DNA from: a virus
Direction: 5' to 3' (one strand)
Length of the DNA: 64,000 bases
Virus record (IMG/VR): IMGVR_UViG_3300025162_000050
Location: 6,838-70,837 of that record
Shown: positions 1 through 64,000 of the stretch, piece after piece
Position numbering within the stretch: the first letter of the stretch is position 1
How the letters are laid out: each line of letters opens with the position of its first letter
Position numbers and translations under genes: made by a program
The notes under the pieces: generated by a model
Told to the model about the DNA's origin: nothing
The model's database searches: none
What the model saw: the letters and a program-made list of their open reading frames with translations, nothing else

Positions 1-348
1 CAACTGCTTAAATTTATTGTTGAAGCTATTACTGGTCGTGGATTATCTAAAGCATCTAAACTTGACATGATTCAATCAGAAGCATTCAAGATTGTTGAGG
101 CTAATCCTCGCTCATTCTTAGACGCTGTAAAAGACCCTAATTTGAAAACTAAGGTATTATTATCTGAGTGTGTAGAAAGTGGCATAGTTGTCATTAGAAG
201 TGGTTTATATTATACTCAAGACGGTCAACCATTATGTGAGAATAATGAAGATTCAAATCTATCGTTTGCAGTAAAATATTTAAATAGTCCAAAGCGACAA
301 GAAATGCGAATGACACTTGAAGCTAAACTTAAATCTAAAAAAGAATAA
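1..348 (+). CDS. 5'-truncated conserved crAss-like morphogenesis-module protein
   Basis: Frame is open from base 1 (QLLKFIVEAITGRG...) to TAA at 346-348. It lies just upstream of the ring and capsid-associated genes. Confidence 0.6.
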   Translation, partial: QLLKFIVEAITGRGLSKASKLDMIQSEAFKIVEANPRSFLDAVKDPNLKTKVLLSECVESGIVVIRSGLYYTQDGQPLCENNEDSNLSFAVKYLNSPKRQEMRMTLEAKLKSKKE

Positions 349-352
349 TTAA

Positions 353-1069
353 ATGTCAAGTAATATAGGAATTGATTCTACGTGGGTCAGAGATAGATTT
401 AATCTACAATATAATAATATATTTAGCAATCAAGCTCCTGGTCTTGTAGATTATGAAATTTCTATGTATTTGACTATGGCTCATATAGAAATCATTGATG
501 AGTATTCTGCAAGTCTTGATTTATTTGAAAAATACAGGTCTATATTAACTGCATATATAATTCAAGATAAATTACCAACAACTGCTTATAGTGATAGTAA
601 TTTACCTACAATTAAATACGACAGAGAAATAGCTTATCAAACATTTGAATTTACAGAAAACTATTGGAAGATATTAAAGGAATATGCCTATACAAAACGA
701 AAGACTAATGGCATTCCAATTAAACCAATAACATATGATGGATTCAATACAATGTCTCAAAACCCATTTAAAAAACCTAATGGTTTGAAGGGGTGGAGAT
801 TAGATATTAATTCCGATGGAGATGATTTACGAGATGTAAAAATATTGTTTGATGATGCTAATTCAACCGATTATATTAGACAATACGATGTTGTTTATTT
901 GGTTACTCCAAAGTCATTTGATTTAGAATCTGATATTATTCCAAACTCATTAGACAATAATCCATTTCTTACAGAAAAAATAGTTAACAGAGCCGTTGAA
1001 CTTTCAGTTCGCGACTACAAGCCAAGTGAATTACAAAATCAAGTTCAGATAAATAAAAGGTCTGAATAA
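353..1069 (+). CDS. putative tail/neck ring protein (crAss-like)
   Basis: 238 aa. N-terminal FNLQYNNIFSNQAPGL..YEIS.YLT.A and NPFKKP motifs resemble crAss ring proteins, and the gene order fits. Confidence 0.6.
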   Translation: MSSNIGIDSTWVRDRFNLQYNNIFSNQAPGLVDYEISMYLTMAHIEIIDEYSASLDLFEKYRSILTAYIIQDKLPTTAYSDSNLPTIKYDREIAYQTFEFTENYWKILKEYAYTKRKTNGIPIKPITYDGFNTMSQNPFKKPNGLKGWRLDINSDGDDLRDVKILFDDANSTDYIRQYDVVYLVTPKSFDLESDIIPNSLDNNPFLTEKIVNRAVELSVRDYKPSELQNQVQINKRSE

Positions 1070-1096
1070 ATATTAATTTAATACCATAAATAAAAA

Positions 1097-2014
1097 ATGG
1101 CTACTTTCACAAGTAACTCTGTTCGGCATTTATTTGTTGCCAACACATCAAGCGGTGGAGCCGCTGGTCAGTATGTAGATGCTGTAAAAACTGTAGATAA
1201 CGAATTGTATCTAAAGTTTATCAACGCTAACACTCAAACAGTAGCAACCCCGTTGATTCCTATTTCAAAAATTAAAAGTGTATCTAGTAAGGCTTATGCC
1301 GCAAAAGTTTTGCGCTCTGACACAATTACTATTAATACTGCTGTGGTTGGTCAAACCTACAACATTCGCTTTGTATTCCGTAATTGGGGTAGCGGTTCTT
1401 CTGAGAATCAATATTTCAAATATAGTGGAACTTACAAAGCCGTAACTGGTGATACTACTACTACTATTGCAACAGCATTGACTGCTCTTGCCGTTACTAA
1501 CTTCTCTCGTGAAGCAACACCTTTGTTGACAATCACTTCTAGCGGTGCAGTTATTACTGTTACTGAAATTGCTCAACCTTGGGTTAAAGGTAAACAGCAA
1601 GGTCGTCCATTAAATTACTACTTCCAATTTGTGCCTATCACAGATTCAACTGGTAGCGAAAATGTTGCCTGGGGTACTGTAGCTTCTGTAGCAAAAGGAT
1701 ATGCTGGTCAAGGAACTTACAAACTGGCTGCTGACCAAGAGTATTTCTATCTTGGAGAACGTGGAGATAAATATCGTAATGTTGGATTCCCATACACATT
1801 TGATACTACTTATTTGGTAGACTCAAGTAAGCTGTATGATACTATCGACATTACTTATAGCTCTGCTGATTCTAGCGCTGTTGGTGTAGAAAACGACTTA
1901 CGTGTAATCACTGTCTTATGTGCTAATGGAACTTCAAGTGCTATTGCAAAATTAATTTCTAGCGATGTAGCCACCGCAACATCTAATGTTGTTGTAATTG
2001 GCAATCCTGCCTAA
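1097..2014 (+). CDS. putative auxiliary capsid protein
   Basis: 305 aa, T/A/V-rich, with MATFTSNSVRHLFVA start and EYFYLGERGDKYR..G.P motif. Followed by a terminator. All Trp codons are TGG. Confidence 0.6.
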   Translation: MATFTSNSVRHLFVANTSSGGAAGQYVDAVKTVDNELYLKFINANTQTVATPLIPISKIKSVSSKAYAAKVLRSDTITINTAVVGQTYNIRFVFRNWGSGSSENQYFKYSGTYKAVTGDTTTTIATALTALAVTNFSREATPLLTITSSGAVITVTEIAQPWVKGKQQGRPLNYYFQFVPITDSTGSENVAWGTVASVAKGYAGQGTYKLAADQEYFYLGERGDKYRNVGFPYTFDTTYLVDSSKLYDTIDITYSSADSSAVGVENDLRVITVLCANGTSSAIAKLISSDVATATSNVVVIGNPA

Positions 2015-2027
2015 TGCATAATAACCT

Positions 2028-2059
2028 AAAGGGTGCGGTAAACCACCGTGCCCTTTTTT
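2028..2059 (+). terminator. intrinsic terminator
   Basis: AAAGGGTGCGGT-AAACC-ACCGTGCCCTTT stem-loop followed by a T-run, right after the 1097-2014 gene. Confidence 0.8.
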
Positions 2060-2068
2060 ATTAATATC

Positions 2069-2446
2069 ATGGAAGATAAACAAAAACTTCTGTTAGGTAT
2101 TACTAATTGCCTGCTTGGCTCATACATTCGCATTAGAGAGATTCATTGGAATACACGCAATCAAGCAACACACAACCTAACAAATACGCTTCTACCAGAA
2201 ATAATTGACTATATAGATTCTATTATAGAATTAATGTCTGGTGTAATAGAACGTCCTGGATACGATATACTAAAACCTATCATTCCATCAACGAAAGAAC
2301 TTGAACCAATCCTAAGAGCTTTGGTTACTAAAATAGAGACATGTCAAGAATGTCTATCAGACCCTTCATTTAGAGGTATTAATAAAACTCTTGATGATTT
2401 AATAGCAGATTTAAATCGCTGGGTATACCTCAGCCAAAATTTTTAA
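2069..2446 (+). CDS. Dps/ferritin-like four-helix protein
   Basis: REIHWNT..QATH..., D.I.E and DDL..DLN..VYL pattern. Start moved to ATG 2069 because the GTG at 2048 lies inside the terminator. Confidence 0.6.
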   Translation: MEDKQKLLLGITNCLLGSYIRIREIHWNTRNQATHNLTNTLLPEIIDYIDSIIELMSGVIERPGYDILKPIIPSTKELEPILRALVTKIETCQECLSDPSFRGINKTLDDLIADLNRWVYLSQNF

Positions 2447-2463
2447 AATAATAAGATAAATAT

Positions 2464-2748
2464 ATGGCACTTAGAAATAGACAAGACGGCGAAGTTAAGA
2501 TTTTTGTAGGAACTCAAAAGGTTGATGGATTAGCCAAAAACGTACTTGAGTTTGATGAATTAGCTCTGGCAGCTACCGTAGAAACTAACCTTGCATCCGC
2601 TACAACTAAACAAGCATTACTTACAGCTCTTGGAATACCTGGACCTTACGCAAACGATACAGCAGCTAAAGGCGCAACTCCAGCAGTTGGCGTTGGTGGA
2701 GTTTACTATGTAACAACTACTTTAAAGCTGGCAACAGTAATGGCATAA
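2464..2748 (+). CDS. small putative virion protein
   Basis: 94 aa, Ala-rich. C-terminal YANDTAA...GGVYY resembles the C-terminus of 3061-3732. Confidence 0.6.
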   Translation: MALRNRQDGEVKIFVGTQKVDGLAKNVLEFDELALAATVETNLASATTKQALLTALGIPGPYANDTAAKGATPAVGVGGVYYVTTTLKLATVMA

Positions 2749-2752
2749 TATT

Positions 2753-2995
2753 ATGGGTGGATACATAAATGGAAAAGTAGAGATATTTTGTGGTGATTAT
2801 CCCCCTTCTAATTTAAACCTACTTTGATATAAAAGATTTATTAAGGATGATAAAGATTATTATGCCTTATATGAATTTAATATACATCAATTAATTTGGC
2901 AGCCAATTAATAGCTCTTTAATCACCTAGCCATTAATTTCAGAAGATGGTGATTTGATAAATGGCGAAGATGATTACCTTATAGTAGCCGAATAA
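2753..2995 (+). CDS. small putative structural protein with in-frame TGA (Trp) and a possible read-through TAG
   Basis: ATG 2753: MGGYINGKVEIFCGDYPPSNLNLL[TGA 2825]YKRF...SLIT[TAG 2927]PLISEDGDLINGEDDYLIVAE-TAA. It fills the gap between its neighbours and is missing from the ORF track. Confidence 0.6.
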
Positions 2996-3060
2996 AAACA
3001 TATAAAATGATAAATATATTTAAATTTATAAAGAATATAATATCTAAACTAATTAAACAT

Positions 3061-3732
3061 ATGGCATTAGAAAATAAAAAATTAAGTACATACGATGATT
3101 TAGCATCGGCAAATATAGATACGACCACTAAACTTGTAGTACTTACTGGGGCTACAAAAATAAATGCAAATCTTCCAGTAGCAGACTTTATAGAAGATAC
3201 GCTAACATCTAGTAGTGTAATTAAACCTTTATCTGCAAAGCAAGGAAAGGCGCTACAAGATTCTAAAGCTGCATTAGCTAGTCCAACATTTACTGGCACT
3301 GTAACGCTACCATCTACCACATCTATTGGAACTGTCAGTTCTACTGAGATTGGATATTTAGATGGAGTTACATCTGCAATTCAGACACAGATGAATTTAA
3401 ATGCCCCAAAAGCCGACCCAGTATTTACTGGAACTATATCTGGTCCAGATGGCGTTACCGAAAGTTTGTTTATTAAAGCTGGGGATCAGCAGATAATTGC
3501 TTATACAGTAAATGAAATTGAAGTAGATGCTATATTGAAATTAGGTTCTCGTGGTCATGGAATTGTTACAGAACTCACTGGGGACAGAATAAATATATCA
3601 ACAAATCCATTTGGAACAGTCTTAACTTTACCAGTGTTCGCAGACAATGCTGCGGCATTAGCTGGGACTTTAAACGATGGTGATTTATATAGAACTTCAA
3701 CTGGCATTGTAATGATAACTTACGCTGTATAA
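3061..3732 (+). CDS. putative fibre/head-fibre-like protein
   Basis: PLSAKQGKALQD, ASPTFTGTVT, EIGYLDGVTSAIQTQ and APKADPVFTGT are phage fibre-repeat-like motifs. The MALENK start at 3061 is preferred over 3007. Confidence 0.6.
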   Translation: MALENKKLSTYDDLASANIDTTTKLVVLTGATKINANLPVADFIEDTLTSSSVIKPLSAKQGKALQDSKAALASPTFTGTVTLPSTTSIGTVSSTEIGYLDGVTSAIQTQMNLNAPKADPVFTGTISGPDGVTESLFIKAGDQQIIAYTVNEIEVDAILKLGSRGHGIVTELTGDRINISTNPFGTVLTLPVFADNAAALAGTLNDGDLYRTSTGIVMITYAV

Positions 3733-3784
3733 TAACTATTTTAGTATCAATCTATATATTTTTCAGTAAAACATGTTAAAATGT

Positions 3785-3815
3785 TTTGTAGTCTGGATTA
3801 TTATATTTACCTTTG
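3785..3815 (+). promoter_or_regulatory. Bacteroidota primary-sigma type promoter
   Basis: TTTG (3785-3788), a 19-nt spacer, then TACCTTTG (3808-3815), matching the -33/-7 consensus TTTG...TAnnTTTG. Intergenic. Confidence 0.75.
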
Positions 3816-3855
3816 CCCTAATTTATAATTTATAAGTAGATTATAAGTTAGGGCA
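3814..3855. repeat. 16-bp imperfect inverted repeat
   Basis: TGCCCTAATTTATAAT-N10-ATTATAAGTTAGGGCA. Confidence 0.8.
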
Positions 3856-3890
3856 TTGTTGTAAATAAGTATTAATTTAAAATAAAATAC

Positions 3891-4859
3891 ATGACTAAAG
3901 AAGAGGTTATTGCGATTTTCAAGGAGAAGAAATTTATGATTTTAATGGGAGCCAACAAGATTGCGAAGCAACTTAAAACAACTCCGGAAATAGTTAGAGA
4001 AGCGCGTTCTATCGTGCGTAAAAACATTAAAGAGTTTGGAACTACTTATCATCCAAAAGAAGTATCGTTTAAAAAGCCAGAAGTAAGATTGCCAAAAATA
4101 CTTATTTTTGACATTGAAAGTTCTCCAGCAATAAGTTACCACTTTGGAATGTTTAATATCAACCTATCGCTAGACCAGATTATAGAATATCCAATCATGC
4201 TTACGTGGGCTGCAAAATGACTATTTTCAGATGAAGTAGTGTCTGATAGAGTGACTGTTGAAGAAGTGTTAGCTAGGGATGATAGGCGTATTAGCGAAAG
4301 TATTTGGAAACTAATGTGTGAGGCTGATATGGTGGTTGCCCATTATGGAGATAAATTTGATATTCCAATGTTAAACTCAAGATTTATTATGAATGGATTT
4401 CCACCACCAACTAATTTCACATCAATAGATACGAAGTCAATTGCATCTCAAAACTTTAAGTTTATATCAAATAAATTGGATGCGCTTGCAATATACTTTG
4501 GATTTGCTAAAAAACTACACACAGACTTTATGTTATGGCGTAGATGTATGGAGGGTGAAGAACTTGCTATCCAGGAAATGCTGACATACAATAAAAGAGA
4601 TGTCACGCTTCTTGAAGAAGTTTACCTAAAACTTAGACCATACGCAAAAAGACATCCTAATGTTGGATTGTATATTGAATCAAATGAGCCAGTTTGTTCT
4701 CATTGTGGAAGTAGTCATTTGACATTTGCTTCAGAGTACTATACTCAAACAAATAAATATAAAGTTTATCGTTGTGATTGTGGTGCTTTAAGCAGGGTTA
4801 GACAATCATCCACAGATAAAAAAGTAAGAAATAATTTAACTATAAGCTTAGGAAAATAA
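3891..4859 (+). CDS. DnaQ/RNase H-like 3'-5' exonuclease with C-terminal Zn ribbon (TGA=Trp at 4218)
   Basis: Joins track ORFs 3891-4220 and 4239-4859 in one frame. Motifs: ILIFDIE, TWAAK[W]L, VVAHYGDKFD, YNKRDV, CSHCGS...CDCG. 322 aa. Confidence 0.85.
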
Positions 4860-5632
4860 TGGCACATACCTACAGGGATATTGTATACGCTATCTTTGAT
4901 GAGTGTAAGGTGATTTCTGACGACGCTTCACTCGAGGTAGAGCACGTAATTCACATTGCTCATAAATATCGTGGACTTTTATTCACACAAAAATATAAAG
5001 GCAAAAAGGTAGAAATACCTTTTGCTTATTATCAAAGACTTAATGTATATTTTGACACCTCATATAATAATGGGGAAGTATATCAATCAATTAAACAACT
5101 TCCAAATATATTAGACATTACCAATTTATGGCAATATACATTTGTACATAATGATGGTATGCGTACTGAAAATCTAAACTTTATCAATCCGCAAAGATTT
5201 AAGGTTGTCGGATATAATAAGTGGCTTAAAAATCAAGTGTATATAACGATAGATTTAGATAATAAGATGTATGTTAAAAGTCCCAGAAGCAACTCAGCCA
5301 ATCAAGTAAATCTTGTTGGAGAGGTAGATGTTATTACAGACGAATTAATTAACACTTTAATCTCGGAGGATGAATTAAGTCAATTGATCTCTGAGACCCT
5401 TGGGGATGCATATATCTATTATGATACAATACTTGATAATCCAATAGAAGGATATAGATTTAATGATGATGAAACTTTGGATGTACTAGACTTTACATTT
5501 CCATGCGAAGAGTCATTAATTCAACCAATCATAGATTTATGTCTTAAGGAGATTGGAATTATCAATGGCATTCCAAGAGATGCAACTAATAACGCATCCG
5601 ATGATTCAAGTCTACCTAAACAACAAAATTAA
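4859..5632 (+). CDS. putative tail ring protein (crAss-like)
   Basis: 257 aa, with TYRDIVY...SDD N-terminus and FP.E..L...I...P.D..NN..D C-terminus. TAATG-coupled to both neighbours. Confidence 0.6.
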   Translation: MAHTYRDIVYAIFDECKVISDDASLEVEHVIHIAHKYRGLLFTQKYKGKKVEIPFAYYQRLNVYFDTSYNNGEVYQSIKQLPNILDITNLWQYTFVHNDGMRTENLNFINPQRFKVVGYNKWLKNQVYITIDLDNKMYVKSPRSNSANQVNLVGEVDVITDELINTLISEDELSQLISETLGDAYIYYDTILDNPIEGYRFNDDETLDVLDFTFPCEESLIQPIIDLCLKEIGIINGIPRDATNNASDDSSLPKQQN

Positions 5633-6234
5633 TGGAGCAAACATTCGAAGAGTATTTAAAAGAAGTCAAGAATGTTCATGGTGATAGAAAACATAAAATA
5701 ACTGGAAGCCAGAATACTATAGCTGGCTTCAGTTATTATAGAAAGATTAGACCACAAGAGTCTAAGTTTGTACTTAAAGACTATCAATATCTATCTATCA
5801 TAAGGGAGATGAATAATCTATTAGCTGACTGTCTGGTTGAAAATAAATCAATTAGATTGCCATCAGGGTTTGGGAAACTAGAGATAGTTAAGTTTGAGAC
5901 TAAATCATGAATAGATGAAGGTGGTAAATTTATATCTAGTAAAATAGTTGACATGCATAACACATTTAAATTATGGCACGAAGACGAAGAAGCTAGACTA
6001 AATAAAATTAAAGTTAGATTTGACGAGGATTACATATTTAGAATTAAATATTCACCAAAAGGTAGGATATATAAATATAATGGATACTTCTTAATAAAAT
6101 TTAATCGGGAATTAAAACATAAACTTTCCAGATTTATTAAAACTAGTAATTACGACACCTATTTAAAACCATCAAAATACGCATGGCTAAAGCAAAATGG
6201 ACGAACCTCAGAGTCGTCGCAGATAAAATATTAA
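5632..6234 (+). CDS. IHF/HU-like DNA-binding protein (TGA=Trp at 5908)
   Basis: Joins 5632-5910 and 5953-6234 in frame. IRLPSGFGKLEI is the HU/IHF beta-arm motif, and the position before the tail tubular gene is typical of crAss. Confidence 0.7.
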
Positions 6235-6902
6235 GAGACCCAACATTTATTGGGTTGAATTTTGAAACTATAATTGACTACTTTGTTGACTTTATAACTA
6301 TTGTTGGAGTTCCTGAGTTATTTGATGAGAAGTTTACTAATACCGAAATACAAATAACTAATTATAGGGCTATACTACCAGATGATTTCTTAGAAGAAAT
6401 TACTGTGCAGATAGACCATAAGATTGCTAGAACAGCTACTGATACCTATTTTGGAAATTATCAAGAGTATGAAGATACTAACCCAAACGATTATTTTCCA
6501 GACAAACGCGCAGAGGCTACATACAAAATTAAAGGTAGTTATATCTATCTATCCAAGAAAGAGGGTAACTTACTTTTAAAATACAAATGCATTGCAACTG
6601 AAACTGATGTAGAGTCTGAAGATTATGGAGTTCCACTAATGCCAGATGACCCAGTATTTATTCTTGCGTTACAATCATATATAGAGGTTCAATTCTTAAA
6701 GATATTGTTTAGGACTGGCAAGATTAACAATCAAGTGTTGCAATTAGCACAACAAGATTATGCATGGAACGTAGGAAGATATGAGACTCATAGCAAACGT
6801 TTGACTACTGGCGATATGGAAACACTATCTAGGCTATTTAAATCAATCCTAACGCGCAATAACGATTTTAAAACACGTTTTTCACATTTAGGTAAAAGGT
6901 AA
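6183..6902 (+). CDS. tail tubular/ring protein (P22 gp4-like position in crAss)
   Basis: 239 aa, with YRAILPDD, G.PL.PDD..F..AL..YI and QDYAWNVG motifs. Immediately precedes the muzzle gene. Confidence 0.7.
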   Translation: MAKAKWTNLRVVADKILRDPTFIGLNFETIIDYFVDFITIVGVPELFDEKFTNTEIQITNYRAILPDDFLEEITVQIDHKIARTATDTYFGNYQEYEDTNPNDYFPDKRAEATYKIKGSYIYLSKKEGNLLLKYKCIATETDVESEDYGVPLMPDDPVFILALQSYIEVQFLKILFRTGKINNQVLQLAQQDYAWNVGRYETHSKRLTTGDMETLSRLFKSILTRNNDFKTRFSHLGKR

Positions 6903-6907
6903 ATATC

Positions 6908-9900
6908 ATGAAAATATCGTCACAAGTATATAAGCCGAAAGGAATGAGGCGCGATGAATCATACTCTGCATTTAATCCAGAGTTTTCATGAGATAATCAT
7001 AACATACGATTAACGGCAAGAGATAATAATGATTTATTAAGTGTAACAAATGAAAATGGGACACTTGAATTGATTGATGAAAATTTAATATCAATAGATG
7101 GAAAAACCCTTGGAAGTTGTGTTGTCAATGATAACCTGATACTTTTTACGCACTCAGATGGAATTGCCATAGATGAATCTATGATAGGACTTTCAGTTGC
7201 AGTGAAGTCTATAACAAAAATTGGTGAAAGTATATCTTATAATGTAGTTGATACCGAAACACCACAAGAAATCGGAGTTGCAAGATCATGTTCTGATGGA
7301 TATGCATTGGTAGAAAACAATGGAGAATATAGTTGTGAAAAAACTACAACCACATTATTAACAGATTCTCCAATAATAGGAAATACATGCTACATTCAAC
7401 ATTTTCAATTTCCAGACTACAATTGGTATGGAACTATGTTTTTCAAAGATGGATATAATATTGATGGATCGTGGTCGAGTGTAGATGAACTCTTATGGCC
7501 AACTATATATTCTACAACTCAATATATTGAAAATACTAACTATGTTGAATATACTACTGGACCGTTTATAAACTCAAACAAAAATACACTTGACGGAAGA
7601 CTTAACAAATGCGGCGTATGGCTTCAGGGAAGTCAAATATATAGTGCTACACAACTTGGCTTTGTAAGAACGATAAATTTTCCAGAATCAAAGGTTTATT
7701 ATTTTGGAATTGGATGTGATAATTACGGAGCCATATCAATTGATGGAGAGGACATGTTGAGTATGTCGATGGTTGAAAATACAAATAATTTTAGAGTATG
7801 AAATGTTTATCCAAAATATGTTGAGGCCGGAGATCACGAAATAACTATTACCAATACAAATATATATGCGTTTCCAGAAGCACCAGGAATACTTGGACTT
7901 GAAATATATACAGGAACTGAGTCGGAATTAATCGCATGTACAACAGATTTGGATCTTGAAAATTACATATTATTTTCAACTAAATCTCCAAACGTATTAG
8001 ATGGAGATATTTTTGAACTTGGTACAACTTTTTGTCAAAACCCAGAATATAGATTGGTTAAGGTTGGTGATTCTGGAACCTACGTTTGCCAAAAAATACA
8101 AACAATATTAGATGTTGAACCGCCCGTCGAACTCCCACAATATGAATGCGAAAACCCTGGATATGAATTAATTAATAACGACGGAGATTATTCGTGTGTA
8201 AAAAAAACAAAGGTAATTGCCTATATATATGAAAGTGTGTTAGAGTTTTCATCTGACTTAAACAATTTATCTGAGTCAATAGAACTGTCCTTTGATTATA
8301 CAGACAATAATAATAAAACAATAAATGTCAATTCATTTTTTTCTCCATCAAATGATAAACTTATATTTCATATTCAATCAAAACTCTCAGCCTCCATTTA
8401 TTCTATTTTTAATATAAGATTAAACAGATTGATGGATGATATAACTCCTATAGAAACATCTTCGTTCAGTTGAGATTCTGTTGGTGATTTATCATGGTTA
8501 ATTCCTGAGAATGTTGCTGTGTATCGTGAAAACAGGATTGGTGGGATAGATAATATATACAGATTAAATCATTTTAATGCGCCACAAAATATATCTACTA
8601 AATTATTATATTCGGGGGAATTAGGATTTAATTTAAATAATAAAATTCAGACACTTCCATTTTACGAAAATGAAAACGTTCAAAAGGTATATTGAATTGA
8701 TGGTGTAAATCAGACAAGAGTAATCAATATAATGGATGAAACATCTATATATAATAATACATCTTTTGATTTCGTTAAAACATTGGTTTTAAACGAAACA
8801 ATTTCTGTTACAAAAAATTATGGAGGTGGATTGTTCAAATCTGGTGTAATTCAATATGCATTTACATATTTCAATTTAAATGGATCTGAATCTAACATAT
8901 TTTACATTACTCCAATAAATTATATTTCTCCAATTGATAGGGCTGGGAAGGTAGATGAAATCGTCCCTAATACATTTAATATAAATATAAATGGATTAGA
9001 TGATAGATTTCAATATGTACGTATATATTCTATTTACAGAACATCTGTAGATTCTACACCGGAGCTTAAAAATATTGTTGATTTAAAGATATCTAGTGAT
9101 ACAATATCTTACACGGACACAAATACTAATGGGTCTGTCGTTTCCAGTGATTACTTACTATTTGTTGGTGGAGAGGAATTGATCTCACAATGCATGTCTC
9201 AAAAAAGTAACACTTTGTTTCTGGGAAATATAACAAATGGTATAGATCAGTCAAACATTCCAATTGCGCTCACAAATGCAAACGTAGAATCTAACATACC
9301 AGCACATACATCAACGTTTTCGTGGATTTTGAGTAGTCCCTTAGAAATAGAATCAAAGAGTTCGTCTACAATTTATCCCTATTTGCCAAAGTCGTTAAAC
9401 ATCACAGATCCCAATGATATCATAAAGCATTTTAAATATGATGAAACATATAGACTTGGGATACAAGGACAATTTACAAATGGAAGATGATCAAATCCAA
9501 TATGATTAGGAGATGATTATAGGGTTGATATGAGATATAAGGCTAATTATTTAGGTTCAAGTAATGAAAAAAGTATTGTTGCTGAAAAAGTTTATGGACA
9601 ATACACAATGGATTCTACGCTATGTTCTTATTTGAAAAACGAACTTAAATTTCATAAGATTAGACCAGTTATGGTTCCATTAAAATATTCTGATAGAACT
9701 ATAATAGCACAAGGATTAACTAACAATACTCTTGGCATAATGAAAAATAGATATGGTGCTAATCCATCTTTAATGCCATTTGCATATCCTGACTATTTAT
9801 TTAGAACAAATGGAAAGAAAAAAAATCCATCATATAATGAGTACGATGGAGCATATTCGCATTTTGATTTATTAAAGTTAAATAACAATCTAATAAGACA

Positions 9901-12568
9901 ATATGGGACTGACCCAAATCTATATATAGAAATAATGGCAAATGGTGATACGTGAGATTATCATGATATTAATCACTACGGAACCAGTCCAAATGAATCA
10001 CAAGGATCTGTTGGAGCTATGAATGGCGATTTTGAAAGAGACTTCTTTTTCGTGGATAGAAATATGGTTAATTTTTGAAGTCCAGAATTAATTTATAACG
10101 GAGACGTTGTAAACACTTATATGCCATCGGTATCAAAGGTTGGATTATATGGATTTGCATTTGAGTCTGGGGCTTCTTTTTCGTTTAAGATAGATTCTGG
10201 CAATATTGACAAAATAACTGGAACCCATAATATATCAATTTCTAACCCCAACTACAATGTTGGTAATTTAATAATGGATTCGTTTCCAAAGAGATTGTAT
10301 GCAGATATAGGTGTAACCGGTATTGGAGGAGGTGGTGGTTTTAACGAAACTGATTACCCCCCATATGGACATTGTATTCCTATATGAAGTCCCGCAAACT
10401 ATTACGCCTATATAAATCGAAGAACATATCATAAGTCAACCCAGACAGACATTGATTTTACCGAAATGAATAAATCTGGATCTAAATACTTTGGAGTTAA
10501 TATTACTTTATCTAATAATCAATCGTGTTTTTTTGACATAAATAAACCATTATTTGTCTATAATGATTCCAGTACATATTATAATTCAAATATAAATGAC
10601 TATTCAGTTAATTCTGGATTAATAATATATGGGAAAAATGTAAGTAAGTCATATCCATCAAATACGTATTTTAATACTCTTAGAAGTTGCGCATCTCCAT
10701 GACAATTAAAGTATGCTGTTTCTCCAGATAAAAATCCACATAGTTTAGAAGAACATCCAGGCATTACTAGGGGAATGGAAATTAAATACAACACTGCATC
10801 ACATGTCTTGTTTTCATTTAAAGCGGATAATAATGGATATTTTCAGTGCCTACCAAGATTACAAAACAATTCTGGAGATATCGTAAATGAACTTGTTAGT
10901 GGTCAGTCAGAATGGTATGGAGGTTCAAGAAATTATCAAACAAAAGTACTTAGTAGGAATTTATATACGAATGATTTACCATCTATATCAAACGAATCAT
11001 CTGTAAATTCAGTTCCAATATTTGACCTATATACTGGTAATCCTTCAGATAAGGATGACAGTAGATATGGGGGAAAGGAAAGATATTCTATATTAGGGAA
11101 TAATTGAATTTCGTGTGGAGATCCGATTGCCATTAGTTCTGCTGGAACAGTATTAAATTTTACAGAAGGTGATACTTACTTGCAAAGATTTGACTTGTTA
11201 AGAGTCTTTCCTAATGATATATTGCAAATTCCACAACACACTGAAATTATATCCTTTATATGCGAATCATTTATAAATCTCGATGGAAGGTGCGATGTCA
11301 ATAGATATAATAATGATAGTTCTATGATGACTCCAACTAGCTATGGATTATTTAATTCTGTATATTCTCAAAAAAACAATTACTTTAATTACGACGTATT
11401 AGACCCATTGTTATTTAACACAACAGAATTCAGTAATACTATAATTTGAAGTAAGACTAAAGTTACTGGAGCTATAAATGATACTTGAACAAACTTAAAT
11501 ATGTTGAGCTCAATCGACTTAGATGGAGTATATGGAGAAGTATCTTCAATAAACCTATTTAATAACGATTTGTACGCACTTCAACCTAAAGGTGTAGCTA
11601 GACTACTATTCAATGAGAGAGTTCAACAGCAATCCTCTGATGGAGTGTCAGTAGAACTTACTAATGGATATAAAGTTCCTGAGTATAGATATATATCAAA
11701 TCAATATGGCTGTAATAATAAGTGATCAATAGTTGAGGGCAAGGGAGGTATTTATTTTGTAGACTATATTAATAAGTCACTAATATCTATTGGTGATGGA
11801 TTAAAAGATATTGGTTCTGCCGCTGGATTTAAATCATGGTTCAACGAGAATACTTTAAATAAAAACTATACATTATCTTATGATAGAATTAATAGTGATT
11901 TATATATTCACGATGAAACTAATTGTTTAAACTACTCAGAGGTATTACAATCATTTGTATCATTTTATGATTATATAAATGTTCCTCAAATGAGAAATGT
12001 ATGGGATAATTTCATTTCTATAAGTTACAGCAATACAGAAGGTGTTGTTAATCAATTACTATCTAAAGATAATTCTAATTTAATATCAAGCGAGTCAAAT
12101 AGTCAATTGGTTTCAGAAGATTCTGATTTAAATAGGTCTATGATATGATTACATAACAAAGGTAATTATAATGAGTTTTATGGAAATCAAAAGCCATTCT
12201 CTATTGAATATCTATTAAATCCAGACCCACTAAATGATAAAACATTTAATACCTTTGAATATAGATTAAACGACCAATTTATTGATTGGAATAATCTTGA
12301 AGTAACTAATTGGTATCAATATGGAGAACTCAACGATAGGCAGTATTTAAACAGCCTTAAACGCAAGTTTAACGTCAATAGGGTACAACTACCAAGACAA
12401 TCTAAAACACTTGATAATTCAACTGGATTAATCAATTTAGATACACGCAACTCGTTAAATAGAATACGTTCTACATGGGCTAAATTAAAATTATCTCATA
12501 ATGTAACAGATACTAATATCAATAAGAAGTTTGATATGCAAGATTTGACTGTAACCTATACAGTTTAA
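6908..12568 (+). CDS. tail stabilization/muzzle protein, 1886 aa, 15 TGA=Trp codons
   Basis: One frame from ATG 6908 to TAA 12566 with no TAA/TAG inside. TGA at 6989, 7799, 8471, 8693, 9488, 9503, 9953, 10076, 10385, 10700, 11105, 11447, 11486, 11723 and 12146. Contexts include KVY[W]IDGVNQ.R.INI, GR[W]SNPI[W]LG, II[W]SKTK, DT[W]T and GCNNK[W]SI; EGDTYLQRFD is also present. Confidence 0.9.
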
Positions 12569-12576
12569 AATAAGAG

Positions 12577-12614
12577 AACCTATATATAATTTATTTGTAT
12601 ATAGGTTTTTTTTT
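12577..12614 (+). terminator. intrinsic terminator
   Basis: AACCTATATA...TATATAGGTT stem followed by a long T-run, directly after the muzzle TAA. Confidence 0.7.
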
Positions 12615-12622
12615 GTTATATA

Positions 12623-12654
12623 TTTGGTAGTCTGAAATATTTACTTTACCTTTG
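12623..12654 (+). promoter_or_regulatory. Bacteroidota primary-sigma type promoter
   Basis: TTTG (12623-12626), a 20-nt spacer, then TACCTTTG (12647-12654). Shares GTAGTCTG in the spacer with the 3785 promoter. Confidence 0.75.
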
Positions 12655-12713
12655 TCAAGATTTATAAAATTTTGACAAAAATCAATTTAAAACAACAATA
12701 TAAATGCTTAATT

Positions 12714-15428
12714 ATGGCAAAAAAGAAATTAAATAAATTTGTAGTTCCACAAGAATATAATCAATCGGTTGTATTTGCAAAAGGTGGTAACTTATACACT
12801 ACTGGTGGTTTACCAACCAACTTTAAAGAATCTGCTGCTGGACAGTTTGCTTCTGGTGATTTTGGTGCTGGAATGTCTGGTGCTTTAGGTGCAGTTCCTG
12901 GAGTCATTGGATTAATGAATAGTACTATGAAAGACTTTGATATGTCAGGTATTGGCAAGGAAGTTGTTGGAACTAATGATATGTCACGTAATGACATACT
13001 AAACACCAATGTAAATGTTGATACCCAACAAAAAGGTGTAGGTGCTATTGCAGGAGATGCAGCTAGTGCTGCTATGGCTGGTATGCAAGTCGCTGGACCA
13101 TGAGGAGCTCTTGCTGGATTAGTTCCAATAGCTACTGGAATCTTTGGTAATAGTCAAAAGGAGCAAAAAGCTAAACAGGATGAACAACAATGAACCAATA
13201 ACTTACAAGCAAAGAATAGACAATTTCAACAACAAGATTTAAGAACAAGTATGGCTAATTTTAGTGCAAATGGTGGAGACTTATTTGCTTATGGTGGACA
13301 AATGCCACAGCAATTAACTGAGTTCAACACTTCAGGCACGCATGAGCAAAACCCTAATGGTGGTATCATGCAAGGTACTGGAGCTAACGGTCAACCTAAT
13401 CTGGTAGAGCAAGGCGAAACTAAACATGAAGATTATATATTTTCTGATAGACTTAAAGTTAATCCAACAATAACTAAACAGTTTAAATTACCAGCAGGGT
13501 TAAATGGCAAGACATTTGCTGCTGCATCTAAATATTTAAATAAAGAAGCTAAGGAACGTCCTAATGATCCTATTAGTAACAATGCAGTAAAAGCACAGTT
13601 AGCTAAACTTATTGCTGCTCAAGAGGGTTTAAAACAACAAATGCAACCTCAACAACAACAAGGCATTCCAATGCAAGGTCAACAACCAATGCAACAGAAT
13701 CCTATGCAAGCGCAACAGTTGCAACAACCACAAGTACAGTCTCAGGAAAATATAATGGAAGATGGTTCCCAGCAGATGAAATATGGCGGATACAAACCAA
13801 GACATGCAAGTACTCCACAGCATAAATCCCAACAAATGATGCAACAAATTCAACAAATGATTCAACAAGGTGCATCTCAAGAAGATGTTGAAATGCAACT
13901 TCAAAAATCAGGTATGAATGCTGACCAAGCAGAGCAATTAGTAATGTCAGCAATGCAACAAATGAAAGGTAAACAATCTCAATCACAATCACAGCAACAA
14001 GGCATACCCATGGATGGTCAGCAGTTTGCTCAAGGAGGAAATGTGCAAAAACAACAGCAACAGCAACAAATGCAGCAAGTTGTTCAGGCAGTTGCACAAA
14101 TGATACAACAAGGTTTAGATCCACAAAAGATAGTTCAACAACTTATCAAAATGGGTATTCCGCAACAAGCGGCAATGCAACTAGTACAACAAGAAGAACA
14201 GCAATTTCAACAACAAGATCAATCACAACAACAACAACCACAGACTCAGAACCCACAGCAACAACAAGGAATTCCATCAGAACAACCACAACAAATGGCT
14301 AATGGTGGTGAAATTCATATTAAAAAAGGTCACGAAGGAAGATTTACTGCATACAAGAAACGTACTGGTAAAACTACAACTGAAGCACTACATTCCAAAG
14401 ATCCACATGTTAGGAAGATGGCGAACTTCGCAAGAAATGCTGCTAAGTGACATGGAGATGGTGGAGACTTATATTCTAATGGAGGAGAATTAGACCAAAC
14501 TCATTATCAAAACCCAACATTACAAGGTGTTAATATAGGTGCGATGGGTGGAAATATATTTGCAGATGGAGATTTTATGGATATGCAAGATAAAAAAAGA
14601 AGTGATGTTTTTACTAATATATATGACCAAGCACCTTATATTCAAAAATTACCAATTGTTTTAAATGCAACATCACCTACAGGTTCTACTGAATCAAAAT
14701 ATATTCAACAACAAAACGCTTTAGGAAATAAAATTGCTGGTCAAGATGCATATGTAAATTCATTTCTACAGTCAAATGTTTCAAAATCAAATCCAACAGA
14801 TAATACTACTGACTTTTCAAGATACGCACCAGCCGCCGCAAATATAGCAATGGGTATTAGTGATATATTTGAACAACCAGAAGTAGTTAAGTATGGTAGA
14901 GTAAATCCAGAGCGCAATACTGCACATATGGATTATCAACCAATAGATACTGAATGGATGAATAATAAAATGAATGCTACTTATGCTGGAACTAGAGACC
15001 AAATGATTAATAATGCAGGTGGTAATAGGGCAGCAGCAATGGCAGGTCTATCTGGTATCAATCAACAACAACAAAATGCAGTTGGCGAATCATACTTGAA
15101 AGCTCAAGATGCCAACTATCAAAGACGCAATCAAGCAACTCAATTTAATGCTGCTATTGAAGGTCAGAATGTGGCTGCACAAAATGCTGCACAGCAACAA
15201 AACCTACAATTGCAAATGGCTGAGTTAGATGCTAATGCTCGTAATAGGGCTGCTAAGCGTAATGCTGCAAGACAAGCAATTTTAAATGCTGCTGGAAATA
15301 TCGGTGATATAGGTAAGGAAAATTATGCAGCTAAAGTTGCAAAGAATGTATATGGTTATGACCAATATGGAAATTTCGTAACACAGGATGGTAAAAAATA
15401 TGATAAATCAGGTAAACTAATAGGATAA
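12714..15428 (+). CDS. virion cargo/ejection protein, 904 aa, Q-rich, 3 TGA=Trp
   Basis: Joins three track ORFs through TGA 13101 (AGP[W]GA), 13191 and 14448 (ANFARNAAK[W]H). Contains GTHEQNPNGG, LVEQGET, YIFSDRL and NAGGNRA motifs. Confidence 0.85.
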
Positions 15429-17332
15429 TGAGTATAAATGCTTACGATCAAATAAATTATTCTCAATATAAACCTCTTTCAATGCAAGAAATCTGAGCAC
15501 CAGCGCAAGAAATGCGTAGGCAACATGATCAATTACAAGAGGAGTATTCACAGCAGGAGCAACAAGGTTCATTATCATTACTTGGTATAGATAAAAACCT
15601 TGATAAGAATGCTTATGATATTCAACAAAACTTTATAAATAAAACTAAAGAGGCTGCTGATTTATTAGCAACCAAAGGAGTTATTGATTCTGGTAGACGT
15701 AGACAGTTATCAGAACTTAAATCAATGTATGCTCAACAAGTAGTTCCGCTTCAAAACGCTTTAACTCAAAGAAGTCAACGTGCTGAAGAATATAGAAAAC
15801 TTGGAATGGATAAAAACAATATTCTAGGAGTAAATCCAAATAATATTGCACTAACAGATATTGTTGGTAATCCAAAATCTTTAGATTATAAATTCCTTAG
15901 TGGAACTCAAATGGCAAAAGATGTGGCTAATGAAGCTAAACAATTTGCTGATAGATTTGACAATAAAGATATTAAAGATTATGGTGCTAAAGTTGGATTC
16001 AATCATCTTCTTGCAATACGGCAAGGAGTTGACCCAACAACGGTATTGGCTGCTATGAAAAATGACCCTAAAGTTATGGGTACTGAGGGTGGTAAAAAAG
16101 TATATGACCAATTAGTTGGTATAGTGAATTCTGTTACCGATAGGTATGGATTAAAAGATATAGCCACAACTCCAGAAGAATACAATAGAGGATGGCAAAT
16201 AGCATCATCTGGATTATCAGAAGCTATTGGAAAGGTAACACCGATGCAAATGCATGATGATAAGGATGCTTATAATTTTGAACATCCTAAAGTTTCAGAA
16301 AATTATGATCCATTAGATAATACGGGTAGGCAAGTAATTACTTCCGAGGGAAGAATTGTTAATGATCTATATTCTGGATTAACTCCAAACTTTGACAAAT
16401 CTGGAAATGTTATTGATTATACAGTTAAAGATTCAAAACAAATGGAGACATCTTATAATAATCCATACGGTGGATTATCAAAAAATAGAAATCAAGTTTT
16501 AGGTGAAAGTACATCCAATATAAAAGAATTAAATCAAAAACAATCATCTATAAAACAATTAATTTCTGAATATAGAGAAACAAAGCCAGAATTAACCGGT
16601 AAAAAGACAGACGAACAAGTTTGGACAGGAATGAAGGCTGATTTAGAAGGGGTGAAGATGGCTTCTCAAAAAATGAATCATACATTTACCTCCGTTAAAG
16701 ATCCAGATGTTTCTAATGCAGTTATAAATGATATATTTGTAACAAATTCTCCAGGAGCAAAAGTATTTAGATATGGAAAAGACTATAGTAATGATACTGA
16801 AACCGGTTATGATTTAGGTAAATTTGCAAAAGAACTTGGAGCAACACCAGTTGAATTAGCTGCTTGGCTTAAAAAGACTGGTCAAAAAACATCGTTAATA
16901 AACGAGAGTAGCGCATATGGATATTGGTTTCCTAAAAAGTTTACAAAAGATAAACAAGGAGATTTAGTTCCAGCTTCAGATGATATAGTTGAAGTTGGTG
17001 TTGCAAGTAATCCTGGTCAGAGCAATTCCATTCAGGCTATAGAAAAGATTAAAAAAGCAAAATGGAGTTCTGAAAAGAAAGAAGTTGTTTTAAATCCAGG
17101 AGAAAATGCTGTATATGATAGAAATTCTGGAGCATGAGTAGTTGAAACATATGATCCAAAATCAGATGTTGTTAAAAGAAAATATTTCAAGGATGAGAAT
17201 CAAAAAGAATTTCTTGGATATGGAAAAGATAATGTATCTTCAGATGAATATAGATCTATAAAAAACTCAAGAATTATAAATAATTTAACAAAACTTCATT
17301 TTGATATAAATAATCAAAACGATAAAAAATAA
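15428..17332 (+). CDS. putative virion cargo protein, 634 aa, 2 TGA=Trp
   Basis: TAATG-coupled ATG at 15428. TGA at 15494 (PLSMQEI[W]AP) and 17135. Ends at TAA 17330-17332, just before the next ATG. Confidence 0.8.
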
Positions 17333-17335
17333 TAA

Positions 17336-20300
17336 ATGGGACAGGAATTATATGACAAGACACTGGATCTATATGTAGATCCAATAGATAATATGAAATA
17401 TCAAAATAAAAACATTAAAAACATTCCAGTTGATAATGAGTTTAAAAAGTTTGATATTTCATTTGATGCATGGAATCAAGATCCAAGACGTCAAGAAGCT
17501 GTTGGACAGTACTTTAATAAAGATATACATGATAATTATATAGAAAGAGAGAATGTTACTCCAGAAGACTTGGGTGACTTAAATGAGGTTCAATATAGAA
17601 ATCAATCCACTGGAGAGGCATGGTTAAATGGATTCACAAGTAGAGCATTATCAATAATTCCAAAAACATTAAACATGCCTGGTGTTGTTGGTGGTTTTGC
17701 TGCAACAGTTGGTGATTATCTATTAGACTCATTAGATCCAGATAAAACAAGTAACTGGGCTAAATCGCTAGATTATACTTACAATAATTTTTGGGTAAAT
17801 GCAATGCAATCCATTGATACTGGATTAAGAGATGTAATGCCAGTATTTGGTAGTAAGAATAGTTATGGCTCTCCAAGTCTTATAAAGAATATGGGTTCTG
17901 CTAAATTTTGGGCAGAGGATATGTTGGACGGTCTTGCTTTTACCGCATCTGCTATGATTCCTGGAGCTGGCATAGCTAAAGGATTACAAGCAATGGAATT
18001 AGCTGGGAAAGCTAGTGGGTTATTTAAAGGGGCTACAGCATTAGCCAATTTAGGAAAGGGAACAGAAGCTCTTACCGAAGTTGAAAAAGCAGCAGAAGGA
18101 GTTGACTTTTTAACAGAAGCACTTACCACTGGAGTCAATACAATTAATGAATCTGCATTAGAAGCGTATGGAGCAGTAAAGGGTTTAGATGAAAATGAGT
18201 CTAAAAAAACTATTTTAAAAAATGACCCAACACTAAATAAGGCAGCTACTAGAATAGGGCAACTTCAAAAGCAATATCAATCCTTACCAGATGAATTGCC
18301 ATTTACCACTAGTGAAGGAATAGTAATTCCAACTAAAAAAATGTTACTTGCCAAACAAATAGAAGATGAAACTTCTACTTTGGAAAGTGATCTTAATGAC
18401 AAATGAAAAGAACATAAGGGTAAAGTTGGATTAAATGTATTCAATTGGAATAATGTGGTTCTTATTGCGCCAGATTATTTACAGTCTAAATTATTCACTA
18501 AATCATTTGGACAAGCTGAACGAGCAATAACTGGAAGTTTAGAAGAGGGTGGTGAAAAAGCTATAAAAGGATCTCTACTTAAAACCGCCGCAAAAGAATT
18601 TGGCATTGGTACATTAAGGGAAGGTTTTTGGGAAGAAAATGTTCAACAGGGAATACAAGACTATTACGGAAGTCAACTATATAACAAAAGAAGAATAGAT
18701 AATGATGACATAAGTTTTGTTGATGGACTTATGAAATTTGGAGAAGACGATATTGCTGCTGTTGGTAAAAACATGGGTAAAAACATATCCGAATTAATAC
18801 AAGGTGCTGGAACTGAAGGTGCTAAATCAATATTTCTTGGAGCTGCTTCTGGTGGTATGACTTCAGCCGTATTTGGAATGCAACAACAATTTCATGATAA
18901 TAAAAATGCTAAACTTGAAGCAGCAAAATGGGAAGATGTAAAGAAGTGGTCAAACAATGCTACATCACAATTTTTTGATGGATATAGAAATCTACTTGAT
19001 AAGGATGGAAATATATCTATGGAAAATATGATTAAGACATTAACCTATACTAATCAAGATAAATCATCAATAGATAAAGACCAAATGGCTTTATTAACAG
19101 GTAATAATGTTGTTGGTTCATTACTTAAAAATGATGAATTAGCAAAACGTTTTTATCAACAAATAGTTGGTTTAAATCAAGGAAAGTTTAATAGTCAAGA
19201 AGAAGCAGTAGAAGTACTAAAGAAAAATATAGAACAATTAAAGTCTGGTGAAAACGTAGATGAGGATACAGTCAAAAATGTTGATTTCTTTTTATCTAAA
19301 ATAGATAAACTATCTGAAAACTGGACTAAAGCAAATAAACAAATAGATTCTTTAATAGATGATAAACATGAAAATTCAAATAACTATAAAGATTTATTAG
19401 CAAAGACTTTATTCTTTGGAATGAATAAACTCAATGAGATTGATTCTATTCTAAAAGAAAATGAAGGTAAACTATCTAAAAAACAAATACAGTCATTTGA
19501 AGACATGAAGTCATCAATATCTGACTCAATGGAGTTGTTTAAAACCCAAGAAAGTTTAAAAGATATGTCAGATGAATTTCATCGTTCAGCAAATCTATCT
19601 ACTGACTTTAGAAATAAAGCTAAAGAAGAACTTAAAAAACCTGAGTCTGAAAGAAATAATGATTTAATAAATGATTTAAACTATCAGGCTGATGAGATAG
19701 ATGAAATATCTGGCGGATACAACGGTAGTCTTACATATGGATTCGACTCATTCAAGATGTCGTTAAGTCCAACCGATGTTATCAATAGAAAAAACCTAGG
19801 ATTAAGAGATAGATATTTCTATGATATTGGAATGGATGCTTTATCAAAGAATAGACTTAACGATTTATTAAAGAGTAAAGATTCATCAATAGATGATATT
19901 GTTTCGTTTGTAAAAAGTGAGGCAATGCATTATATCACTGAGTCCGATAAAAATAGAATTAAAAAGTCTTTAGGACTTAAACTAAAACAAATAGAAGACA
20001 CTTCTGAAGCTCAAAAAGACTTAACGGAGGCAATGGTTAATGCTGGATTAGAGTTTAATGATATGGATATGATTGTAAAATCAAAAAACATTAAACCAAC
20101 CGCAGAATATGAAGCTAAGACTAAAGAAGAAAAGAAGGAATATCTTGATTTTATTGATTCATTAAATAATGAAATAAACAACTCTGGAGATAGACTTAAA
20201 GAGTCTATGAAGCTAGTTGATGATGTTGATAGGGTTTATGCTGAAAGACAAAAAGAACGAACTGAATATCTTGGAGCAGAAGAAAATGCTCATGATGATA

Positions 20301-23300
20301 GTTTCGTTACTAATCTACGCAAAAGAATAGCTAATGAGTTTCTTAGAAAGACCCAAGCATTATCTAAAAATATTAGTGAAGATGATTCATTCTCAAATAT
20401 AGATCTATTAAACAAATTAATTAAAGAACTTAATAGTAGAATTAGTGTTTTCACTAATGGTGAATTTCACAAAGATTTGATTAGTGGTTATTCAGATAAG
20501 TTGGTAAAACTTAGAGATGAAATAGAATCCTATAAGAATAAAGCCGAATTAAATAAAAACAATAAAGCAGAATTAGATGAGCGTGTGAAACGTGATAATA
20601 ACAATTCACATATGAATGCGCTAGGTTTATCTTTAAATGGTATGAAAGTGTCTATTATGGATAAAAGTCTTGTAGATGCGATTAAATCAATCGTAGGGGA
20701 TGCTTTGTGGAATGAGTTAATATCAGGTTTAGAGACTGATGGAAAGCTAGGTGATTCTATCTTTGTAGATAGATTTATATCTAAAATATCAGAAGCAGAC
20801 AAAATAAAAGTTATTGATACTATCAATAAAAATAATGATTCTGTTAAGACCGAATTGAAGAATATCTTTGATTCATATATTGAAAATAATGTAAATAAAG
20901 CTAAGGAAAAAATTGTTCAAAAGAATTATCTAAATTCATTCTTAGAGAATCCTGAAAGATGTTTATTTGGATTATTCTCAAGGCTTAAAAGTGATGGTAA
21001 AATAATACTTAAAGTTTCGACAGAAAAATCTACAAATAATAAGAAAAGTATTTTAGATAAGTTCTTAGTCGATAATAACCTTGAGTTATTTTTAGAAAAT
21101 GTAGAATTAGATACAACCGAATTAAATGATTCTGACAGAGGGTTTATAAAAGGACTTCTTGAAAAATTAATTAAGGTTAGAAACTCTGCAATCATATCTG
21201 AGTCATTGTCAACAAGTTCTAATATGAAGAATTTCGTTGAGACTGAAGATAAATTAGCTAAAGAAAATCAAGGTGGTATAGCCCCATCGAATCAACAAAG
21301 AGATATTCTTAAACGAATATTTAAATGGTTTGGTTTAAATGACATTGATAAATCTAATGGATACTCTTCTATATTATTATGTAATGGAATAGCTGGCACT
21401 GGTAAAACAACAGTAATAGCTAAATTGTTATTTAAGATACTTGCTAGAACAAATAACATTGATGTAAATAAAAATGTTACAGTTGTTGGTAGTAATAAAA
21501 ATATAGCTGAATCATTAGCTAAGAATCTATCAAAGAAAAATGATTCTGGTGTTTATAGTTTTGAAGAGTTTCTATCAAGTACAATCAGTTCTGATTCTAA
21601 AATTATAGTCTTTGACGAAATAGGTACTTTGGATTTAAGTGATATTAACAGACTGAAAGAAAAGATTGAGGATATAAATAAGAATAGAGACCAAAATAAC
21701 TTAATAAAAGTATTAGGTCTTGGAGATCCAAATCAGGTTAGAGATACAACATCGGATATCAAATCATTCTTTGTAGAGCAGATACCTGACCAATCATTTG
21801 AGTCTAGCAAAATAAAATCATTACCATCATTAATAGTTCAATATAGAAGTGATATTGATGCAATAAATGATGCTGCTGATGCTTTTAGTGGTCGTGCTAC
21901 TTATCCTCAATTTGTAATTGCTAAAGCTAGCACAGAATTAGATTCCACTAAAGATAATCCAAAAGGTGTTCATGCTGTAAAATCATTAGAGCAATTTGCT
22001 AAGAGAATTTCTATAGCACTAAAAGGTAATCGTGATGGTGGCAGAATTACTGTTGGATATAATACCGAAAACGAACTAGCAAGTCTCAAGTCAGCGATAA
22101 GTGCAGAGGACCAAACCAAATGTGATTTCAAACATTTCACGGAAATACAAGGTAGTACTCTTGACCAGATATTTATATATGTATTAAAGAATGGTGTTAC
22201 CAATCCAGTTCATGGAGGTTTAGCGGAGGTTGTTAAGTCAAGGTATAATGCTATAATGTATATGTTATTATCTAGGCCTAAAGAATATGCTTGTGTATAT
22301 AACGAAGATAATACCTTTACTCAGGAAGTAGATTCATTCTCAATGGAAAGTAAGACTACCCAAAACGTAGAGCAGATGCTTAAGGCAAAAGAACAATACA
22401 CTAATATTGTTAGTTCTGAATCTGCAATTATGGGTAATAAAAAAACTACTTCAAAGAAAACTACAACTCCAAAAGAAGAAACTGTAGAACCCATAATAGT
22501 TCCAACAGAAACTACTAAGGATGATGAAGACTTTGAGCAAAAAGATTTTGAAGATGACGAAGAAGATGCTACTAAAGAAATTGAAAAGATTGAGAAAGTA
22601 GAGTCTAAAATAAATTCTAAAGCAGACGCAGCAGAAGCAGCAGCAGCGGAAGAAGCTAAGAAAGAATTAGTAAGTGATGATGCTTTAAATCCAAATGCAG
22701 AACATATTTCAATAGAAAACACTACTAGTGATACAATTAAATCGTCTGGTATTAAAGCTGGAGATGAGTTGACTGTAAATAAAATGACTTCTAAGGGTAA
22801 AACCATATGGGGTTTATTTGCTAAAGTTGGGAATGTTTATCATCATGTAGCTAGTCTAAGTACTAAGGAGGCTTTAGCTCTTGGGTTGCAGGAGTCTGAT
22901 TTTGAGAAAGGCTCTGTAATACAAAATGCAGATGGTATTTATAAGGCAAAAGATGTTGAAAATACATTCGCTTTAAAGGATGGCAATCAAATTAAAATGG
23001 TTGTATCTAAAGACCCAACTACACTTACAATAAAGTATGACCAAACCGCACCAATGTCTGGTAGTGGTTTTATTAGCGACGTAATAGCTTCTATGGCAGT
23101 TGCATTTAATAAAGTGAAGAAGAGTTCAATTGTTCAAATGTTCTTGCCTACAACGAAGAATATGGGCCCTGGACAACAGTATTCTCATCTTCCATTGAGA
23201 TTAGGAGTTCCTTATCTAATTGTAAAACTACCAGGCCTTAAAGAAATGTATGTTAGACTAGAGCCTAAGACTTTTAATTCTAAATCATCTTGGAATACAT

Positions 23301-26300
23301 TCAGTGGAAAGAATGCATATAATACTTTAAAATCATTTACAGATGGTGTTGAGGCAATTGAAAATTGGTTTGCTAATAATGATATTGCGACTAAATTTGG
23401 TGATTTAGATTTTGGTGTATTAATTAATCTTATTGCACAATCAAAATATATTGCTAAGAATAGTGATAATACAATATCATTTGTAACTCAAAATGAAGAT
23501 TCATTTGAAAAGTTATTGATAGACAATCCAATTACACAGCGTATTGCGGATATGTTTGGTAATGACGTTGATAAGTTCAAACAATTTATTAAGGAGAATG
23601 AGCAATCTATTGAGAATATAATTGATGCACACTATAAAGTTGAAGATAAAGTTTCTGAAGTTAAATTAGATGAAGACACAGAAAATGAATATGGATTCTC
23701 TGATTCACTAGATAATTTTGATTCAAAGATAACTCAACTCGCATCTTTATTTAATTCAATTCTAAATGGTATTTCGATAGATTCTGTAAATGAAGATTTC
23801 GTTAGAGACCAATTTGGAATAACTAATACAGATGATATTGCTGAATTTATCAAGATATTCAAAAAGATTAATATTGACAATGCATTTAGATTAACTAATC
23901 TATGCTCGGAGGCATTTCGTGAAAACAAACTATTTTCAAAAGGTGCATCACAAAAAATAGATTCAGATAATTATAAGGATGTTAGAAATGTAAGAGAGCT
24001 TTTTAAAATTATTCTTAAAGATAATAGAATTCTTGGAGTTCAAAATACAACTCAATATGAATGGCTTCCAGATATAGAAGATGGCAAGGATAGAAATGGT
24101 AAGACTAAATATAAACATCACGTAGTAGTTGCTAGAAATGTAAATGAAGCAAACGTAAGAGATGTCAAGAAAGACGTAGTTGTTACTTCTAAAAAGATCG
24201 GTCATAGACATAGCGATATTCAATCTATATTAAACAATATAGTATTAGCTAATAAGTCTATTAACAATAAAAACTTTAGAGCAAATAGAACTTTAGCTGA
24301 AATTAAAAATGGTAGTTCAAACAAAACTAAAAAGTCTGTATCAATTATGAATACTGACAACGAGTTTTACTTTGATAAGAATGCTGAAGCATTTGATAAG
24401 ACTATTGATAGAAGTTCAGATGAAAAAGTTGCTGAAAACTTAGAGGCTGTTAGAGCTAATTCAGAAAGTTATACTTATAGACTTGCTGATTTAAAATATA
24501 TGCTTGATGAGAATAATAAACTCAGACGTAATATAGATGCTAATGAGGTTTCAGAAGCAAATAAATCAGGTAATTTTGATATGATGGAAGATTTAACAAC
24601 AACTAACTTTAGTGGTATTACTAAAACAACACTAACTGTTACCAATGGCAAATCTAAATTAGAAGCTAAAAAAGAGGTTAAATTTGAAGTTCAGGACGTT
24701 GAAAAACCAATAGATGAAGTTGCTGATATAGATGATTTACTACTTGAGAAAGATAATGAATCAGAACAATTAGTCGGTAGAGAAATTAAAGTTAATTCTG
24801 CATTAGAATACCTAAGAAGATTATTTCCAACAGAATCAGAAGATATGTTTAAATTCTTGGAAGCTGTTAGAAGTGGTGATAAGAGTGTTTTCGGTAGATT
24901 TGTAAATGGTATCATTGAAGTTGAAAAAGCATCATCTAATACTGTATATGAAAATATAGTTAGACACGAGGCTTTCCATAAAGTATGGAATGAGTATTTA
25001 ACTCAATCACAAAGAAATTCTATCGTAGAAGCATACTTAAATACTTTAACAGAACAACAAGAGAAAGAGCAAGGATTATTTGGACTTCCATTAGAACAAT
25101 TATCTAAGATACTTGAAGAAAAAATAGCTAGAAAATATCAAGTATATAATAAAAATCAAGATAAGAATTATGGCTTCATGCAGAAATCATTACTATTCTT
25201 AAAAGACGTATTCAGTAGACTTAAAACAATGCTTACTGGACGTAAATCTGATATAGAACATTACTTTGACTTAATTGATGGTGGATATTTTAATAAACAA
25301 TTTACAAACTTTAGAGGAACTCGTGGATACTATGGTATTCAAGAAGATTTTAAATCAGTAGATAGTTACATAATAGCTAAACAAAAAGTTGCTGAGATAT
25401 TTGCGCATATATCATCTGTTGGAAGAAATGGAAGTTTCATTCCATTCTCAGAGACAGAAATTAATGATTCTTTATTAGCTACAATGAAATCTTTACTTGC
25501 AAAAACTAAAGATATTGTATCTAAAATGGATGCGAATAATCTATTTGGACAAGATAAGATTAATTACGATAAGTATTTAAAAAATATAGAAGCATACGAA
25601 TCTTTATTAAAGACTAAGAATGGAACTAAATTTCCAGTGCTAGTTAAGATGTTAGATGAGGTACTTCCTGGTCGTGGTGAAAATTCTATTATAGATACTC
25701 ATGGAGAAGTTGTTAGTGATGGCAATGAATTAAGCATGAATGACATTGACGAAGAATCTGACGTTAAGACTGAAAATTCTGAAGGTACAGTATTATCACC
25801 GTTTGCAGTTAATTCAAATGAAGTTAATCAAGAGACTAAACTATTTGCAAAAATAAAACACTTCTTAATGACCATTAAGAATCTTAGTGGAGATTTTGTT
25901 AATAATAGATATGCATTTATTAGAGTATTCCAATTAATGGAAGGACTTAATAATGATTTAGATTCTTCCTCTAAGTTGAATATAATGGATCAGATTGCTG
26001 CTGTTTTATCTAAGAGTATCACTAAGTCTAAAACACTTAATGCAGTAGAATTAGAAAGTCAATATGGTAATCGTTCAGATGTTGCTATATTTCTCAAATT
26101 AAAAGAGATATATGAACTAGCTTCTGGAATTAATTATCCATCGTTTATGTCTAAATCTAATAAGGACTTAGTAAACGTTCCAATTAGAAACGACATAAAA
26201 GTATTCTTAGATAAGAATGGGGATGTATCTACTATTGCATATTCTAAAGATGGATCTGAAATAAAAGAACCTCTATTAATAGATATAAAAAATAACAATG

Positions 26301-29300
26301 AAATATCTGTTATAGAGAAATTTGATGATGAGAGTCAGAAAGAATTTGCAGAAAGAGCATTTAAATCAACTTTTGGATATAATGAAAAATCTAATATAGT
26401 TGAAATGTCTGCCATTATGCATAGAGAACTGGCTCGTAATAAATGAACTGAAATACAAAACACATTTAATTCGTTAAAAGAAGAACGACTTAAAATTGTA
26501 AAGAATAAGAATGATAATAACAATATGACTATCTCATCAACAGATGGTCAGTCATCTTCAAAGAATACGACTTTAGTTGGTGCTTTAAAGAAGAAAATAT
26601 CAAGCAAATTTAAGACTATTGATGAATTCAAAGCGTTTGTAACCAAAGATAAAAAGTTTGGCAATCCAGAAGTTTATGATAGTATAAAGAATGATCCTGA
26701 CAAAATAAAAGAATATTGTTTTGACTTCTTAAAGAAGATTGGTATTACCAATATCAGCAAAGCATCTGGTAGTGATATTAAATACACTGATTTAATGAAT
26801 AATATTTATCATTTTATGCGTACTAATGCATTGATGGCAATAGAAAAGATTGAATCAAGTAATAAAATATTTGAATTTAATGATAATTCTAATCTATTGG
26901 ATGACGAATTAAGAATGTCAGATGAATATGTTGAAGATTTATTTGAAGATGAAGGTGGTATTTTAGAATCTATATCAGACTTAGTAAATCCCGAAGATAA
27001 TCAAAGTGTTAGTTCTACGTATAGAGATGCAAAAGGTAAGAGATTGTATATGACAGTTCCTACCTCTTTTGCAAGCAAGGTATTTAAACAGTTAGGAATG
27101 ATGAAGTTATTCTCAAAATTTATTAATTTGCCACAATACCTTAGTACTGACTTTATGAAAGACAACATTATACAAAAAGGTCTTCAGGAGATTTATACAT
27201 TTAGAATGCATAGTGGTATTTTAAATACAAGTAAATACACAGATGATTCAGTTGTTGAATATGATGGTGAAGGATTCTCTCAATTTATATTGAGAACATT
27301 CTTAGCTGACTTTCTATCAAACTTTAAGAAATCTAAAAAGGGTGGTGATTATACATATGAACAACCTGTATACGTTAAGTCTAATAGAAAAGATTCTCAA
27401 TCAGCAAAGATAAACGTATTGTCATCTCGCAATATATTGGAAACTATATTTCCAACTATATTTAATCAGATGATGAAACAAAATATATCTGATGAATCAA
27501 GATGGGAAGATTACAGTGTAGATTCATTTGTAAATATGAAAAGATTAGAGAATGCATTAAGAGATGTACTTGGTGAAAACTATAAGTCGATCTTTAGAGA
27601 AATGCTTTCTAACAAACAATCTTTCTCAGACTTTACTTCTGAACAACAGTCTGCAATCAAAGAACATTTAAGAAATCAATTCGAAGAGGAATCTAAAGTT
27701 GTAGCTAAAAAGATTGTAAATGAAAATGTACAATTTGATGCAAAGACGAAAGATTTAATAAAGAATCTTCTTATGTTTAATGGAATGTCAGAAGTTGATG
27801 CAAAAGAAGTTATCAAAGATTTTTCTGAGAATCAGTCTAAAAACAACAACGCTAAAACTGGTAATACTGGAGTCTATTCTAATAAGCCAGAAATGTTTGA
27901 AAAAGCTATTGAGTTATTCTTAATGAATAATTATGTTAATTCATATGCTGTTACACAATTAGTAACTTCAAACAATAACTTCTTTAAGAATGGAACTTCA
28001 CTGCTTAAACGTATGTCTGTTGTATTTGGACCTGGATTATCTCCTACGGTTGGTGATTTAGGAATGAGAACAACAGCTAAAGTCTTAGTGATAGATGATG
28101 TTAATTACAAGCCAGAAGATAGAGCTATAATGATGAAGGCCGCAGGGTTCTCTCAAAGTGATATTAATGCAGTATTAGAAAAAGGTGGTGATGGTATAAC
28201 TGAATATGCAGATGGACAAGGATTTATAACCCCTAAACGCCATGCAGAATTAACTCGTGGTTATGGCACTTCATATAAACTGTCAACAGTTGGAAAACCA
28301 TTATGGTACACAATTGATGATAATGGAGTTCCTCATGCAGTTAAATATTCATGGGTGGTACTTACTGACCAACTGGTAAAAGATAATCCTCAGTTAGCTA
28401 ATTTAAGGGCTAATATGGATACTCATGATATTGGTGAGGCTGTATTTAAATCAGCAGTTAAAGTTGGTATTCCTAAAGGTATACACAGTTGGGAAGAGGC
28501 AACTTCAAGTGGATTAAAAGTAAATGATTCATCTACTATGACACTTAAAAATGCTGACTATAGATTACAGTTAAATCCAGCACACGACTTTGGTGAAAAT
28601 CACGTATCAATTCCTACACAGTTAATGTATATACTTAATATATTTCATGGTAATGAAGAAAGAGCTATGAAAGCATACGATGCATACAATAATATTATTA
28701 AGTTAGGATTATCTACTTTGATGGAATCCTTATCAAATAAAGGTGTTCTTAGCGAGTCTAAGATATCCAAAATGGTATTGAGGAAATTAAGGGGTTCTAA
28801 GTCTGCTGAAGTTGAAGCTGAAATGTTTGCCACTGGTATATCGCAAGACTTTCCAACATTAAGTAATAAAATAGTTAGCCAAATAGCATCTTTGTTTTCA
28901 AAGAATACTATATCAACTAAGTTTATGGGCGGTAAGACCGTTTTACAGGCTGCTGTTGGAGTTAAAAATAGAGAAGGCAAGGAATTATCATATAGTACAG
29001 AAACTATCAATGGTAAGCGCCACACAATCTCTGAAGCTTTAATTACTCATGATATGGCTGAGAAAACATTACCTAAAGAAGTATTTGATTATTTAGATGA
29101 ATTCTTCTCTAATCCAGCAAATAATGGTAAATCTCCAAGGGTTGCTATTGTTGGTGGTGATATGTTAGGATTTCGTATTCCATCATCTGAAATACATAGT
29201 GCTGTTGCACTTAAAATTGAAGGATGGTTTGAAGGTACTGGTAATAGCATCATAGTTCCTAAATATATTGTAGAGATTCACGGTAGTGACTTTGACGTTG

Positions 29301-31975
29301 ACTCGTTATTTATTATTGGTAGAGAATTTATCAAAGATAAAGATGGCAAGATTTTAAACTATAAACAAGTTGATGGTAAATGGGTATTTAATCAATTATC
29401 ACAAGATGAGATTAATAACTTATCTTATGGTGATAAAATGAAATACTTTAAAAGCATCATTACTGACTCTATATTAGAAGCTACAGTAGACCCTGTTAAT
29501 ACAGTCAGAATGCAATCTCCTATTACAACAAAGCAATTGAGTGATGTTAGACAGGAGATATACAATGAAACTGGAACTAAAGCAACTAAAAAAGACTTAG
29601 ATAATTCTGATTTTATGGAATCGTTTGAAGCTCATCAGTCATCTCATAATGGTTCTGCTGGAACTGGTATTGCTGCTAGTGCATTTAAAACAATTGCATA
29701 CGCTATACGGGCTGGAGAAAATAACGAGATACCAACAGTAACAACTACTGGTCAACAATTAATGATTGATGGCAAATTAGTTGATAAATTATCAAATAAT
29801 TTAAAGCTATACGAATGGCTTGACGCTTTGGTAAATGCTGCTATTGATAATGTGAAACTTCAAGTATTACCATTCTTTAATTTAAATTCAAATACATTTG
29901 CCATATTCATTGGGATGATGGCAATGGATGGAGTTGGTTTAAAATATGCAGCTAGAATGTCAAGACAATTGTTCTTTAAACAAATAGCTGACTTTAAATC
30001 TCCAACATCAAGAGATTTTGGATTTAAAGAAACTAATAAATTAATTGAAGAATTAAAACAACTAGTTAAACATGAGTCAATAGAAGCTACGGATTATCAA
30101 TATAAAGATTTAGTTCTTCAAGAATTGAAGGATTCATTGAAGTTTGCAACTGATAATAATATATCTTCATTATCTGAATACTTATCTGATTTAAGGTCTG
30201 GTAAGGTAGAACTAACTGATGAACATAAAGCTTATATTAATTCTCAAATAAAATTCATGGAATATCTCAAAACATTTAAAAAGATAGGTGGTGACTTAAC
30301 TTCATTGTCTGGATATTTATCTATAATAAGAGATATGCCAACAACACAACTTGAAATTGAAAGAAAACTAGAAGTTGAGAATGATATATTTGAGAAAGAC
30401 GATAATGGCAATATGGTTTCTAAAGAGAACTTCTCAATAGGTCTTAAAAATTTATTTGAATCTGCACCACATATTAAATCTGCATCAGAAGTCTTACATC
30501 AATTAAATGATGTAAATAAGATGTATATATTCAAACATGGTCCAATAGTAAAATCACTTATAGACTCTATTAAATCAAGTCCAGAAGCTATTAATGAATC
30601 ATTAAAACCTGAAAGTGAATTAGAGGATACTGAAAAGTCAAATTCAAGTTCAATAAAAGGTGGTAAGGAAACAGAAATATCTATGAGAGATGAGGTTATT
30701 AGATTCTTAATGAATTGTATTAACTGAGATCCAAAATTCAAAGGATATGATTCTATACCAGATGCTAGAATAAAAGTTAACAATAAAGAAACTAAAGTTT
30801 CTGGTGTTGATGCTTTTAAGAAAAACTTTGGTAAAAAGGTTGAAGCTATAATGAGTTATTTGGAGTCAAACAATATTCCTAATAGATTTATGAAAGAATT
30901 AGTTGGTACTGTAATGTCTAATACTATTATAGATTGGAAGATGCCACGTTCTGTTGAATTTAAATCAGATGATATTATTCAATTAAAAGCTGAATTCGAT
31001 AAACTAAGTCAATACGACGTTGTTTTTGAAGACGGTAAATACAAAGTAGTTCTTTCAGATAATTTAGATTATAAAGAATGGCAGAAAGACTTTGTTAGAT
31101 ATGGTATATCAGTTAATGGAATGTCGTTTGGTGCTACTAATTTTTCAATGGTATTACCAGACGCATTATATAAACCAGTATCTGATGGACTATCTAATCT
31201 TATTAGCAAAATAAAATCTGATAGCACTGTGTTAATGAGAAATAAGTTAAACTTCTTCTATCAATATATAATGAATAATCCAGAAGTTATTAAGCTTGCT
31301 TATTTGAAGAAAGTTACATCCAAAGGTAAATATTCAGGTTTTGCAGAGATAAATGGTCAAACACATTTTTATGATATGCAACTTGAATCTAAATCTGAAG
31401 ATGATAAATTCAACTTATTAATAAGACAAGTAAATAATAAAGGCAAATCATTCATATATAAACTTATTGGAGTTAATGGTAGTTCGCTTTACTATGTGAA
31501 GTTAGGTGCTGAAAATCCTTCAAATTTTTATAATATGTCAGAAGATTTATTCTTTGGTGCTGACGGTGATTTTTATATCAATACAAAAATTCCTTCATTA
31601 GCAGTAATTAATAACAATGACAAAGAGTTTAAACTAGAAGGTCGTGATGGTAAGGAAAATGATTTATTATCAATGCTTAAAGCTAAGTATGATAAAAATC
31701 CATTTATCATTGCAGTACACAATTATACAGACGTAATGAGAACTGGTTCAAAAGAAGTTGTTGTTGAAATTAAAGGCAATAAACTTGTAGTCGTTGATGA
31801 AAAGGTTTATAAAGCTACAGTAGAAGAAGAAGTAACTGAAGTTGTTGATAATTCATTTGAAGCAAATAAAGACGATATCTTAAATAAATTCGCTGAAGAA
31901 ACTCAAGAATCTTGGGATGCTAAAAACGAAGAAATCAAATCTGAATTAATTAAACAAATTAAAGAGGGTTGTTAA
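17336..31975 (+). CDS. giant virion RNA polymerase polyprotein, 4879 aa (SF1 helicase-like + zincin + two-barrel RNAP), 3 TGA=Trp
   Basis: Four track ORFs share one frame and are separated only by TGA at 18404, 26444 and 30725. Motifs: catalytic GSDFDVD (~29282), RIP (~29174), DGQG (~28211), HEAFH (~24965) and GIAGTGKT (~21386). Confidence 0.9.
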
Positions 31976-31990
31976 TCAATAAAAATAAAT

Positions 31991-34900
31991 ATGGCAAATT
32001 GCATAAATATTAATCATCCAGAGTTCCTCCAAATGGTGAGGGACTCTGGTCTTTCAAGAGCAGATTTATGTGCTCATATAGGTATTTGGATGAGAAATAA
32101 CAACTCTGAAAATTGACCAACATTAGAACAATTAAATTTAAATAAATCTGACGAAAGTAAATTATCAAACGTTTTTGAAAAATTAATTGTATTATCTAAG
32201 AATGCAAAAGATTCAATTTCTAAAGTTATTGATTTGTTAGCTAAATCCTCTAAAAGAGATGATTTAATTCTAGGAGAATTATCTAAAAGATTATTCAATA
32301 ATACGTCTTATCAAATACTTAGTTCTGGTGAATTAAAAGAAAGATTTAAAGAGTTTAATAAAAATGATATTGCTTTTTACGATGTTTCATCAAACATAAT
32401 CTTTATTAACTCAGACAACAAATTAAACTCAGATGATAAAGAATTCTCAAAAACAATGATGCATGAAATTATACATGCGGCAACAGTTCAAAGAATTAAA
32501 CAATTAGCCAATAAGATAGCAAATAAAACCGCAACTAAACAGGAAATCGAATTAAATGATGAATTAAATAAAGTTTATTCATTAGCCAAATTAAATCTTC
32601 AAGATAAATTTCCACAATACTTTCAAGAAACTAATTCATTGGAAGAATTTGTTGCTGGAATTTTAGACCAAGACTTTCTTGATGAATTAAATAAAATTGA
32701 ATATAATGAAAATGCAAATTTATCATTAAAAGATAGAATTTTATCAATTATCAAACAAGTTCTTGGAATAAACGAGAGGACTCTTGCTGCTGCTGCTTTT
32801 ACTAATTTATTTAATTTGGCTGACATTAAAAATGATGAAGAGTTTAATCCATCTGAAGAAATATTTAAACGTACTGAGGGTATTGAAGATTTAAGTGAAG
32901 AGACTCAAGCTATCATAAACAAAAACGAAGGTCTTGAAGTTGAAATGGTCACTAATGAAGCTGGTTTACAAGTCCAAGGTGAGCATTACATTAATTCAGA
33001 AGGAAAACTATTCAATCGTATTACTTATGGCGCTAAATCGCTTCTAAAGGCGTTCCTACCATATACATTTAAACAGAATGATGATTACGCGAAGTCAGAG
33101 GCTGATAGACGTTGGGGAGAATACGACCATAGCACCAAATTTTCTATTGAAGGTAAATTATATACATATGATGAATACTTAGAAAATCTTAGAACTATTA
33201 ATACTCGTGGAACTGCAAAGGGTAATATTATCCATGCATTAAACGAGTTAATAAATGCAATAACAGCAGAAAATATTAGTCGATTAAAAGCTAAAGTTTA
33301 TTCTATCGAGGAAGAGAATGGTATAACTCATGGTAATTACAATTGGTTTACGAAAAGTATTAGACAGATATATGAAACTCTTGGAATAAATAAATTTAAT
33401 GATAATATTCCAATAGAACTTAGAGATAAAGTTGTATGTGAGGTTCCAATATCAAGTGAATTACTTGGATATGGTGGTTCTATAGATATGTTAGTTGAGC
33501 ATAATGAAAAGATAAGGAACTATCTTGGAGAAGAAGTTGGTAATATGATGAGTATCTATGATTTAAAATCAGGATATTCTGTATTAAATAAACTTGGTAA
33601 TGCTGTATTGAGATATGGAGAGCAAAGTAAATATATTAGTAATGGAGCTATGGATATGGCAAAACTTCAGGTTATGTTATATGCATTTATGATTAAACTT
33701 GAAAATCCTAATCAACAATTTAGAACACTACAAGTTGTTACCGTTCAAAATGAATACGAAGCCACTAATAAGCATAATGATTCAGTTGTAGAAGTTGATG
33801 CTTATCTTGGAATGCTTGAGGAATTTTTTAGGGATAAAAAGTTAATGAAAGAGTTGGAAATGGAGGATAATCTTTATTCAAAAATGATAGCCCAATCACC
33901 TAATTTATTTACTGAAAGTCATTATCATCATTCTCAATTTGAAAAGTCGGATATTGCAAATGTAGAAGAGTTGAATACGAAAATAAATTGTCTACAACAA
34001 TCATTACATGAAATTGGTATTAAAGATAATCCAAGAAAAGAGATCGAAATTCAAGAAAAATTAATCGAGCTCAATAAGCAAAAAATGGATTTAGAGAGTG
34101 ATTTCAATCAAATACCATTCGACCAAAATAAGGCAAATAGAACCTCATTTCTTGCGAGATGGTTGGGTGGACTTAAAGATTCTAACAATCCACTAGTTAT
34201 TGCTTTTAGACGAGCATGAGAAGCTGCTGAAGTTAGAGTTACAAAAAGACAATTAACAGCAGCAAATGAGATTGGCAAAGAAATGGACGCACTCAGAAAA
34301 GAGTATTATCAATCTAAAGGTATAATGAAATCTATAGAAGGTGATAATCTTGATATGTACAAACCATTACTTAAAGAGGCTTTTGTTGAAAATGTTGGTA
34401 GTGTAGAAAGACTTATTATAGAGTCAGATGAGGAGTGGAATGGTTTAACTCAAGTTCAAAAAGATTTTATATTAAAGCATGAAGAAGTAATGCGTAGAAT
34501 ATTTCTTGAAAAAGATGCTTATATTAATAAAACAGCATCCTACGATGTAAATAATAAACCTAAATCACACTTAAAACTTCAAAGCCCTGATTTTATATAT
34601 TATCCAGGATTCTTTGCAAAAATTCAACCATCTAAATTGGATCTACAACGTAGGATGGGAGATGGTAGTGTTAGTGCTGCTTTACTAAATCCTAAGTATC
34701 ATAAATCTATGTTGGCAGATGCATTATCATTTAATAATGAGAATATATTTGATAAATACGATGATGATAAAATCGCAATACCAATTAAATATTTAGGTTC
34801 AAGAGAATGGGATTCTAAGAGATACTATTCTTATGATATTGGAACAGCACTTATCAACTTTAATTCATGGATTGAATACAAAAAAGAGATGGATGTTATT

Positions 34901-36505
34901 TATACTGCTGGAAAATCTATCACATTCCAATTAGGTCGTGGATTTAAAAGCGATGAAAAAGATTTAAATACAAATATTCAACGAGAAATTGATATAATAA
35001 ATGGATTTTTAAGAAAAAATGTTAGGGGTATATCTAATACTGGTGAAGATTGGTTTGCTGGTAAACCGCCTAAAATCATGACTAATCCAATAACTGGACA
35101 ACCAGTATATTTCTTACCACAGAAATTTATGTCTGGACTATCCAGTTGGGGTAGACAAACTACTATGTATTTAAAACCTTGGGGTGCTACCGGTAATATG
35201 GTTCAACAACAATGGTTATTGCATAGAAATGGATTAAATTATTCATGAGCTAAAAAGTGGTTTGGAGATGAAAATAGTCAAACTGATTATAGTTTAGCTG
35301 ATGCTGTTCAAGGAGATTTAGCTTTTGCTGAAATAGCCAAAGATATGGTATTGAACAATCTTCATAACAATAAGATATGGAGATTGATGGAAATGCATAA
35401 CTATATAGATGGAAACTCAATGAAAGCTATTGAACGTAGGTCTAAGACACTTAGGGAAAGAACTTCAATAAGTGAGGCTATGTTAATACTTCACAGTACT
35501 GGTGAGCTATTTTCATTGGTTACAACTTATGTAGCTCAATTGAATCATATGAAACTTAAAGATGGTCGTTCATTCTTAGATGCTTATGAGATTGATGAAA
35601 GTGGTGAAGTTGCATGAACTGGTGGTTCTCGTGGTAAAATTAAAATGCTCGATGGCTCTTATAGGGAATTAGATGAACTTGATAGTAATGAAATATCTAG
35701 GTTTAAGCGAGTTCATGAAAAAATGTTGGGTAGTTATCGTTCTGATGAGTTTTGTGGATTAGAACTGTATGCTATGGGTCAATTCTTCTTATCACTAAAG
35801 AAATATTTTCCAAGAATTGTATTAAACTTATTTGAAGGTAAAAAAACTGATTTTTATCTAGGTGAATATGCCAAGATAGGACAATACAATATCGAAGGTA
35901 AAGATGAAGATATATACGCATGGAAAGGTCGTGAAATTGAAGGTAAGTTTAGGTCTATAATTCATGCGTTTTCAATTGCTGCATCATTTTCAACTTTAAG
36001 ATTTGAAGACGCTAAGCAGAAGTGAGAACAACTTAATTTTGAACAAAAGCGCAATATCCTTGAAGGTATACAAACATGCGCTGAATGGGCTGCTCTTGCC
36101 ATTCTTTATTCTATGGTATTTGGTGCAACTTCAGATGATGATGCTCGTAAGAAATGGTTTAAAATGTATATGTTAGACAACTTAGCTCAACAGTATAATC
36201 CTATTGACCAATTAAGAACATTATCAAATGTAACACCAGTAGGTCTTGCAAAAGCATTTAAGGCTGGTGTTGGTATATCTACAATGTCTTTTGCTCTTAT
36301 GGATTTAGGTATGGGAGATATGGAAGGTGCTTATACTCAAGAAGGCGATTTGCGTGGTTGGACTGAGGTTCAAAAGTCTATTCCATACTATGCTTCATAC
36401 TATGATTTCTTCAAGAAATTAAGCACTATATCTGGATCAACTGATGGACAAGAAAAATCTTGGTTTGAAGGATGAGCTGATATGGATTACACTAAAACTA
36501 AATAA
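31991..36505 (+). CDS. large cargo protein with zincin and PD-(D/E)xK nuclease-like domains, 1504 aa, 6 TGA=Trp
   Basis: ATG 31991 to TAA 36503, with TGA at 32114, 34217, 35246, 35615, 36023 and 36473. Motifs HEIIH...EEFVA and E..I...GSIDML...YDLKSG...QVMLYA. Hydrophobic helices near the C-terminus. Confidence 0.85.
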
Positions 36506-36540
36506 GACAGGCTAAATTTTTTTCGTGGACATTAAAAACA

Positions 36541-36575
36541 AAGGGAGGTATTGATTCATATCAGTCCTCCCTTTT
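36541..36575. terminator. probable bidirectional terminator between convergent arms
   Basis: AAGGGAGG-T-ATTGAT-TCAT-ATCAGT-CCTCCCTT hairpin, with an A-rich 5' flank and a T-run 3' flank, at the strand switch. Confidence 0.75.
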
Positions 36576-36609
36576 CTCATTTATTATTATCATTATGAAA
36601 TCAAAAATT

Positions 36610-36876
36610 CTATTTTATATATTGTTCTATTATTGCTTTAATTTCATTACCACTTTTAGTTCCAGAAAATCTACACACAACTTTTCCATCATATTCAAAA
36701 ATCATTGTTGGAACACTCATTATTTTTAATTCTGTAGCTAAATCAATCTCTTTTTCAACATCTACCACGCTATATAATACCTTCGTATCATAAGATGGTA
36801 GTATTTCATTCATAGTTTTCTCAAGGTGAGAGCACGGAACACACCAGTGAGTTGAAAACTTAGTTATTTTAAGCAT
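36610..36876 (-). CDS. thioredoxin
   Basis: 88 aa with WCVPC active site and SVPT cis-Pro motif. Confidence 0.9.
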   Translation of the reverse strand: MLKITKFSTHWCVPCSHLEKTMNEILPSYDTKVLYSVVDVEKEIDLATELKIMSVPTMIFEYDGKVVCRFSGTKSGNEIKAIIEQYIK

Positions 36877-37137
36877 TTATTCTTGTATTTTAGTATATAA
36901 AACCACCCCATTCTTATCTTTCATCTCAACAACTTGTAATCCTAATTTACTTGCGCAATTCTTGCAAGCATATTTCAAATCAAACATTCCATTCTGTATA
37001 AATTGTATCGCAAATCGAATATACTGAGGAGTAGTATCTTTAATATCACACAACTCAGAATATTCAACTATAAAATTACTTAATTCTTCAATAGTTACTT
37101 GTTGATTTGAGAATATTTTATTAATAAATTCTTTCAT
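36877..37137 (-). CDS. hypothetical protein
   Basis: 86-aa ORF abutting both neighbours. Confidence 0.7.
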   Translation of the reverse strand: MKEFINKIFSNQQVTIEELSNFIVEYSELCDIKDTTPQYIRFAIQFIQNGMFDLKYACKNCASKLGLQVVEMKDKNGVVLYTKIQE

Positions 37138-37292
37138 TAATTTAATTTATTATCCCAAAAGTAGTCACATTTATTATCTATTGGTTGAAAATCACAATAT
37201 GATTGATATAGACTTGGTTTTGCCGTAAATCTATAACAACTATTCTGTTGCGAACAATTTATAGGTCGCAAGCACATCGAAATATCTGGCAT
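37137..37292 (-). CDS. small Cys-rich phage protein (51 aa)
   Basis: MPDISMC....C.....CYRF.AKP..YQSY...C.YFW. Below the track length cutoff and TAATG-coupled. Confidence 0.7.
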   Translation of the reverse strand: MPDISMCLRPINCSQQNSCYRFTAKPSLYQSYCDFQPIDNKCDYFWDNKLN

Positions 37293-37294
37293 AG

Positions 37295-37528
37295 TTAAAA
37301 CTTATTTATTGATAACACAAATATAGACATATCAGTATCAACAAACACATTTCTATGCTTATCAATAAATTGTCTTTTAGCTTCTTCTTCTAAACAATGG
37401 TCGTCTACTCCAAAATGACCTGGAACTTCAAATTCATAGTTTTGATTAGAGCTAAACTCTAAATCATCAAAGTTAATTGACAACAAAAATTTAGCTCTAT
37501 AACTTTTATTTTCGCAAGGATTATCCAC
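37295..37528 (-). CDS. hypothetical protein
   Basis: 77-aa ORF in a tightly packed operon. Confidence 0.6.
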   Translation of the reverse strand: MDNPCENKSYRAKFLLSINFDDLEFSSNQNYEFEVPGHFGVDDHCLEEEAKRQFIDKHRNVFVDTDMSIFVLSINKF

Positions 37529-37783
37529 TTATGCCTTAGTTAATTTTGCTGCAAGACCCATAGCTCCGCAAGCAGTTAATACATATCCACTAATTTGAAA
37601 TATAATTGGCGCTACATATTGTTCTAATCCAAAAGTTGAATTGGCTAATAATACCCCAGCAGCACTACTACCAATTATCAATGATACTTTTAATACTTTC
37701 TTCCAGAATTTATTCAATTCTAATTTCCACCTAATTTTTAATTGTTCTAAAAAAGGTTTTTTATCTAATACTTTATCTGTCAT
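37529..37783 (-). CDS. small two-TM membrane protein (holin-like candidate)
   Basis: Basic N-terminus (RWK....FWKKV) followed by two hydrophobic segments. Confidence 0.5.
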   Translation of the reverse strand: MTDKVLDKKPFLEQLKIRWKLELNKFWKKVLKVSLIIGSSAAGVLLANSTFGLEQYVAPIIFQISGYVLTACGAMGLAAKLTKA

Positions 37784-37785
37784 AA

Positions 37786-38145
37786 TTATTTATTTCTTAA
37801 TTCATTAGTTCCAACAACTGCTGGCTTTTCTATTTTAAATCTATCATCTAATTCTGGATGATTAATTAATGTATTTACCATCATTGCGAGATTGCATTGA
37901 GCTAATCCTAGGTGATGTACGCCACTTTCTGGGTCTATATCTTCATACTCATTAAAGAATGCATTTAAATGCCTTAAAAGGCTATCCATTTGCTCTGTAA
38001 TAGGTAATCCCCGTCTCCAATTGAATGGAGCGTATTTGGCTGCTCCAAATGCAAATCCATCAGCTTCCCACTTATGACAATCTAATGGAATCATACCTAA
38101 TCTGCACTTACCAGTATTAAATCTTTCTGCTATTTTACTTTCCAT
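37786..38145 (-). CDS. dATP/dGTP diphosphohydrolase-domain protein (DUF5664-like)
   Basis: GK.R..., FGAAKY...NWRRG, DSLLRHL and DPESG.HHL..A.CN motifs. Confidence 0.85.
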   Translation of the reverse strand: MESKIAERFNTGKCRLGMIPLDCHKWEADGFAFGAAKYAPFNWRRGLPITEQMDSLLRHLNAFFNEYEDIDPESGVHHLGLAQCNLAMMVNTLINHPELDDRFKIEKPAVVGTNELRNK

Positions 38146-38689
38146 ATATTGACAGTTTAATCATTTGTATTAATACTAATGTCATTTCACTCCATTCATT
38201 CATTCTAAAACTATTTTCAATATCACAATCTTGATTCCACGGCCTATCAAAAATTATTTTAAATCCTTTAAATCCTTCAAAATTATGCAATCCATCGTCA
38301 ATTAAAACATCTAAATCTAATAATGATTTATTGTTAATGAAGATAATATTTTTTATCGGAAAGAATGGCATAAATTTCTTAACAAAATTCACTTTATCAT
38401 CACAAACACCTGTATTATACGATGCGTTTGCTGTGACAATATAAACTTCTTGATCTTTACACAGCCTTTCAATTATTTTCGCTGCGCCGTCATTTATTGA
38501 TAAAGACTTAAACAGCTTTCCATCTCCAAGATACTTATAAAAATCTTTACCAATTTTTGTATAATCAGCAATATCCCATGATTTAATGTCTTCAATAGAT
38601 AAAGTGTCATTATAATCCTTATTATAACACTCTATCCACTTGAAAACTAAGTCATTAATAACGTCGTCTAGGTCAATTCCAATGCGCAT
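38135..38689 (-). CDS. 5'(3')-deoxyribonucleotidase (HAD, NT5C-like)
   Basis: IGIDLDDV, IVTA, K...DVLIDDG.HN and RPWN motifs. Confidence 0.9.
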   Translation of the reverse strand: MRIGIDLDDVINDLVFKWIECYNKDYNDTLSIEDIKSWDIADYTKIGKDFYKYLGDGKLFKSLSINDGAAKIIERLCKDQEVYIVTANASYNTGVCDDKVNFVKKFMPFFPIKNIIFINNKSLLDLDVLIDDGLHNFEGFKGFKIIFDRPWNQDCDIENSFRMNEWSEMTLVLIQMIKLSIYGK

Positions 38690-39273
38690 AATTTTTGTTC
38701 CTCAATTTTTTCCATTAATTTTACATATGATATTGGGTAAAAGTCATTATTATCCACGCCTATATCGTAACGTTTAGGATGAAATGGTACTTTTTCTGAA
38801 CCTTTATCACTATTTGGTCCGCTATGAACATGTCCGTGAAGCATAATACTTCCAGATGGCCAGTACATCAATGGATAATGTGACACAAATAATTGTGTGT
38901 TATTATCATTTCTGACTATTATATTAGCCACATCCATTTGGTCTCCGCCATAAGACCTGAATATGTTCTTAATCACTTCTCTATCAAGCTTATTCTGGTA
39001 ACAATGATTGCCCAGAACGTGATATATAGTTCCATTAAGTTTTTGATTTAATCTTACAATAAAATCAATATTTCCAGTCCAACATAAATCTCCAGCATGA
39101 ACTACTATTCCGTCTTCTGGAACTACCTCATTCCATCGTCTAATTAATTCTTCAGTTTGATCTTCATTTGAATTGAATGGACGATTACAAAATGCTCGGA
39201 TGTTGTCATGTAAGAAGTGACTATCCGAAGTGAAGAACAATTTATCTAAATCTCCTTTGTAATCAATTCTCAT
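38668..39273 (-). CDS. calcineurin-like metallophosphoesterase
   Basis: FTSDSHF.H.NI, HAGD, LGNH, SHYP, LHGHVH and DIGVD motifs. Confidence 0.9.
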   Translation of the reverse strand: MRIDYKGDLDKLFFTSDSHFLHDNIRAFCNRPFNSNEDQTEELIRRWNEVVPEDGIVVHAGDLCWTGNIDFIVRLNQKLNGTIYHVLGNHCYQNKLDREVIKNIFRSYGGDQMDVANIIVRNDNNTQLFVSHYPLMYWPSGSIMLHGHVHSGPNSDKGSEKVPFHPKRYDIGVDNNDFYPISYVKLMEKIEEQKLCALELT

Positions 39274-39409
39274 TTTGGAATATCATTAATTAAACAATAA
39301 TCTTCCCACATTAAATATAAATCATTCATATTAATAATTTAAAGATTCTTTAATTCCAACAAGTGCTTCTGAAAATCCCATACCACCCTCAAATTGATTT
39401 CTATGTCCT

Positions 39410-39643
39410 TTAATCATTCTCTAATTTTTTAATTATTGCGAATCCAGTTTTAGGGCTATATCTACCAGCCAAATTTCTTCCAAAATAAAATATATCTCGT
39501 TCTCTTGCATCAACTTCTGGTAATCCAACTTTTGAAAACGATAAAACCTCACCAAATACTAATCCCTTGTATGCTGGCGGATTAAATGCAATTATATCTC
39601 CTATTTTTGGAGTATTACCTATTATATCTTTTCTAACATCCAT
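39410..39643 (-). CDS. hypothetical protein
   Basis: 77 aa, with a KD..G...KIGD.IAF start common in small phage proteins. Confidence 0.65.
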   Translation of the reverse strand: MDVRKDIIGNTPKIGDIIAFNPPAYKGLVFGEVLSFSKVGLPEVDARERDIFYFGRNLAGRYSPKTGFAIIKKLEND

Positions 39644-40370
39644 TTTCTTCTAAATATTTCATTATTTCATCATCATTAAATACTTCATTTATTTTTCTAA
39701 TATTACACTTTACTCCAAACCTATTAAATATATTATCAATTAACTCGTATGTTGGGTCTATAAATAAATCATATCCATAAGTTCTTAAATATACTTGAAC
39801 ATTTCCTCGTCTAATAGTTACATCTAATTCATCTTCGATATATTCTTTAATTGCTGTGGTAAACATTCCATAAGGTAAATCTATCTGCAATATATATCCA
39901 GCTTTAAATGGCACTATATCCATCAATACACATTTATCAAAAGATATAAATTCATTTCTAACACTAATATTAAATAATGAACATTTACCTTTTAATATAT
40001 GCATATTAAACTTTTTGAAAGTGTCTTCGTTGCAATAAGCTTTTATAAAACTTCTATCATCAACTATTCCTATCCAAAAGAAAGTATTACCAGCTTTAGA
40101 TATTTTAGTTTCTATAAATTTTACAACACCAGCAACTTTCATATTTTTCATATCAGTTGATTGTTCAGAAGCTTCTTTTATGTCAAAAATTTGAGTATAA
40201 TTATATTTCTCAAGCTTTAATTTTGCTTGACCCATTATAGACTTTAAATTAACCCCTATAGCTTCATTCTCCTGCGATATAAACCACTCTTTGCTTGGAT
40301 AGTAATATAATTGGTCTTTGAACATAAAAGACTCAGTACAATGAGGACCTATGTCTTTTTGTTTAGCCAT
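39633..40370 (-). CDS. stand-alone OB-fold protein resembling the DNA polymerase III alpha C-terminal region
   Basis: QENEAIG..L, VAGVVKFIETKISKAGNTF..I.IVDD...I and ILKGK follow the DnaE OB-fold pattern. No catalytic domain is present. Confidence 0.55.
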   Translation of the reverse strand: MAKQKDIGPHCTESFMFKDQLYYYPSKEWFISQENEAIGVNLKSIMGQAKLKLEKYNYTQIFDIKEASEQSTDMKNMKVAGVVKFIETKISKAGNTFFWIGIVDDRSFIKAYCNEDTFKKFNMHILKGKCSLFNISVRNEFISFDKCVLMDIVPFKAGYILQIDLPYGMFTTAIKEYIEDELDVTIRRGNVQVYLRTYGYDLFIDPTYELIDNIFNRFGVKCNIRKINEVFNDDEIMKYLEENGC

Positions 40371-40651
40371 TAATCCTCTGTATATAAATCAAGTCTATGA
40401 CAAATATTATCCATTTCAATATCAGCTTTAAATTTACAGAAATCTCCATTAAATATATTTGCTTGTCTAATGTATTTTTGACCTGGAATTATTTTACCTT
40501 TTTGAGATTTCATTCTTGCAATTGCTCGCTTTTCTTTAAATGTAAGTTCTGAAAATATATCATGAATACATTCCGAAATCCAAAAATAATAAGCATCGCA
40601 TTGATGAACTTTTTTAGCGGTTAATATCTTACTACTTAATACTGTTGACAT
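40370..40651 (-). CDS. hypothetical protein
   Basis: 93 aa, with AKK.H.C and I.PG.KY..Q motifs. Confidence 0.7.
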   Translation of the reverse strand: MSTVLSSKILTAKKVHQCDAYYFWISECIHDIFSELTFKEKRAIARMKSQKGKIIPGQKYIRQANIFNGDFCKFKADIEMDNICHRLDLYTED

Positions 40652-40654
40652 AAT

Positions 40655-40942
40655 CTAAAATATAAATAAAAATCCACTATCTTCTCTATATTGAATATCA
40701 ACTAACTTTCCTAAATCTTCATAAGAATTAGTATCCATATTCTTACATCTTAATTCCATTCCAACATAAATTCTTGGACATTGAGTAATCTCTAAAAACA
40801 TTTCTTCGTCCTCATTATACCCAATATACATTTTATCATCATTAGTTAGCACTTTTGCTACTTTTGATTTAGAATCATTTTGTAATGGAGTGAGAAATTT
40901 TAGGTAATTCTCAGTTTTTTTGAATAATTTGTATTTGCTCAT
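40655..40942 (-). CDS. hypothetical protein
   Basis: 95-aa ORF in the operon. Confidence 0.65.
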   Translation of the reverse strand: MSKYKLFKKTENYLKFLTPLQNDSKSKVAKVLTNDDKMYIGYNEDEEMFLEITQCPRIYVGMELRCKNMDTNSYEDLGKLVDIQYREDSGFLFIF

Positions 40943-41445
40943 TTTATTTTTTTATTAATCCATACCACTAATTCCTCAAAATCAAATGTCCAACGATTTC
41001 TTTCAAAGAATGGACTTCCAATTATTCCGACAATATTATATCCTTGAAATGGTTCATTAAAAGTCATTAATGTTGTAACACTAAATTTCTCTTCACCTAA
41101 ATTAGCCTTATTATATGATAAGCTAAACTTGTAATCAGATGTTTGTAATTCATTATTTGAATCATTTGATTTAGTTAGCCCAATCATTTCTGGCTTTAAT
41201 TCAATTGTATCAAAATATGATTCTTTTAAATAATTAGCATTTGCTCCAGTATCTAGTAAAAACCATTCTAATTTATCATTAATTTTTAGTTTAATAAGTG
41301 GTAATCCACATTTTTTAAAACCCTTCTTAAAGCAAACTCTATATTTATTTAGATTTTTATATTGCTCTCTAAAATGAATAACAATAAATGCTAATCCAAA
41401 TCCTAAAATTAATAATACTATTCCTACTCCTATATATCCATCCAT
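40939..41445 (-). CDS. membrane-anchored retropepsin-like aspartyl protease
   Basis: N-terminal TM helix, FLLDTGA and GIIG..F motifs. Ends at a TGA in an ATGA overlap (13 aa longer if read as Trp). Confidence 0.8.
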   Translation of the reverse strand: MDGYIGVGIVLLILGFGLAFIVIHFREQYKNLNKYRVCFKKGFKKCGLPLIKLKINDKLEWFLLDTGANANYLKESYFDTIELKPEMIGLTKSNDSNNELQTSDYKFSLSYNKANLGEEKFSVTTLMTFNEPFQGYNIVGIIGSPFFERNRWTFDFEELVVWINKKIK

Positions 41446-41886
41446 TTAATTTTTATCATTAATTAATTTCTCAAGTTGTGTTTCTAAAAATTCCATTTCA
41501 GATTCACAAATAACCCCATTTATTTTTAAAATATCATCATCCCACTCAATCATGTTAAATATCTCATCTCCAAGAAAATAATCATTGAAACTATCGGTTT
41601 TACAATCATAGTATGCTCTACCATAGATTTGATTCCCCAATTCTTCATAATCTATTTCAAATGAGAATTTGCTTTTCTTAGCCTGGACTATTAATTCATC
41701 AACAGGAGCAATCCATTTACTTTCAAACGAGTACATTCCATTTTCAATCTTTTCTAACGAAAATATGCATCTGCCACCTTTAATAATCTCAAAGCCTTGC
41801 TCATTGTAGTCATGTTTTTCTAATCTCTTGGAAAATGATTTGTATCTCCCACTGAAAGTTATTGTATTGTAGCACCAATTTGCCAT
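41446..41886 (-). CDS. DUF1281/YubB-like ferredoxin-fold protein
   Basis: MANWC.N start, FESKW.AP and YEE.G motifs. Confidence 0.65.
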   Translation of the reverse strand: MANWCYNTITFSGRYKSFSKRLEKHDYNEQGFEIIKGGRCIFSLEKIENGMYSFESKWIAPVDELIVQAKKSKFSFEIDYEELGNQIYGRAYYDCKTDSFNDYFLGDEIFNMIEWDDDILKINGVICESEMEFLETQLEKLINDKN

Positions 41887-41888
41887 AG

Positions 41889-42905
41889 TTATAATTTTAA
41901 TATTATCGGATTTATTCCGTTATTTTCATACGACTTTCTTGAATAATCAAATTTACCATTTTGTAAGTGCCAATTAGCATCTTGTAGTAATGACTGGAAT
42001 GTAATTCCATATTTATTAAATAATTCATTTGTGTTATCTTCAATATGTTTGTCAATCCACCTTAATGGAGTTAGATTGTTTTTATTGATTACAATAAACT
42101 CAAATGGAAGTAATTCAAAGTCTTTGAAATAATCATCTTCTCTAAGAATCCAATTTAATGCAGTCCAATAACCCTCACTTTGCAAAAAGTAACACCATTT
42201 CACGTATGAACTTTCAAAGGATTCTTCATTATCGCCAGTTGTTTTTAAATCAAAAGGCTTGACAGTCTTATTCTCATGGTCGATTTTTACCAAATCCATC
42301 ATGAAACGAAATGGAACTCCTTGAATTTGTGTTTTAAACTTTAATTGATATAGAACTTCTTCATCTTCGTTGCATTCAAATATATCGTATGTGTATTGAT
42401 GCGTGCGAAGCGTATTGACACATTGCTGTGCTTCACTAAATTCCTGTGGAGAAATAACTATCTTTCCAGTAGAATATTTTAAAACCGTATAGTATTCAGC
42501 TCCAAGTTCTTTCACTTTTTTAATACGAGTATCGTCTTTCCATCCAGCTTGATATCCAACAGTATTTAATGTTTCAATCATATATTGGTCAATGCAATCT
42601 TCGATAGTTTCTGCATCTGGACATATTTGATTAAGCATTTCTACTATTAATCTCATTTTATCTCCAAACTTATCAATATCTGCTACATAAAATCTATCAT
42701 CAAATTCTTCGGGACAGGTTAAAATTGTATCGACGGTTGATCCAAACCTAAGTGACACTGTATCAATTTTTTCGTCTGATATTAATGCCCTTGGACCTAA
42801 TCTATGAAATTTACTTAGAGTTGAATATGAAAGCGCTTTATCATTTCTGTAAGTAGTCTCATCGACTAACCAACTAATATCTGCTAAACTTTTTCTTTCC
42901 GCCAT
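41889..42905 (-). CDS. PD-(D/E)xK exonuclease (RecE/DUF3799-like)
   Basis: ALSYSTL, FGS.VD and MDLV.ID....PFDLKTT...Y.LQ...Y motifs. Confidence 0.8.
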   Translation of the reverse strand: MAERKSLADISWLVDETTYRNDKALSYSTLSKFHRLGPRALISDEKIDTVSLRFGSTVDTILTCPEEFDDRFYVADIDKFGDKMRLIVEMLNQICPDAETIEDCIDQYMIETLNTVGYQAGWKDDTRIKKVKELGAEYYTVLKYSTGKIVISPQEFSEAQQCVNTLRTHQYTYDIFECNEDEEVLYQLKFKTQIQGVPFRFMMDLVKIDHENKTVKPFDLKTTGDNEESFESSYVKWCYFLQSEGYWTALNWILREDDYFKDFELLPFEFIVINKNNLTPLRWIDKHIEDNTNELFNKYGITFQSLLQDANWHLQNGKFDYSRKSYENNGINPIILKL

Positions 42906-43172
42906 TTAATCCTCCTCATAATTTACACACTTATTCATATATGTATCGCTTATATCTAAACCAATTAATAGATAACTAATCTCTTGTAACTTACAATACC
43001 TATCAGTCATATTCTCCGGTTCGCATAATCTATATTCTTTAATTGTTTCAGACTTAATTATATCTGAAATACTATCAAAATCATGGTCTATAATGAATTT
43101 TAAGATTAGATTATAATCTTTATCATTTAAGACTGATTTTGATAGTGCTTTTAATTTTTCAATTTGCTTCAT
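42906..43172 (-). CDS. hypothetical protein
   Basis: 88-aa coupled ORF. Confidence 0.65.
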   Translation of the reverse strand: MKQIEKLKALSKSVLNDKDYNLILKFIIDHDFDSISDIIKSETIKEYRLCEPENMTDRYCKLQEISYLLIGLDISDTYMNKCVNYEED

Positions 43173-43495
43173 TAGTTATTCTTTAAATATATAAAACATT
43201 CTATTTCATTTATTCTTCTATCAAAACATTTAATTTTAGTTCTAGCATAAGAATCTCCTTCCCACTTGTCAATTTCCTCAATGTTATCTGTTTCAATTAA
43301 AAATCCAGGAATGACATCATTTGCATCAAACGTTTTGTAACATAAAATATAATGATAATTAGTTTTTGTTATTGGAGATTTTACAACGTTTAATTTAAAA
43401 CCTCTCACAAATACCGATGAAATTATCTTTGAGTCAAATTTTTCTAAGTTTTCTGGCAAAATCAAACTTCCATATGAAAATATTAAATTACTCAT
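43172..43495 (-). CDS. gamma-glutamylcyclotransferase-like (AIG2/GGCT) protein
   Basis: IFSYGSL at the N-terminus and IDKWEG..Y.R motif. Confidence 0.75.
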   Translation of the reverse strand: MSNLIFSYGSLILPENLEKFDSKIISSVFVRGFKLNVVKSPITKTNYHYILCYKTFDANDVIPGFLIETDNIEEIDKWEGDSYARTKIKCFDRRINEIECFIYLKNN

Positions 43496-43664
43496 CTTTT
43501 AAGTCATTTATAAAATCATTAATATCAAATAATAAGTTGTCAATATACTCTAACCTTTGACATGCATCATATTCATCAAATGCTATTGCCATATCACAAG
43601 CTATTTTTACCCCTTGAATCCTAAACTCTATCTCTTTAATTGCATTTAGTTTTTTATCTGACAT
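43488..43664 (-). CDS. hypothetical protein
   Basis: Likely start MSDKK at 43664 (track start is 43703). Confidence 0.55.
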   Translation of the reverse strand: MSDKKLNAIKEIEFRIQGVKIACDMAIAFDEYDACQRLEYIDNLLFDINDFINDLKDE

Positions 43665-43819
43665 TTTCTTGATTTTTGAAGTTGTTTGTAAATTAATTTT
43701 CATTCATCTTTATCTCTAATCAAATCTCCTGATAATTGTGGATAAAATTCCCAGAACATACCAGACTTTAATAAATCATTATATTCTTTTATTTCCAAAT
43801 CATTCTTATTCCTAACCAC
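43646..43819 (-). CDS. small phage protein with probable internal TGA=Trp (43700-43702)
   Basis: GTG or TTG start; ...YNDLLKSGMFWEFYPQLSGDLIRDKDE[W]KLIYKQLQKSRKCQIKN-TAA. The read-through end overlaps the MSDKK start. Exact start is uncertain. Confidence 0.5.
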
Positions 43820-43971
43820 AATTTAAGCCAATTAAAATTAAATTCTACTTTATTTTCTTTCTGGTGATAAAGTATTGATATGTTTGGAATTATATCCCAT
43901 ATTGGTTTTACTGAATTATCAATATCTTTAATAAAACTTATTTTAAATTTAAGCATCTTTAAACTCCCCAT
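43789..43971 (-). CDS. hypothetical protein
   Basis: 60-aa ORF overlapping its neighbours. Confidence 0.55.
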   Translation of the reverse strand: MGSLKMLKFKISFIKDIDNSVKPIWDIIPNISILYHQKENKVEFNFNWLKLWLGIRMIWK

Positions 43972-44137
43972 AATTACAAATTAGTCCTGTTTTATTTATA
44001 AATTCTGAATAAACCAATTTATATTTATTAAATTCTACTTCTTGTATTGAATATATTCTTTTTCTATCATATTCTTTATTTAAATCAATACATTTTATTT
44101 CAAGTTCTAAATTTATTCTTTTTTCTTTTTCTGACAT
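43949..44137 (-). CDS. hypothetical protein
   Basis: 62-aa ORF. Confidence 0.55.
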   Translation of the reverse strand: MSEKEKRINLELEIKCIDLNKEYDRKRIYSIQEVEFNKYKLVYSEFINKTGLICNYGEFKDA

Positions 44138-44337
44138 AGATTTATATATTTAATAAATATTCTAGCATGTAACTCGATTCTTAATTCTTCAGAAACTATT
44201 CCTTTAAGCTTTATGTATTCAGCCTTATCAGCTTTTAATTCATGTGGAGTTTCTTCTAGATCAATCATCATATCTAAAAAGTCATCTAAGTATGTAAAGA
44301 CTTCAATTACTTGTACTCTTGTTATTTTATCTGACAT
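44113..44337 (-). CDS. hypothetical protein
   Basis: 74-aa ORF. Confidence 0.6.
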   Translation of the reverse strand: MSDKITRVQVIEVFTYLDDFLDMMIDLEETPHELKADKAEYIKLKGIVSEELRIELHARIFIKYINLCQKKKKE

Positions 44338-44339
44338 AA

Positions 44340-44555
44340 TTATTTGATTTTAAGTTTAAGAATAGATTCAGTAAAAACTCCCACTCCATCACCGATAGAT
44401 ACCTGTTCTTCCAATATATCATGGATTGCCTGATTATAAGCTTCTTTTTGTGCTGATTTAATACAGTGCAATAACATTTTCATTTGAATTTTATCAAAAT
44501 CATCATAACCAGTTTCTCTAAATGTTTCGTTTAAATATTCCTTTGGATTTCTCAT
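44340..44555 (-). CDS. hypothetical protein
   Basis: 71 aa, with AQKEAYNQAI and ESILKLK motifs. Confidence 0.65.
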   Translation of the reverse strand: MRNPKEYLNETFRETGYDDFDKIQMKMLLHCIKSAQKEAYNQAIHDILEEQVSIGDGVGVFTESILKLKIK

Positions 44556-45010
44556 TATTCTAAGTTTTTAATAAATTCAATACATTCTTTTACATGGGTC
44601 TGATTGTGTGGTTCCATAAAATACACAAATGAATCACTTACTATACCATCTTCTATAAGCTTTAAAAATAGTTTTTTCTTGGATTGATAATCATCATTTT
44701 CTTGGCCTTTCGCCTCGATTACAATGAAATAATTCTTCCATTGTAGAGTAAAGTCGGGTGTATAAGTTTTTCTTTGAACTTTTTCTCGCAATCTTAAAGT
44801 TTTTTTATCTTTACCAGACTTATTTGGCCACAATCCAGTCATTCTTTGAAATACTAATGAGGGGATTAACTCATATGTAATCCCCTCATAATTAAATTCA
44901 ACACCTAATAACTTCAATTGCTTGTATGTAAAAACTTCTAATGCACTATCAAACTTCACCCCATCATACTCAACTTTTTTGGCATTCTTAACTTTTACAT
45001 TTTCTGCCAT
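44555..45010 (-). CDS. DUF1064/T7 endonuclease I-like PD-(D/E)xK endonuclease
   Basis: YDG.KFDS.LE, TYTPDF, IEAKG and K.KLF motifs. Confidence 0.85.
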   Translation of the reverse strand: MAENVKVKNAKKVEYDGVKFDSALEVFTYKQLKLLGVEFNYEGITYELIPSLVFQRMTGLWPNKSGKDKKTLRLREKVQRKTYTPDFTLQWKNYFIVIEAKGQENDDYQSKKKLFLKLIEDGIVSDSFVYFMEPHNQTHVKECIEFIKNLE

Positions 45011-45011
45011 A

Positions 45012-46412
45012 TTAATTTACTGGTGTTTTAAATGACATTTCTTTATCATCTATTAAATCAAAATATCCATAAGTGTCACCAAATTTATTTTGACACATCT
45101 TGTTATAAACTTTACGTTCTTTGATGTAATCCAATAAAATAGCTGTTGTTTCTTCATTATATGAAAATTCAATTACATCTTTCAATATAATAGATTTTAT
45201 TGGAGTACCATTTTCTGCGTAATTTAAAATTGCCATACAAATATACAACCAGTTTACCAACTTATCAATATTTGTTGTTGCATTATGAACTCTAAATTCC
45301 ACAGTTTTAATATTATTACCAAATAACATATTAATAAAATTACAATAATAGTAGCGAGAACGAACTTCCCATTTTCTATCACGACCTGGGTCACTTGGAT
45401 GAGGTCTGGTTAAATCACCATTCCAATCTGCATGTCCATCAGATAAATAATTGTAAAGAATTTCTATTGAATTCATTTTCTGTGGAAGTTTCTTACAATA
45501 ATCTTTACCATTTGATTTATAATGACTTGTTTGATAGACATAGTATGGAAATAATTCTCCAATTTCATCTTGCAATGAAAAGCATAAGTTATATAAATCA
45601 AGTATCTTAGCTTTTTCTAATGGAAATCCCCCTAAATGCAAATGAACTGAACAATCTTTATTAATATTGCAACTACTCTTTAATTCTTTCATTTGATTAG
45701 CAAGTAAATTTATACCAGCAAATCCTTTCATTGGAATAGTTGTATATTCATGACCACTAATTGAACCATCTCTTAATGGAATTAATCCCAATTGTTTACA
45801 TTTATATTCAGGAATAATACCAGCAGATGTTTCTACTTCAAACCCAAAAGAATATTTATCAATAACTTCTTCATATTTTTGACCAACTAAAAGTTTTTCT
45901 GTATATTTTGAATTATCAACTTGTGCAAACTTTTCAATTAGATTTTCTGAATTATATAGTCTTTCAAATGAATAAATATATGCATTACCTTTTTTATCCG
46001 TAGCTTTATCAAATCTTTTTGAACAGGCATATTTATAGTCATAAAATAATCCATTATATTCATCAAATACTTTTGGAATTAAATCAAACAATTCTTTACT
46101 ACACACAATATATCCACCATAGATAGTATATAATTGATAATCATATTCAAATTGTTTTTCAAATTTTCCATGTTTATATGAATCATTTTCATATCCAATA
46201 ATTCCACTAATTACATTTGGAGTAATTTTTTTCCATTCCTGTTTTACATCATCAAAATAAATTCTAGGATTTCCTTTGCGAAACCACCTACCATCTATAT
46301 TGAAGCAATCGACATTCTTTTGATAATATTCCCTATTAATAGAAATACAGTCTTTTTTATTAACTGTATTTCCAAATATTGTTGTTACTTTTATTTCTTT
46401 AATTTCTCGCAT
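45012..46412 (-). CDS. putative amidoligase (COOH-NH2 ligase fold, Amidoligase_2-like)
   Basis: FGFEVET, RDGSI, E..T.P, CSVHLH, SRY...N and TVEFRVH motifs. Confidence 0.85.
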   Translation of the reverse strand: MREIKEIKVTTIFGNTVNKKDCISINREYYQKNVDCFNIDGRWFRKGNPRIYFDDVKQEWKKITPNVISGIIGYENDSYKHGKFEKQFEYDYQLYTIYGGYIVCSKELFDLIPKVFDEYNGLFYDYKYACSKRFDKATDKKGNAYIYSFERLYNSENLIEKFAQVDNSKYTEKLLVGQKYEEVIDKYSFGFEVETSAGIIPEYKCKQLGLIPLRDGSISGHEYTTIPMKGFAGINLLANQMKELKSSCNINKDCSVHLHLGGFPLEKAKILDLYNLCFSLQDEIGELFPYYVYQTSHYKSNGKDYCKKLPQKMNSIEILYNYLSDGHADWNGDLTRPHPSDPGRDRKWEVRSRYYYCNFINMLFGNNIKTVEFRVHNATTNIDKLVNWLYICMAILNYAENGTPIKSIILKDVIEFSYNEETTAILLDYIKERKVYNKMCQNKFGDTYGYFDLIDDKEMSFKTPVN

Positions 46413-47919
46413 AAATTTCCCTAAGGTTTTTTCTAATCATTTTTTTAATTTGATTATTTGATAATTTTCCTAATAATATTTGCTCGTCTAAAGCTTTTTG
46501 CTCTAAACTTTCTTCATAATATGAAGCTTTATCCCTATATTCATAATGCCATGTTATATCACCATTTTGTACAATATATCTATTTCTAGTAAAGTCAAAG
46601 AATGGTTCAAATGGTTCATTACATAATTGAGTATCTCTTAAAACTTCATTATAAGTATAAAACTCTATGAATTTATGTTTTGTTGCATCTTCAATTATAT
46701 ATGGCACTGGTGTCGGTGAATATGCTGATAAATACATTTCTATACAATCGTCTTCGCATACTTGAAAATTCTGACTAACAAATTGTTTTGCACACAAATA
46801 ATCAAAATAACTTTTCATTAATACACCAGATACAAAATAAAATGTTTTTTTGATAACTATAGATACATCCGTGTATCCAGCTGGTGTTGATTCTATCAAT
46901 CCTTCACATGGATATCCATTATAATAATAAAGTCCATCTTCATTAAAGAATATTTTATTCTTTTGGATATAATTTGATACTTTTATCTTGTCACATTTTG
47001 CACTATCTACCCACTTCTTTCCATATCCTCTGTCACCATAAACACCACTTTGAGCTCCGTATTCAGGCCATTCTTCAAAGTCCTCATAACCACCATATGC
47101 AATACGTGATTGAGGAAATTTCTTAGCATTTTCAGCACGTTGTTTTTCCCAATTTACAACTAGTTTATCAACTTGCTTGCGCTTAGACCTGTCAATTGCA
47201 ATTTCAGATATTATTCTACCATTTTTAATAGTGAATAATATATTACTTTCTACATTTTCAACTTTAGCATCAGTATCATTAATAAATTCTAAAGATTCTT
47301 CCATTGATGAAAACCAATATGAATTTTCTTCTTTAATACAAGACAATGGTCTTTCGATGTAAATATCGTTGTCATTTTCATAGTATAAAGATGCTCCTTT
47401 GAATACTTTAATAGTATCAATTCCATCACGCCAATCCCAAAAAACAAAGGTTCCAGCTCCATCATATTCTTCAAGAACTCCATATCCAGCTTTATAAACT
47501 ATTCTACAGAATATTTGAGAATCAGATTCAGTTAATGTAAAATCTACATTATATTTAGTTGCAAGCTCTTTGTAATTTATTAAAGTGCCATTATGAATCA
47601 TTGAGAAAACAATTTCATTACGTTCATTCCTGATCGCCACTGGTTGAGCTGTTGCTAAACTAATCCCACCCACTGATGCTTTACGGCAATGTAATAATGC
47701 GAAATTTGGTAACTCAAGATCTACATCTTTTAATCCACCAAGTTCTACAAAATTCTTATAAAGTTTTGTTTTATCATGTCCATAGTGTACTGAATTTACA
47801 CCATCATTATTTATAAAGATACCACAAGAATCTCCTCCTCGTGAATCATTATATAGTCCAAGAATATTGAACTTGTATTTATTAAAATTATTTCCTATAT
47901 AGCCTGAAATCCCACACAT
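46399..47919 (-). CDS. class II (Ntn) glutamine amidotransferase
   Basis: MCGI N-terminal Cys, RG.DS.G, H.RKAS.G, HNGTL and SDS motifs. Confidence 0.9.
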   Translation of the reverse strand: MCGISGYIGNNFNKYKFNILGLYNDSRGGDSCGIFINNDGVNSVHYGHDKTKLYKNFVELGGLKDVDLELPNFALLHCRKASVGGISLATAQPVAIRNERNEIVFSMIHNGTLINYKELATKYNVDFTLTESDSQIFCRIVYKAGYGVLEEYDGAGTFVFWDWRDGIDTIKVFKGASLYYENDNDIYIERPLSCIKEENSYWFSSMEESLEFINDTDAKVENVESNILFTIKNGRIISEIAIDRSKRKQVDKLVVNWEKQRAENAKKFPQSRIAYGGYEDFEEWPEYGAQSGVYGDRGYGKKWVDSAKCDKIKVSNYIQKNKIFFNEDGLYYYNGYPCEGLIESTPAGYTDVSIVIKKTFYFVSGVLMKSYFDYLCAKQFVSQNFQVCEDDCIEMYLSAYSPTPVPYIIEDATKHKFIEFYTYNEVLRDTQLCNEPFEPFFDFTRNRYIVQNGDITWHYEYRDKASYYEESLEQKALDEQILLGKLSNNQIKKMIRKNLREIYARN

Positions 47920-47921
47920 CC

Positions 47922-48734
47922 TTAGTATTTTAAGTTGATTTTATATTTTGATACAATCTTTTTGGCTTCATCAATATTGCCAGAATTGATTGTTTCTACA
48001 ATCCAGTCTTTATCATTATTGATTTCATCAATTCCAAATTCATTTAAGTAGTTGATAGCCTCAAAAGCCTGCCTAAATATATATTCAGTTAGTTTTGGGT
48101 CGCTTAAGAAAAATCCACTTAGCACTCTAAATTCAGTTCCAAAAATCGTGTGGCGAAAGCAGCCAGCCCTACCATATAGACTTCTACGTTTGGTGTCAGT
48201 ATCAATGATTATTGATGGAATTCCCATAAAAACATCCATTGCTTTAATCAAATCTCTTGAACGCTTAGCTGTTTTATTATCATAACCAAGATGCACATGC
48301 ATCCCGCAGCTGCGTAAGTTGGTTGAAGTACCTTGTGGTTTCTCATTAACACCATTTGTCCATGCATTATAATCAGGACTACAACCAAATTCCTTAGCTT
48401 CATCTGAAGTTAATTGGTCATCATCATAAACTCCTGAAGCTGCATATATTGGATGTAAGCCTTTCGATTCCAATAATCCACTAATGTATGCTTTCATGAT
48501 AGAAACGTTATTAGCTACTTCTTGAGCTGTATATCCATGAGGTACATTAAATTCTCCAAGAACATTATCTTTTTGAATTGCAAATCCAGAACCTAAAAAC
48601 TTTAATCTATTGGGAATATCTTTTGTTCCTTTGATAATTCCTATTGAAGAAATTAATTTACCATCTTTATTTTGTATAAAAAATTCAGGGTCAGTTCCAA
48701 TTGTAATATTTTTGTATTGAAAAATTTCTTGCAT
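47922..48734 (-). CDS. phiEco32-like COOH-NH2 ligase type 2
   Basis: IGTDPEFF, DNV..EFN, FGC.PD.NAW, LRSCG.HVH, RR.LYG.AG.FR and EFRVLS motifs. Confidence 0.9.
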   Translation of the reverse strand: MQEIFQYKNITIGTDPEFFIQNKDGKLISSIGIIKGTKDIPNRLKFLGSGFAIQKDNVLGEFNVPHGYTAQEVANNVSIMKAYISGLLESKGLHPIYAASGVYDDDQLTSDEAKEFGCSPDYNAWTNGVNEKPQGTSTNLRSCGMHVHLGYDNKTAKRSRDLIKAMDVFMGIPSIIIDTDTKRRSLYGRAGCFRHTIFGTEFRVLSGFFLSDPKLTEYIFRQAFEAINYLNEFGIDEINNDKDWIVETINSGNIDEAKKIVSKYKINLKY

Positions 48735-48771
48735 ATTTTTAAATTTTGTTATTATTTTATACTTTAATTAA

Positions 48772-49668
48772 TTATCTTAAATTTACATCTAGGAATTCTA
48801 AATCGTCATCATTAAGTTGCCATTCTGGAGTATTTCTAACTGGTCTTCGTGCTTGAGCTGCTATCTCATTGGCCATTATATTTAAATTACCCCAATCAAT
48901 ATTATTTAGCTCTGCACGTACATCTCTTATTTGACCAGCAATACCAGCATCTGCGTTAGGAGCTTCAACATCCTCTTCAATTACCATTGGAGTAGTTTCT
49001 ATCGTATCTTCTAAATATTCACGAATAAGAACATTAATATATCTTACAGCATTAGAATCTTTTGGCATATATTCTGGATGACCCTGAATACATAACGAAT
49101 TAGTAGTTTTGTAATAAACTATTTCACATTCTACAAAATTACTTACTAATCTTTTTTCTCTATCTTCCCCATTTAAATATGTAGTTGATAAATCTTTTGT
49201 TGATTTAGCTATTAGAGTATAACTTTCTTTATCTAAGTGAAATGGATACATCATTTGATGATGAGTGCTTGTGATATCAATATTCACATCTTCATTCATT
49301 AAATGAATTTTATGCGTTCCACATATTGCATGATTTGTTACATGTTGAATTAATTCTCCACCAGACATAATAGTCAGCCATTGACTCCCGCGACAAATTC
49401 CCAAGCAAAACTTATTATACATTCTTGCCTCATTAAAAGCTTTTACCTCGCGCCTATCTCTATCTATATTAGTTCTAGTAAATTGACCTTTTTTTTCACC
49501 ATAATAAGATGGATGAACATCTTCTCCGCCAGTAAATAGTACTATATCTGCTTCTGAAATAGTATCGACTATCTTAATCTTATCTAAGAATAGATCAGTA
49601 TAACCAACATCTCTACCAACAACATAAACTTTTATTTCTTTATTCTTTTCAATCATTTCTTTGTTCAT
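48772..49668 (-). CDS. class I glutamine amidotransferase / peptidase C26
   Basis: FTGGEDV.P..YG, GICRGSQ, S.HHQ and QGHPE motifs. Confidence 0.9.
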   Translation of the reverse strand: MNKEMIEKNKEIKVYVVGRDVGYTDLFLDKIKIVDTISEADIVLFTGGEDVHPSYYGEKKGQFTRTNIDRDRREVKAFNEARMYNKFCLGICRGSQWLTIMSGGELIQHVTNHAICGTHKIHLMNEDVNIDITSTHHQMMYPFHLDKESYTLIAKSTKDLSTTYLNGEDREKRLVSNFVECEIVYYKTTNSLCIQGHPEYMPKDSNAVRYINVLIREYLEDTIETTPMVIEEDVEAPNADAGIAGQIRDVRAELNNIDWGNLNIMANEIAAQARRPVRNTPEWQLNDDDLEFLDVNLR

Positions 49669-50425
49669 AATTAATAATTAACACTTTCTTAATTTCATCG
49701 CTTATGATATTTTTTTCTACACAATCCCAAAATCCAGATTCTTCATAATCATTTTCATTATATTCAATCCTATTTTCTGGTGTAGTTGCTCTATCTTTAA
49801 AAAATCCACAAACATTAACTAATCTTCCTCTATACTTTAAATATCTCGATTTAAGCTGCCTGTTATTCATAGGTACAACACCAACATTATAAAACATTGC
49901 GTGTATATCTCTGTGACCATGTAGCGAATTTATTGCAATACATAATCTTTCCGTAAAATCAAGACTTTTAAATTCATCATGAGATTTCATTAAAAATGCT
50001 AATTTAATCATAATATTAAATGGCATTTCATATATATTTCTTATAAGTGAAGCTATAATCCTTAATTCATAGGGATATCTATTTCTAATATTAACTTCAT
50101 ATATCTTAAAATCAGTGCTTTTAATACTATCCAATATAAGAGTTTTACTTTCTTTTATAGATATACCAGTTATGTATTTAACCCAATTTAAATATTCAGA
50201 CACCTCTTGCTCATTAAGTAAACAATAGTTATCAATATAATCATCATTGAGTTTTTTGTCAAAAAATACTTTAACACCAAGTCTAGCGCTTATTTTAATT
50301 GTTGAATGTAAATAAGAAGATTGCCTATACATTTGATTAAAGCAATTTCCATTAATAAACTCTAATTGATTTTTATTAATCTTATAGAAATGATGTGTTG
50401 CATAGTTTAATCCATTAGTTACCAT
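49649..50425 (-). CDS. hypothetical protein within amidoligase cluster
   Basis: 258 aa. Ends at TGA, with TAA three codons later. Confidence 0.75.
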   Translation of the reverse strand: MVTNGLNYATHHFYKINKNQLEFINGNCFNQMYRQSSYLHSTIKISARLGVKVFFDKKLNDDYIDNYCLLNEQEVSEYLNWVKYITGISIKESKTLILDSIKSTDFKIYEVNIRNRYPYELRIIASLIRNIYEMPFNIMIKLAFLMKSHDEFKSLDFTERLCIAINSLHGHRDIHAMFYNVGVVPMNNRQLKSRYLKYRGRLVNVCGFFKDRATTPENRIEYNENDYEESGFWDCVEKNIISDEIKKVLIINYEQRND

Positions 50426-51269
50426 CTAACATTTTTCTAAGTTGTTCTTCATATTTTATAACAGTTACCTCTCCAAAACTTGCCGCTGAGTTTACTTCCA
50501 TCACTATAAATTCTGGATTACCGCCTCTATCACGACCTTTCTCTGACTGAACTTTAATATCACAAGCCCCAATATCTAATCCAACAGCATTTAAAGCTTC
50601 TACACATTCATCCACTATCAAATCCCAATTACTAGGTTTTTCAAATAAAGGATTTTCTTCCATTATCCATACTGAATTCATATCATGACGATGCCAACGT
50701 TCTTCAGCATCTTCTTTGAGCATTTTACGACAAGTGTAGAAGCATCCATCTTTTGTTACATGAAGACGATATTCTTTAGAATAATTGTAGTATTTTTCAA
50801 TAACGTAATTATGCAATGAGTTTTGATGCTCTACTATAAATTGTAAAAATTCATCTTTGTTTTCAATATAATAAATTCCATTACCTTTACAAGAGTTTTT
50901 GTGTTTTATAATTAGTGGAAACTCCAAGATATTTCTATCTATCATATCAACTAAATCTTCATAATCACAACTATCAACCCATTGTGGACTGGTAAAAAAT
51001 CCATCTCTATATGTAAACCATGCCGCTGATTTAACTTTTCCTTTCGTAAACAAAGTTTTCATTAATATTTTATCACCACTATTATGACAAGCTTCTGCTG
51101 TATTAATTTCAATGATAGGCTTATTTAAAGCTACACCACGAGGAAATATTTCTTCAGTAGGTGTAATTGACCCAAGTCTGAAAACAACCCTACCATTGAC
51201 CTCTATTAAGTTTTTAAGAGGTTGAGCTGTGTGATTCTTTGTGCGAATTTTTAAAAATGATTTTCTCAT
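50415..51269 (-). CDS. ATP-grasp (RimK-like) peptide ligase
   Basis: DK..MK, FPLIIK....KGNG, EYR.HV, GLDIGA.D and EVNSA motifs. Confidence 0.9.
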   Translation of the reverse strand: MRKSFLKIRTKNHTAQPLKNLIEVNGRVVFRLGSITPTEEIFPRGVALNKPIIEINTAEACHNSGDKILMKTLFTKGKVKSAAWFTYRDGFFTSPQWVDSCDYEDLVDMIDRNILEFPLIIKHKNSCKGNGIYYIENKDEFLQFIVEHQNSLHNYVIEKYYNYSKEYRLHVTKDGCFYTCRKMLKEDAEERWHRHDMNSVWIMEENPLFEKPSNWDLIVDECVEALNAVGLDIGACDIKVQSEKGRDRGGNPEFIVMEVNSAASFGEVTVIKYEEQLRKMLDGN

Positions 51270-51270
51270 T

Positions 51271-51834
51271 TTATTTGTTTTTTAATTGTGATAAATAAGA
51301 GTTTGCTAATTCAGTAATTTTCTTGATAGTAACACCATCTCCTTTTGATTTTTCTTGGTCACTTTGTCTGCTAAGATCGCAATTAGACACATTGATGCCA
51401 TCAAGTATTTCCATGAATTTATCTTCTATTAAAAGCCATTTTCTATCAAGATTTCCGCCATATTTAGGATGACTTTTAATTACTATTTTATGAACTCCAA
51501 AACAATACGATACATGCATTTTTCTTGTAGGATCTAATTGATAATTCAATAAAATATATGCAAATCTATCAATTTTTAATCTTGGAAATTTAGCTCTCAA
51601 AATAGCGTATAAATCAGTAAAACTTCTATTTCTTTCAACTCTGCATTGTTCACACCCATCTTTAAAATAAGTTGCTTCATTTCTTGGATTTTGATTATCT
51701 AAATATTTCTCAAGATATTTTTCTGGAGTTTTAATATTTTCATAACTTTTAATAACTGCAATTTTATCTAAGTCAATAAGTTCTCTATCGTTAGCTTTAA
51801 GAAACGTTTCTTTAATTATTTGTATAGTATTCAT
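51271..51834 (-). CDS. hypothetical protein, paralog of 52222-52698
   Basis: Shares YLE.Y, Y.KD...QC...RNRSF.DL..I..A.F and C..V.K.V with the paralog. Confidence 0.75.
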   Translation of the reverse strand: MNTIQIIKETFLKANDRELIDLDKIAVIKSYENIKTPEKYLEKYLDNQNPRNEATYFKDGCEQCRVERNRSFTDLYAILRAKFPRLKIDRFAYILLNYQLDPTRKMHVSYCFGVHKIVIKSHPKYGGNLDRKWLLIEDKFMEILDGINVSNCDLSRQSDQEKSKGDGVTIKKITELANSYLSQLKNK

Positions 51835-51845
51835 TTATTGTTATT

Positions 51846-52214
51846 TTATTGATTTAACCAATCGCCAGATTCTACTATTTTACAATTCTCTATATAATCT
51901 TTATCATCTTTTAGATAATAAACCCAACTTTTTACTCCAAGATTCTCTAATTCAATCTCACATCTATCATAAAATGATGGATAACCTTCATATTGGTCAA
52001 GAGTTCTTAAAGTATTTTTATCATCATCTTTGATTTTATATGTCTCAAAGACTAATTCATTCTTTTCTTCAGATTTTACTAATCCTGGAAATCCACCTAA
52101 ATGTAACATTTTAAAATTTACATTTTCTTTAGAGATACCAATAAATTCAGTATTATCCATTTTGTAATTTGCACCACATCCTTTTCGGAGGGTTCCATAA
52201 ACTGATATAAACAT
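51846..52214 (-). CDS. gamma-glutamylcyclotransferase (AIG2-like)
   Basis: VYGTLR.G..N, FPGL, LD.YEG.P..Y.R and SGDW motifs. Confidence 0.9.
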   Translation of the reverse strand: MFISVYGTLRKGCGANYKMDNTEFIGISKENVNFKMLHLGGFPGLVKSEEKNELVFETYKIKDDDKNTLRTLDQYEGYPSFYDRCEIELENLGVKSWVYYLKDDKDYIENCKIVESGDWLNQ

Positions 52215-52221
52215 CTTATTA

Positions 52222-52698
52222 TTAGTTATTTATGATTTGTTGTTGTTCGTAATTTTCAGATAACTCCTTAATTTCCATGAAAGATAATTCATTACCATAT
52301 TTTCTTTGTACATCTGAATAGTAATAAGCATCTTCTGTCTCTCTAAAATTAAATCCATATTCATGCATTTCTGATGTATAAAATACAACTTTTTGAACAT
52401 CTCCACATGGAATAAACCTTAATTCATTATTATTAAATAAATCAATAATATGAAAAGCTAATTCTCCTTCAGTAATCTCATTAAATCTAGCTTTTACTAT
52501 AAAGAATAAATCATAGAAACTTCTATTTCTTTGTGGATAACATTGAATAGTTCTATCTTTATAATATGAACCTTTAGTTCCATTCTTAAAATATCTCTCA
52601 AGATATTCTCTTACGTTTGTAATCTTTTTTGATTTACCACCCCAAAACACTTTTAAATCTTCAAGGTGTTTATATTTTTCATATAATTCTGGTAGCAT
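52222..52698 (-). CDS. hypothetical protein, paralog of 51271-51834
   Basis: QC...RNRSF.DL motif. Confidence 0.75.
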   Translation of the reverse strand: MLPELYEKYKHLEDLKVFWGGKSKKITNVREYLERYFKNGTKGSYYKDRTIQCYPQRNRSFYDLFFIVKARFNEITEGELAFHIIDLFNNNELRFIPCGDVQKVVFYTSEMHEYGFNFRETEDAYYYSDVQRKYGNELSFMEIKELSENYEQQQIINN

Positions 52699-53090
52699 TA
52701 TTTTATTAATTTAAGACATTTTTTTAATCCAAATTCTAGAACTTCTTCATAACTTCCAAAAATAGCATTACCTAAATATTGCGATGATTTTTTATGACAA
52801 GTTTCACTATGAACTATGTATTGATATTTTCTGATTGACCAAAAGCAAATAACTATTTGAAGATGAATATCAAATTTATCTCTAATCCATTTTTGCAATA
52901 AACTTTGTGTTGGAGCAAATAAACTGTCATTTAATGAATTATATGGAAAATCTTCATTTTCATACATATACCAAGATTCGCCTTCAATTCCATAAATATT
53001 TCTACAATGCATATTAAAGCCTTTCTCTTTGGCTAATTTGGCAGTTTCAAATGATATTAATTGTTCTTCTAATTCTATATTATTTTCCAT
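52698..53090 (-). CDS. conserved Bacteroidota-phage hypothetical protein
   Basis: ISFETAKLAKEKGF, APTQSLLQKW.R and YEE.LE.GL motifs. Confidence 0.7.
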   Translation of the reverse strand: MENNIELEEQLISFETAKLAKEKGFNMHCRNIYGIEGESWYMYENEDFPYNSLNDSLFAPTQSLLQKWIRDKFDIHLQIVICFWSIRKYQYIVHSETCHKKSSQYLGNAIFGSYEEVLEFGLKKCLKLIK

Positions 53091-54093
53091 TAATTAAAAA
53101 ATTAAATGTATTTTTAAATATTTCTTCTCCATGTTTTTGTCTAAATTGAAATGGGTCTTTTGATTCATAATATTCTGGTATTTCTATTTGAATTAGATTA
53201 TGCTTATCAGCCAATTCTTTTCCATAAATTCTACCATAGTTTTCTGGTTTATCAAAATCATTATCATATAGTACAAAGACATTTTTAAATCTTGATTTAA
53301 TCTGGTCCATTACATTACTTTTAAATGTTACAGATTCAGCCTGACCACTTGTTGATGGTATTCCAGTATTAGCCCATATAGTTAAAGCATCTTTCCTACT
53401 AGAAGTAATGATTATATTCTCATCAGTTTCAGGTAGTTTACTCCACAAGTCCCATACAGACCTATCGTGGTTGTTTAACCACTTGTAATTTTCACTGAAT
53501 GGTTGATATATTTTGTATGTTGGAAGTCCATCCTTGAACTCTATGTAAGCATAGGCGTATTTCTCGCATGGGATAACCATGTCTTTACCATTTTTGGTTA
53601 TAAACATATGTGATATAGGATATATATCACCAAAAGATAACCATTCTTCTGTTATTCCACCACTACCCCAAAATTCTATATCGTGAGTCCTTAATGGTCT
53701 TACTTTTACATTTATCTTGGATATTTCTGATTTATGAACAGAATTATTTTTTATTGAAGTATTACGTTTGATTTTTACCAAGTCATGACCTAATATCATT
53801 TCATTATAAACTTTTTGTAAACATTCTTGGAATGTTAGTTTGTATAAATCCATGAGTAGGTCAAATATTCCACCTTTCTGATTCGTTCCACCAAAGTCAT
53901 AAAACCTTATATTCCCATTTTTATTGTGATCAATTTTAAATGATGGGCCTCTATCTTCTCTTAATGGCGAATTAATCATTATTGGTAAATCTTCTATTCC
54001 AATATAAAAGTTAAGAATGTCTAATTCTGTTTTATAATCAAAAATAATATTTAATAATTTTTCTATTGTTGGAAATCCATTTGATATTGGCAT
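53080..54093 (-). CDS. DNA primase (crAss-type, TOPRIM)
   Basis: SPLRED..PSF, YDFG, KIYQP, ITSSRKD and LYDND...G...KDP motifs. Confidence 0.85.
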   Translation of the reverse strand: MPISNGFPTIEKLLNIIFDYKTELDILNFYIGIEDLPIMINSPLREDRGPSFKIDHNKNGNIRFYDFGGTNQKGGIFDLLMDLYKLTFQECLQKVYNEMILGHDLVKIKRNTSIKNNSVHKSEISKINVKVRPLRTHDIEFWGSGGITEEWLSFGDIYPISHMFITKNGKDMVIPCEKYAYAYIEFKDGLPTYKIYQPFSENYKWLNNHDRSVWDLWSKLPETDENIIITSSRKDALTIWANTGIPSTSGQAESVTFKSNVMDQIKSRFKNVFVLYDNDFDKPENYGRIYGKELADKHNLIQIEIPEYYESKDPFQFRQKHGEEIFKNTFNFLINGK

Positions 54094-54175
54094 ATATTGT
54101 TTTATTTCATAATTAATATATTTTATTTTTTTTTGTTATTTAAATTATTTGTTATTAATTAAAATTGTTTATATT

Positions 54176-54252
54176 TGGAATATCAGAGGGACTCAAACCC
54201 CCACAAAGCCCTTGTTAACGAGCCCACTCTATTCAATTAAGCTATGATATTC
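54176..54252 (-). tRNA. atypical/degenerate tRNA, anticodon undetermined
   Basis: Reverse complement folds as G-AATATCA/TGATATT-C-CA acceptor, D arm GCTT-AATTGAATA-GAGT, anticodon arm GGCTC-GTTAACAA-GGGCT (8-nt loop) and T arm GGGGG-TTTGAGT-CCCTC. Confidence 0.65.
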
Positions 54253-54308
54253 TTTTTGACAACGTAGGAGTTGTCGTTTATTCAATTAAAGTCGAATTTA
54301 ATTATTTA

Positions 54309-55232
54309 TTAATTATTCCAAAAGTTATCTGGTGTGGTTTGTGCTGCATTTGCAGGAATACCACTATTCATAGCTGCCATAAATGGGTCATCATCAACAT
54401 CTGCCGATGCCTTAGCTGGTCCCTCAAATACTGTTGGTTCGTTGTTGTAAATCCTGAATTTAAGGTCTGCTGGTCCAAAATCAACATTCATTTGTGATTG
54501 ACGTTCAGCAATGTCTCTTTTAATATATTCAAGATTAGTTGTGCCATATTTCAATGGTTTTTTCAAATACCAAGCTTGATATTGCTTGTTATCTTCATTC
54601 GTACGGACTCCACCGGCTAATAGTACAATATTGGTTTGTTTGCGAAGATTTACAACCGATACAAACTCTTTAATATCTCCATTAAAATAACTTTTAATTT
54701 TTTCAAGTTGAATTTCAGCCTTACTTATATCTGGAATAACTTTATCTTTAAATGCACGATTAGGAATTCCTAGATATTGTTTAAGAAATCCAACCAATTC
54801 CACTTCACCTCTAAATGCTGGACGCATCTTGGTTGTATTATACCAAGCCATATTATCAGGTACTGTATTCTTCTTAGCATCTTCTACTGGAATACAAGCG
54901 TTTTCTCCATAAAGATTAAGCATATATACTTTACTTTCGTCTGAAGTATATGCTGGTTTATCTTCAAGAAAAAATGGTATTTTAGTAATGATTTCTTCAT
55001 TGCAGCCTAATTTATCATTGATTACAGTTTTCATTATGAAGTCAATCCTCAATTTCTTTACTCCAGCTTCATCTGCTGAAATATATTCAGGCTCTTTTTC
55101 TAAATCCCTACCATAAATTGCTTCTAATTCTTTTTTACTTGGGTTAACAGCTACCACCATTAATGGGATTAAACCTGTCATTAATCTTGCACCACCCTGT
55201 GTTTCTTTTGTTTCAACTCCTTGTGAAATCAT
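54309..55232 (-). CDS. single-stranded DNA-binding protein (crAss-type)
   Basis: VVAVNPSK.EL, EPEY and RIDF motifs with an acidic DDDPF tail. Lies between the primase and the AAA ATPase. Confidence 0.7.
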   Translation of the reverse strand: MISQGVETKETQGGARLMTGLIPLMVVAVNPSKKELEAIYGRDLEKEPEYISADEAGVKKLRIDFIMKTVINDKLGCNEEIITKIPFFLEDKPAYTSDESKVYMLNLYGENACIPVEDAKKNTVPDNMAWYNTTKMRPAFRGEVELVGFLKQYLGIPNRAFKDKVIPDISKAEIQLEKIKSYFNGDIKEFVSVVNLRKQTNIVLLAGGVRTNEDNKQYQAWYLKKPLKYGTTNLEYIKRDIAERQSQMNVDFGPADLKFRIYNNEPTVFEGPAKASADVDDDPFMAAMNSGIPANAAQTTPDNFWNN

Positions 55233-55235
55233 CTT

Positions 55236-55424
55236 CTAATTGTTTTGTTTATTAAATTCTATTAATTTTTTGTTTATTTCTTCTATTTGACCATTTAAAA
55301 AACTACGTTGTTCGTTAAATTGTTCAATTGCCTTTTGTCTTTTAGCATAAAGTTTGGCTATTTTTGTATTTAGTTTAGTTCTATTCGATTCTAAACTTTT
55401 AATAACTGAATTACCTATACTCAT
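55236..55424 (-). CDS. small coiled-coil protein
   Basis: 62 aa with a heptad pattern. Confidence 0.6.
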   Translation of the reverse strand: MSIGNSVIKSLESNRTKLNTKIAKLYAKRQKAIEQFNEQRSFLNGQIEEINKKLIEFNKQNN

Positions 55425-55512
55425 ACTGATTTAATTTCTTCTTCTGGAACGTAATGACAACAATAAATTAATTGTCCTTCAGAACTTCCTATACAATAAA
55501 ATATGTTCATAA

Positions 55513-56211
55513 TTAAATTCCGTAATAGTTACGAATTGTATCGTCTACTAATTTTAAACTATTTGGAATTAAAAAGTCATTAAACATTCTTATTGGACTT
55601 TTACCAGTACTTCTATTTGCTTGAGTTTCAAATTCATAGGTATTTGCACCTCTTAAACCTCTTGTCATACTTGTAAATAATACTATTGGAAGTTTACTTT
55701 CAAGCTTAATTTTTTCTAATTTCTTGCCATTAGTAACTAGACATTTAGTTTCTTCTCCATCAGCATCAGTAAATACTGTTGTATGGCCAGCTAAATATAC
55801 AATTATATCTGGTCTTAATTCTACATTACAAAACACAATTAATGAATATATTTCCTGCGCCAAGTCGGCCCACTTGTCGTGAGTTTTCTTTTTGATATCA
55901 TTCATTTCTTTGTCAAGCATAATACCATTCATTGTATCTATATATATAGATTTTACTTGCTGAATTTTATTTAATTCTTTAAGTTTATCCTCAATTTCTT
56001 TTTTGTCTGATATTGTAAAGACATTTCCACCTTCAACCCAATTCTTATCACCAGGAAATGGTAAATCTTTTCTATCACTATTAATAATAACCGTTGATTT
56101 TGGATTCATCCCCTCATATCGTTCGGGATTGTAACTTCCATCTGGGTTAATTACTATAGATGTCGTTTTGCCCATACCACTTGGGCCAAGAATTCCTACT
56201 GTTTTAGCCAT
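55513..56211 (-). CDS. AAA ATPase (AAA_24/Sak4-like)
   Basis: GPSGMGKT Walker A, IYIDT Walker B and KSP..MF...IPN.L motifs. Confidence 0.85.
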   Translation of the reverse strand: MAKTVGILGPSGMGKTTSIVINPDGSYNPERYEGMNPKSTVIINSDRKDLPFPGDKNWVEGGNVFTISDKKEIEDKLKELNKIQQVKSIYIDTMNGIMLDKEMNDIKKKTHDKWADLAQEIYSLIVFCNVELRPDIIVYLAGHTTVFTDADGEETKCLVTNGKKLEKIKLESKLPIVLFTSMTRGLRGANTYEFETQANRSTGKSPIRMFNDFLIPNSLKLVDDTIRNYYGI

Positions 56212-56233
56212 TAACTAATTGATTTATAAGTAG

Positions 56234-56896
56234 TTAGTTTTTTAGTCTTATTCTATTTAGTATTATCTCAGTGGAGTATCCACTTCGTAAATTAAACATT
56301 GCATCTAACTCTTTTCGTTTATAATTATTTTTATTTTCTCTTATAAAACATATGGTTTCTCAACTTATTTTTGATTTTAATGATTTTCCTTTGCTCATTC
56401 TTTCTCCAATAATTCTCCTATCTTCTAATGTTTTATCTTTTCAGAACAATTCAATTTTTGGATATTTTTTATTTTTAAGTTGCTCCTTAGTCATTTTTAA
56501 ACCCGTATTTCATGGTTTTCTTCCAACAAATAAGTTATGCATTTTTAATTTATGCTCTTCGGTGTGTTTGTATCCACCTCTAAATGCTCCACCTTTTGCT
56601 AAATTCACCAAATCACATCCAATAGATCTAAAATAACTTATATAAAATATTTCCAAAAAATCTAAATCAAATTCTGTGTTTTCTATTATCAAAAACTCTG
56701 GTTTTAAATTGTTTTTTAATACATTATTAATTCAACAATTTAAATGAGTCTTTGAATTATGTCTTCCATTATATATATGACTTCTATATCTTTCATTTGG
56801 ATTTCCAATTGTTTGTCCAATATATCTTAATTCATCCGTTCTGGGATCTATTAGCCCATAAATATATTTTTTATTTTCTCAACCAATTTTTGCCAT
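56234..56896 (-). mobile_element. free-standing GIY-YIG homing endonuclease with NUMOD3-like motif, 220 aa, 5 TGA=Trp
   Basis: ATG 56896: MAKIG[W]ENKKYIYGLIDPRTDELRYIGQT...R...H...HLNC[W]I...E.FYI...LVN...GG...HTEEHKLKM...GRKP[W]NTG. TGA at 56879, 56732, 56510, 56441 and 56360; TAA at 56234. Confidence 0.85.
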
Positions 56897-58101
56897 ATAT
56901 TTCTTCTTTTCTCTTTTAATTCATCATTTTTAAATAAAAACATTGCAACCTTTTTGGGTTGTCTTATACTATCAAGCATTGAATAAACTTTTGCTATTCC
57001 AATGTCATCATTTGGTAGTGGTAATTCACGGAAGTAATTTGTACATCCGTCAAATGCCAGTGGAGCTATTGATCCAGCACCACCACTTCTTGAAATTATA
57101 ACCTCTACAAATCTCACGTTGTCACGCATCCTTGAAATATCGTATCCAAGATAATTTTGTAATTCCTGCTGAAATGGACTAAAGATTCCGAGCATGACAT
57201 CACAATCTCTTGCAAGCACCTTGGAATCACCGAGATCTGCTACTGATGGCTTTAGCTTGCCCATCTTTACATTTTCAATTGATTGTCCCTGTATAGATTG
57301 TTGTTGGATTACCACCGGAATGTACTTGTACTTATTTCTAAGAGATACAAGATAATCTGATGATAATTTTACCATTGATTCTTGAAGTGTTAATGGCCTA
57401 CCATTAGTTGCTTCTGATTGTATTAATGATATATGATCTATCATGCAAAACACATACTCATCTTCATCAAACGGCTCATAATAATCGTCTACTTCTTTTG
57501 GAGTTATTTCTTTTGTCTCATTATTTATAAAATTAATAATCTTTTTATGTTGCTTTCCTTTTATTGCAGCATAATCTTTCATAAACCTAAAAATTCCCGT
57601 AGGATTTCGTATTGAATCAATTATTTTTACATTTTCTTCAAAAAACATTAAATATCTTTGGTATTCATCTGTTTGTAGAATATTAAGAATTTCTTCATCT
57701 ACTGGATGCTCTGAATTTGTAGACCTTAAATCTCTTGGTGAAATCCTGTATTTGCCTCTTGATAGTATATGTAATAAATAACACACAAACTCTTGGTATA
57801 AATCTTCTTGACTTATTTCTAATGAAAATATAAATGCCTTCATTCTCATTTTGTCAGGATTTTCAAGAGCGTACATTAGAGGTCTGAATATAAAGAAGTA
57901 ATAAGAAAATTTAGACTTACCCGCCTTGGTCTGTCCAGTGATATTATAGTACCTACCTCTCTCTATTCCTGCAAATTCTTCTGAAAATCTTTTGAATGGA
58001 TTGGGTATACAATTTATCTTACCAGATAGAACACGCTCCCTAGAATTTTTTAAACTATTAAATACCCTACTGAATAGTGTTTCTTTTACTTGTACTTCCA
58101 T
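56851..58101 (-). CDS. dnaB: DnaB-like replicative helicase
   Basis: GQTKAGKS, FSLEIS, IDHISL, IQQQ, DLGDSK...RD.D and R.GG motifs. Confidence 0.85.
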   Translation of the reverse strand: MEVQVKETLFSRVFNSLKNSRERVLSGKINCIPNPFKRFSEEFAGIERGRYYNITGQTKAGKSKFSYYFFIFRPLMYALENPDKMRMKAFIFSLEISQEDLYQEFVCYLLHILSRGKYRISPRDLRSTNSEHPVDEEILNILQTDEYQRYLMFFEENVKIIDSIRNPTGIFRFMKDYAAIKGKQHKKIINFINNETKEITPKEVDDYYEPFDEDEYVFCMIDHISLIQSEATNGRPLTLQESMVKLSSDYLVSLRNKYKYIPVVIQQQSIQGQSIENVKMGKLKPSVADLGDSKVLARDCDVMLGIFSPFQQELQNYLGYDISRMRDNVRFVEVIISRSGGAGSIAPLAFDGCTNYFRELPLPNDDIGIAKVYSMLDSIRQPKKVAMFLFKNDELKEKRRNIWQKLVEKIKNIFMG

Positions 58102-58685
58102 ATAAACCCTCCAGCAGTATTAAAACTTTTTATATTTTTACAACACGCAGAGATTGCCCAAGTTGAGATTTTTAAATTTCTATAAACATCTGCCATAGAA
58201 TCCCAATTTTTTATAAATTGTCCATCCTTGGAAAATTGTATTATTGCTTTTGAAGCTTTATTTTTTACTCCTAAAAGACCAGTGTGAGAACCAACTCTAT
58301 TTAAAACATTAAACGAATGTACTACATTTTCCTTATTTATTACCCATTCAAGATTTTTTAATTTGTTATTATTCTTTATGCCATCTTTATGAGTAATTTG
58401 TGGCTTATTTTCTGGATTATCCAAAAAGGCGATAGCAACTAACCTATGAATGAATATGTTTTTTCTTTTACCTTCATAAAATATTTTTACTTTTTCATAA
58501 CCGTCCTTATCTTTTGTCTTGGCAAGAAAATGCTCTAGTACCCATAAATATTTACTTCCAAATAAAACATATTTTTCTATTTTCTTTATGTTTCCAAGAT
58601 TGCTAATTTTAAAATAACTACCAAATCCATCTATAAACTTCCACTTTTGCCAAATAAATTGTTTAAGTATTTTTCTTTTTTTCAC
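58086..58685 (-). mobile_element. free-standing NUMOD4-HNH-NUMOD1 homing endonuclease
   Basis: W.FIDG....F.ISNLG, HRLVA.AFL.NP..KP...HKDG.K.NN...NLEW and TAGGFIWKY motifs. All Trp codons are TGG. Confidence 0.9.
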
Positions 58686-59257
58686 TACATCAGCCTATTT
58701 GTCCACATTTCATTCTGATTATCACTCTTTACTTCGTCAATATTCTCTATAATAGTCATTAACTCAGATGAATTTTCTTTCTCCACAAAATATGGCAAAA
58801 TTCTCATAAGTTGCTTACTATCCCCAAAGCTCTCAATATACTTTTGTGTAGCTTTTAATATTAACTCTGAATCATAATGACCATATTTCTTAAAGAATGT
58901 CTTTAATTTAGCTTCTACATTTGACTTATTATCTCTCCAATACTTAGTTGTTCCTTGCTTTTTGCCTTCAGGAAACATTAACCTCATTTGTTCAGCTAAT
59001 AATTCTATATCCTTATTAGATACTTTTTTATCAACAGATATACATTCAACTTCATTTATAAAGCTAAGCCCATCTTCTGTTAGAAAATATCCAACATTAT
59101 TTTCCATTATAAATCCATACTCAAGAATTTGGGTTAAGTTAATGTTTATCTTAGTCCCAGGATAATACATAAGTATCATCATGAAAAGATAAGATGTTAC
59201 ACTTACACTATATTCTCGGAGTATAGATTTATCAATTTGTAACAGGTTGTTGCTCAT
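58685..59257 (-). CDS. conserved crAss-like replication-region protein
   Basis: 190 aa, FP.GK...WR....KL..F...Y...AT..YI pattern, upstream of DnaB. Function unproven. Confidence 0.65.
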   Translation of the reverse strand: MSNNLLQIDKSILREYSVSVTSYLFMMILMYYPGTKININLTQILEYGFIMENNVGYFLTEDGLSFINEVECISVDKKVSNKDIELLAEQMRLMFPEGKKQGTTKYWRDNKSNVEAKLKTFFKKYGHYDSELILKATQKYIESFGDSKQLMRILPYFVEKENSSELMTIIENIDEVKSDNQNEMWTNRLM

Positions 59258-59418
59258 TCATTTTTTTTAATTTGTTTTTCATTAATTCTACCCAAATCTT
59301 TGTCGTAATAGCTTTCTTCACTTCCAGTTAAAACTCAATGATTATATTCCCATAATGCAATATTCCATATATTTGAATTTCTTAAAAACTCAACCCAATA
59401 ATAACCTTTTTCTCTCAT
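59254..59418 (-). CDS. small Trp-rich phage protein with internal TGA (59335-59337)
   Basis: MREKGYYWVEFLRNSNIWNIALWEYNH[W]VLTGSEESYYDKDLGRINEKQIKKNE, then TGA at 59254. If that TGA is also Trp, it ends at TAA 59203. Confidence 0.65.
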
Positions 59419-59420
59419 AA

Positions 59421-60596
59421 TTATAAATACACTAAAAATTCATTTGGTATAGTATTAATAACGTTTTGTAAATAATCCTTATCCTTTGTGTCTCGAAAAT
59501 ACAACACATACACTTCAGGAAAATCAGCTCTCAATGAACGACCAGTCATTTGAATAAACGGTCTTTCAGTGCCATCTAATTGCCCTATAACAGCCGCATT
59601 TATATCAACTAAGTTGACGCCCTCAACTAATTTTTTAACGGCGTAAATCGAGTTTATTTCTTTTGAATTAAACCTTTTAAGTATAGAGTTTGATTCTTTC
59701 TTAGAATGTATACAGTTTTCGGCCATAACCATTTCTGCTTGTTCAATTGACCCGCAGAAAGTAATGAATCTTTTACCATCTTCTTGTAATTTTTCGCATA
59801 TTTCTTTAATTTTATCAGTCTTACAATCACTTAAAAACTTCTTTCTAATTCCACCATGTCTTAACCAACCTGAACGTTTGAATATCCTAGCTCTTTCGTA
59901 ATTAGCTTCAAGATAATCATATTTTTCTTGCTGTGTACAATGTATAATTAAATTTAATGTAGGATATTTATTTTTAGCATAGATATAACTATTTCTTTGC
60001 AAGTAATCACAATGAATTTCATTTATATTATGTCCTCTTTTAAATTCAATAGTCTCAGACTTTTTGGAACTATTTAGTTTTAAAGGAATTAAATAAACTT
60101 TTGGTTTAGGGAGAATTTCCATTTCGATGGCTTCTTCCATAGTGATTGTGTAAACAGCTATATTCTTGAAAATGTCATTAAATAGATATTTATGCTCGTC
60201 TTCAAGTGTGGCTGATAATCCAATTACTCTTTTAACTCTAAGAGAAGTTAATAAGAATGTTCTTGCCTGACTGAATGCGTGGTGAATTTCATCAAGTATC
60301 AGTAAATCAGCACTTTTGTTGGCGTAATTCTTTAATGAGGCATAACAAAATATTTCTGTTGATTTTAATAAATACTCATAACCATGCTTGATATACTCAT
60401 CTTTCCAATTGTCAATATGTGCAATTTCTGCAACACAAATGAAAGTTTTTTGACTATTCATTCGTGCTTGCAGATTTATCGCATTTATTGTCTTACCGAC
60501 CCCAGTATTAAATTCCAGACATAGATTATGACCCTTATCAAATAACTCTTCACATTTAGATTTAATTAATTCTCTTGAAATTTCTTTTTTAGTCAT
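59421..60596 (-). CDS. SF2 (DEAD/DEAH-like) helicase
   Basis: TGVGKT, DEIHH, GLSAT, EGVNL and QMTGRSLR motifs. Confidence 0.9.
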   Translation of the reverse strand: MTKKEISRELIKSKCEELFDKGHNLCLEFNTGVGKTINAINLQARMNSQKTFICVAEIAHIDNWKDEYIKHGYEYLLKSTEIFCYASLKNYANKSADLLILDEIHHAFSQARTFLLTSLRVKRVIGLSATLEDEHKYLFNDIFKNIAVYTITMEEAIEMEILPKPKVYLIPLKLNSSKKSETIEFKRGHNINEIHCDYLQRNSYIYAKNKYPTLNLIIHCTQQEKYDYLEANYERARIFKRSGWLRHGGIRKKFLSDCKTDKIKEICEKLQEDGKRFITFCGSIEQAEMVMAENCIHSKKESNSILKRFNSKEINSIYAVKKLVEGVNLVDINAAVIGQLDGTERPFIQMTGRSLRADFPEVYVLYFRDTKDKDYLQNVINTIPNEFLVYL

Positions 60597-60781
60597 TTAG
60601 CATCTTTGAATAATTTTCTTTTGCAATGCTCATATTCAAATGAGCTCCAAATTAATCCAAAAGATATTATACCAATAATTCCATCAATTAATGCTAGGAA
60701 CCCTCGAATAAATTGATAGGATATATCTTTTCTTTTAGATATATGAAAATTTATTTGTATCCAATTTTTCTTTCTGTACAT
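60593..60781 (-). CDS. small membrane protein
   Basis: 62 aa with one hydrophobic segment. Ends at TGA in an ATGA overlap. Confidence 0.6.
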   Translation of the reverse strand: MYRKKNWIQINFHISKRKDISYQFIRGFLALIDGIIGIISFGLIWSSFEYEHCKRKLFKDAK

Positions 60782-60942
60782 TAATAGTTTATTTGTTTAA
60801 TTTTACCACACTTTTCACAAATTAATATTTCTGTAGTTTGTTCAGATTTATTGCCATTAAGATAGTCAAATCTATAGATATTCTTTGCATGACTTTTCCA
60901 AGAATGCGTGCAAAATAGTTTTTCAATAATTGATTTCCACAT
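60781..60942 (-). CDS. small Zn-ribbon protein (53 aa)
   Basis: MWKSIIEKLFCTHSWK...ILICEKCGKIKQINY, TAATG-coupled. Replaces the out-of-frame track ORF 60822-61010. Confidence 0.7.
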   Translation of the reverse strand: MWKSIIEKLFCTHSWKSHAKNIYRFDYLNGNKSEQTTEILICEKCGKIKQINY

Positions 60943-60963
60943 AATTTATTATAATTTAATGTT

Positions 60964-61275
60964 TTACAATTCTTGATATGACACACCAAATCCCTTATCA
61001 AATCTTTCAACCCAGGCTTTTAATCGCTGTTGCTTAGACATATTTTTCCAAATGAACTCTTTAATGAAGAATGGTGATTTACTACCAATCCAACCATTAA
61101 CAACTTCTTCAGAAATGTTTGTTTTACGAACACATTGAGTTTGCTCTTTTCCAAGATAAATAATGTGTTTGGTCAGTAATGACTTACCGTGACGATGTTT
61201 GACATCAGTTTCTTTGGTGATATTCCGCCCCAATGCACCAATTAAATTTACTGTTAATACGATTCCATTAGACAT
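60964..61275 (-). CDS. hypothetical protein
   Basis: 103 aa, with W....P......W..MSKQQRL pattern. Confidence 0.7.
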   Translation of the reverse strand: MSNGIVLTVNLIGALGRNITKETDVKHRHGKSLLTKHIIYLGKEQTQCVRKTNISEEVVNGWIGSKSPFFIKEFIWKNMSKQQRLKAWVERFDKGFGVSYQEL

Positions 61276-61404
61276 ACGATTACCTTTGCGCTAAGGATTT
61301 GATAATAATGCGCTTTATTACGATATTTAGTCGTCAATCAACCAATTTTTATGCTACAACGTTACTATTATTCACGGAGACTTAAAAAATTAGTAAAAAT
61401 AATT

Positions 61405-61577
61405 TGGTGTTATTGTGAGAATCGAACTCATGAGATTAAGATAGGCGTGACATGTACGCCTCGTTTTAATGCCTTTTATTGGCTATCTTACAACACTTGC
61501 CATAAGCAGTTCCCACAACACTTGTCGTGTAAGCTCTCTTTAATCTGATTAACGTTTACCACTCCGTCAAATAACAC
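61405..61577 (-). ncRNA. 173-nt tRNA-like RNA with expanded central domain
   Basis: G-TGTTATT/AATAACA-C-CA acceptor, D arm TG-ACG-GAGTGGTAAA-CGT and T arm TGAG-TTCGATT-CTCA. About 110 nt between the D and T arms are closed by AGATTAA/TTAATCT. Confidence 0.7.
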
Positions 61578-61585
61578 TTTTGTTT

Positions 61586-61618
61586 TAATTAGCTTCTACG
61601 ATTTATAGAAGCTAATTA
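61586..61618. repeat. perfect 13-bp inverted repeat (processing or termination hairpin)
   Basis: TAATTAGCTTCTA-CGATTTA-TAGAAGCTAATTA. Confidence 0.8.
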
Positions 61619-61627
61619 TTTAATTTA

Positions 61628-61975
61628 TTACTCAGCTTTCAATAAAGCATATTGTTCTTCTAAGAAATCAACAGTTTCTTTGTGAGCAATTAATTGTTTT
61701 TCAGCTTTCTTTAAGTTTTCTTTAGCTTTGATAAGATTGGCGATATAAGCATCGCGGTCAGAAATTTCTTTACCGTAATTAACGCGAGCTTTTATAAGAT
61801 TTTCTTGAGCATTTTCAAGAGCATCTTCTTTAGCAATAATATCACCATTAAGGGCTGCAATTTGAACTTTTAGTCCAGATTCAGCTTTTCTCCAATTTTT
61901 AAATCCTAAAGCTTCGGCATCGTTACCAACAATAATTGCTTTAAATTCTTTTACAAATGCATTTAGTTTGTTCAT
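61628..61975 (-). CDS. coiled-coil hypothetical protein
   Basis: 115 aa, A/E/K-rich heptads. Confidence 0.75.
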   Translation of the reverse strand: MNKLNAFVKEFKAIIVGNDAEALGFKNWRKAESGLKVQIAALNGDIIAKEDALENAQENLIKARVNYGKEISDRDAYIANLIKAKENLKKAEKQLIAHKETVDFLEEQYALLKAE

Positions 61976-61990
61976 AGTCTTTAATTGTTT

Positions 61991-63418
61991 TTAATCGTTA
62001 TTTAATAATTGTTTAATTGAATTTGTTTTGATAATATTTACCATTGGTAATTCTTCGTCATCAATAGATAAAATCATTTTAAGTGGTCCAGAAATTGTTG
62101 AAGTTTTACCAACATGAGTTGTTTCAGAATAAGTTGTATATTTAAATATACCATCTTTATTAGGTTCAATACCAGTATCTAATGGTTCACCTGCTGGAAT
62201 TTTTCTAATAGAAATTAAATGATTATTGATTTCTTCTGGAGTTGCATGACGAACTTTAACTTTATCTATATCTATATTCTCTCTTGGAGAATATGTAATA
62301 TGATTTCCATAAATACCAGTAATTTTATAAAGTTGATTTAATTTACCATTTCTACCTGGTGATTCTTTAAGTACAATTATCCAATTTCCAACTTTAAATT
62401 CACTTTGCATATCTCTTACTTGTTGGATTGCTGGTGTAATTTTGTCGGGGTGATTGTCTGGTAAATACTGTTGGATTTCTTCGATAGAAGCTAAACACCA
62501 TGTTTTTTGTTCACGTAAATAGACAATAAAATCATTATCATATTTATGATTGAAAGTTGAATCAATACATTCTGATATGTAAATTTTATTAGTATCAACA
62601 ATGTCTTTACGTTTATATTTAAGATACCAACAATCATTTATTTTATACCAATTTCCTACAATAAAATCACATTTAGATTTCATTTTATATCCATTTAAAC
62701 CACACCATTCTTGGAAAGATAAGATTTGAAAGCCACCCATTTGAAAGTAATTAAAATCTTGATAATTTCCACCAATAGCTAAACACGTTTCATTTTTATA
62801 TATACTAAATGTATTATTTTGTAATCCATACTTATTCTCTTTAGTTAACACAAAATCCCATTCTTCTTGAGTCTTACAATGAACGGCTTGTTTTAGTGGT
62901 TGTTTGGGTTGTGATTTAGTTTCATACAAATCCCAATCAAAATCTTCTTTTAAAACATACTTTTTGAATTGGTCGAAAGTTATTTCAGTGTAATCAGGTT
63001 TAATTTCATCATAGTGATATCCAGTATTACTTAAATATCCAGAATTACACCAATTTCCTTTTTGAAGAGTATCAACTCTCCATGATATTATTTCTTTTGG
63101 AGCATTTGAAAATCTAGGAGTTTTTATACACCATTTCTCTGGCAATACAAAATCATCCTTTACAAAAGGATTATATCCAAGAATTTCTTGAACGGTGGTT
63201 TCTAATTTCTCTGAACATTCTTTGTAGCATTCAAAACAGCTTAAATCGTTTGATAATTCTAAATAACTATATGACGATTTAAAATTGCTATATTTTTTTG
63301 CCACGCTTTCACTGTGAGAACCTTTTAATCCCGTCTTAATTAATTTATCCCAAACCAATGTGAATATCTCCAAAGTAATCTCTGGAGAATATCGTAAATA
63401 TTTGTTAGTTAGAGGCAT
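61991..63418 (-). CDS. mosaic multi-module hypothetical protein
   Basis: String of short modules: FVLPEKWCI, YTEITFDQFKKYVL, VHCKTQEEWDFV, LASIEEIQQYLP..HPD and RHATPEEI. Confidence 0.75.
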   Translation of the reverse strand: MPLTNKYLRYSPEITLEIFTLVWDKLIKTGLKGSHSESVAKKYSNFKSSYSYLELSNDLSCFECYKECSEKLETTVQEILGYNPFVKDDFVLPEKWCIKTPRFSNAPKEIISWRVDTLQKGNWCNSGYLSNTGYHYDEIKPDYTEITFDQFKKYVLKEDFDWDLYETKSQPKQPLKQAVHCKTQEEWDFVLTKENKYGLQNNTFSIYKNETCLAIGGNYQDFNYFQMGGFQILSFQEWCGLNGYKMKSKCDFIVGNWYKINDCWYLKYKRKDIVDTNKIYISECIDSTFNHKYDNDFIVYLREQKTWCLASIEEIQQYLPDNHPDKITPAIQQVRDMQSEFKVGNWIIVLKESPGRNGKLNQLYKITGIYGNHITYSPRENIDIDKVKVRHATPEEINNHLISIRKIPAGEPLDTGIEPNKDGIFKYTTYSETTHVGKTSTISGPLKMILSIDDEELPMVNIIKTNSIKQLLNND

Positions 63419-63420
63419 AA

Positions 63421-63687
63421 TTAAGTTTTTTTTATCTTAAGTATTTCTTCTTCAAATCTATCTGAAATAAGTTTAATTTCAAATGTTTTATAAAGATTAA
63501 CTGGTCTTATCCATTCAATATTTCTATCATTAGATAAAATAGCAATTAAACCATTATTATCAAAAACTCTTATATTATCATTTTTATCAGATAACTTATA
63601 TAATTCTTGAGAGCGTTCATAATCTCTTTTAGCTAAAATAGATACTGTCAATAGAATTGTTATTAATAAAATAAGTATTGTTATCAT
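63421..63687 (-). CDS. small protein with N-terminal TM/signal segment
   Basis: MITILILLITILLTVSILAKR N-terminus. Confidence 0.65.
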   Translation of the reverse strand: MITILILLITILLTVSILAKRDYERSQELYKLSDKNDNIRVFDNNGLIAILSNDRNIEWIRPVNLYKTFEIKLISDRFEEEILKIKKT

Positions 63688-63691
63688 AATT

Positions 63692-64000
63692 TTAAATTTT
63701 AAATTTGTGTAATTTATTGATTTTTAAACGTATTTCTTCTAAACTTCCAATTATTAGGTAGTAAGTATATTCAAATATTGAATTTTTATTTAAAGCCATA
63801 CTTTTAATTGGCGCTATATAATTGGTTGATTCATTATCAGACTCACCTCCAACTTGTCCAGACAACCCTGCTGCAAATGTATTACAATTTGGATTATAAA
63901 TACCAATACCAAAATTATCATCATCAACGAAAGCAAGCCATCTTTCAGGAAGAACATCATCACAAAATTCCCCCCAAGGTTCTGGTGATTGGGAAACCTT
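63692..64000 (-). CDS. 5'-truncated hypothetical protein
   Basis: Frame is open from the window edge (KVSQSPEPWG...ERWLAFVDDDNFGIGIYNP...YIAP...GSLEEIR) to TAA at 63692. Confidence 0.7.
   Translation of the reverse strand, partial: KVSQSPEPWGEFCDDVLPERWLAFVDDDNFGIGIYNPNCNTFAAGLSGQVGGESDNESTNYIAPIKSMALNKNSIFEYTYYLIIGSLEEIRLKINKLHKFKI

Follow-up and report, generated by a model that had tools for sequence, protein, structure and literature searches.

Evidence that TGA is read as tryptophan in the late genes of a freshwater crAss-like phage, with a candidate tRNA(UCA) decoder in its relatives

Overview of the phage

The late arm of a crAss-like phage, together with two mobile endonuclease genes, very probably uses UGA as a tryptophan codon beside UGG and TAA as its sole stop, with the early arm kept in the standard code and a phage tRNA(UCA) as the most likely decoder. 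The DNA analysed (hereafter the window) is a 64 kb stretch of a 70.8-kb contig of about 71% completeness, in which the late (virion) arm on the + strand is followed by most of the early arm on the - strand (Table 1). Pfam matches to crAss_MUZ (4e-219), crAss_MUZ_C, CARG1, CARGO2, Ring 1, 2 and 3/4 and AuxCP identified the virus as crAss-like and the Crassvirales structural set as present, and Crass_capsid was matched in the part of the contig that precedes the window. The sequencing runs containing the window's DNA were labelled freshwater, lake water or freshwater sediment, not gut.

Table 1. Features of the 64-kb window and the in-frame TGA codons they contain
Feature	Coordinates	Strand	In-frame TGA	Match or remark
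Ring protein 3/4	353-1069	+	0	Pfam; ends TAA
Auxiliary capsid protein	1097-2014	+	0	Pfam; ends TAA
DUF5856-like	2048-2446	+	0	Pfam; ends TAA
Tail-fibre-repeat protein	3007-3732	+	0	Pfam; ends TAA
DNA polymerase exonuclease-subunit-like protein (RNase H fold), 322 aa	3891-4859	+	1 (4218)	phrog_403, 2e-87; PF13482
Tail ring protein 2	4859-5632	+	0	PF25702
200-aa protein	5632-6234	+	1 (5908)	phrog_12177
Tail ring protein 1	6183-6902	+	0	PF24228
Muzzle protein, 1886 aa	6908-12568	+	15	PF25731, 4e-219; PF25729; 12 TGG
Cargo protein 1, Q-rich	12672-15428	+	3 (13101, 13191, 14448)	PF25725; 4 TGA in the whole ORF, 12624-15428
Cargo protein 2, 634 aa	15428-17332	+	2 (15494, 17135)	PF25712
Giant ORF, 4879 aa	17336-31975	+	3 (18404, 26444, 30725)	Four table-11 pieces joined by the TGAs
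1504-aa ORF	31991-36505	+	6	Weak zincin-like metallopeptidase motif
Early/replication arm	36610-64000	-		SNF2-type helicase, DnaB-like helicase, primase zinc ribbon
Early arm, further genes	36610-64000	-		Nucleotide and amidoligase enzymes, HNH endonuclease
Weak tRNA-like gene	54178-54251	-		8-base anticodon loop GUUAACAA; Rfam RF00005, 34.5 bits
Inserted homing-endonuclease gene, 220 aa	56234-56896	-	5	NUMOD3, PF07460, 25.1 bits (cut-off 20.4)

In-frame TGA codons in the late arm

When TGA was read as a sense codon, 15 ORFs of at least 90 aa were found on the + strand ending by position 36505, all 15 with TAA as the stop codon, and seven of them contained 32 in-frame TGAs at sites between 3891 and 36505. 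An earlier note on this DNA, made from the sequence alone, had stated that all 32 breaks between same-frame fragments on this strand are TGA. This count was reproduced, but the site at 12633 is probably not coding. The cargo-1 ORF has an AT-rich extension at its 5' end, in which this TGA follows a TTG by three codons, and nothing in the relative described below aligns with it; it probably lies upstream of the start, which leaves 31 credible sites. The rebuilt genes adjoin their neighbours or overlap them by a few bases (4859/4859, 5632/5632, 6902/6908, 15428/15428, 17332/17336 and 31975/31991), which agrees with the note, as do the Trp-type contexts it quoted, each of which was located (WAAK[W]L at 4218, KVY[W]IDG at 8693, GP[W]GA at 13101, ARNAAK[W]H at 14448 and GCNNK[W]SI at 11723). 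Its range of 2753 to 36505 for the recoding proved too narrow, as the stretch of the contig before the window has seven more in-frame TGAs in its + strand ORFs, and the - strand ORF at 56234-56896 has five.

The gene re-call with the two translation tables that the note had proposed also favoured TGA. For + strand ORFs of at least 60 aa within 2753-36505, coverage was 0.889 in 30 pieces under table 11 and rose to 0.985 in 16 pieces with TGA as sense, whereas the controls with TAG or TAA as sense gave lower values (0.899 in 45 pieces and 0.936 in 56 pieces, respectively). The TGA:TGG ratio was 32:80 in the + strand arm versus 0:107 in the - strand arm, counted over its 47 table-11 ORFs.

Residue at the TGA positions

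The Pfam profile match of the 1886-aa muzzle protein spans the TGAs, and a database protein of the same length from another source is 96% identical to it. In an alignment with 120 homologues, W predominated at nine of the 15 TGA columns, namely 596 (119/120), 861 (113/120), 866 (73/120), 1160 (111/118), 1400 (118/119), 1514 (114/120), 1527 (119/119), 1606 (107/119) and 1747 (98/119). The six columns without a W majority held Y or F (28), I or L (1016 and 1265) or H (1057), or were represented by four sequences only (298 and 522).

As some of the database homologues may have been translated with table 4, a codon-level comparison was added. Of 139 aligned codon cells at the TGA sites, 71 were TGG, 35 were TGA and 33 were other codons. 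In the standard-code phages (L005-L009), TGG occupied 42 of 66 aligned cells, compared with a background of 80 TGG in 11,958 codons of the same genes. At individual sites, 4218 was TGG in three of four recoded relatives and in G001 (see below), and 14448 was TGG in all five standard-code phages; site 5908 was TGA or TGG in four recoded relatives and a codon other than Trp in the five standard-code phages.

A colinear relative, G001, was available as a separate collection record (~85% identical; nucleotide identity 70-88%). At the 32 sites it carried TGA 16 times, TGG ten times and another codon twice, with four sites unaligned, and the TGG codons of the window corresponded to 56 TGG, 23 TGA and six other codons. 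TGA and TGG were exchanged 36 times (13 + 23), while GGA (Gly) was seen twice and a Ser or Cys codon never, and this comparison gave no Ser, Gly or Cys pattern at TGA sites. Over the 663 nt lying between eight TGAs and the next table-11 start, differences from G001 numbered 15/12/55 at codon positions 1/2/3 and 194 of 221 aa were identical, a pattern indicating that the stretches just past the TGAs evolve as coding sequence.

The last two ORFs of the arm were compared with G001 as well. The giant ORF, in which a P-loop helicase-like domain was found at residues 1346-1468, has a counterpart of 4885 aa in G001 that contains 11 TGAs and in which the first two joining codons are TGG; after the three TGAs of the window's ORF, 82 of 86 aa were identical and the differences by codon position were 4/2/22. 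The 1504-aa ORF shares 86% identity with its version in G001, which has 15 TGAs, found no match in the phage collection and is clade-specific. Three independent tests, namely homologue columns, codon alignment and TGA/TGG exchange, with which the coding-type divergence agrees, support the reading of the late-arm TGA as tryptophan.

The early arm and its recoded endonuclease

All 47 - strand ORFs of the early arm were complete under table 11, with TAA (37), TAG (6) or TGA (4) as stop codons, and under table 4 none of them fused with a same-frame neighbour. The sole recoded gene of this arm is the inserted homing-endonuclease gene, which has a GIY-YIG-like N-terminus as judged by eye and in which all five Trp codons are TGA and none TGG. 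This gene is absent from G001, and it means that the code is not split strictly by arm.

The earlier note had proposed that the phage switches the code during infection and thereby gates virion production. A switch is consistent with an early arm that is complete under table 11 and includes four ORFs stopping at TGA, and with the position of the tRNA(UCA) gene of relatives, in a stretch devoid of TGA shortly before the recoded TerL gene. The gating could be partial only, as the genes for the major capsid, auxiliary capsid and ring 1-4 proteins have no TGA.

A tRNA(UCA) in related phages

No UCA tRNA was found on the 70.8-kb, 71%-complete contig, on which ARAGORN reported none and Rfam a single weak, non-UCA tRNA. 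The latter, which ARAGORN does not report, can be folded into a cloverleaf, has an 8-base anticodon loop and is not a UCA suppressor. At both ends the records G001 and L033 have 127 nt in common at 100% identity; together they close into a circle of about 92.5 kb, and L033 carries a tRNA(UCA) gene (coordinates 3997-4090; ARAGORN; Rfam 51.8 bits) upstream of TerL.

The TerL locus was examined in 78 cases, of which 17 have a TGA inside TerL and 61 do not. A tca tRNA was present in all eight TGA-recoded loci whose upstream sequence extends furthest (6.3-10 kb before the TerL match) and was lacking from every one of the 61 loci whose TerL has no TGA, while TAG-recoded TerL loci had cta tRNAs instead. 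In the closest relatives the tRNA gene has + orientation, and 3.5-6.3 kb separate it from the matched C-terminal part of TerL downstream. The nine TGA-recoded loci without a tca tRNA have only 1.8-3.9 kb of upstream sequence, which may explain its absence; three of them (3.8-3.9 kb), however, would have covered a tRNA placed as close as the nearest one observed (3.5 kb).

A 17.9-kb contig colinear with L033 was found in the same runs as the window's DNA. All 33 of its listed differences were matched by L052, which carries a tRNA(UCA) at 5961-6054, called by ARAGORN and below the Rfam gathering threshold. No 80% alignment of the 17.9-kb contig covered the tRNA itself (joint 3994-4091), and L052 has no sequence overlap with either end of the window's contig; their co-occurrence suggests that L052 may belong to this phage. 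A Pfam domain related to release factors or TrpRS was not found in the scanned ORFs of the window's contig, L052 or L033.

The extra hairpin of the tRNA(UCA)

L033, L052 and L058 each have a UCA tRNA of 93-94 nt with a long variable arm. The working anticodon loop, CUUCAAA, reads UGA, and the hairpin of the variable arm has the loop NUCCAAN, which we take to resemble the CCA anticodon loop of tRNA-Trp. When IMG/VR was scanned for the exact pattern, 29 stretches (25 distinct) were obtained, every one of them called a tca tRNA by ARAGORN, and in a scan without the arm constraint UCCAA was present in all eight long-armed tca tRNAs. When 28 distinct sequences were aligned, the four pairs of the extra helix showed both-sided changes in 17, 15, 8 and 3 sequences, whereas the loop was fixed; 24 of the 28 tRNAs begin with A and 27 have G at the discriminator position. 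The UCA tRNAs of the relatives have a 7-bp acceptor stem and a 5-bp T stem, mostly with A1-U72 and G73, and ARAGORN labels them tRNA-SeC from the anticodon.

The anticodon is a major identity element for bacterial TrpRS, as described in PMC9976931. The decoder of this clade would be a five-armed tRNA whose putative spare arm may therefore keep the host TrpRS accepting it despite the changed anticodon, a suggestion from conserved sequence and pairing that we make tentatively and hold somewhat short of evenly balanced. If true, one arm of the tRNA addresses the synthetase and another the ribosome. A literature search (supplements excluded) found no paper on this extra-hairpin design.

Proposed mechanism and alternative explanations

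The early arm, being in the standard code, would be translatable on arrival in a standard-code host, as the host, judged by the code of this arm, presumably is. The decoder is most likely a phage-encoded tRNA with anticodon UCA, whose gene would lie in the region upstream of TerL (the terminase gene, which is recoded and opens the late arm) that is missing from the 71%-complete contig. Once made and charged with Trp, the tRNA would allow ribosomes to read through the TGAs and produce the full-length muzzle, cargo and giant internal proteins, and in relatives TerL and portal too. We infer both that this phage has the tRNA and when it would act.

It is improbable that the phage lacks its own decoder and relies on read-through by the host tRNA-Trp(CCA), for example with a weakened release factor 2, or on a host suppressor. 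All late genes use the stop TAA, at which release factor 1 can act, and the contig at hand has no UCA tRNA. Recoded phages without a detectable suppressor have been noted by Yutin et al. (PMC7886860), and according to Borges et al. (bioRxiv 10.1101/2021.08.26.457843) a suppressor was detected in only 35% of TGA-recoded genomes. However, the contig does not include the TerL-proximal region where the tRNA is located in all eight recoded relatives of sufficient length, the nearest relative, with its genome closed, encodes it, the matching L052 co-occurs with the window, and the ORFs scanned with Pfam gave no sign of a phage release factor or TrpRS. A host that itself uses code 4, with the phage following it, is very unlikely. 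TGA is Trp in Mycoplasma and Spiroplasma (bioRxiv 10.1101/2021.08.26.457843), but crAss-like phages are known from Bacteroidota (PMC7886860) and relatives encode their own UCA tRNA. In the phage of a code-4 host TGA would be sense throughout and never a stop, whereas here table 11 gives 47 complete early-arm ORFs in which every Trp codon is TGG, and four of these ORFs stop at TGA.

Highly improbable, too, is another residue at TGA, whether Gly (code 25), Ser through a long-armed G73 tRNA, Cys or Sec. The UCA tRNA of the nearest relatives does combine a long variable arm with G73, features used by SerRS (PMC7609411), and its ARAGORN label would fit Sec, but the TGA columns are W, aromatic or hydrophobic and not S, G or C, the exchanges with G001 are with TGG, and the tRNAs keep the 7/5 acceptor/T-arm geometry, A1-U72, G73 and UCCAA in the variable-arm loop. 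Code 25 was rejected since no TGA column is G-rich and GGA was met twice against 36 TGG exchanges, and selenoprotein genes since up to 15 TGAs per gene align to W and the relatives' tRNAs are 7/5, not 8/5. That the TGAs are real stops or damage, marking small genes, pseudogenes or assembly errors, is barely credible. The table-11 pieces are indeed ORFs with start codons, but of the 32 sites 16 are TGA in G001 too and ten are TGG there, the stretches from TGA to the next start diverge as coding sequence, the Pfam match of the muzzle protein spans the TGAs, a 96%-identical 1886-aa protein from another source is in the database, and nine runs from four studies each contained at least half of the window's sampled words.

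Comparison with known systems

In code 4 of Mycoplasma and Spiroplasma, UGA is likewise Trp and is read by a tRNA with anticodon UCA. There, however, the whole genome and the host are affected, whereas here only late genes and two mobile genes are, and early ORFs stop at TGA. The tRNAs of the relatives share the long variable arm, in some cases UCA, and G73 with class II tRNAs (Ser, Leu, Tyr and Sec) and allo-tRNAs as described in PMC5389517 and PMC7609411, but differ in being 7/5, in their mostly Trp-like A1-U72/G73 end and in the fixed loop NUCCAAN. In tRNA-Ser, arm length is described as counting more than arm sequence (PMC9976931), while in the phage tRNA it is the arm loop that is fixed.

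Among phages, the TAG-to-Gln crAss-like phages of Peters et al. 2022 (PMC9523058) belong to the same order and also reassign a stop in late genes, but with another stop codon and residue and with metaproteomic proof, the window being known from sequence alone. Borges et al. (bioRxiv 10.1101/2021.08.26.457843) describe a late/lysis bias of stop-codon recoding, with standard-code early genes, recoded structural genes, a standard-code 'code change module' just upstream of the recoded genes and preferential recoding of a homing-endonuclease gene in the early region, all of which have their likeness in this phage or, for the module, in its relatives. Their Jade phages differ in that the module includes TrpRS and RF1, neither of which was found here or in L052/L033, and their crAss-like example is TAG-recoded. 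A close precedent is provided by the 243 recoded crAss-like phages of Yutin et al. 2021 (PMC7886860), which read TGA as Trp or TAG as Gln, in the main within their late genes. This bears out the earlier note's statement that stop recoding is known in crAss-like phages and confirms that this phage is of a kind already known, late-gene TGA-to-Trp recoding being established in the group. As here, TGA stands at Trp positions of Crassvirales genes, suppressor tRNAs occur in many genomes with an imperfect match to recoding, and inteins and introns with recoded ORFs interrupt conserved genes; those are circular human-gut genomes, whereas the clade of the window was found in freshwater, lake-water and sediment runs.

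Genome organization

The window corresponds to bases 6838-70837 of a single 70,837-base contig, which has no terminal repeat and no N and was estimated to be 71% complete (CheckV). The GC content is ~30%, and the GC skew flips at ~36.5 kb, the same place as gene orientation. Crassvirus families found on the + strand using Pfam were muzzle (PF25731, 4e-219), cargo 1 and 2, ring 1, 2 and 3/4, and auxiliary capsid, and the gene for the major capsid protein was located just upstream of the window on the same contig. The - strand encodes an SNF2-type helicase, a DnaB-like helicase, a primase zinc ribbon, nucleotide enzymes and an amidoligase/ATP-grasp cluster. The phage is thus crAss-like, with the late arm on the + strand and the early arm on the - strand. 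Its nearest colinear relative, the 78,719-base IMG/VR record G001, shares 70-88% nucleotide identity with the contig and has a matching layout, its + arm being recoded and its - arm free of in-frame TGA. In the early arm, the amidoligase/ATP-grasp cluster may direct the modification of a metabolite, peptide or base, and the adjoining PF18909 and NT5C domains hint at control of the nucleotide pool. The 1504-aa protein had no match in the phage collection, and G001 was its sole match in IMG/VR.

Coordinates of features in the window, in the contig sequence upstream of it (L322), in a stretch of G001 (L014) and in contigs of relatives (L033, L052, L130), each in its own numbering
Sequence	Coordinates	Strand	Feature	Details
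Window	17336-18406, 18455-26446, 26525-30727, 30851-31975	+	Table 11 pieces of 4879-aa ORF	Same frame
Window	31991-36505	+	1504-aa protein	
Window	37786-38689	-	PF18909 dATP/dGTP diphosphohydrolase N-terminal domain	Adjoins 5'-deoxynucleotidase (NT5C)
Window	43172-52214	-	Amidoligase/ATP-grasp cluster	Two GGACT-like proteins, amidoligase, class-II and class-I glutamine amidotransferases, phiEco32-like COOH-NH2 ligase, ATP-grasp enzyme
Window	54178-54251	-	tRNA-like gene	Cloverleaf fold, 8-base anticodon loop GUUAACAA; not called by ARAGORN
Window	56234-56896	-	Homing-endonuclease ORF, 220 aa	NUMOD3 motif, 25.1 bits (cut-off 20.4)
Window	61407-61577	-	tRNA-like sequence	Perfect 7-bp acceptor stem; D-arm-like and T-arm-like parts around ~100-base insert
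L322	1102-2515		197-aa ORF just upstream of peptidase M15	ORF: hydrophobic N-terminus (by eye), 2 TGAs; peptidase, likely endolysin: 0 TGAs
L322	3839-6214		Split major capsid gene	Crass_capsid profile 2-77 in 3839-4084, 112-495 in 5027-6214
L322	4191-4847		GIY-YIG ORF in capsid-gene insert	3 in-frame TGAs
L014	4181-4310		130-base tRNA match at place of window 54178-54251	62-base insert
L014	11033-11162		130-base tRNA match syntenic with window 61407-61577	Rfam 40.9 bits; 55-base anticodon-loop insert
L014	16684-16746	-	Pistol ribozyme	Rfam 59.3 bits (cut-off 34.5); surrounded by small early ORFs, close to the end of G001
L033	1741-3297		GroEL-like chaperonin (Cpn60_TCP1, 1.6e-62)	Standard code; just upstream of suppressor tRNA
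L033	3997-4090	+	UCA tRNA	ARAGORN; Rfam 51.8 bits
L033	7040-10333		Large terminase gene (TerL)	Hint/homing-endonuclease intein; 10 TGAs
L052	4031-5611		GroEL-like chaperonin (Cpn60_TCP1, 1.6e-62)	Standard code; just upstream of suppressor tRNA
L052	5961-6054		UCA tRNA	ARAGORN
L052	8981-11278		TerL	Intein missing; 6 TGAs
L130	600-672		tca tRNA	Almost the same sequence as the tRNA-Glu(ttc) found in related crAss-like contigs

In-frame TGA codons in the late arm

The earlier note proposed that TGA is reassigned to Trp across the late arm (2753-36505). When TGA was read as sense, 32 in-frame TGAs were found in seven + strand ORFs (3891-36505), all 15 of the + strand ORFs were found to terminate in TAA, and the five TGA contexts that the note had quoted were all present. 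The TGA at 12633 falls in a 5' extension, three codons long, of the cargo-1 ORF, with no aligned counterpart in G001, and 31 sites were therefore counted as credible. Coding cover, measured on 2753-36505 using + strand ORFs of at least 60 aa, was 0.889 in 30 ORFs under table 11 and 0.985 in 16 ORFs with TGA as sense, and the controls gave 0.899 in 45 ORFs (TAG as sense) and 0.936 in 56 ORFs (TAA as sense).

Four consecutive table 11 pieces join to form an ORF of 4879 aa, in which only a P-loop helicase-like domain was detected using Pfam. The G001 counterpart is 4885 aa long and includes 11 TGAs; its first two junctions read TGG and its third reads TGA. Eight TGAs are separated from the next table 11 start by a total of 663 nt, which table 11 would leave non-coding. 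Over this sequence, differences from G001 at codon positions 1/2/3 numbered 15/12/55 and 194 of 221 residues were identical, thus translation runs through these stretches in the TGA frame. Annotation with table 11 leaves the late arm in about 30 fragments, with the muzzle, cargo and giant internal proteins lost, and table 4 yields 16 ORFs that match known crassvirus families.

Identity of the residue encoded by TGA

The 1886-aa muzzle protein was aligned to 120 database homologues, and nine of its 15 TGA columns were found to be mostly W (119/120, 113/120, 73/120, 111/118, 118/119, 114/120, 119/119, 107/119 and 98/119), in line with the expected Trp enrichment. Of the remaining columns, two held Y/F or H, two held I/L and two included only 4 sequences. 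A similar mix was seen at the 12 TGG positions of the muzzle gene, where W ranged from 119/119 down to 13/119. As the database homologues may have been translated with table 4, the test was redone at the DNA level. Against nine loci, the 139 cells aligned with TGA sites were TGG in 71 cases, TGA in 35 and other codons, mostly aromatic or hydrophobic, in 33. Among the five standard-code loci (one IMG/VR contig and four named crassviruses), TGG occupied 42 of 66 cells and TGA none, the background frequency of TGG in these genes being 80 in 11,958 codons.

In G001, the 32 sites corresponded to TGA (16), TGG (10), AAT (1) and ATC (1), with four unaligned. The TGG codons of the window were TGG (56), TGA (23) or other codons (6) in G001, and the TGAs of G001 were TGG (23), TGA (17) or other codons (7) in the present phage. 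TGA and TGG exchanged 36 times, compared with two exchanges of TGA for a Gly codon and zero for Ser or Cys codons, and the two are therefore used as synonyms. The in-frame TGAs of the late arm are confirmed, and their reading as Trp is supported by the W columns, the standard-code loci and these exchanges. The earlier note gave stop-codon recoding of late genes as known in crAss-like phages, and TGA-to-Trp recoding of their late genes has been published (PMC7886860). The recoding seen here is of a known kind and moderately interesting.

A further study sets out a model in which a code switch times late or lysis genes, and reports that detected suppressors match recoding imperfectly (bioRxiv 10.1101/2021.08.26.457843). 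The suggestion that such a switch gates virion production is upheld only in part, as read-through is needed for the muzzle, cargo and giant proteins, and for TerL and portal in relatives, but the major capsid, auxiliary capsid and ring genes have no TGA.

Candidate suppressor tRNA

No tRNA of any kind, and hence none with a UCA anticodon, was found on the window or the whole contig using ARAGORN. The 26-194 calls obtained with lowered thresholds or with introns allowed were treated as noise. On the window, Rfam identified only the weak tRNA at 54178-54251 (34.5 bits), the loop of which is not UCA, and found nothing above threshold at 61200-61700.

The G001 record by itself also has no UCA tRNA. 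However, G001 and L033, a 14,081-base IMG/VR contig, overlap by 127 bases with 100% identity at both ends and thus close a circle of ~92.5 kb. The UCA tRNA of L033 and a tRNA-Leu are both on the + strand in an ORF block almost free of TGA, ~3 kb before the intein-bearing TerL. An intein is also present in the TerL of locus L030. No ribozyme was found near the suppressor tRNA in L033 or L052 at the Rfam gathering threshold, such an arrangement having been described elsewhere (PMC10879173).

IMG/VR was scanned with the C-terminal part of TerL, yielding 78 loci, 17 of which have TGA inside TerL. Upstream sequence is longest in eight of these 17, reaching 6.3-10 kb ahead of the match, and each of the eight has a tca tRNA, located 3.5-6.3 kb upstream; for the remaining nine, only 1.8-3.9 kb of upstream sequence is available. 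No tca tRNA was found in the 61 loci that lack TGA in TerL, and TAG in TerL is accompanied by cta tRNAs, making this a clean comparative case. The tca tRNA in L130 may have arisen by a recent anticodon change.

Nine runs, spread over four studies and labelled freshwater, lake water or freshwater sediment, contain at least half of the sampled words from the muzzle gene, and late-gene TGA recoding is thereby placed in a crAss-like lineage found in runs with such labels. None of the listed runs is an RNA run. Four runs, in the form of assembled contigs, were aligned to L033 at 80% likeness, the uncovered parts of L033 and the 96 bases left unaligned at the tRNA being uninformative either way. In three of the four, one contig was colinear with L033 1686-12776, and in the likely source run this contig is 17,915 bases long at a depth of 20, has no counterpart of the 996-base intein and leaves the 96 bases of the tRNA unaligned. 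The intein is missing from L052 and from the contigs of the runs that contain the present phage. The IMG/VR locus L052 shares 33 of 33 of the listed differences of the 17.9-kb contig from L033, compared with 12-19 for other candidates. Its UCA tRNA, flanked by the GroEL-like gene and by a block without TGA ahead of TerL, was not reported by Rfam at the gathering threshold. None of the TerL loci, L052 included, overlaps either end of the contig, and a metagenome scan added no closer relative, L111 being the same sequence as L052. As L052 neither overlaps the contig nor has its UCA tRNA called by Rfam, the tRNA is linked to the present phage by co-occurrence only.

An additional arm in the UCA tRNA

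The UCA tRNAs of L033, L052 and the related locus L058 are 93-94 bases long. Their anticodon loop, CUUCAAA, is normal, and their variable arm is long, with the hairpin loop UUCCAAC or GUCCAAA. An exact IMG/VR scan for the anticodon loop, UCCAA and the T loop found 29 stretches, all of them tca tRNAs of 93-98 bases according to ARAGORN. In a control scan without the UCCAA constraint, nine ARAGORN tRNAs were found among the 80 loci listed; eight of these nine are tca tRNAs, all eight with UCCAA in the extra arm, and the ninth is an odd ttc call. Among 28 distinct sequences, the first base is A in 24 and the discriminator is G in 27. RNAalifold predicted five arms, and the four pairs of the extra helix have changes on both sides in 17, 15, 8 and 3 sequences. 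The commonest extra-arm loops are CUCCAAA (9), GUCCAAA (5) and CGUCCAAAA (5), the first of which we take to be the anticodon loop of tRNA-Trp.

As the main identity elements of bacterial tRNA-Trp are the anticodon, G73 and the first acceptor pair, according to PMC9976931, it is a reasonable reading of these sequences that the spare CCA arm would keep recognition of the UCA tRNA by TrpRS. Ordinary UCA tRNAs of 73-74 bases are present in other relatives (L034, L039, L041/L042 and L063), thus suppression does not require the extra arm. When the UCA tRNAs were aligned globally to 597 other phage tRNAs, no isotype stood out clearly as the nearest, the long UCA tRNAs scoring best with tRNA-Ser, probably from length alone. 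No published description of a UCA tRNA with a spare arm was found in the main-text literature searched. If functional, a spare Trp-anticodon hairpin would be a natural way to uncouple the reading of a tRNA from its charging, and this tRNA is a lead worth following.

The early arm and recoded mobile genes

The 47 non-nested - strand ORFs of at least 60 aa end in TAA (37), TAG (6) or TGA (4). These early-arm ORFs were called using table 11, and hence their lack of in-frame TGA is true by construction. They are complete and abut without read-through, and include 107 TGG codons. Reading with table 4 joins none of them to a same-frame neighbour and extends three of the four ORFs ending in TGA by only 2, 8 and 12 codons.

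The exception is a gap at 56212-56850, which is filled only if TGA is read as W, by the ORF for the putative homing endonuclease. This ORF has a GIY-YIG-like N-terminus (by eye), all five of its Trp codons are TGA, and it is absent from G001. Homologues were found at two loci only, and the one informative TGA site is TGG in both. The insert in the split major capsid gene also includes a recoded GIY-YIG ORF, and the capsid gene of G001 is unsplit; the insert is probably an intron with a homing endonuclease. As both of these ORFs are recoded, the late code extends to mobile endonuclease genes, including one located inside the early arm. Borges et al. noted the same in another phage group, where a homing-endonuclease gene in an early region is preferentially recoded (bioRxiv 10.1101/2021.08.26.457843).

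Follow-up and report, generated by a model that had tools for sequence, protein, structure and literature searches.

Results

Endonuclease gene with five TGA codons

The window analyzed in this study, a 64-kb stretch of a single 70.8-kb viral contig with an estimated completeness of 71%, carries on its minus strand, between the genes for a DnaB-like helicase and an AAA_24-like ATPase, a free-standing gene that, to judge from its sequence, encodes an intact GIY-YIG/NUMOD3 homing endonuclease. In our assessment it is probable (roughly 0.7) that this endonuclease is written in the late code and inserted in a phage that uses two codes, and that the whole protein would be made only with opal suppression. 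The features that bear on this reading, including each of the five TGA codons of the gene, are listed in Table 1.

Table 1. Positions of the endonuclease gene, its TGA codons, its neighbors and the muzzle protein gene in the 64-kb window.
Feature	Position	Strand	Details
Muzzle protein gene	6908..12568	+	1886 codons; 15 in-frame TGA, 12 TGG; crAss_MUZ match (E 4e-219) across TGAs
AAA_24-like ATPase gene	55513..56211	-	0 TGA, 2 TGG; starts 22 nt past endonuclease end
22-nt spacer and second start copy ATGGCTAAA	56203..56233	-	ATGGCTAAA heads AAA gene (MAKTVG...)
GIY-YIG/NUMOD3 homing endonuclease gene, free-standing	56234..56896	-	predicted product P0001, 220 aa with TGA read as Trp
TGA codon 179	56360..56362	-	C-terminal region, variable column; P0004 has D there
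TGA codon 152	56441..56443	-	variable linker, column unconserved (A1)
TGA codon 129	56510..56512	-	W of NUMOD3 'KPW-N' motif
TGA codon 55	56732..56734	-	catalytic domain; Trp in 12/12 sequences of alignment A1
TGA codon 6	56879..56881	-	first barrier under the standard code; translation ends after MAKIG
Captured start ATGGCAAAA	56888..56896	-	overlaps dnaB 3' end; opens endonuclease (MAKIGW...)
DnaB-like helicase gene	56851..58101	-	Pfam DnaB_C; 416 aa; 0 TGA, 1 TGG; 1175 homologues
NUMOD4+HNH_3 homing endonuclease gene	58086..58685	-	7 TGG, 0 TGA; between gene 58685..59257 and dnaB

The endonuclease frame (56896..56234) comprises 220 codons and a terminal TAA and is free of in-frame TAA and TAG, the chance of encountering such a frame being ~7e-6 at the given composition (30.2% G+C; TAA and TAG together 5.2% of trinucleotides). 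Reading of the frame bore out the preliminary description, according to which all five Trp codons are TGA and none is TGG, with the first of them at codon 6. This spelling differs sharply from that of the remaining minus strand, where a single sense TGA accompanies 112 TGG codons (Fisher p = 3.4e-8). The longest TGA-free stretch of the frame extends over 73 codons, and none spans the whole catalytic domain. The gene and both of its junctions showed 0 differences in contigs obtained from runs of two other studies, and the TGAs are therefore not assembly errors.

The immediate surroundings are likewise as they had been described: both the dnaB and the AAA gene are TGA-free, the endonuclease gene overlaps the end of dnaB (its final 46 nt, the last dnaB codons extending into the endonuclease gene), and the HNH endonuclease on the other side of dnaB spells Trp with TGG only. 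Promoter-like sites were no commoner than in shuffles (19 vs. 25.6 +/- 5.1), and the sole terminator-like hairpin (56961..56946) was rejected as a candidate, as it falls within conserved dnaB coding sequence.

Identity and integrity of the predicted protein

A search of 5.8 billion proteins yielded 11 homologues of P0001 at 34-77% identity, the closest being P0002 (77%), P0003 (65%), and P0004 (46%); P0001 and its homologues were combined in an alignment of 12 sequences (A1), and the four closest sequences in a further one (A3). The GIY and YIG motifs are found in the N-terminus of P0001 (YIYGL at residues 11-15 and RYIGQT at residues 24-29), and the invariant columns of A1 are I12, Y13, Y25, G27, R36, H40, W55, E82, and N98, with I26 nearly so. 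Four of these (R36, H40, E82, and N98), which are thus the same in 12/12 sequences, presumably correspond to the catalytic residues of I-TevI. The Pfam NUMOD3 model matches residues 108-138 above its cut-off (E 1.6e-5; 25.1 bits vs. 20.4 bits), and TIGR01453, a model of group I intron endonucleases, matches P0001 below its own (E 4.7e-7; 30 bits vs. 56 bits). A comparison of the A1 profile with the PDB gave weak matches to GIY-YIG chains (9u7u_A, E 0.017) and, for the C-terminal DNA-binding part, a match to I-HmuI (1u3e, E 7e-6). The motifs, the invariant putative catalytic residues and the NUMOD3 match uphold the assignment to GIY-YIG homing endonucleases that had been made from the open reading frame. 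Relatives were also detected in a scan of viral contigs (all at <=46% identity and all spelling Trp with TGG), in one metagenome scan (7 loci, <=40% identity) and by tblastn (3 weak records).

Trp stands at the TGA columns in the homologues at codon 55 across the whole of A1 and at codon 129, where W is invariant among the four closest sequences (A3) and P-W occurs in 5 of the 12 sequences of A1. The columns of codons 152 and 179 are variable and give no such agreement, and at codon 6 the W of the closest homologue, P0002, is one column off in A1.

The same set of codons could in principle be read as nonsense mutations accumulated by a dead endonuclease. Homing endonuclease genes decay after fixation, and P0001 has no match at E <= 1 to the Pfam GIY-YIG model (PF01541), which is matched by 8 of the 12 members of A1 (best E 9.4e-8). 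Nevertheless, a frame restored to TGG can reach a stop codon by 142 one-step routes, only 5 of which lead from TGG to TGA, and the probability that five hits would all be of this kind is ~2e-9 (5e-4 if only transitions are considered), with no TAA, TAG or frameshift among them. Moreover, the catalytic columns are intact in P0001, and TGA is demonstrably read as Trp elsewhere in this genome (see below). A decaying pseudogene is very unlikely because all five stop hits are TGG-to-TGA changes.

Insertion at the dnaB/AAA junction and the captured start

A scan with the single dnaB protein gave 0 matches, and related loci were obtained by a scan with an alignment of 24 DnaB sequences, which yielded 80 loci from viral contigs, onto which nine neighboring proteins of the window were mapped. 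The gene order that is conserved among them runs from the SNF2-type helicase gene through gene 58685..59257 (g58685), dnaB, the AAA gene and gene 54309..55232 (g54309) to the primase gene. The preliminary description had suggested looking for relatives with an empty dnaB-AAA junction, and these were found: the two genes abut in all 33 loci in which both were detected, with a projected gap of -98 to +25 nt in 31 of the 33. At two loci, L128 and L129, only the later part of the AAA protein was matched, and in L128 the AAA N-terminus is readable directly after dnaB. A GIY match at this junction was found in none of the 80 loci, one of which (L061) has such a match 1.3 kb downstream. In P0013, the closest DnaB in the protein database (89% identity), the C-terminal tail is an out-of-frame reading of the AAA start region; the dnaB tail thus reads into the start of the AAA gene, and the site is therefore empty. 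As the AAA gene directly adjoins dnaB in relatives, the endonuclease gene is an insertion. Neither a variant nor a joint skipping the endonuclease was seen in the four DNA runs that were mapped.

The position of the insertion can be specified further from the start codons. The echo between the MAKIG start of the endonuclease and the MAKTVG start of the AAA gene, to which the preliminary description had drawn attention, is real, with ATGGCAAAA at 56896..56888 and ATGGCTAAA at 56211..56203. In two relatives (L053 and L052), ATGGCAAAA at the equivalent place overlaps the 3' end of dnaB and starts the AAA gene itself (MAKVIG... and MAKILV..., respectively). The C-terminal tail of dnaB in the window differs from those of relatives beyond ATGGCAAAA. 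The endonuclease is inserted just behind the first AAA codons and uses the AAA initiation site, which accounts for the echo between the two starts; the closest homologue, P0002, begins with MAKV, and this start fits the same target site.

A side observation concerns the degree of conservation along this locus. Compared with L052 and L053, the window's dnaB is 58% and 54% identical, and its AAA gene gives no hit and 50% identity, respectively, whereas the flanking primase gene (87% and 92%) and gene 54309..55232 (89% and 88%) are well conserved. From this divergence of dnaB and the AAA gene between conserved flanks it follows that the segment between the two endonucleases (55513..58101), which is mosaic-looking, may have been exchanged.

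Two codes in one phage contig

The contig represents a partial crAss-like phage with two codes. Its plus strand encodes, by Pfam matches to crAss-like virion components, tail ring proteins 1, 2, and 3/4, an auxiliary capsid protein, the muzzle protein and cargo proteins 1 and 2, and its minus strand, from 36.6 kb on, carries primase-like, DnaB, SNF2-type helicase, NT5C and amidoligase/GATase genes. Metagenomes of freshwater, lake water and freshwater sediment, originating from several studies, contain near-identical sequence; a blastn search of GenBank phages with a 2.9-kb stretch of the early block (45012..47919 of the window) gave 0 matches. The labels 'early' and 'late', as used here for the two blocks, were assigned from gene content and from published work.

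The muzzle gene serves as the reference for TGA read as Trp in the late block: under table 11 it falls into at least 7 pieces, and with TGA translated as Trp it forms a single frame. At its TGA sites, relatives carry W in 6 of 10 aligned positions (standard-code G005) and in 7 of 9 (TAG-recoded G004). Likewise, the phrog_403 gene (3891..4859) gives an end-to-end profile match only with TGA110 read through, and the cargo protein genes read through TGA as well. Altogether, the plus-strand block contains 40 TGA and 94 TGG codons in the curated code-4 ORF set. The minus-strand block contains 112 TGG and 11 in-frame TGA codons, the latter being made up of 5 in the endonuclease gene, 1 other sense codon and 5 gene ends, 4 of which form an ATGA overlap with the start of the next gene. 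With the endonuclease excluded, the TGA/TGG ratios of the two blocks (1/112 vs. 40/94) differ at p = 3e-11. It is because of this difference in block counts and gene ends that we read TGA as a stop in the replication block and as Trp in the structural block. The code of the muzzle gene also varies among relatives, with internal TGA in G001 and G003, TAG in G004, and neither in G005.

The endonuclease is not the sole early-strand gene with a sense TGA. The other one is a small ORF (59254..59418, minus strand) that is squeezed in between gene 58685..59257 and the SNF2 helicase gene and has a sense TGA at codon 28; this codon aligns with a TGG-encoded W of the homologous ORF in the relative L052. 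At codon 55 the same ORF has a second TGA, which overlaps the start of the next gene as ATGA, and from these two codons it follows that TGA would serve this ORF both as a sense codon and as a stop.

Suppressor tRNA and the code of the host

ARAGORN found 0 tRNAs in the window or in the whole 70.8-kb contig, which is an estimated 71% complete. A tRNA with a TCA anticodon (73-74 nt) is encoded by two of the five relatives searched (G002 and G003); in G002 its distance from the replication block is ~13 kb, in the direction in which the present contig has already ended, and its flanks have no counterpart in the present contig. From the tRNA(TCA) of these relatives we infer that the present phage, too, has an opal suppressor.

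A tRNA-like element at 54178..54251 (minus strand), considered as a candidate for the missing suppressor, was rejected, as its anticodon is not TCA. It is located between gene 54309..55232 and the primase gene, matches the Rfam tRNA model with 34.5 bits (29-bit cut-off) and combines a perfect 7-bp acceptor stem with an anticodon loop (GUUAACAA) that has 8 nt or is irregular in some other way; with ARAGORN it is reported as 'tRNA-?(Leu|Val)', and this only once the threshold is relaxed. In the relative L052, a 130-nt tRNA-like match (8132..8261) occupies the position of this element. A further RNA match was observed in L055, a TAG-recoded crAss-like relative, where the replication-side region contains a tmRNA match at 1244..1576 (plus strand; Rfam RF00023, 61.8 bits vs. 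a 47-bit cut-off, full model length).

A different account of the contrast between the blocks would be a host that itself uses TGA for Trp, in which case there would be no gating at all and the TGG-rich replication block would reflect codon bias only. We give this account a very slim chance. It would be in keeping with a contig in which a suppressor tRNA was not detected and with a phage that is known from freshwater and sediment metagenomes. It would leave unexplained, however, why five early-strand genes end in TGA, four of them as ATGA overlaps, and why the split between the blocks is so sharp (1 TGA/112 TGG vs. 40/94). Furthermore, relatives encode their own tRNA(TCA), sister lineages use TAG or no recoding, and standard-code hosts have been published for such phages (Borges et al.; Yutin et al.). 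A TGA=Trp host code is unlikely because of the ATGA-type TGA stops, the sharp contrast between the blocks and the tRNA(TCA) of relatives.

Other endonucleases in the clade

The junction between gene 58685..59257 and dnaB, which in the window is occupied by the HNH endonuclease, is closed in 30 of 51 loci and measures 149-1587 nt in the other 21, with an HNH match in 4 of these filled loci (L101, L103, L107, and L113). This junction is a recurrent insertion site. The HNH genes at the four loci (about 4460..4971) are 33-37% identical to the window's HNH endonuclease.

Further endonucleases were sought by a profile search of the present contig (G000) and four relatives. It revealed three more GIY-YIG matches, G000:C1:4191-4847 (3 TGA, 1 TGG), one in G003 (4 TGA) and one in G004 (2 TAG), each of which carries the recoded codon of its own resident phage. 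All three are on the muzzle (late-gene) strand, the one of G003 directly after the muzzle gene. The copy of the present contig (plus strand; locus L161) is intact-looking and lies in the plus-strand block upstream of the window, with one of its TGAs at the 'EIFW' position after the catalytic Glu. No internal stop was found in the HNH_3 matches in G000, G001, and G002 (n = 3), and script inspection of the HNH and GIY genes located close to dnaB in other relatives showed no internal TGA or TAG. A screen of the early regions of relatives for recoded ORFs gave candidates that were rejected, most of them being neighboring genes joined across a stop. Within this small sample, late spelling of an early-block endonuclease is confined to the gene in the window.

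Discussion

Probable suppression-dependent translation of the endonuclease

The arrangement described above suggests how the gene would behave in the course of infection. Early, under the standard code of the host, ribosomes would initiate at the captured start codon of the AAA gene and terminate on reaching codon 6, with MAKIG as the sole product. The catalytic domain (residues about 10-100) includes TGA55, which would leave no usable TGA-free fragment; since no TGA-free stretch holds the catalytic domain, the whole protein would need opal suppression. Readthrough would require an opal-suppressor tRNA-Trp of the kind encoded by relatives and, with all five TGAs to be read through, the yield would be expected to follow approximately the fifth power of suppression efficiency. 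The result would be a steep threshold: only strong suppression would switch the nuclease on, and where a suppressor is absent it would not be made at all. The late timing of suppression, the co-transcription with dnaB and the activity of the enzyme are presumed here from the literature, and any benefit of the TGA spelling is likewise presumed. Translation only after recoding, the core proposal of the preliminary description, emerges as the best-supported mechanism, the standard code ending the protein after five residues. Against a gating function speaks the neighboring HNH endonuclease, which is ungated and shows that endonucleases at this locus do not require gating as a rule.

The main rival explanation concerns the cause of the TGA spelling and not the mechanism. 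It holds that a selfish gene that is not needed early would be under no pressure to keep TGG, the TGAs having arisen by TGG-to-TGA drift in a 30% G+C genome that tolerates TGA as Trp, or having come with the gene from a TGA-rich donor or from a late block; the suppressor would remain necessary for translation, although as a by-product. We regard such a passive outcome as possible, if only tentatively so. The endonuclease gene is the most A+T-rich of its neighborhood (25.3% G+C, GC3 15.4%), and its TGA share is indistinguishable from that of the muzzle gene (p = 0.13 against 15 TGA and 12 TGG), so that it may simply resemble a late gene in codon use. The three other GIY-YIG genes of the clade, with their resident recoded codons and their location on the late-gene strand, would agree with this as well. 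Yet the 5/5 TGA usage exceeds the late-block average of 40 TGA to 94 TGG (p = 0.003), the first TGA, at codon 6, aborts translation at once, and distant homologues in standard-code viral contigs use TGG.

A further-reaching interpretation, which we find rather doubtful, would see in the five-TGA spelling a selected, steep translational timer built into the insertion on the coupled dnaB-to-AAA start. Early infection would then produce a five-residue peptide only, and the nuclease would appear once suppression is strong. If this were true, the endonuclease families of the clade would differ in strategy, the recoded codon being present in GIY-YIG genes in 4/4 cases and in HNH_3 genes in 0/3.

Relation to known systems

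Free-standing GIY-YIG endonucleases of T-even phages (the relatives of I-TevI and the Seg proteins) combine a GIY-YIG domain at the N-terminus with a C-terminal part that binds DNA, the linker between the two carrying a NUMOD3-type motif; they are written in the standard code, and their expression is controlled by transcription or mRNA structure. The window's gene has in common with them the domain layout, the intergenic insertion between conserved genes and the presence in some and absence in other relatives. It differs from them in that the block sits in the genetic code itself.

The idea of gating an endonuclease by recoding is not new. For TGA-recoded Agate phages, Borges et al. (bioRxiv 10.1101/2021.08.26.457843, section 8) describe a group I intron endonuclease in an early gene that prefers TGA over TGG, and propose that in-frame stops block the production of the endonuclease until late infection. 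A literature search for homing endonucleases in phages with recoded stops brought up this preprint and the Lera phage report alone. Both cases involve a TGA=Trp phage whose early region houses an endonuclease that prefers TGA. The Agate endonuclease resides in a self-splicing intron inside an early gene, whereas the window's gene is free-standing between two complete genes, uses the captured start of the downstream gene and belongs to a freshwater crAss-like phage. A search for intron families gave 0 matches in the window or in 55000-59500.

The partial recoding of this contig is of the kind described for crAss-like phages (Yutin et al. 2021, PMC7886860; PMC12386605, on Lera phage), in which TGA=Trp or TAG=Gln occurs mostly in late genes, suppressor tRNAs are present, and the code switches over short phylogenetic distances. 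The latter also applies here (TGA in G001 and G003, TAG in G004, none in G005). The available text of the two reports contains no mention of early-block endonucleases in the late code; the word 'homing' does not occur in the main text of PMC7886860, and the supplements of the cited papers may list recoded endonucleases of crAss-like phages.

Against this background, the new elements are that the GIY-YIG gene is free-standing and resides in a freshwater crAss-like phage, that its start is a captured one followed by TGA at codon 6, and that the ungated neighboring HNH gene provides a contrast within one locus. They add an instance and an anatomical detail (start-codon capture) and no new principle. 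The locus nevertheless offers a clean natural setting in which to test the published proposal that a change of code in a phage times gene expression: two homing endonucleases flank one essential gene, one of them readable in both codes and the other only in the late code, and relatives supply the empty target site for comparison. If the lock were functional, it would show how a selfish nuclease can be prevented from doing harm before genome replication has started, and it might provide a compact reporter of the onset of opal suppression.

Additional features of the contig

Two further observations concern the late block. At 17336..31975 (plus strand), four table-11 ORFs (356, 2663, 1400, and 374 aa) lie in one frame, with nothing but single TGAs and TAA/TAG-free spacers between them, and form a 4879-codon frame with TGA read as Trp; at 31991..36505 (plus strand), a 1504-codon frame joins five table-11 ORFs across 6 TGAs. 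These two frames are probably giant late proteins and not separate genes.

In the early block, the segment 45012..52214 (minus strand) combines amidoligase, two glutamine-amidotransferase, COOH-NH2 ligase, ATP-grasp and gamma-glutamyl-cyclotransferase-like genes, a cluster that may constitute a nucleotide or DNA modification pathway.

Follow-up and report, generated by a model that had tools for sequence, protein, structure and literature searches.

A tRNA-like gene with a large, unconserved anticodon-loop insertion in a freshwater phage genome

Introduction

Phage tRNA genes are usually taken as helpers of codon usage or as suppressors, and a tRNA-shaped gene with about a hundred nucleotides in its anticodon loop raises the question of what such a gene is for. 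One lies on the minus strand of the stretch of DNA analysed here, called the window throughout, which is 64 kb out of a 70.8-kb viral contig (G000) with a G+C content of 30.5%. The contig originates from freshwater metagenome assemblies, and its completeness is estimated by CheckV at 71%. A preliminary description, made from the letters of the window alone, had proposed a 173-nt tRNA mimic of a possibly undescribed kind, and in the literature apart from supplementary files we found no description of such an element or family. Tentatively, at a probability of about 45%, we read it as a non-decoding tRNA-derived RNA in which selection keeps the acceptor, D and T core, the insert being a retained add-on specific to its lineage.

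Results

A tRNA core around an enlarged anticodon loop

The sequence features of the preliminary description are present as given there when read on the minus strand. The gene proper probably extends from G-1 (61577) to C73 (61407), and the parts of the element are as follows, from its 5' end to its 3' end.

61405-61577, minus strand: whole tRNA-like element, 173 nt (sequence; match to the family model R1, 28.1 bits, E 0.0014)
61570-61577, minus strand: G-1 and acceptor-stem 5' strand UGUUAUU, 7/7 Watson-Crick pairs with 61408-61414, G-1 opposite C73
61551-61568, minus strand: D arm GACG-GAGUGGUAAA-CGUU, class II-like, with D-loop GG (ARAGORN drawing; aligned to the D arm of the family model)
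61544-61548, minus strand: anticodon-stem 5' strand UCAGA (relaxed ARAGORN model; position homologous to CCUGA of L002_A)
61442-61543, minus strand: insertion of about 102 nt (95-102) in the anticodon loop, starting UUAAAG and ending CCUA (ARAGORN, folds)
61437-61441, minus strand: anticodon-stem 3' strand UCUUA (ARAGORN)
61432-61436, minus strand: variable loop AUCUC, 5 nt, with C48 opposite G15 (ARAGORN; sequence reading)
61415-61431, minus strand: T arm AUGAG-UUCGAUU-CUCAC, four pairs and an A.C mismatch (sequence; local match to the T arm of the Rfam tmRNA model)
61407-61414, minus strand: acceptor-stem 3' strand AAUAACA and discriminator C73 (sequence)

The element thus has the 7-bp acceptor stem, the UUCRANY-type T loop and the D-loop GG expected of a tRNA, and the claim of an intact acceptor, D and T core is borne out by the 7/7 acceptor pairs and the R1 match. 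These three parts can form a tRNA-like core, and that core is kept across relatives. There is no G3:U70 pair, position 3:70 being U:A, or G:C in an 8-bp register. An 8+4 reading of the acceptor branch is possible, with 8 bp including the G:C pair followed by the 4-bp UGAG/CUCA; the relatives that have the same acceptor have 5-bp T stems. The terminal CCA consists of C73 and the first two bases of the flank CAAAT, and since that flank is common to nine of the ten tabulated elements, the overlap is no demonstration of an encoded CCA.

Two registers compete at the base of the insertion. The 7-bp helix AGAUUAA/UUAAUCU is present, and a nearest-neighbour fold favours it by 5.8 kcal/mol over the tRNA-like register; it leaves almost no variable loop. 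The tRNA-like register, with the stem UCAGA/UCUUA (four pairs and a C.U mismatch) and the variable loop AUCUC with its C48, is homologous to that of the relatives. The anticodon arm, earlier described as replaced, is therefore still represented by a 4-pair stem with the insertion in its loop. A contiguous 5-bp anticodon stem closing a 7-nt loop with U33 and R37 was not found, the loop being about 102 nt. Folding of the whole RNA is modest against shuffles (z -1.99, with 7 of 200 shuffles equally good). On the sequences compared, the evidence that goes beyond chance is mainly comparative, the stability of the fold being modest.

The insertion

A large structured insertion had been claimed at the position of the anticodon loop, and its presence is confirmed: about 102 nt with three hairpins.

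61487-61533, minus strand: hairpin H1, long and G.U-rich, across the CAAGUGUUGU direct repeat (minimum-free-energy folds)
61471-61483, minus strand: hairpin H2, GCC-AAUAAAA-GGC (folds)
61443-61461, minus strand: hairpin H3, AGGCGU-ACAUGUC-ACGCCU, its 7-nt loop lacking U33 and R37 (folds)

The two copies of the CAAGUGUUGU repeat are at 61524-61515 and 61499-61490. A hairpin CACGAC-AAGU-GUUGUG is also readable in the insert sequence, and H3 read on the plus strand has a terminator-like score. Folded alone, the insert gave a z of -2.33 against 300 mononucleotide shuffles, and no pseudoknots were predicted in it. The insert contains no canonical anticodon hairpin (5-bp stem, 7-nt loop, U33, R37), three candidates overlapping parts of the core. 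UUGUGGG lies within H1 and outside any 7-nt loop, so that no GUG anticodon is presented there; the His-like UUGUGG that had been assigned to a loop is outside the loops of the best folds.

A lack of conservation in the insert had been named in advance as the mark of a tRNA pseudogene disrupted by an insertion. No nhmmer match was found between the insert and the relatives L001-L003, and when every element was compared by short-word BLAST with the genome and with all loci, acceptor or flank matches alone came back. The insert is unconserved in the relatives and it is the core that is conserved. Two further candidates were rejected. A mobile hairpin element or repeated insert was dismissed on the absence of a second insert copy by short-word BLAST in the genome and all loci, and a protein-coding alternative, the 65-aa frame on the antisense strand (61351-61548), matched nothing in Pfam at E up to 1 and lies in unconserved sequence.

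Detectors and known RNA families

At its default threshold ARAGORN called zero tRNA or tmRNA genes in the window, and at Rfam gathering thresholds the sole match in the whole window was a tRNA at 54178-54251. No known family at threshold covers the 173-nt element, in agreement with what had been anticipated. A permissive Rfam search of 61200-61800 (E up to 10) gave five weak matches, the two of note being to the tmRNA model and, just downstream of the element, to RAGATH-12, with no tRNA, intron or ribozyme among them: the tRNA model RF00005 had no match to the element, and group I and II intron and self-cleaving ribozyme families were absent, at this same limit. With introns allowed and the threshold lowered to 80% or 70%, ARAGORN called a tRNA-Phe(aaa) of 76 nt, interrupted by a 95-nt intron at 37/38; at the default threshold, introns allowed, there was no call. 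In an in-silico deletion scan of the element, seven tRNA calls were made at default among 12,994 variants (7,626 in another tally), and these were ambiguous as to identity, four being His(atg), two Phe(aaa) and one Val(cac).

Such results bear on whether some 95-102 nt are removed as an intron to give a working tRNA, for example tRNA-Phe(AAA) with the intron at 37/38. Bacterial and phage tRNAs that bear group I introns likewise have their intervening sequence in the anticodon loop, the relaxed ARAGORN model uses the canonical 37/38 site, the loop of L002_A also begins CU-AAA, and a tRNA-Phe(GAA) stands at the same site in the relative L014. In contrast to those tRNAs, the element has an insert of about 100 nt that matches no ribozyme, is unconserved and is retained in the sole contig from an RNA library, and ARAGORN with introns allowed made no call at default. 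A group I core, as recognised by an Rfam intron model and a length of about 200 nt or more, was not found in the insert of 95-102 nt, the smallest group I introns being about twice as long. Inspection of the exon-intron junctions limits the central helix of a bulge-helix-bulge to 2 bp. A purine at position 37 needs differing splice positions, 37/38 here against 36/37 in L002_A, anticodons with A34 are rare, and the anticodon stem has its C.U mismatch. No RNA ligase or splicing endonuclease was found in the 30 of 43 early ORFs that were scanned. We consider an intron improbable.

In its layout the element recalls tmRNA: the 5' and 3' ends form an acceptor stem, there is a T arm, and a large internal domain stands where the anticodon loop would be. 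As a ribosome-directed mimic, for instance a miniature tmRNA, it would bear an amino acid on its ends and hold a tag frame in its insert, and short frames are readable there, such as a GCA-started 5-codon frame that ends in UAG. The sole model signal is a 15-nt local match of the T arm to the Rfam tmRNA model RF00023, at 8.9 bits against a gathering score of 47. Unlike tmRNA, the element has a full D stem and lacks G3:U70, pseudoknots and a conserved tag frame, the short frames being unconserved because the insert is. ARAGORN in tmRNA mode made no call, also at an 80% threshold. The earlier statement that the element is not a tmRNA stands with the missing G3:U70 pair and the silence of the detectors, and a mimic of this sort is very improbable.

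Relatives at the same site

Relatives were reached through the neighbouring helicase and 103-aa protein, and comprise the viral contigs G001 and G002 and six short metagenome contigs. Wherever the sequence of a locus extends far enough, a tRNA-like gene occupies the interval from a conserved hairpin upstream to the leader of the 103-aa gene. The flanking features in the window are as follows.

61587-61617, strand not assigned: upstream hairpin of 12-13 bp that ends the 115-aa gene; same hairpin sequence in L001 and L014
61276-61404, minus strand: conserved leader from the element to the 103-aa gene, about 130 nt (8-locus alignment, mean column identity 67%)

The tRNA-like genes at this site in relatives are 57-133 nt long. 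They are listed with those of a second site, which lies downstream of a 307-aa gene and is likewise variable.

L014_A: 72 nt, near-normal tRNA-Phe(GAA); Rfam tRNA 43.4 bits
L013_A: 76 nt, GUGUUAU acceptor, anticodon loop of 8 nt (ARAGORN) to 10 nt, ttag; Rfam tRNA 35.3 bits
L002_A: 133 nt, 55-nt insertion after C32-U33, loop start CU-AAA; Rfam tRNA 40.9 bits
L015_A: 115 nt, GUGUUAU acceptor; no Rfam tRNA match, recognised by alignment only
L016_A: 115 nt, good tRNA-Leu(UAG) after removal of about 27-33 nt behind the D arm; Rfam tRNA 38.4 bits
L001_A: 57 nt, no anticodon arm, perfect D and T arms; Rfam tRNA 36 bits
Second site, window, 54176-54252, minus strand (win_B): second G-1:C73 tRNA of the genome, 74 nt, 8-nt anticodon loop GUUAACAA; Rfam 34.5 bits
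Second site, L002_B: 131 nt, tRNA-like; Rfam tRNA 30.2 bits
Second site, L001_B: 102 nt; recognised by alignment only, without an Rfam score

The Rfam tRNA gathering score was reached by seven of the nine compared elements at the two sites, plus the second-site tRNA of the window. For the latter, ARAGORN made a call only at a lowered threshold and with a four-base 'anticodon', taac; the G-1:C73 arrangement that it was said to have in common with the 173-nt element was verified. Deletion scanning of L016_A gave Leu(tag) in 405 of 2,211 variants and was the only decisive case. The acceptor and the D and T stems are thus kept among relatives together with the flanks, and the anticodon region is expanded, replaced or deleted.

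Four loci (the window, L002_A, L013_A and L015_A) have the GUGUUAU acceptor. Their acceptor stem is identical save for one A:U/U:A swap and one C73/U73 difference, and their D and T stems are wholly different and all paired. Canonical T loops are present in all ten tabulated elements.

Several observations were made around these loci. The leader at 61281-61359 (minus strand) resembles RAGATH-12, at 21.7 bits against a gathering score of 75, in the same place in L013-L016, L001 and L002, and its 3' hairpin GCGC...GCGC has compensatory changes in relatives (GCUC/GAGC, GCAC/GUGC). In L002 (3234-3722) and L015 (about 700-1165), some 490-560 nt of non-coding sequence, for which no Rfam match was found, lie between the homologue of the 115-aa gene and the tRNA-like gene. 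An extra ORF for an 81-aa Cys-rich protein, zinc-ribbon-like by weak Pfam matches, occurs in G001 only (L001 1493-1738, plus strand), between the conserved upstream hairpin and the tRNA-like gene without an anticodon arm. A pistol ribozyme (59.3 bits; gathering score 34.5) was found in a related phage at L005 6951-7013 (minus strand), which equals G002 76684-76746, about 5.5 kb upstream of the tRNA-like gene, a position that would be beyond the end of the window's contig.

Searches beyond these loci added few candidates. The 115-aa neighbour as query found no relatives, and two DNA patterns run against viral contigs found no new homologues. A looser DNA pattern hit 38 stretches, of which 37 were new loci, tRNA-like only in L045 and L022, and the 38th was the known L005. 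The hits in L045 (3895-3985, minus strand) and L022 (10149-10235, minus strand) are odd 87-nt tRNA-like genes in large tRNA arrays of jumbo phages; their acceptors are the same as, or nearly the same as, GUGUUAUU, and both were missed by ARAGORN. A further 87-nt tRNA-like gene missed by ARAGORN, at G001 22700-22786 (plus strand), has the motif GUAAUG..CAUCCU..AAUAAAG in common with these two.

Constraint on the core

The family model R1 is a covariance model built from eight relatives, L015_A and L001_B included, with the 173-nt element left out. Run over the 64-kb window, it placed the element second, with the exact ends 61405-61577 (28.1 bits, E 0.0014). Genuine tRNAs of unrelated phages score 18-42 bits with R1, a range within which the 28.1 bits of the element fall. 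Across the acceptor, D and T stems of the 8-sequence alignment, 97.3% of 111 cells are paired, and 11 of 15 stem pairs change on both sides; none of 500 shuffles and no slid register matches this. Because the aligned elements are partly different tRNA types, the covariation shows tRNA architecture and not selection on this copy.

Contigs that carry the insert

Four runs were compared with the window, and parts without cover carry no weight. A freshwater metatranscriptome (X20) has a 153-nt contig that covers 61438-61566, and with it the entire insert, at about 96% identity (five differences). It then continues for 21 nt unlike the window that can be read as another canonical-looking T stem and loop. 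Its substitutions at 61499 and 61501 preserve pairs of H1 (U.G to U:A, G:C to G.U). A DNA contig of a further study (X9) spans 61385-61535 with one difference in 151 nt. No joint that skips the insert was found in the four runs. The RNA library of X20 may hold contaminating DNA, and the contigs show no RNA ends, so these data hint weakly at the existence of the insert-bearing form as RNA and at a T arm that is kept in variants with the insert. That a variant has a different yet canonical-looking T arm suggests maintenance of the T arm alongside the insert.

The same data weigh on the reading in which the element is a decaying tRNA pseudogene, made by an insertion into the anticodon loop at a recombination-prone site, its core intact only through recency. 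Since the insert is unconserved, this reading is a serious one. It is consistent with the near-normal tRNA-Phe(GAA) at the same site in L014_A, with relatives that are damaged in different ways (a 10-nt loop, unrelated insertions, a deleted anticodon arm), with an insert that has no conservation among them, and with the rejection of the window copy by Rfam and default ARAGORN, only seven deletion variants being called a tRNA at default. Against it stand the 7/7 acceptor pairing, the intact T loop and the D-loop GG; the second natural variant in X20, with the same insert and another canonical-looking T arm; L001_A, which at 36 bits has perfect D and T arms and no anticodon arm; and the recurrence of the insert-bearing element in the DNA contigs of a further study (X9). 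Useless DNA, moreover, is usually deleted from phage genomes. On balance we regard decay as unlikely.

Genome context and recoding

The late genes, on the plus strand of window 1-36500 (genome 6271-43312), are interrupted in frame by many single TGA codons, with TAA as their final stop. With TGA as sense, frames merge and the longest grows from 2,679 to 4,879 aa. Early genes on the minus strand read normally with the standard code. The related contig G002 has the TGA pattern of the window in its late genes, and an ordinary tRNA(UCA) is present in G001. No tRNA(UCA) was found in the sequenced parts of G000 and G002, and a scan for a UCA anticodon hairpin in tRNA context, which recovered the G001 suppressor as a control, found none in G000 or G002. 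The flanks of the G001 tRNA cluster have no homologue in G000, so the suppressor may sit in the missing part of this 71%-complete genome. As given in Yutin et al. (PMC7886860), some recoded crAss-like phages are without a detectable suppressor.

The 173-nt element was considered as an opal suppressor and rejected, a UCA anticodon being impossible to form from it. For the same reason the suggestion that it is part of the recoding machinery found no support, no link to TGA recoding having emerged. Nor was the placement in Crassvirales confirmed: under code 4 a PHROG match was obtained for just one of seven scanned late proteins, which leaves the phage without taxonomic placement.

A Pfam scan covered 30 of the 43 minus-strand (early) ORFs of 60 aa or more, the other 13 being small ORFs. 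It identified proteins of nucleotide metabolism (nucleotide pool), amidoligase, ATP-grasp, GATase and GGACT proteins, and replication proteins, and found no RNA ligase, splicing endonuclease/EndA, CCA enzyme or synthetase among the 30. Genes for an amidoligase, a class-II GATase, a phiEco32-like COOH-NH2 ligase, a peptidase C26/GATase, an ATP-grasp protein and a gamma-glutamyl cyclotransferase lie at 45012-52214 (minus strand), and those for a dATP/dGTP diphosphohydrolase-like protein, a 5'-deoxynucleotidase and a metallophosphatase at 37786-39273. The two clusters suggest modified nucleotides or a peptide-like metabolite. A free-standing NUMOD4 and HNH homing-endonuclease-like gene was also observed at 58086-58685 (minus strand), between the DnaB-like helicase gene and the next gene.

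Discussion

The loss of the anticodon arm in one relative and loops of 10 to about 100 nt in others indicate that decoding is dispensable at this site, and we favour, with the caution expressed at the outset, a non-decoding RNA built on a tRNA core. In this proposal the element would be transcribed from the minus strand, as are the neighbouring early genes, and the transcript would fold into an L-shape. RNase P and a 3' nuclease (RNase Z) would excise the RNA, after which CCA could be added. The insertion of about 102 nt with its three hairpins would stay in the mature RNA. The core might serve as a punctuation mark for processing, set between the message upstream and the one downstream, or its acceptor end might be a substrate or decoy, with the insert as tolerated or accessory cargo, comparable to that of an engineered 'tRNA scaffold'. 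A role as processing signal leaves unexplained the sameness of GUGUUAU in four loci with differing D and T stems. Relatives lack the insert or have another in its stead, so a function of the cargo cannot be general.

The main determinant of histidyl-tRNA synthetase (HisRS) is G-1:C73. Irregular G-1 tRNAs with non-His anticodons are charged by E. coli HisRS and unused in translation, in the account given by Mukai et al. 2017 (PMC5389517). It is because of the G-1:C73 of the element and the charging of such irregular tRNAs that HisRS is proposed here as the enzyme that perhaps charges it. The element resembles the G-1 'tRNA1' and allo-tRNAs of that account (PMC5389517) in its non-canonical tRNA shape, its occurrence in metagenomes and phages and a G-1 opposite the discriminator, the 8+4 form being formally possible. 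It differs from them, as they are presented there, in that they have a normal anticodon arm and about normal length, whereas the element has about 102 nt in its anticodon loop.

A bolder version would make the insert the active part. The tRNA body would be a natural scaffold for expression and processing, its core recruiting host RNase P, 3' trimming, CCA addition and perhaps HisRS; the anticodon-loop cargo would be swappable, for example a decoy or binding platform, and its hypervariability would reflect an arms race and not decay. In the engineered 'tRNA scaffold', recombinant RNA is placed in the anticodon stem of a tRNA, which gives it processing and stability. The element is built alike, its tRNA body holding a foreign structured RNA where the anticodon loop would be, and by this analogy a natural use may be imagined. 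We find this version doubtful.

tRNA-like and irregular tRNA genes are already known; more notable here are the lineage-wide fixed sites, the conserved core and the hypervariable anticodon region. The locus suggests that a TGA-recoding freshwater phage lineage keeps tRNA-shaped genes at fixed sites and leaves their anticodon region free to vary, a pattern that points to a non-decoding use of the tRNA body. If the element is a product of decay, it would document quick turnover of tRNA cassettes in such phages and warn against counting these genes as decoders. Should the 170-nt form prove to be stable and processed, and perhaps aminoacylated, the laboratory 'tRNA scaffold' would have a counterpart in nature, and phages would have a new class of non-coding RNA that goes unseen in standard tRNA and Rfam scans.
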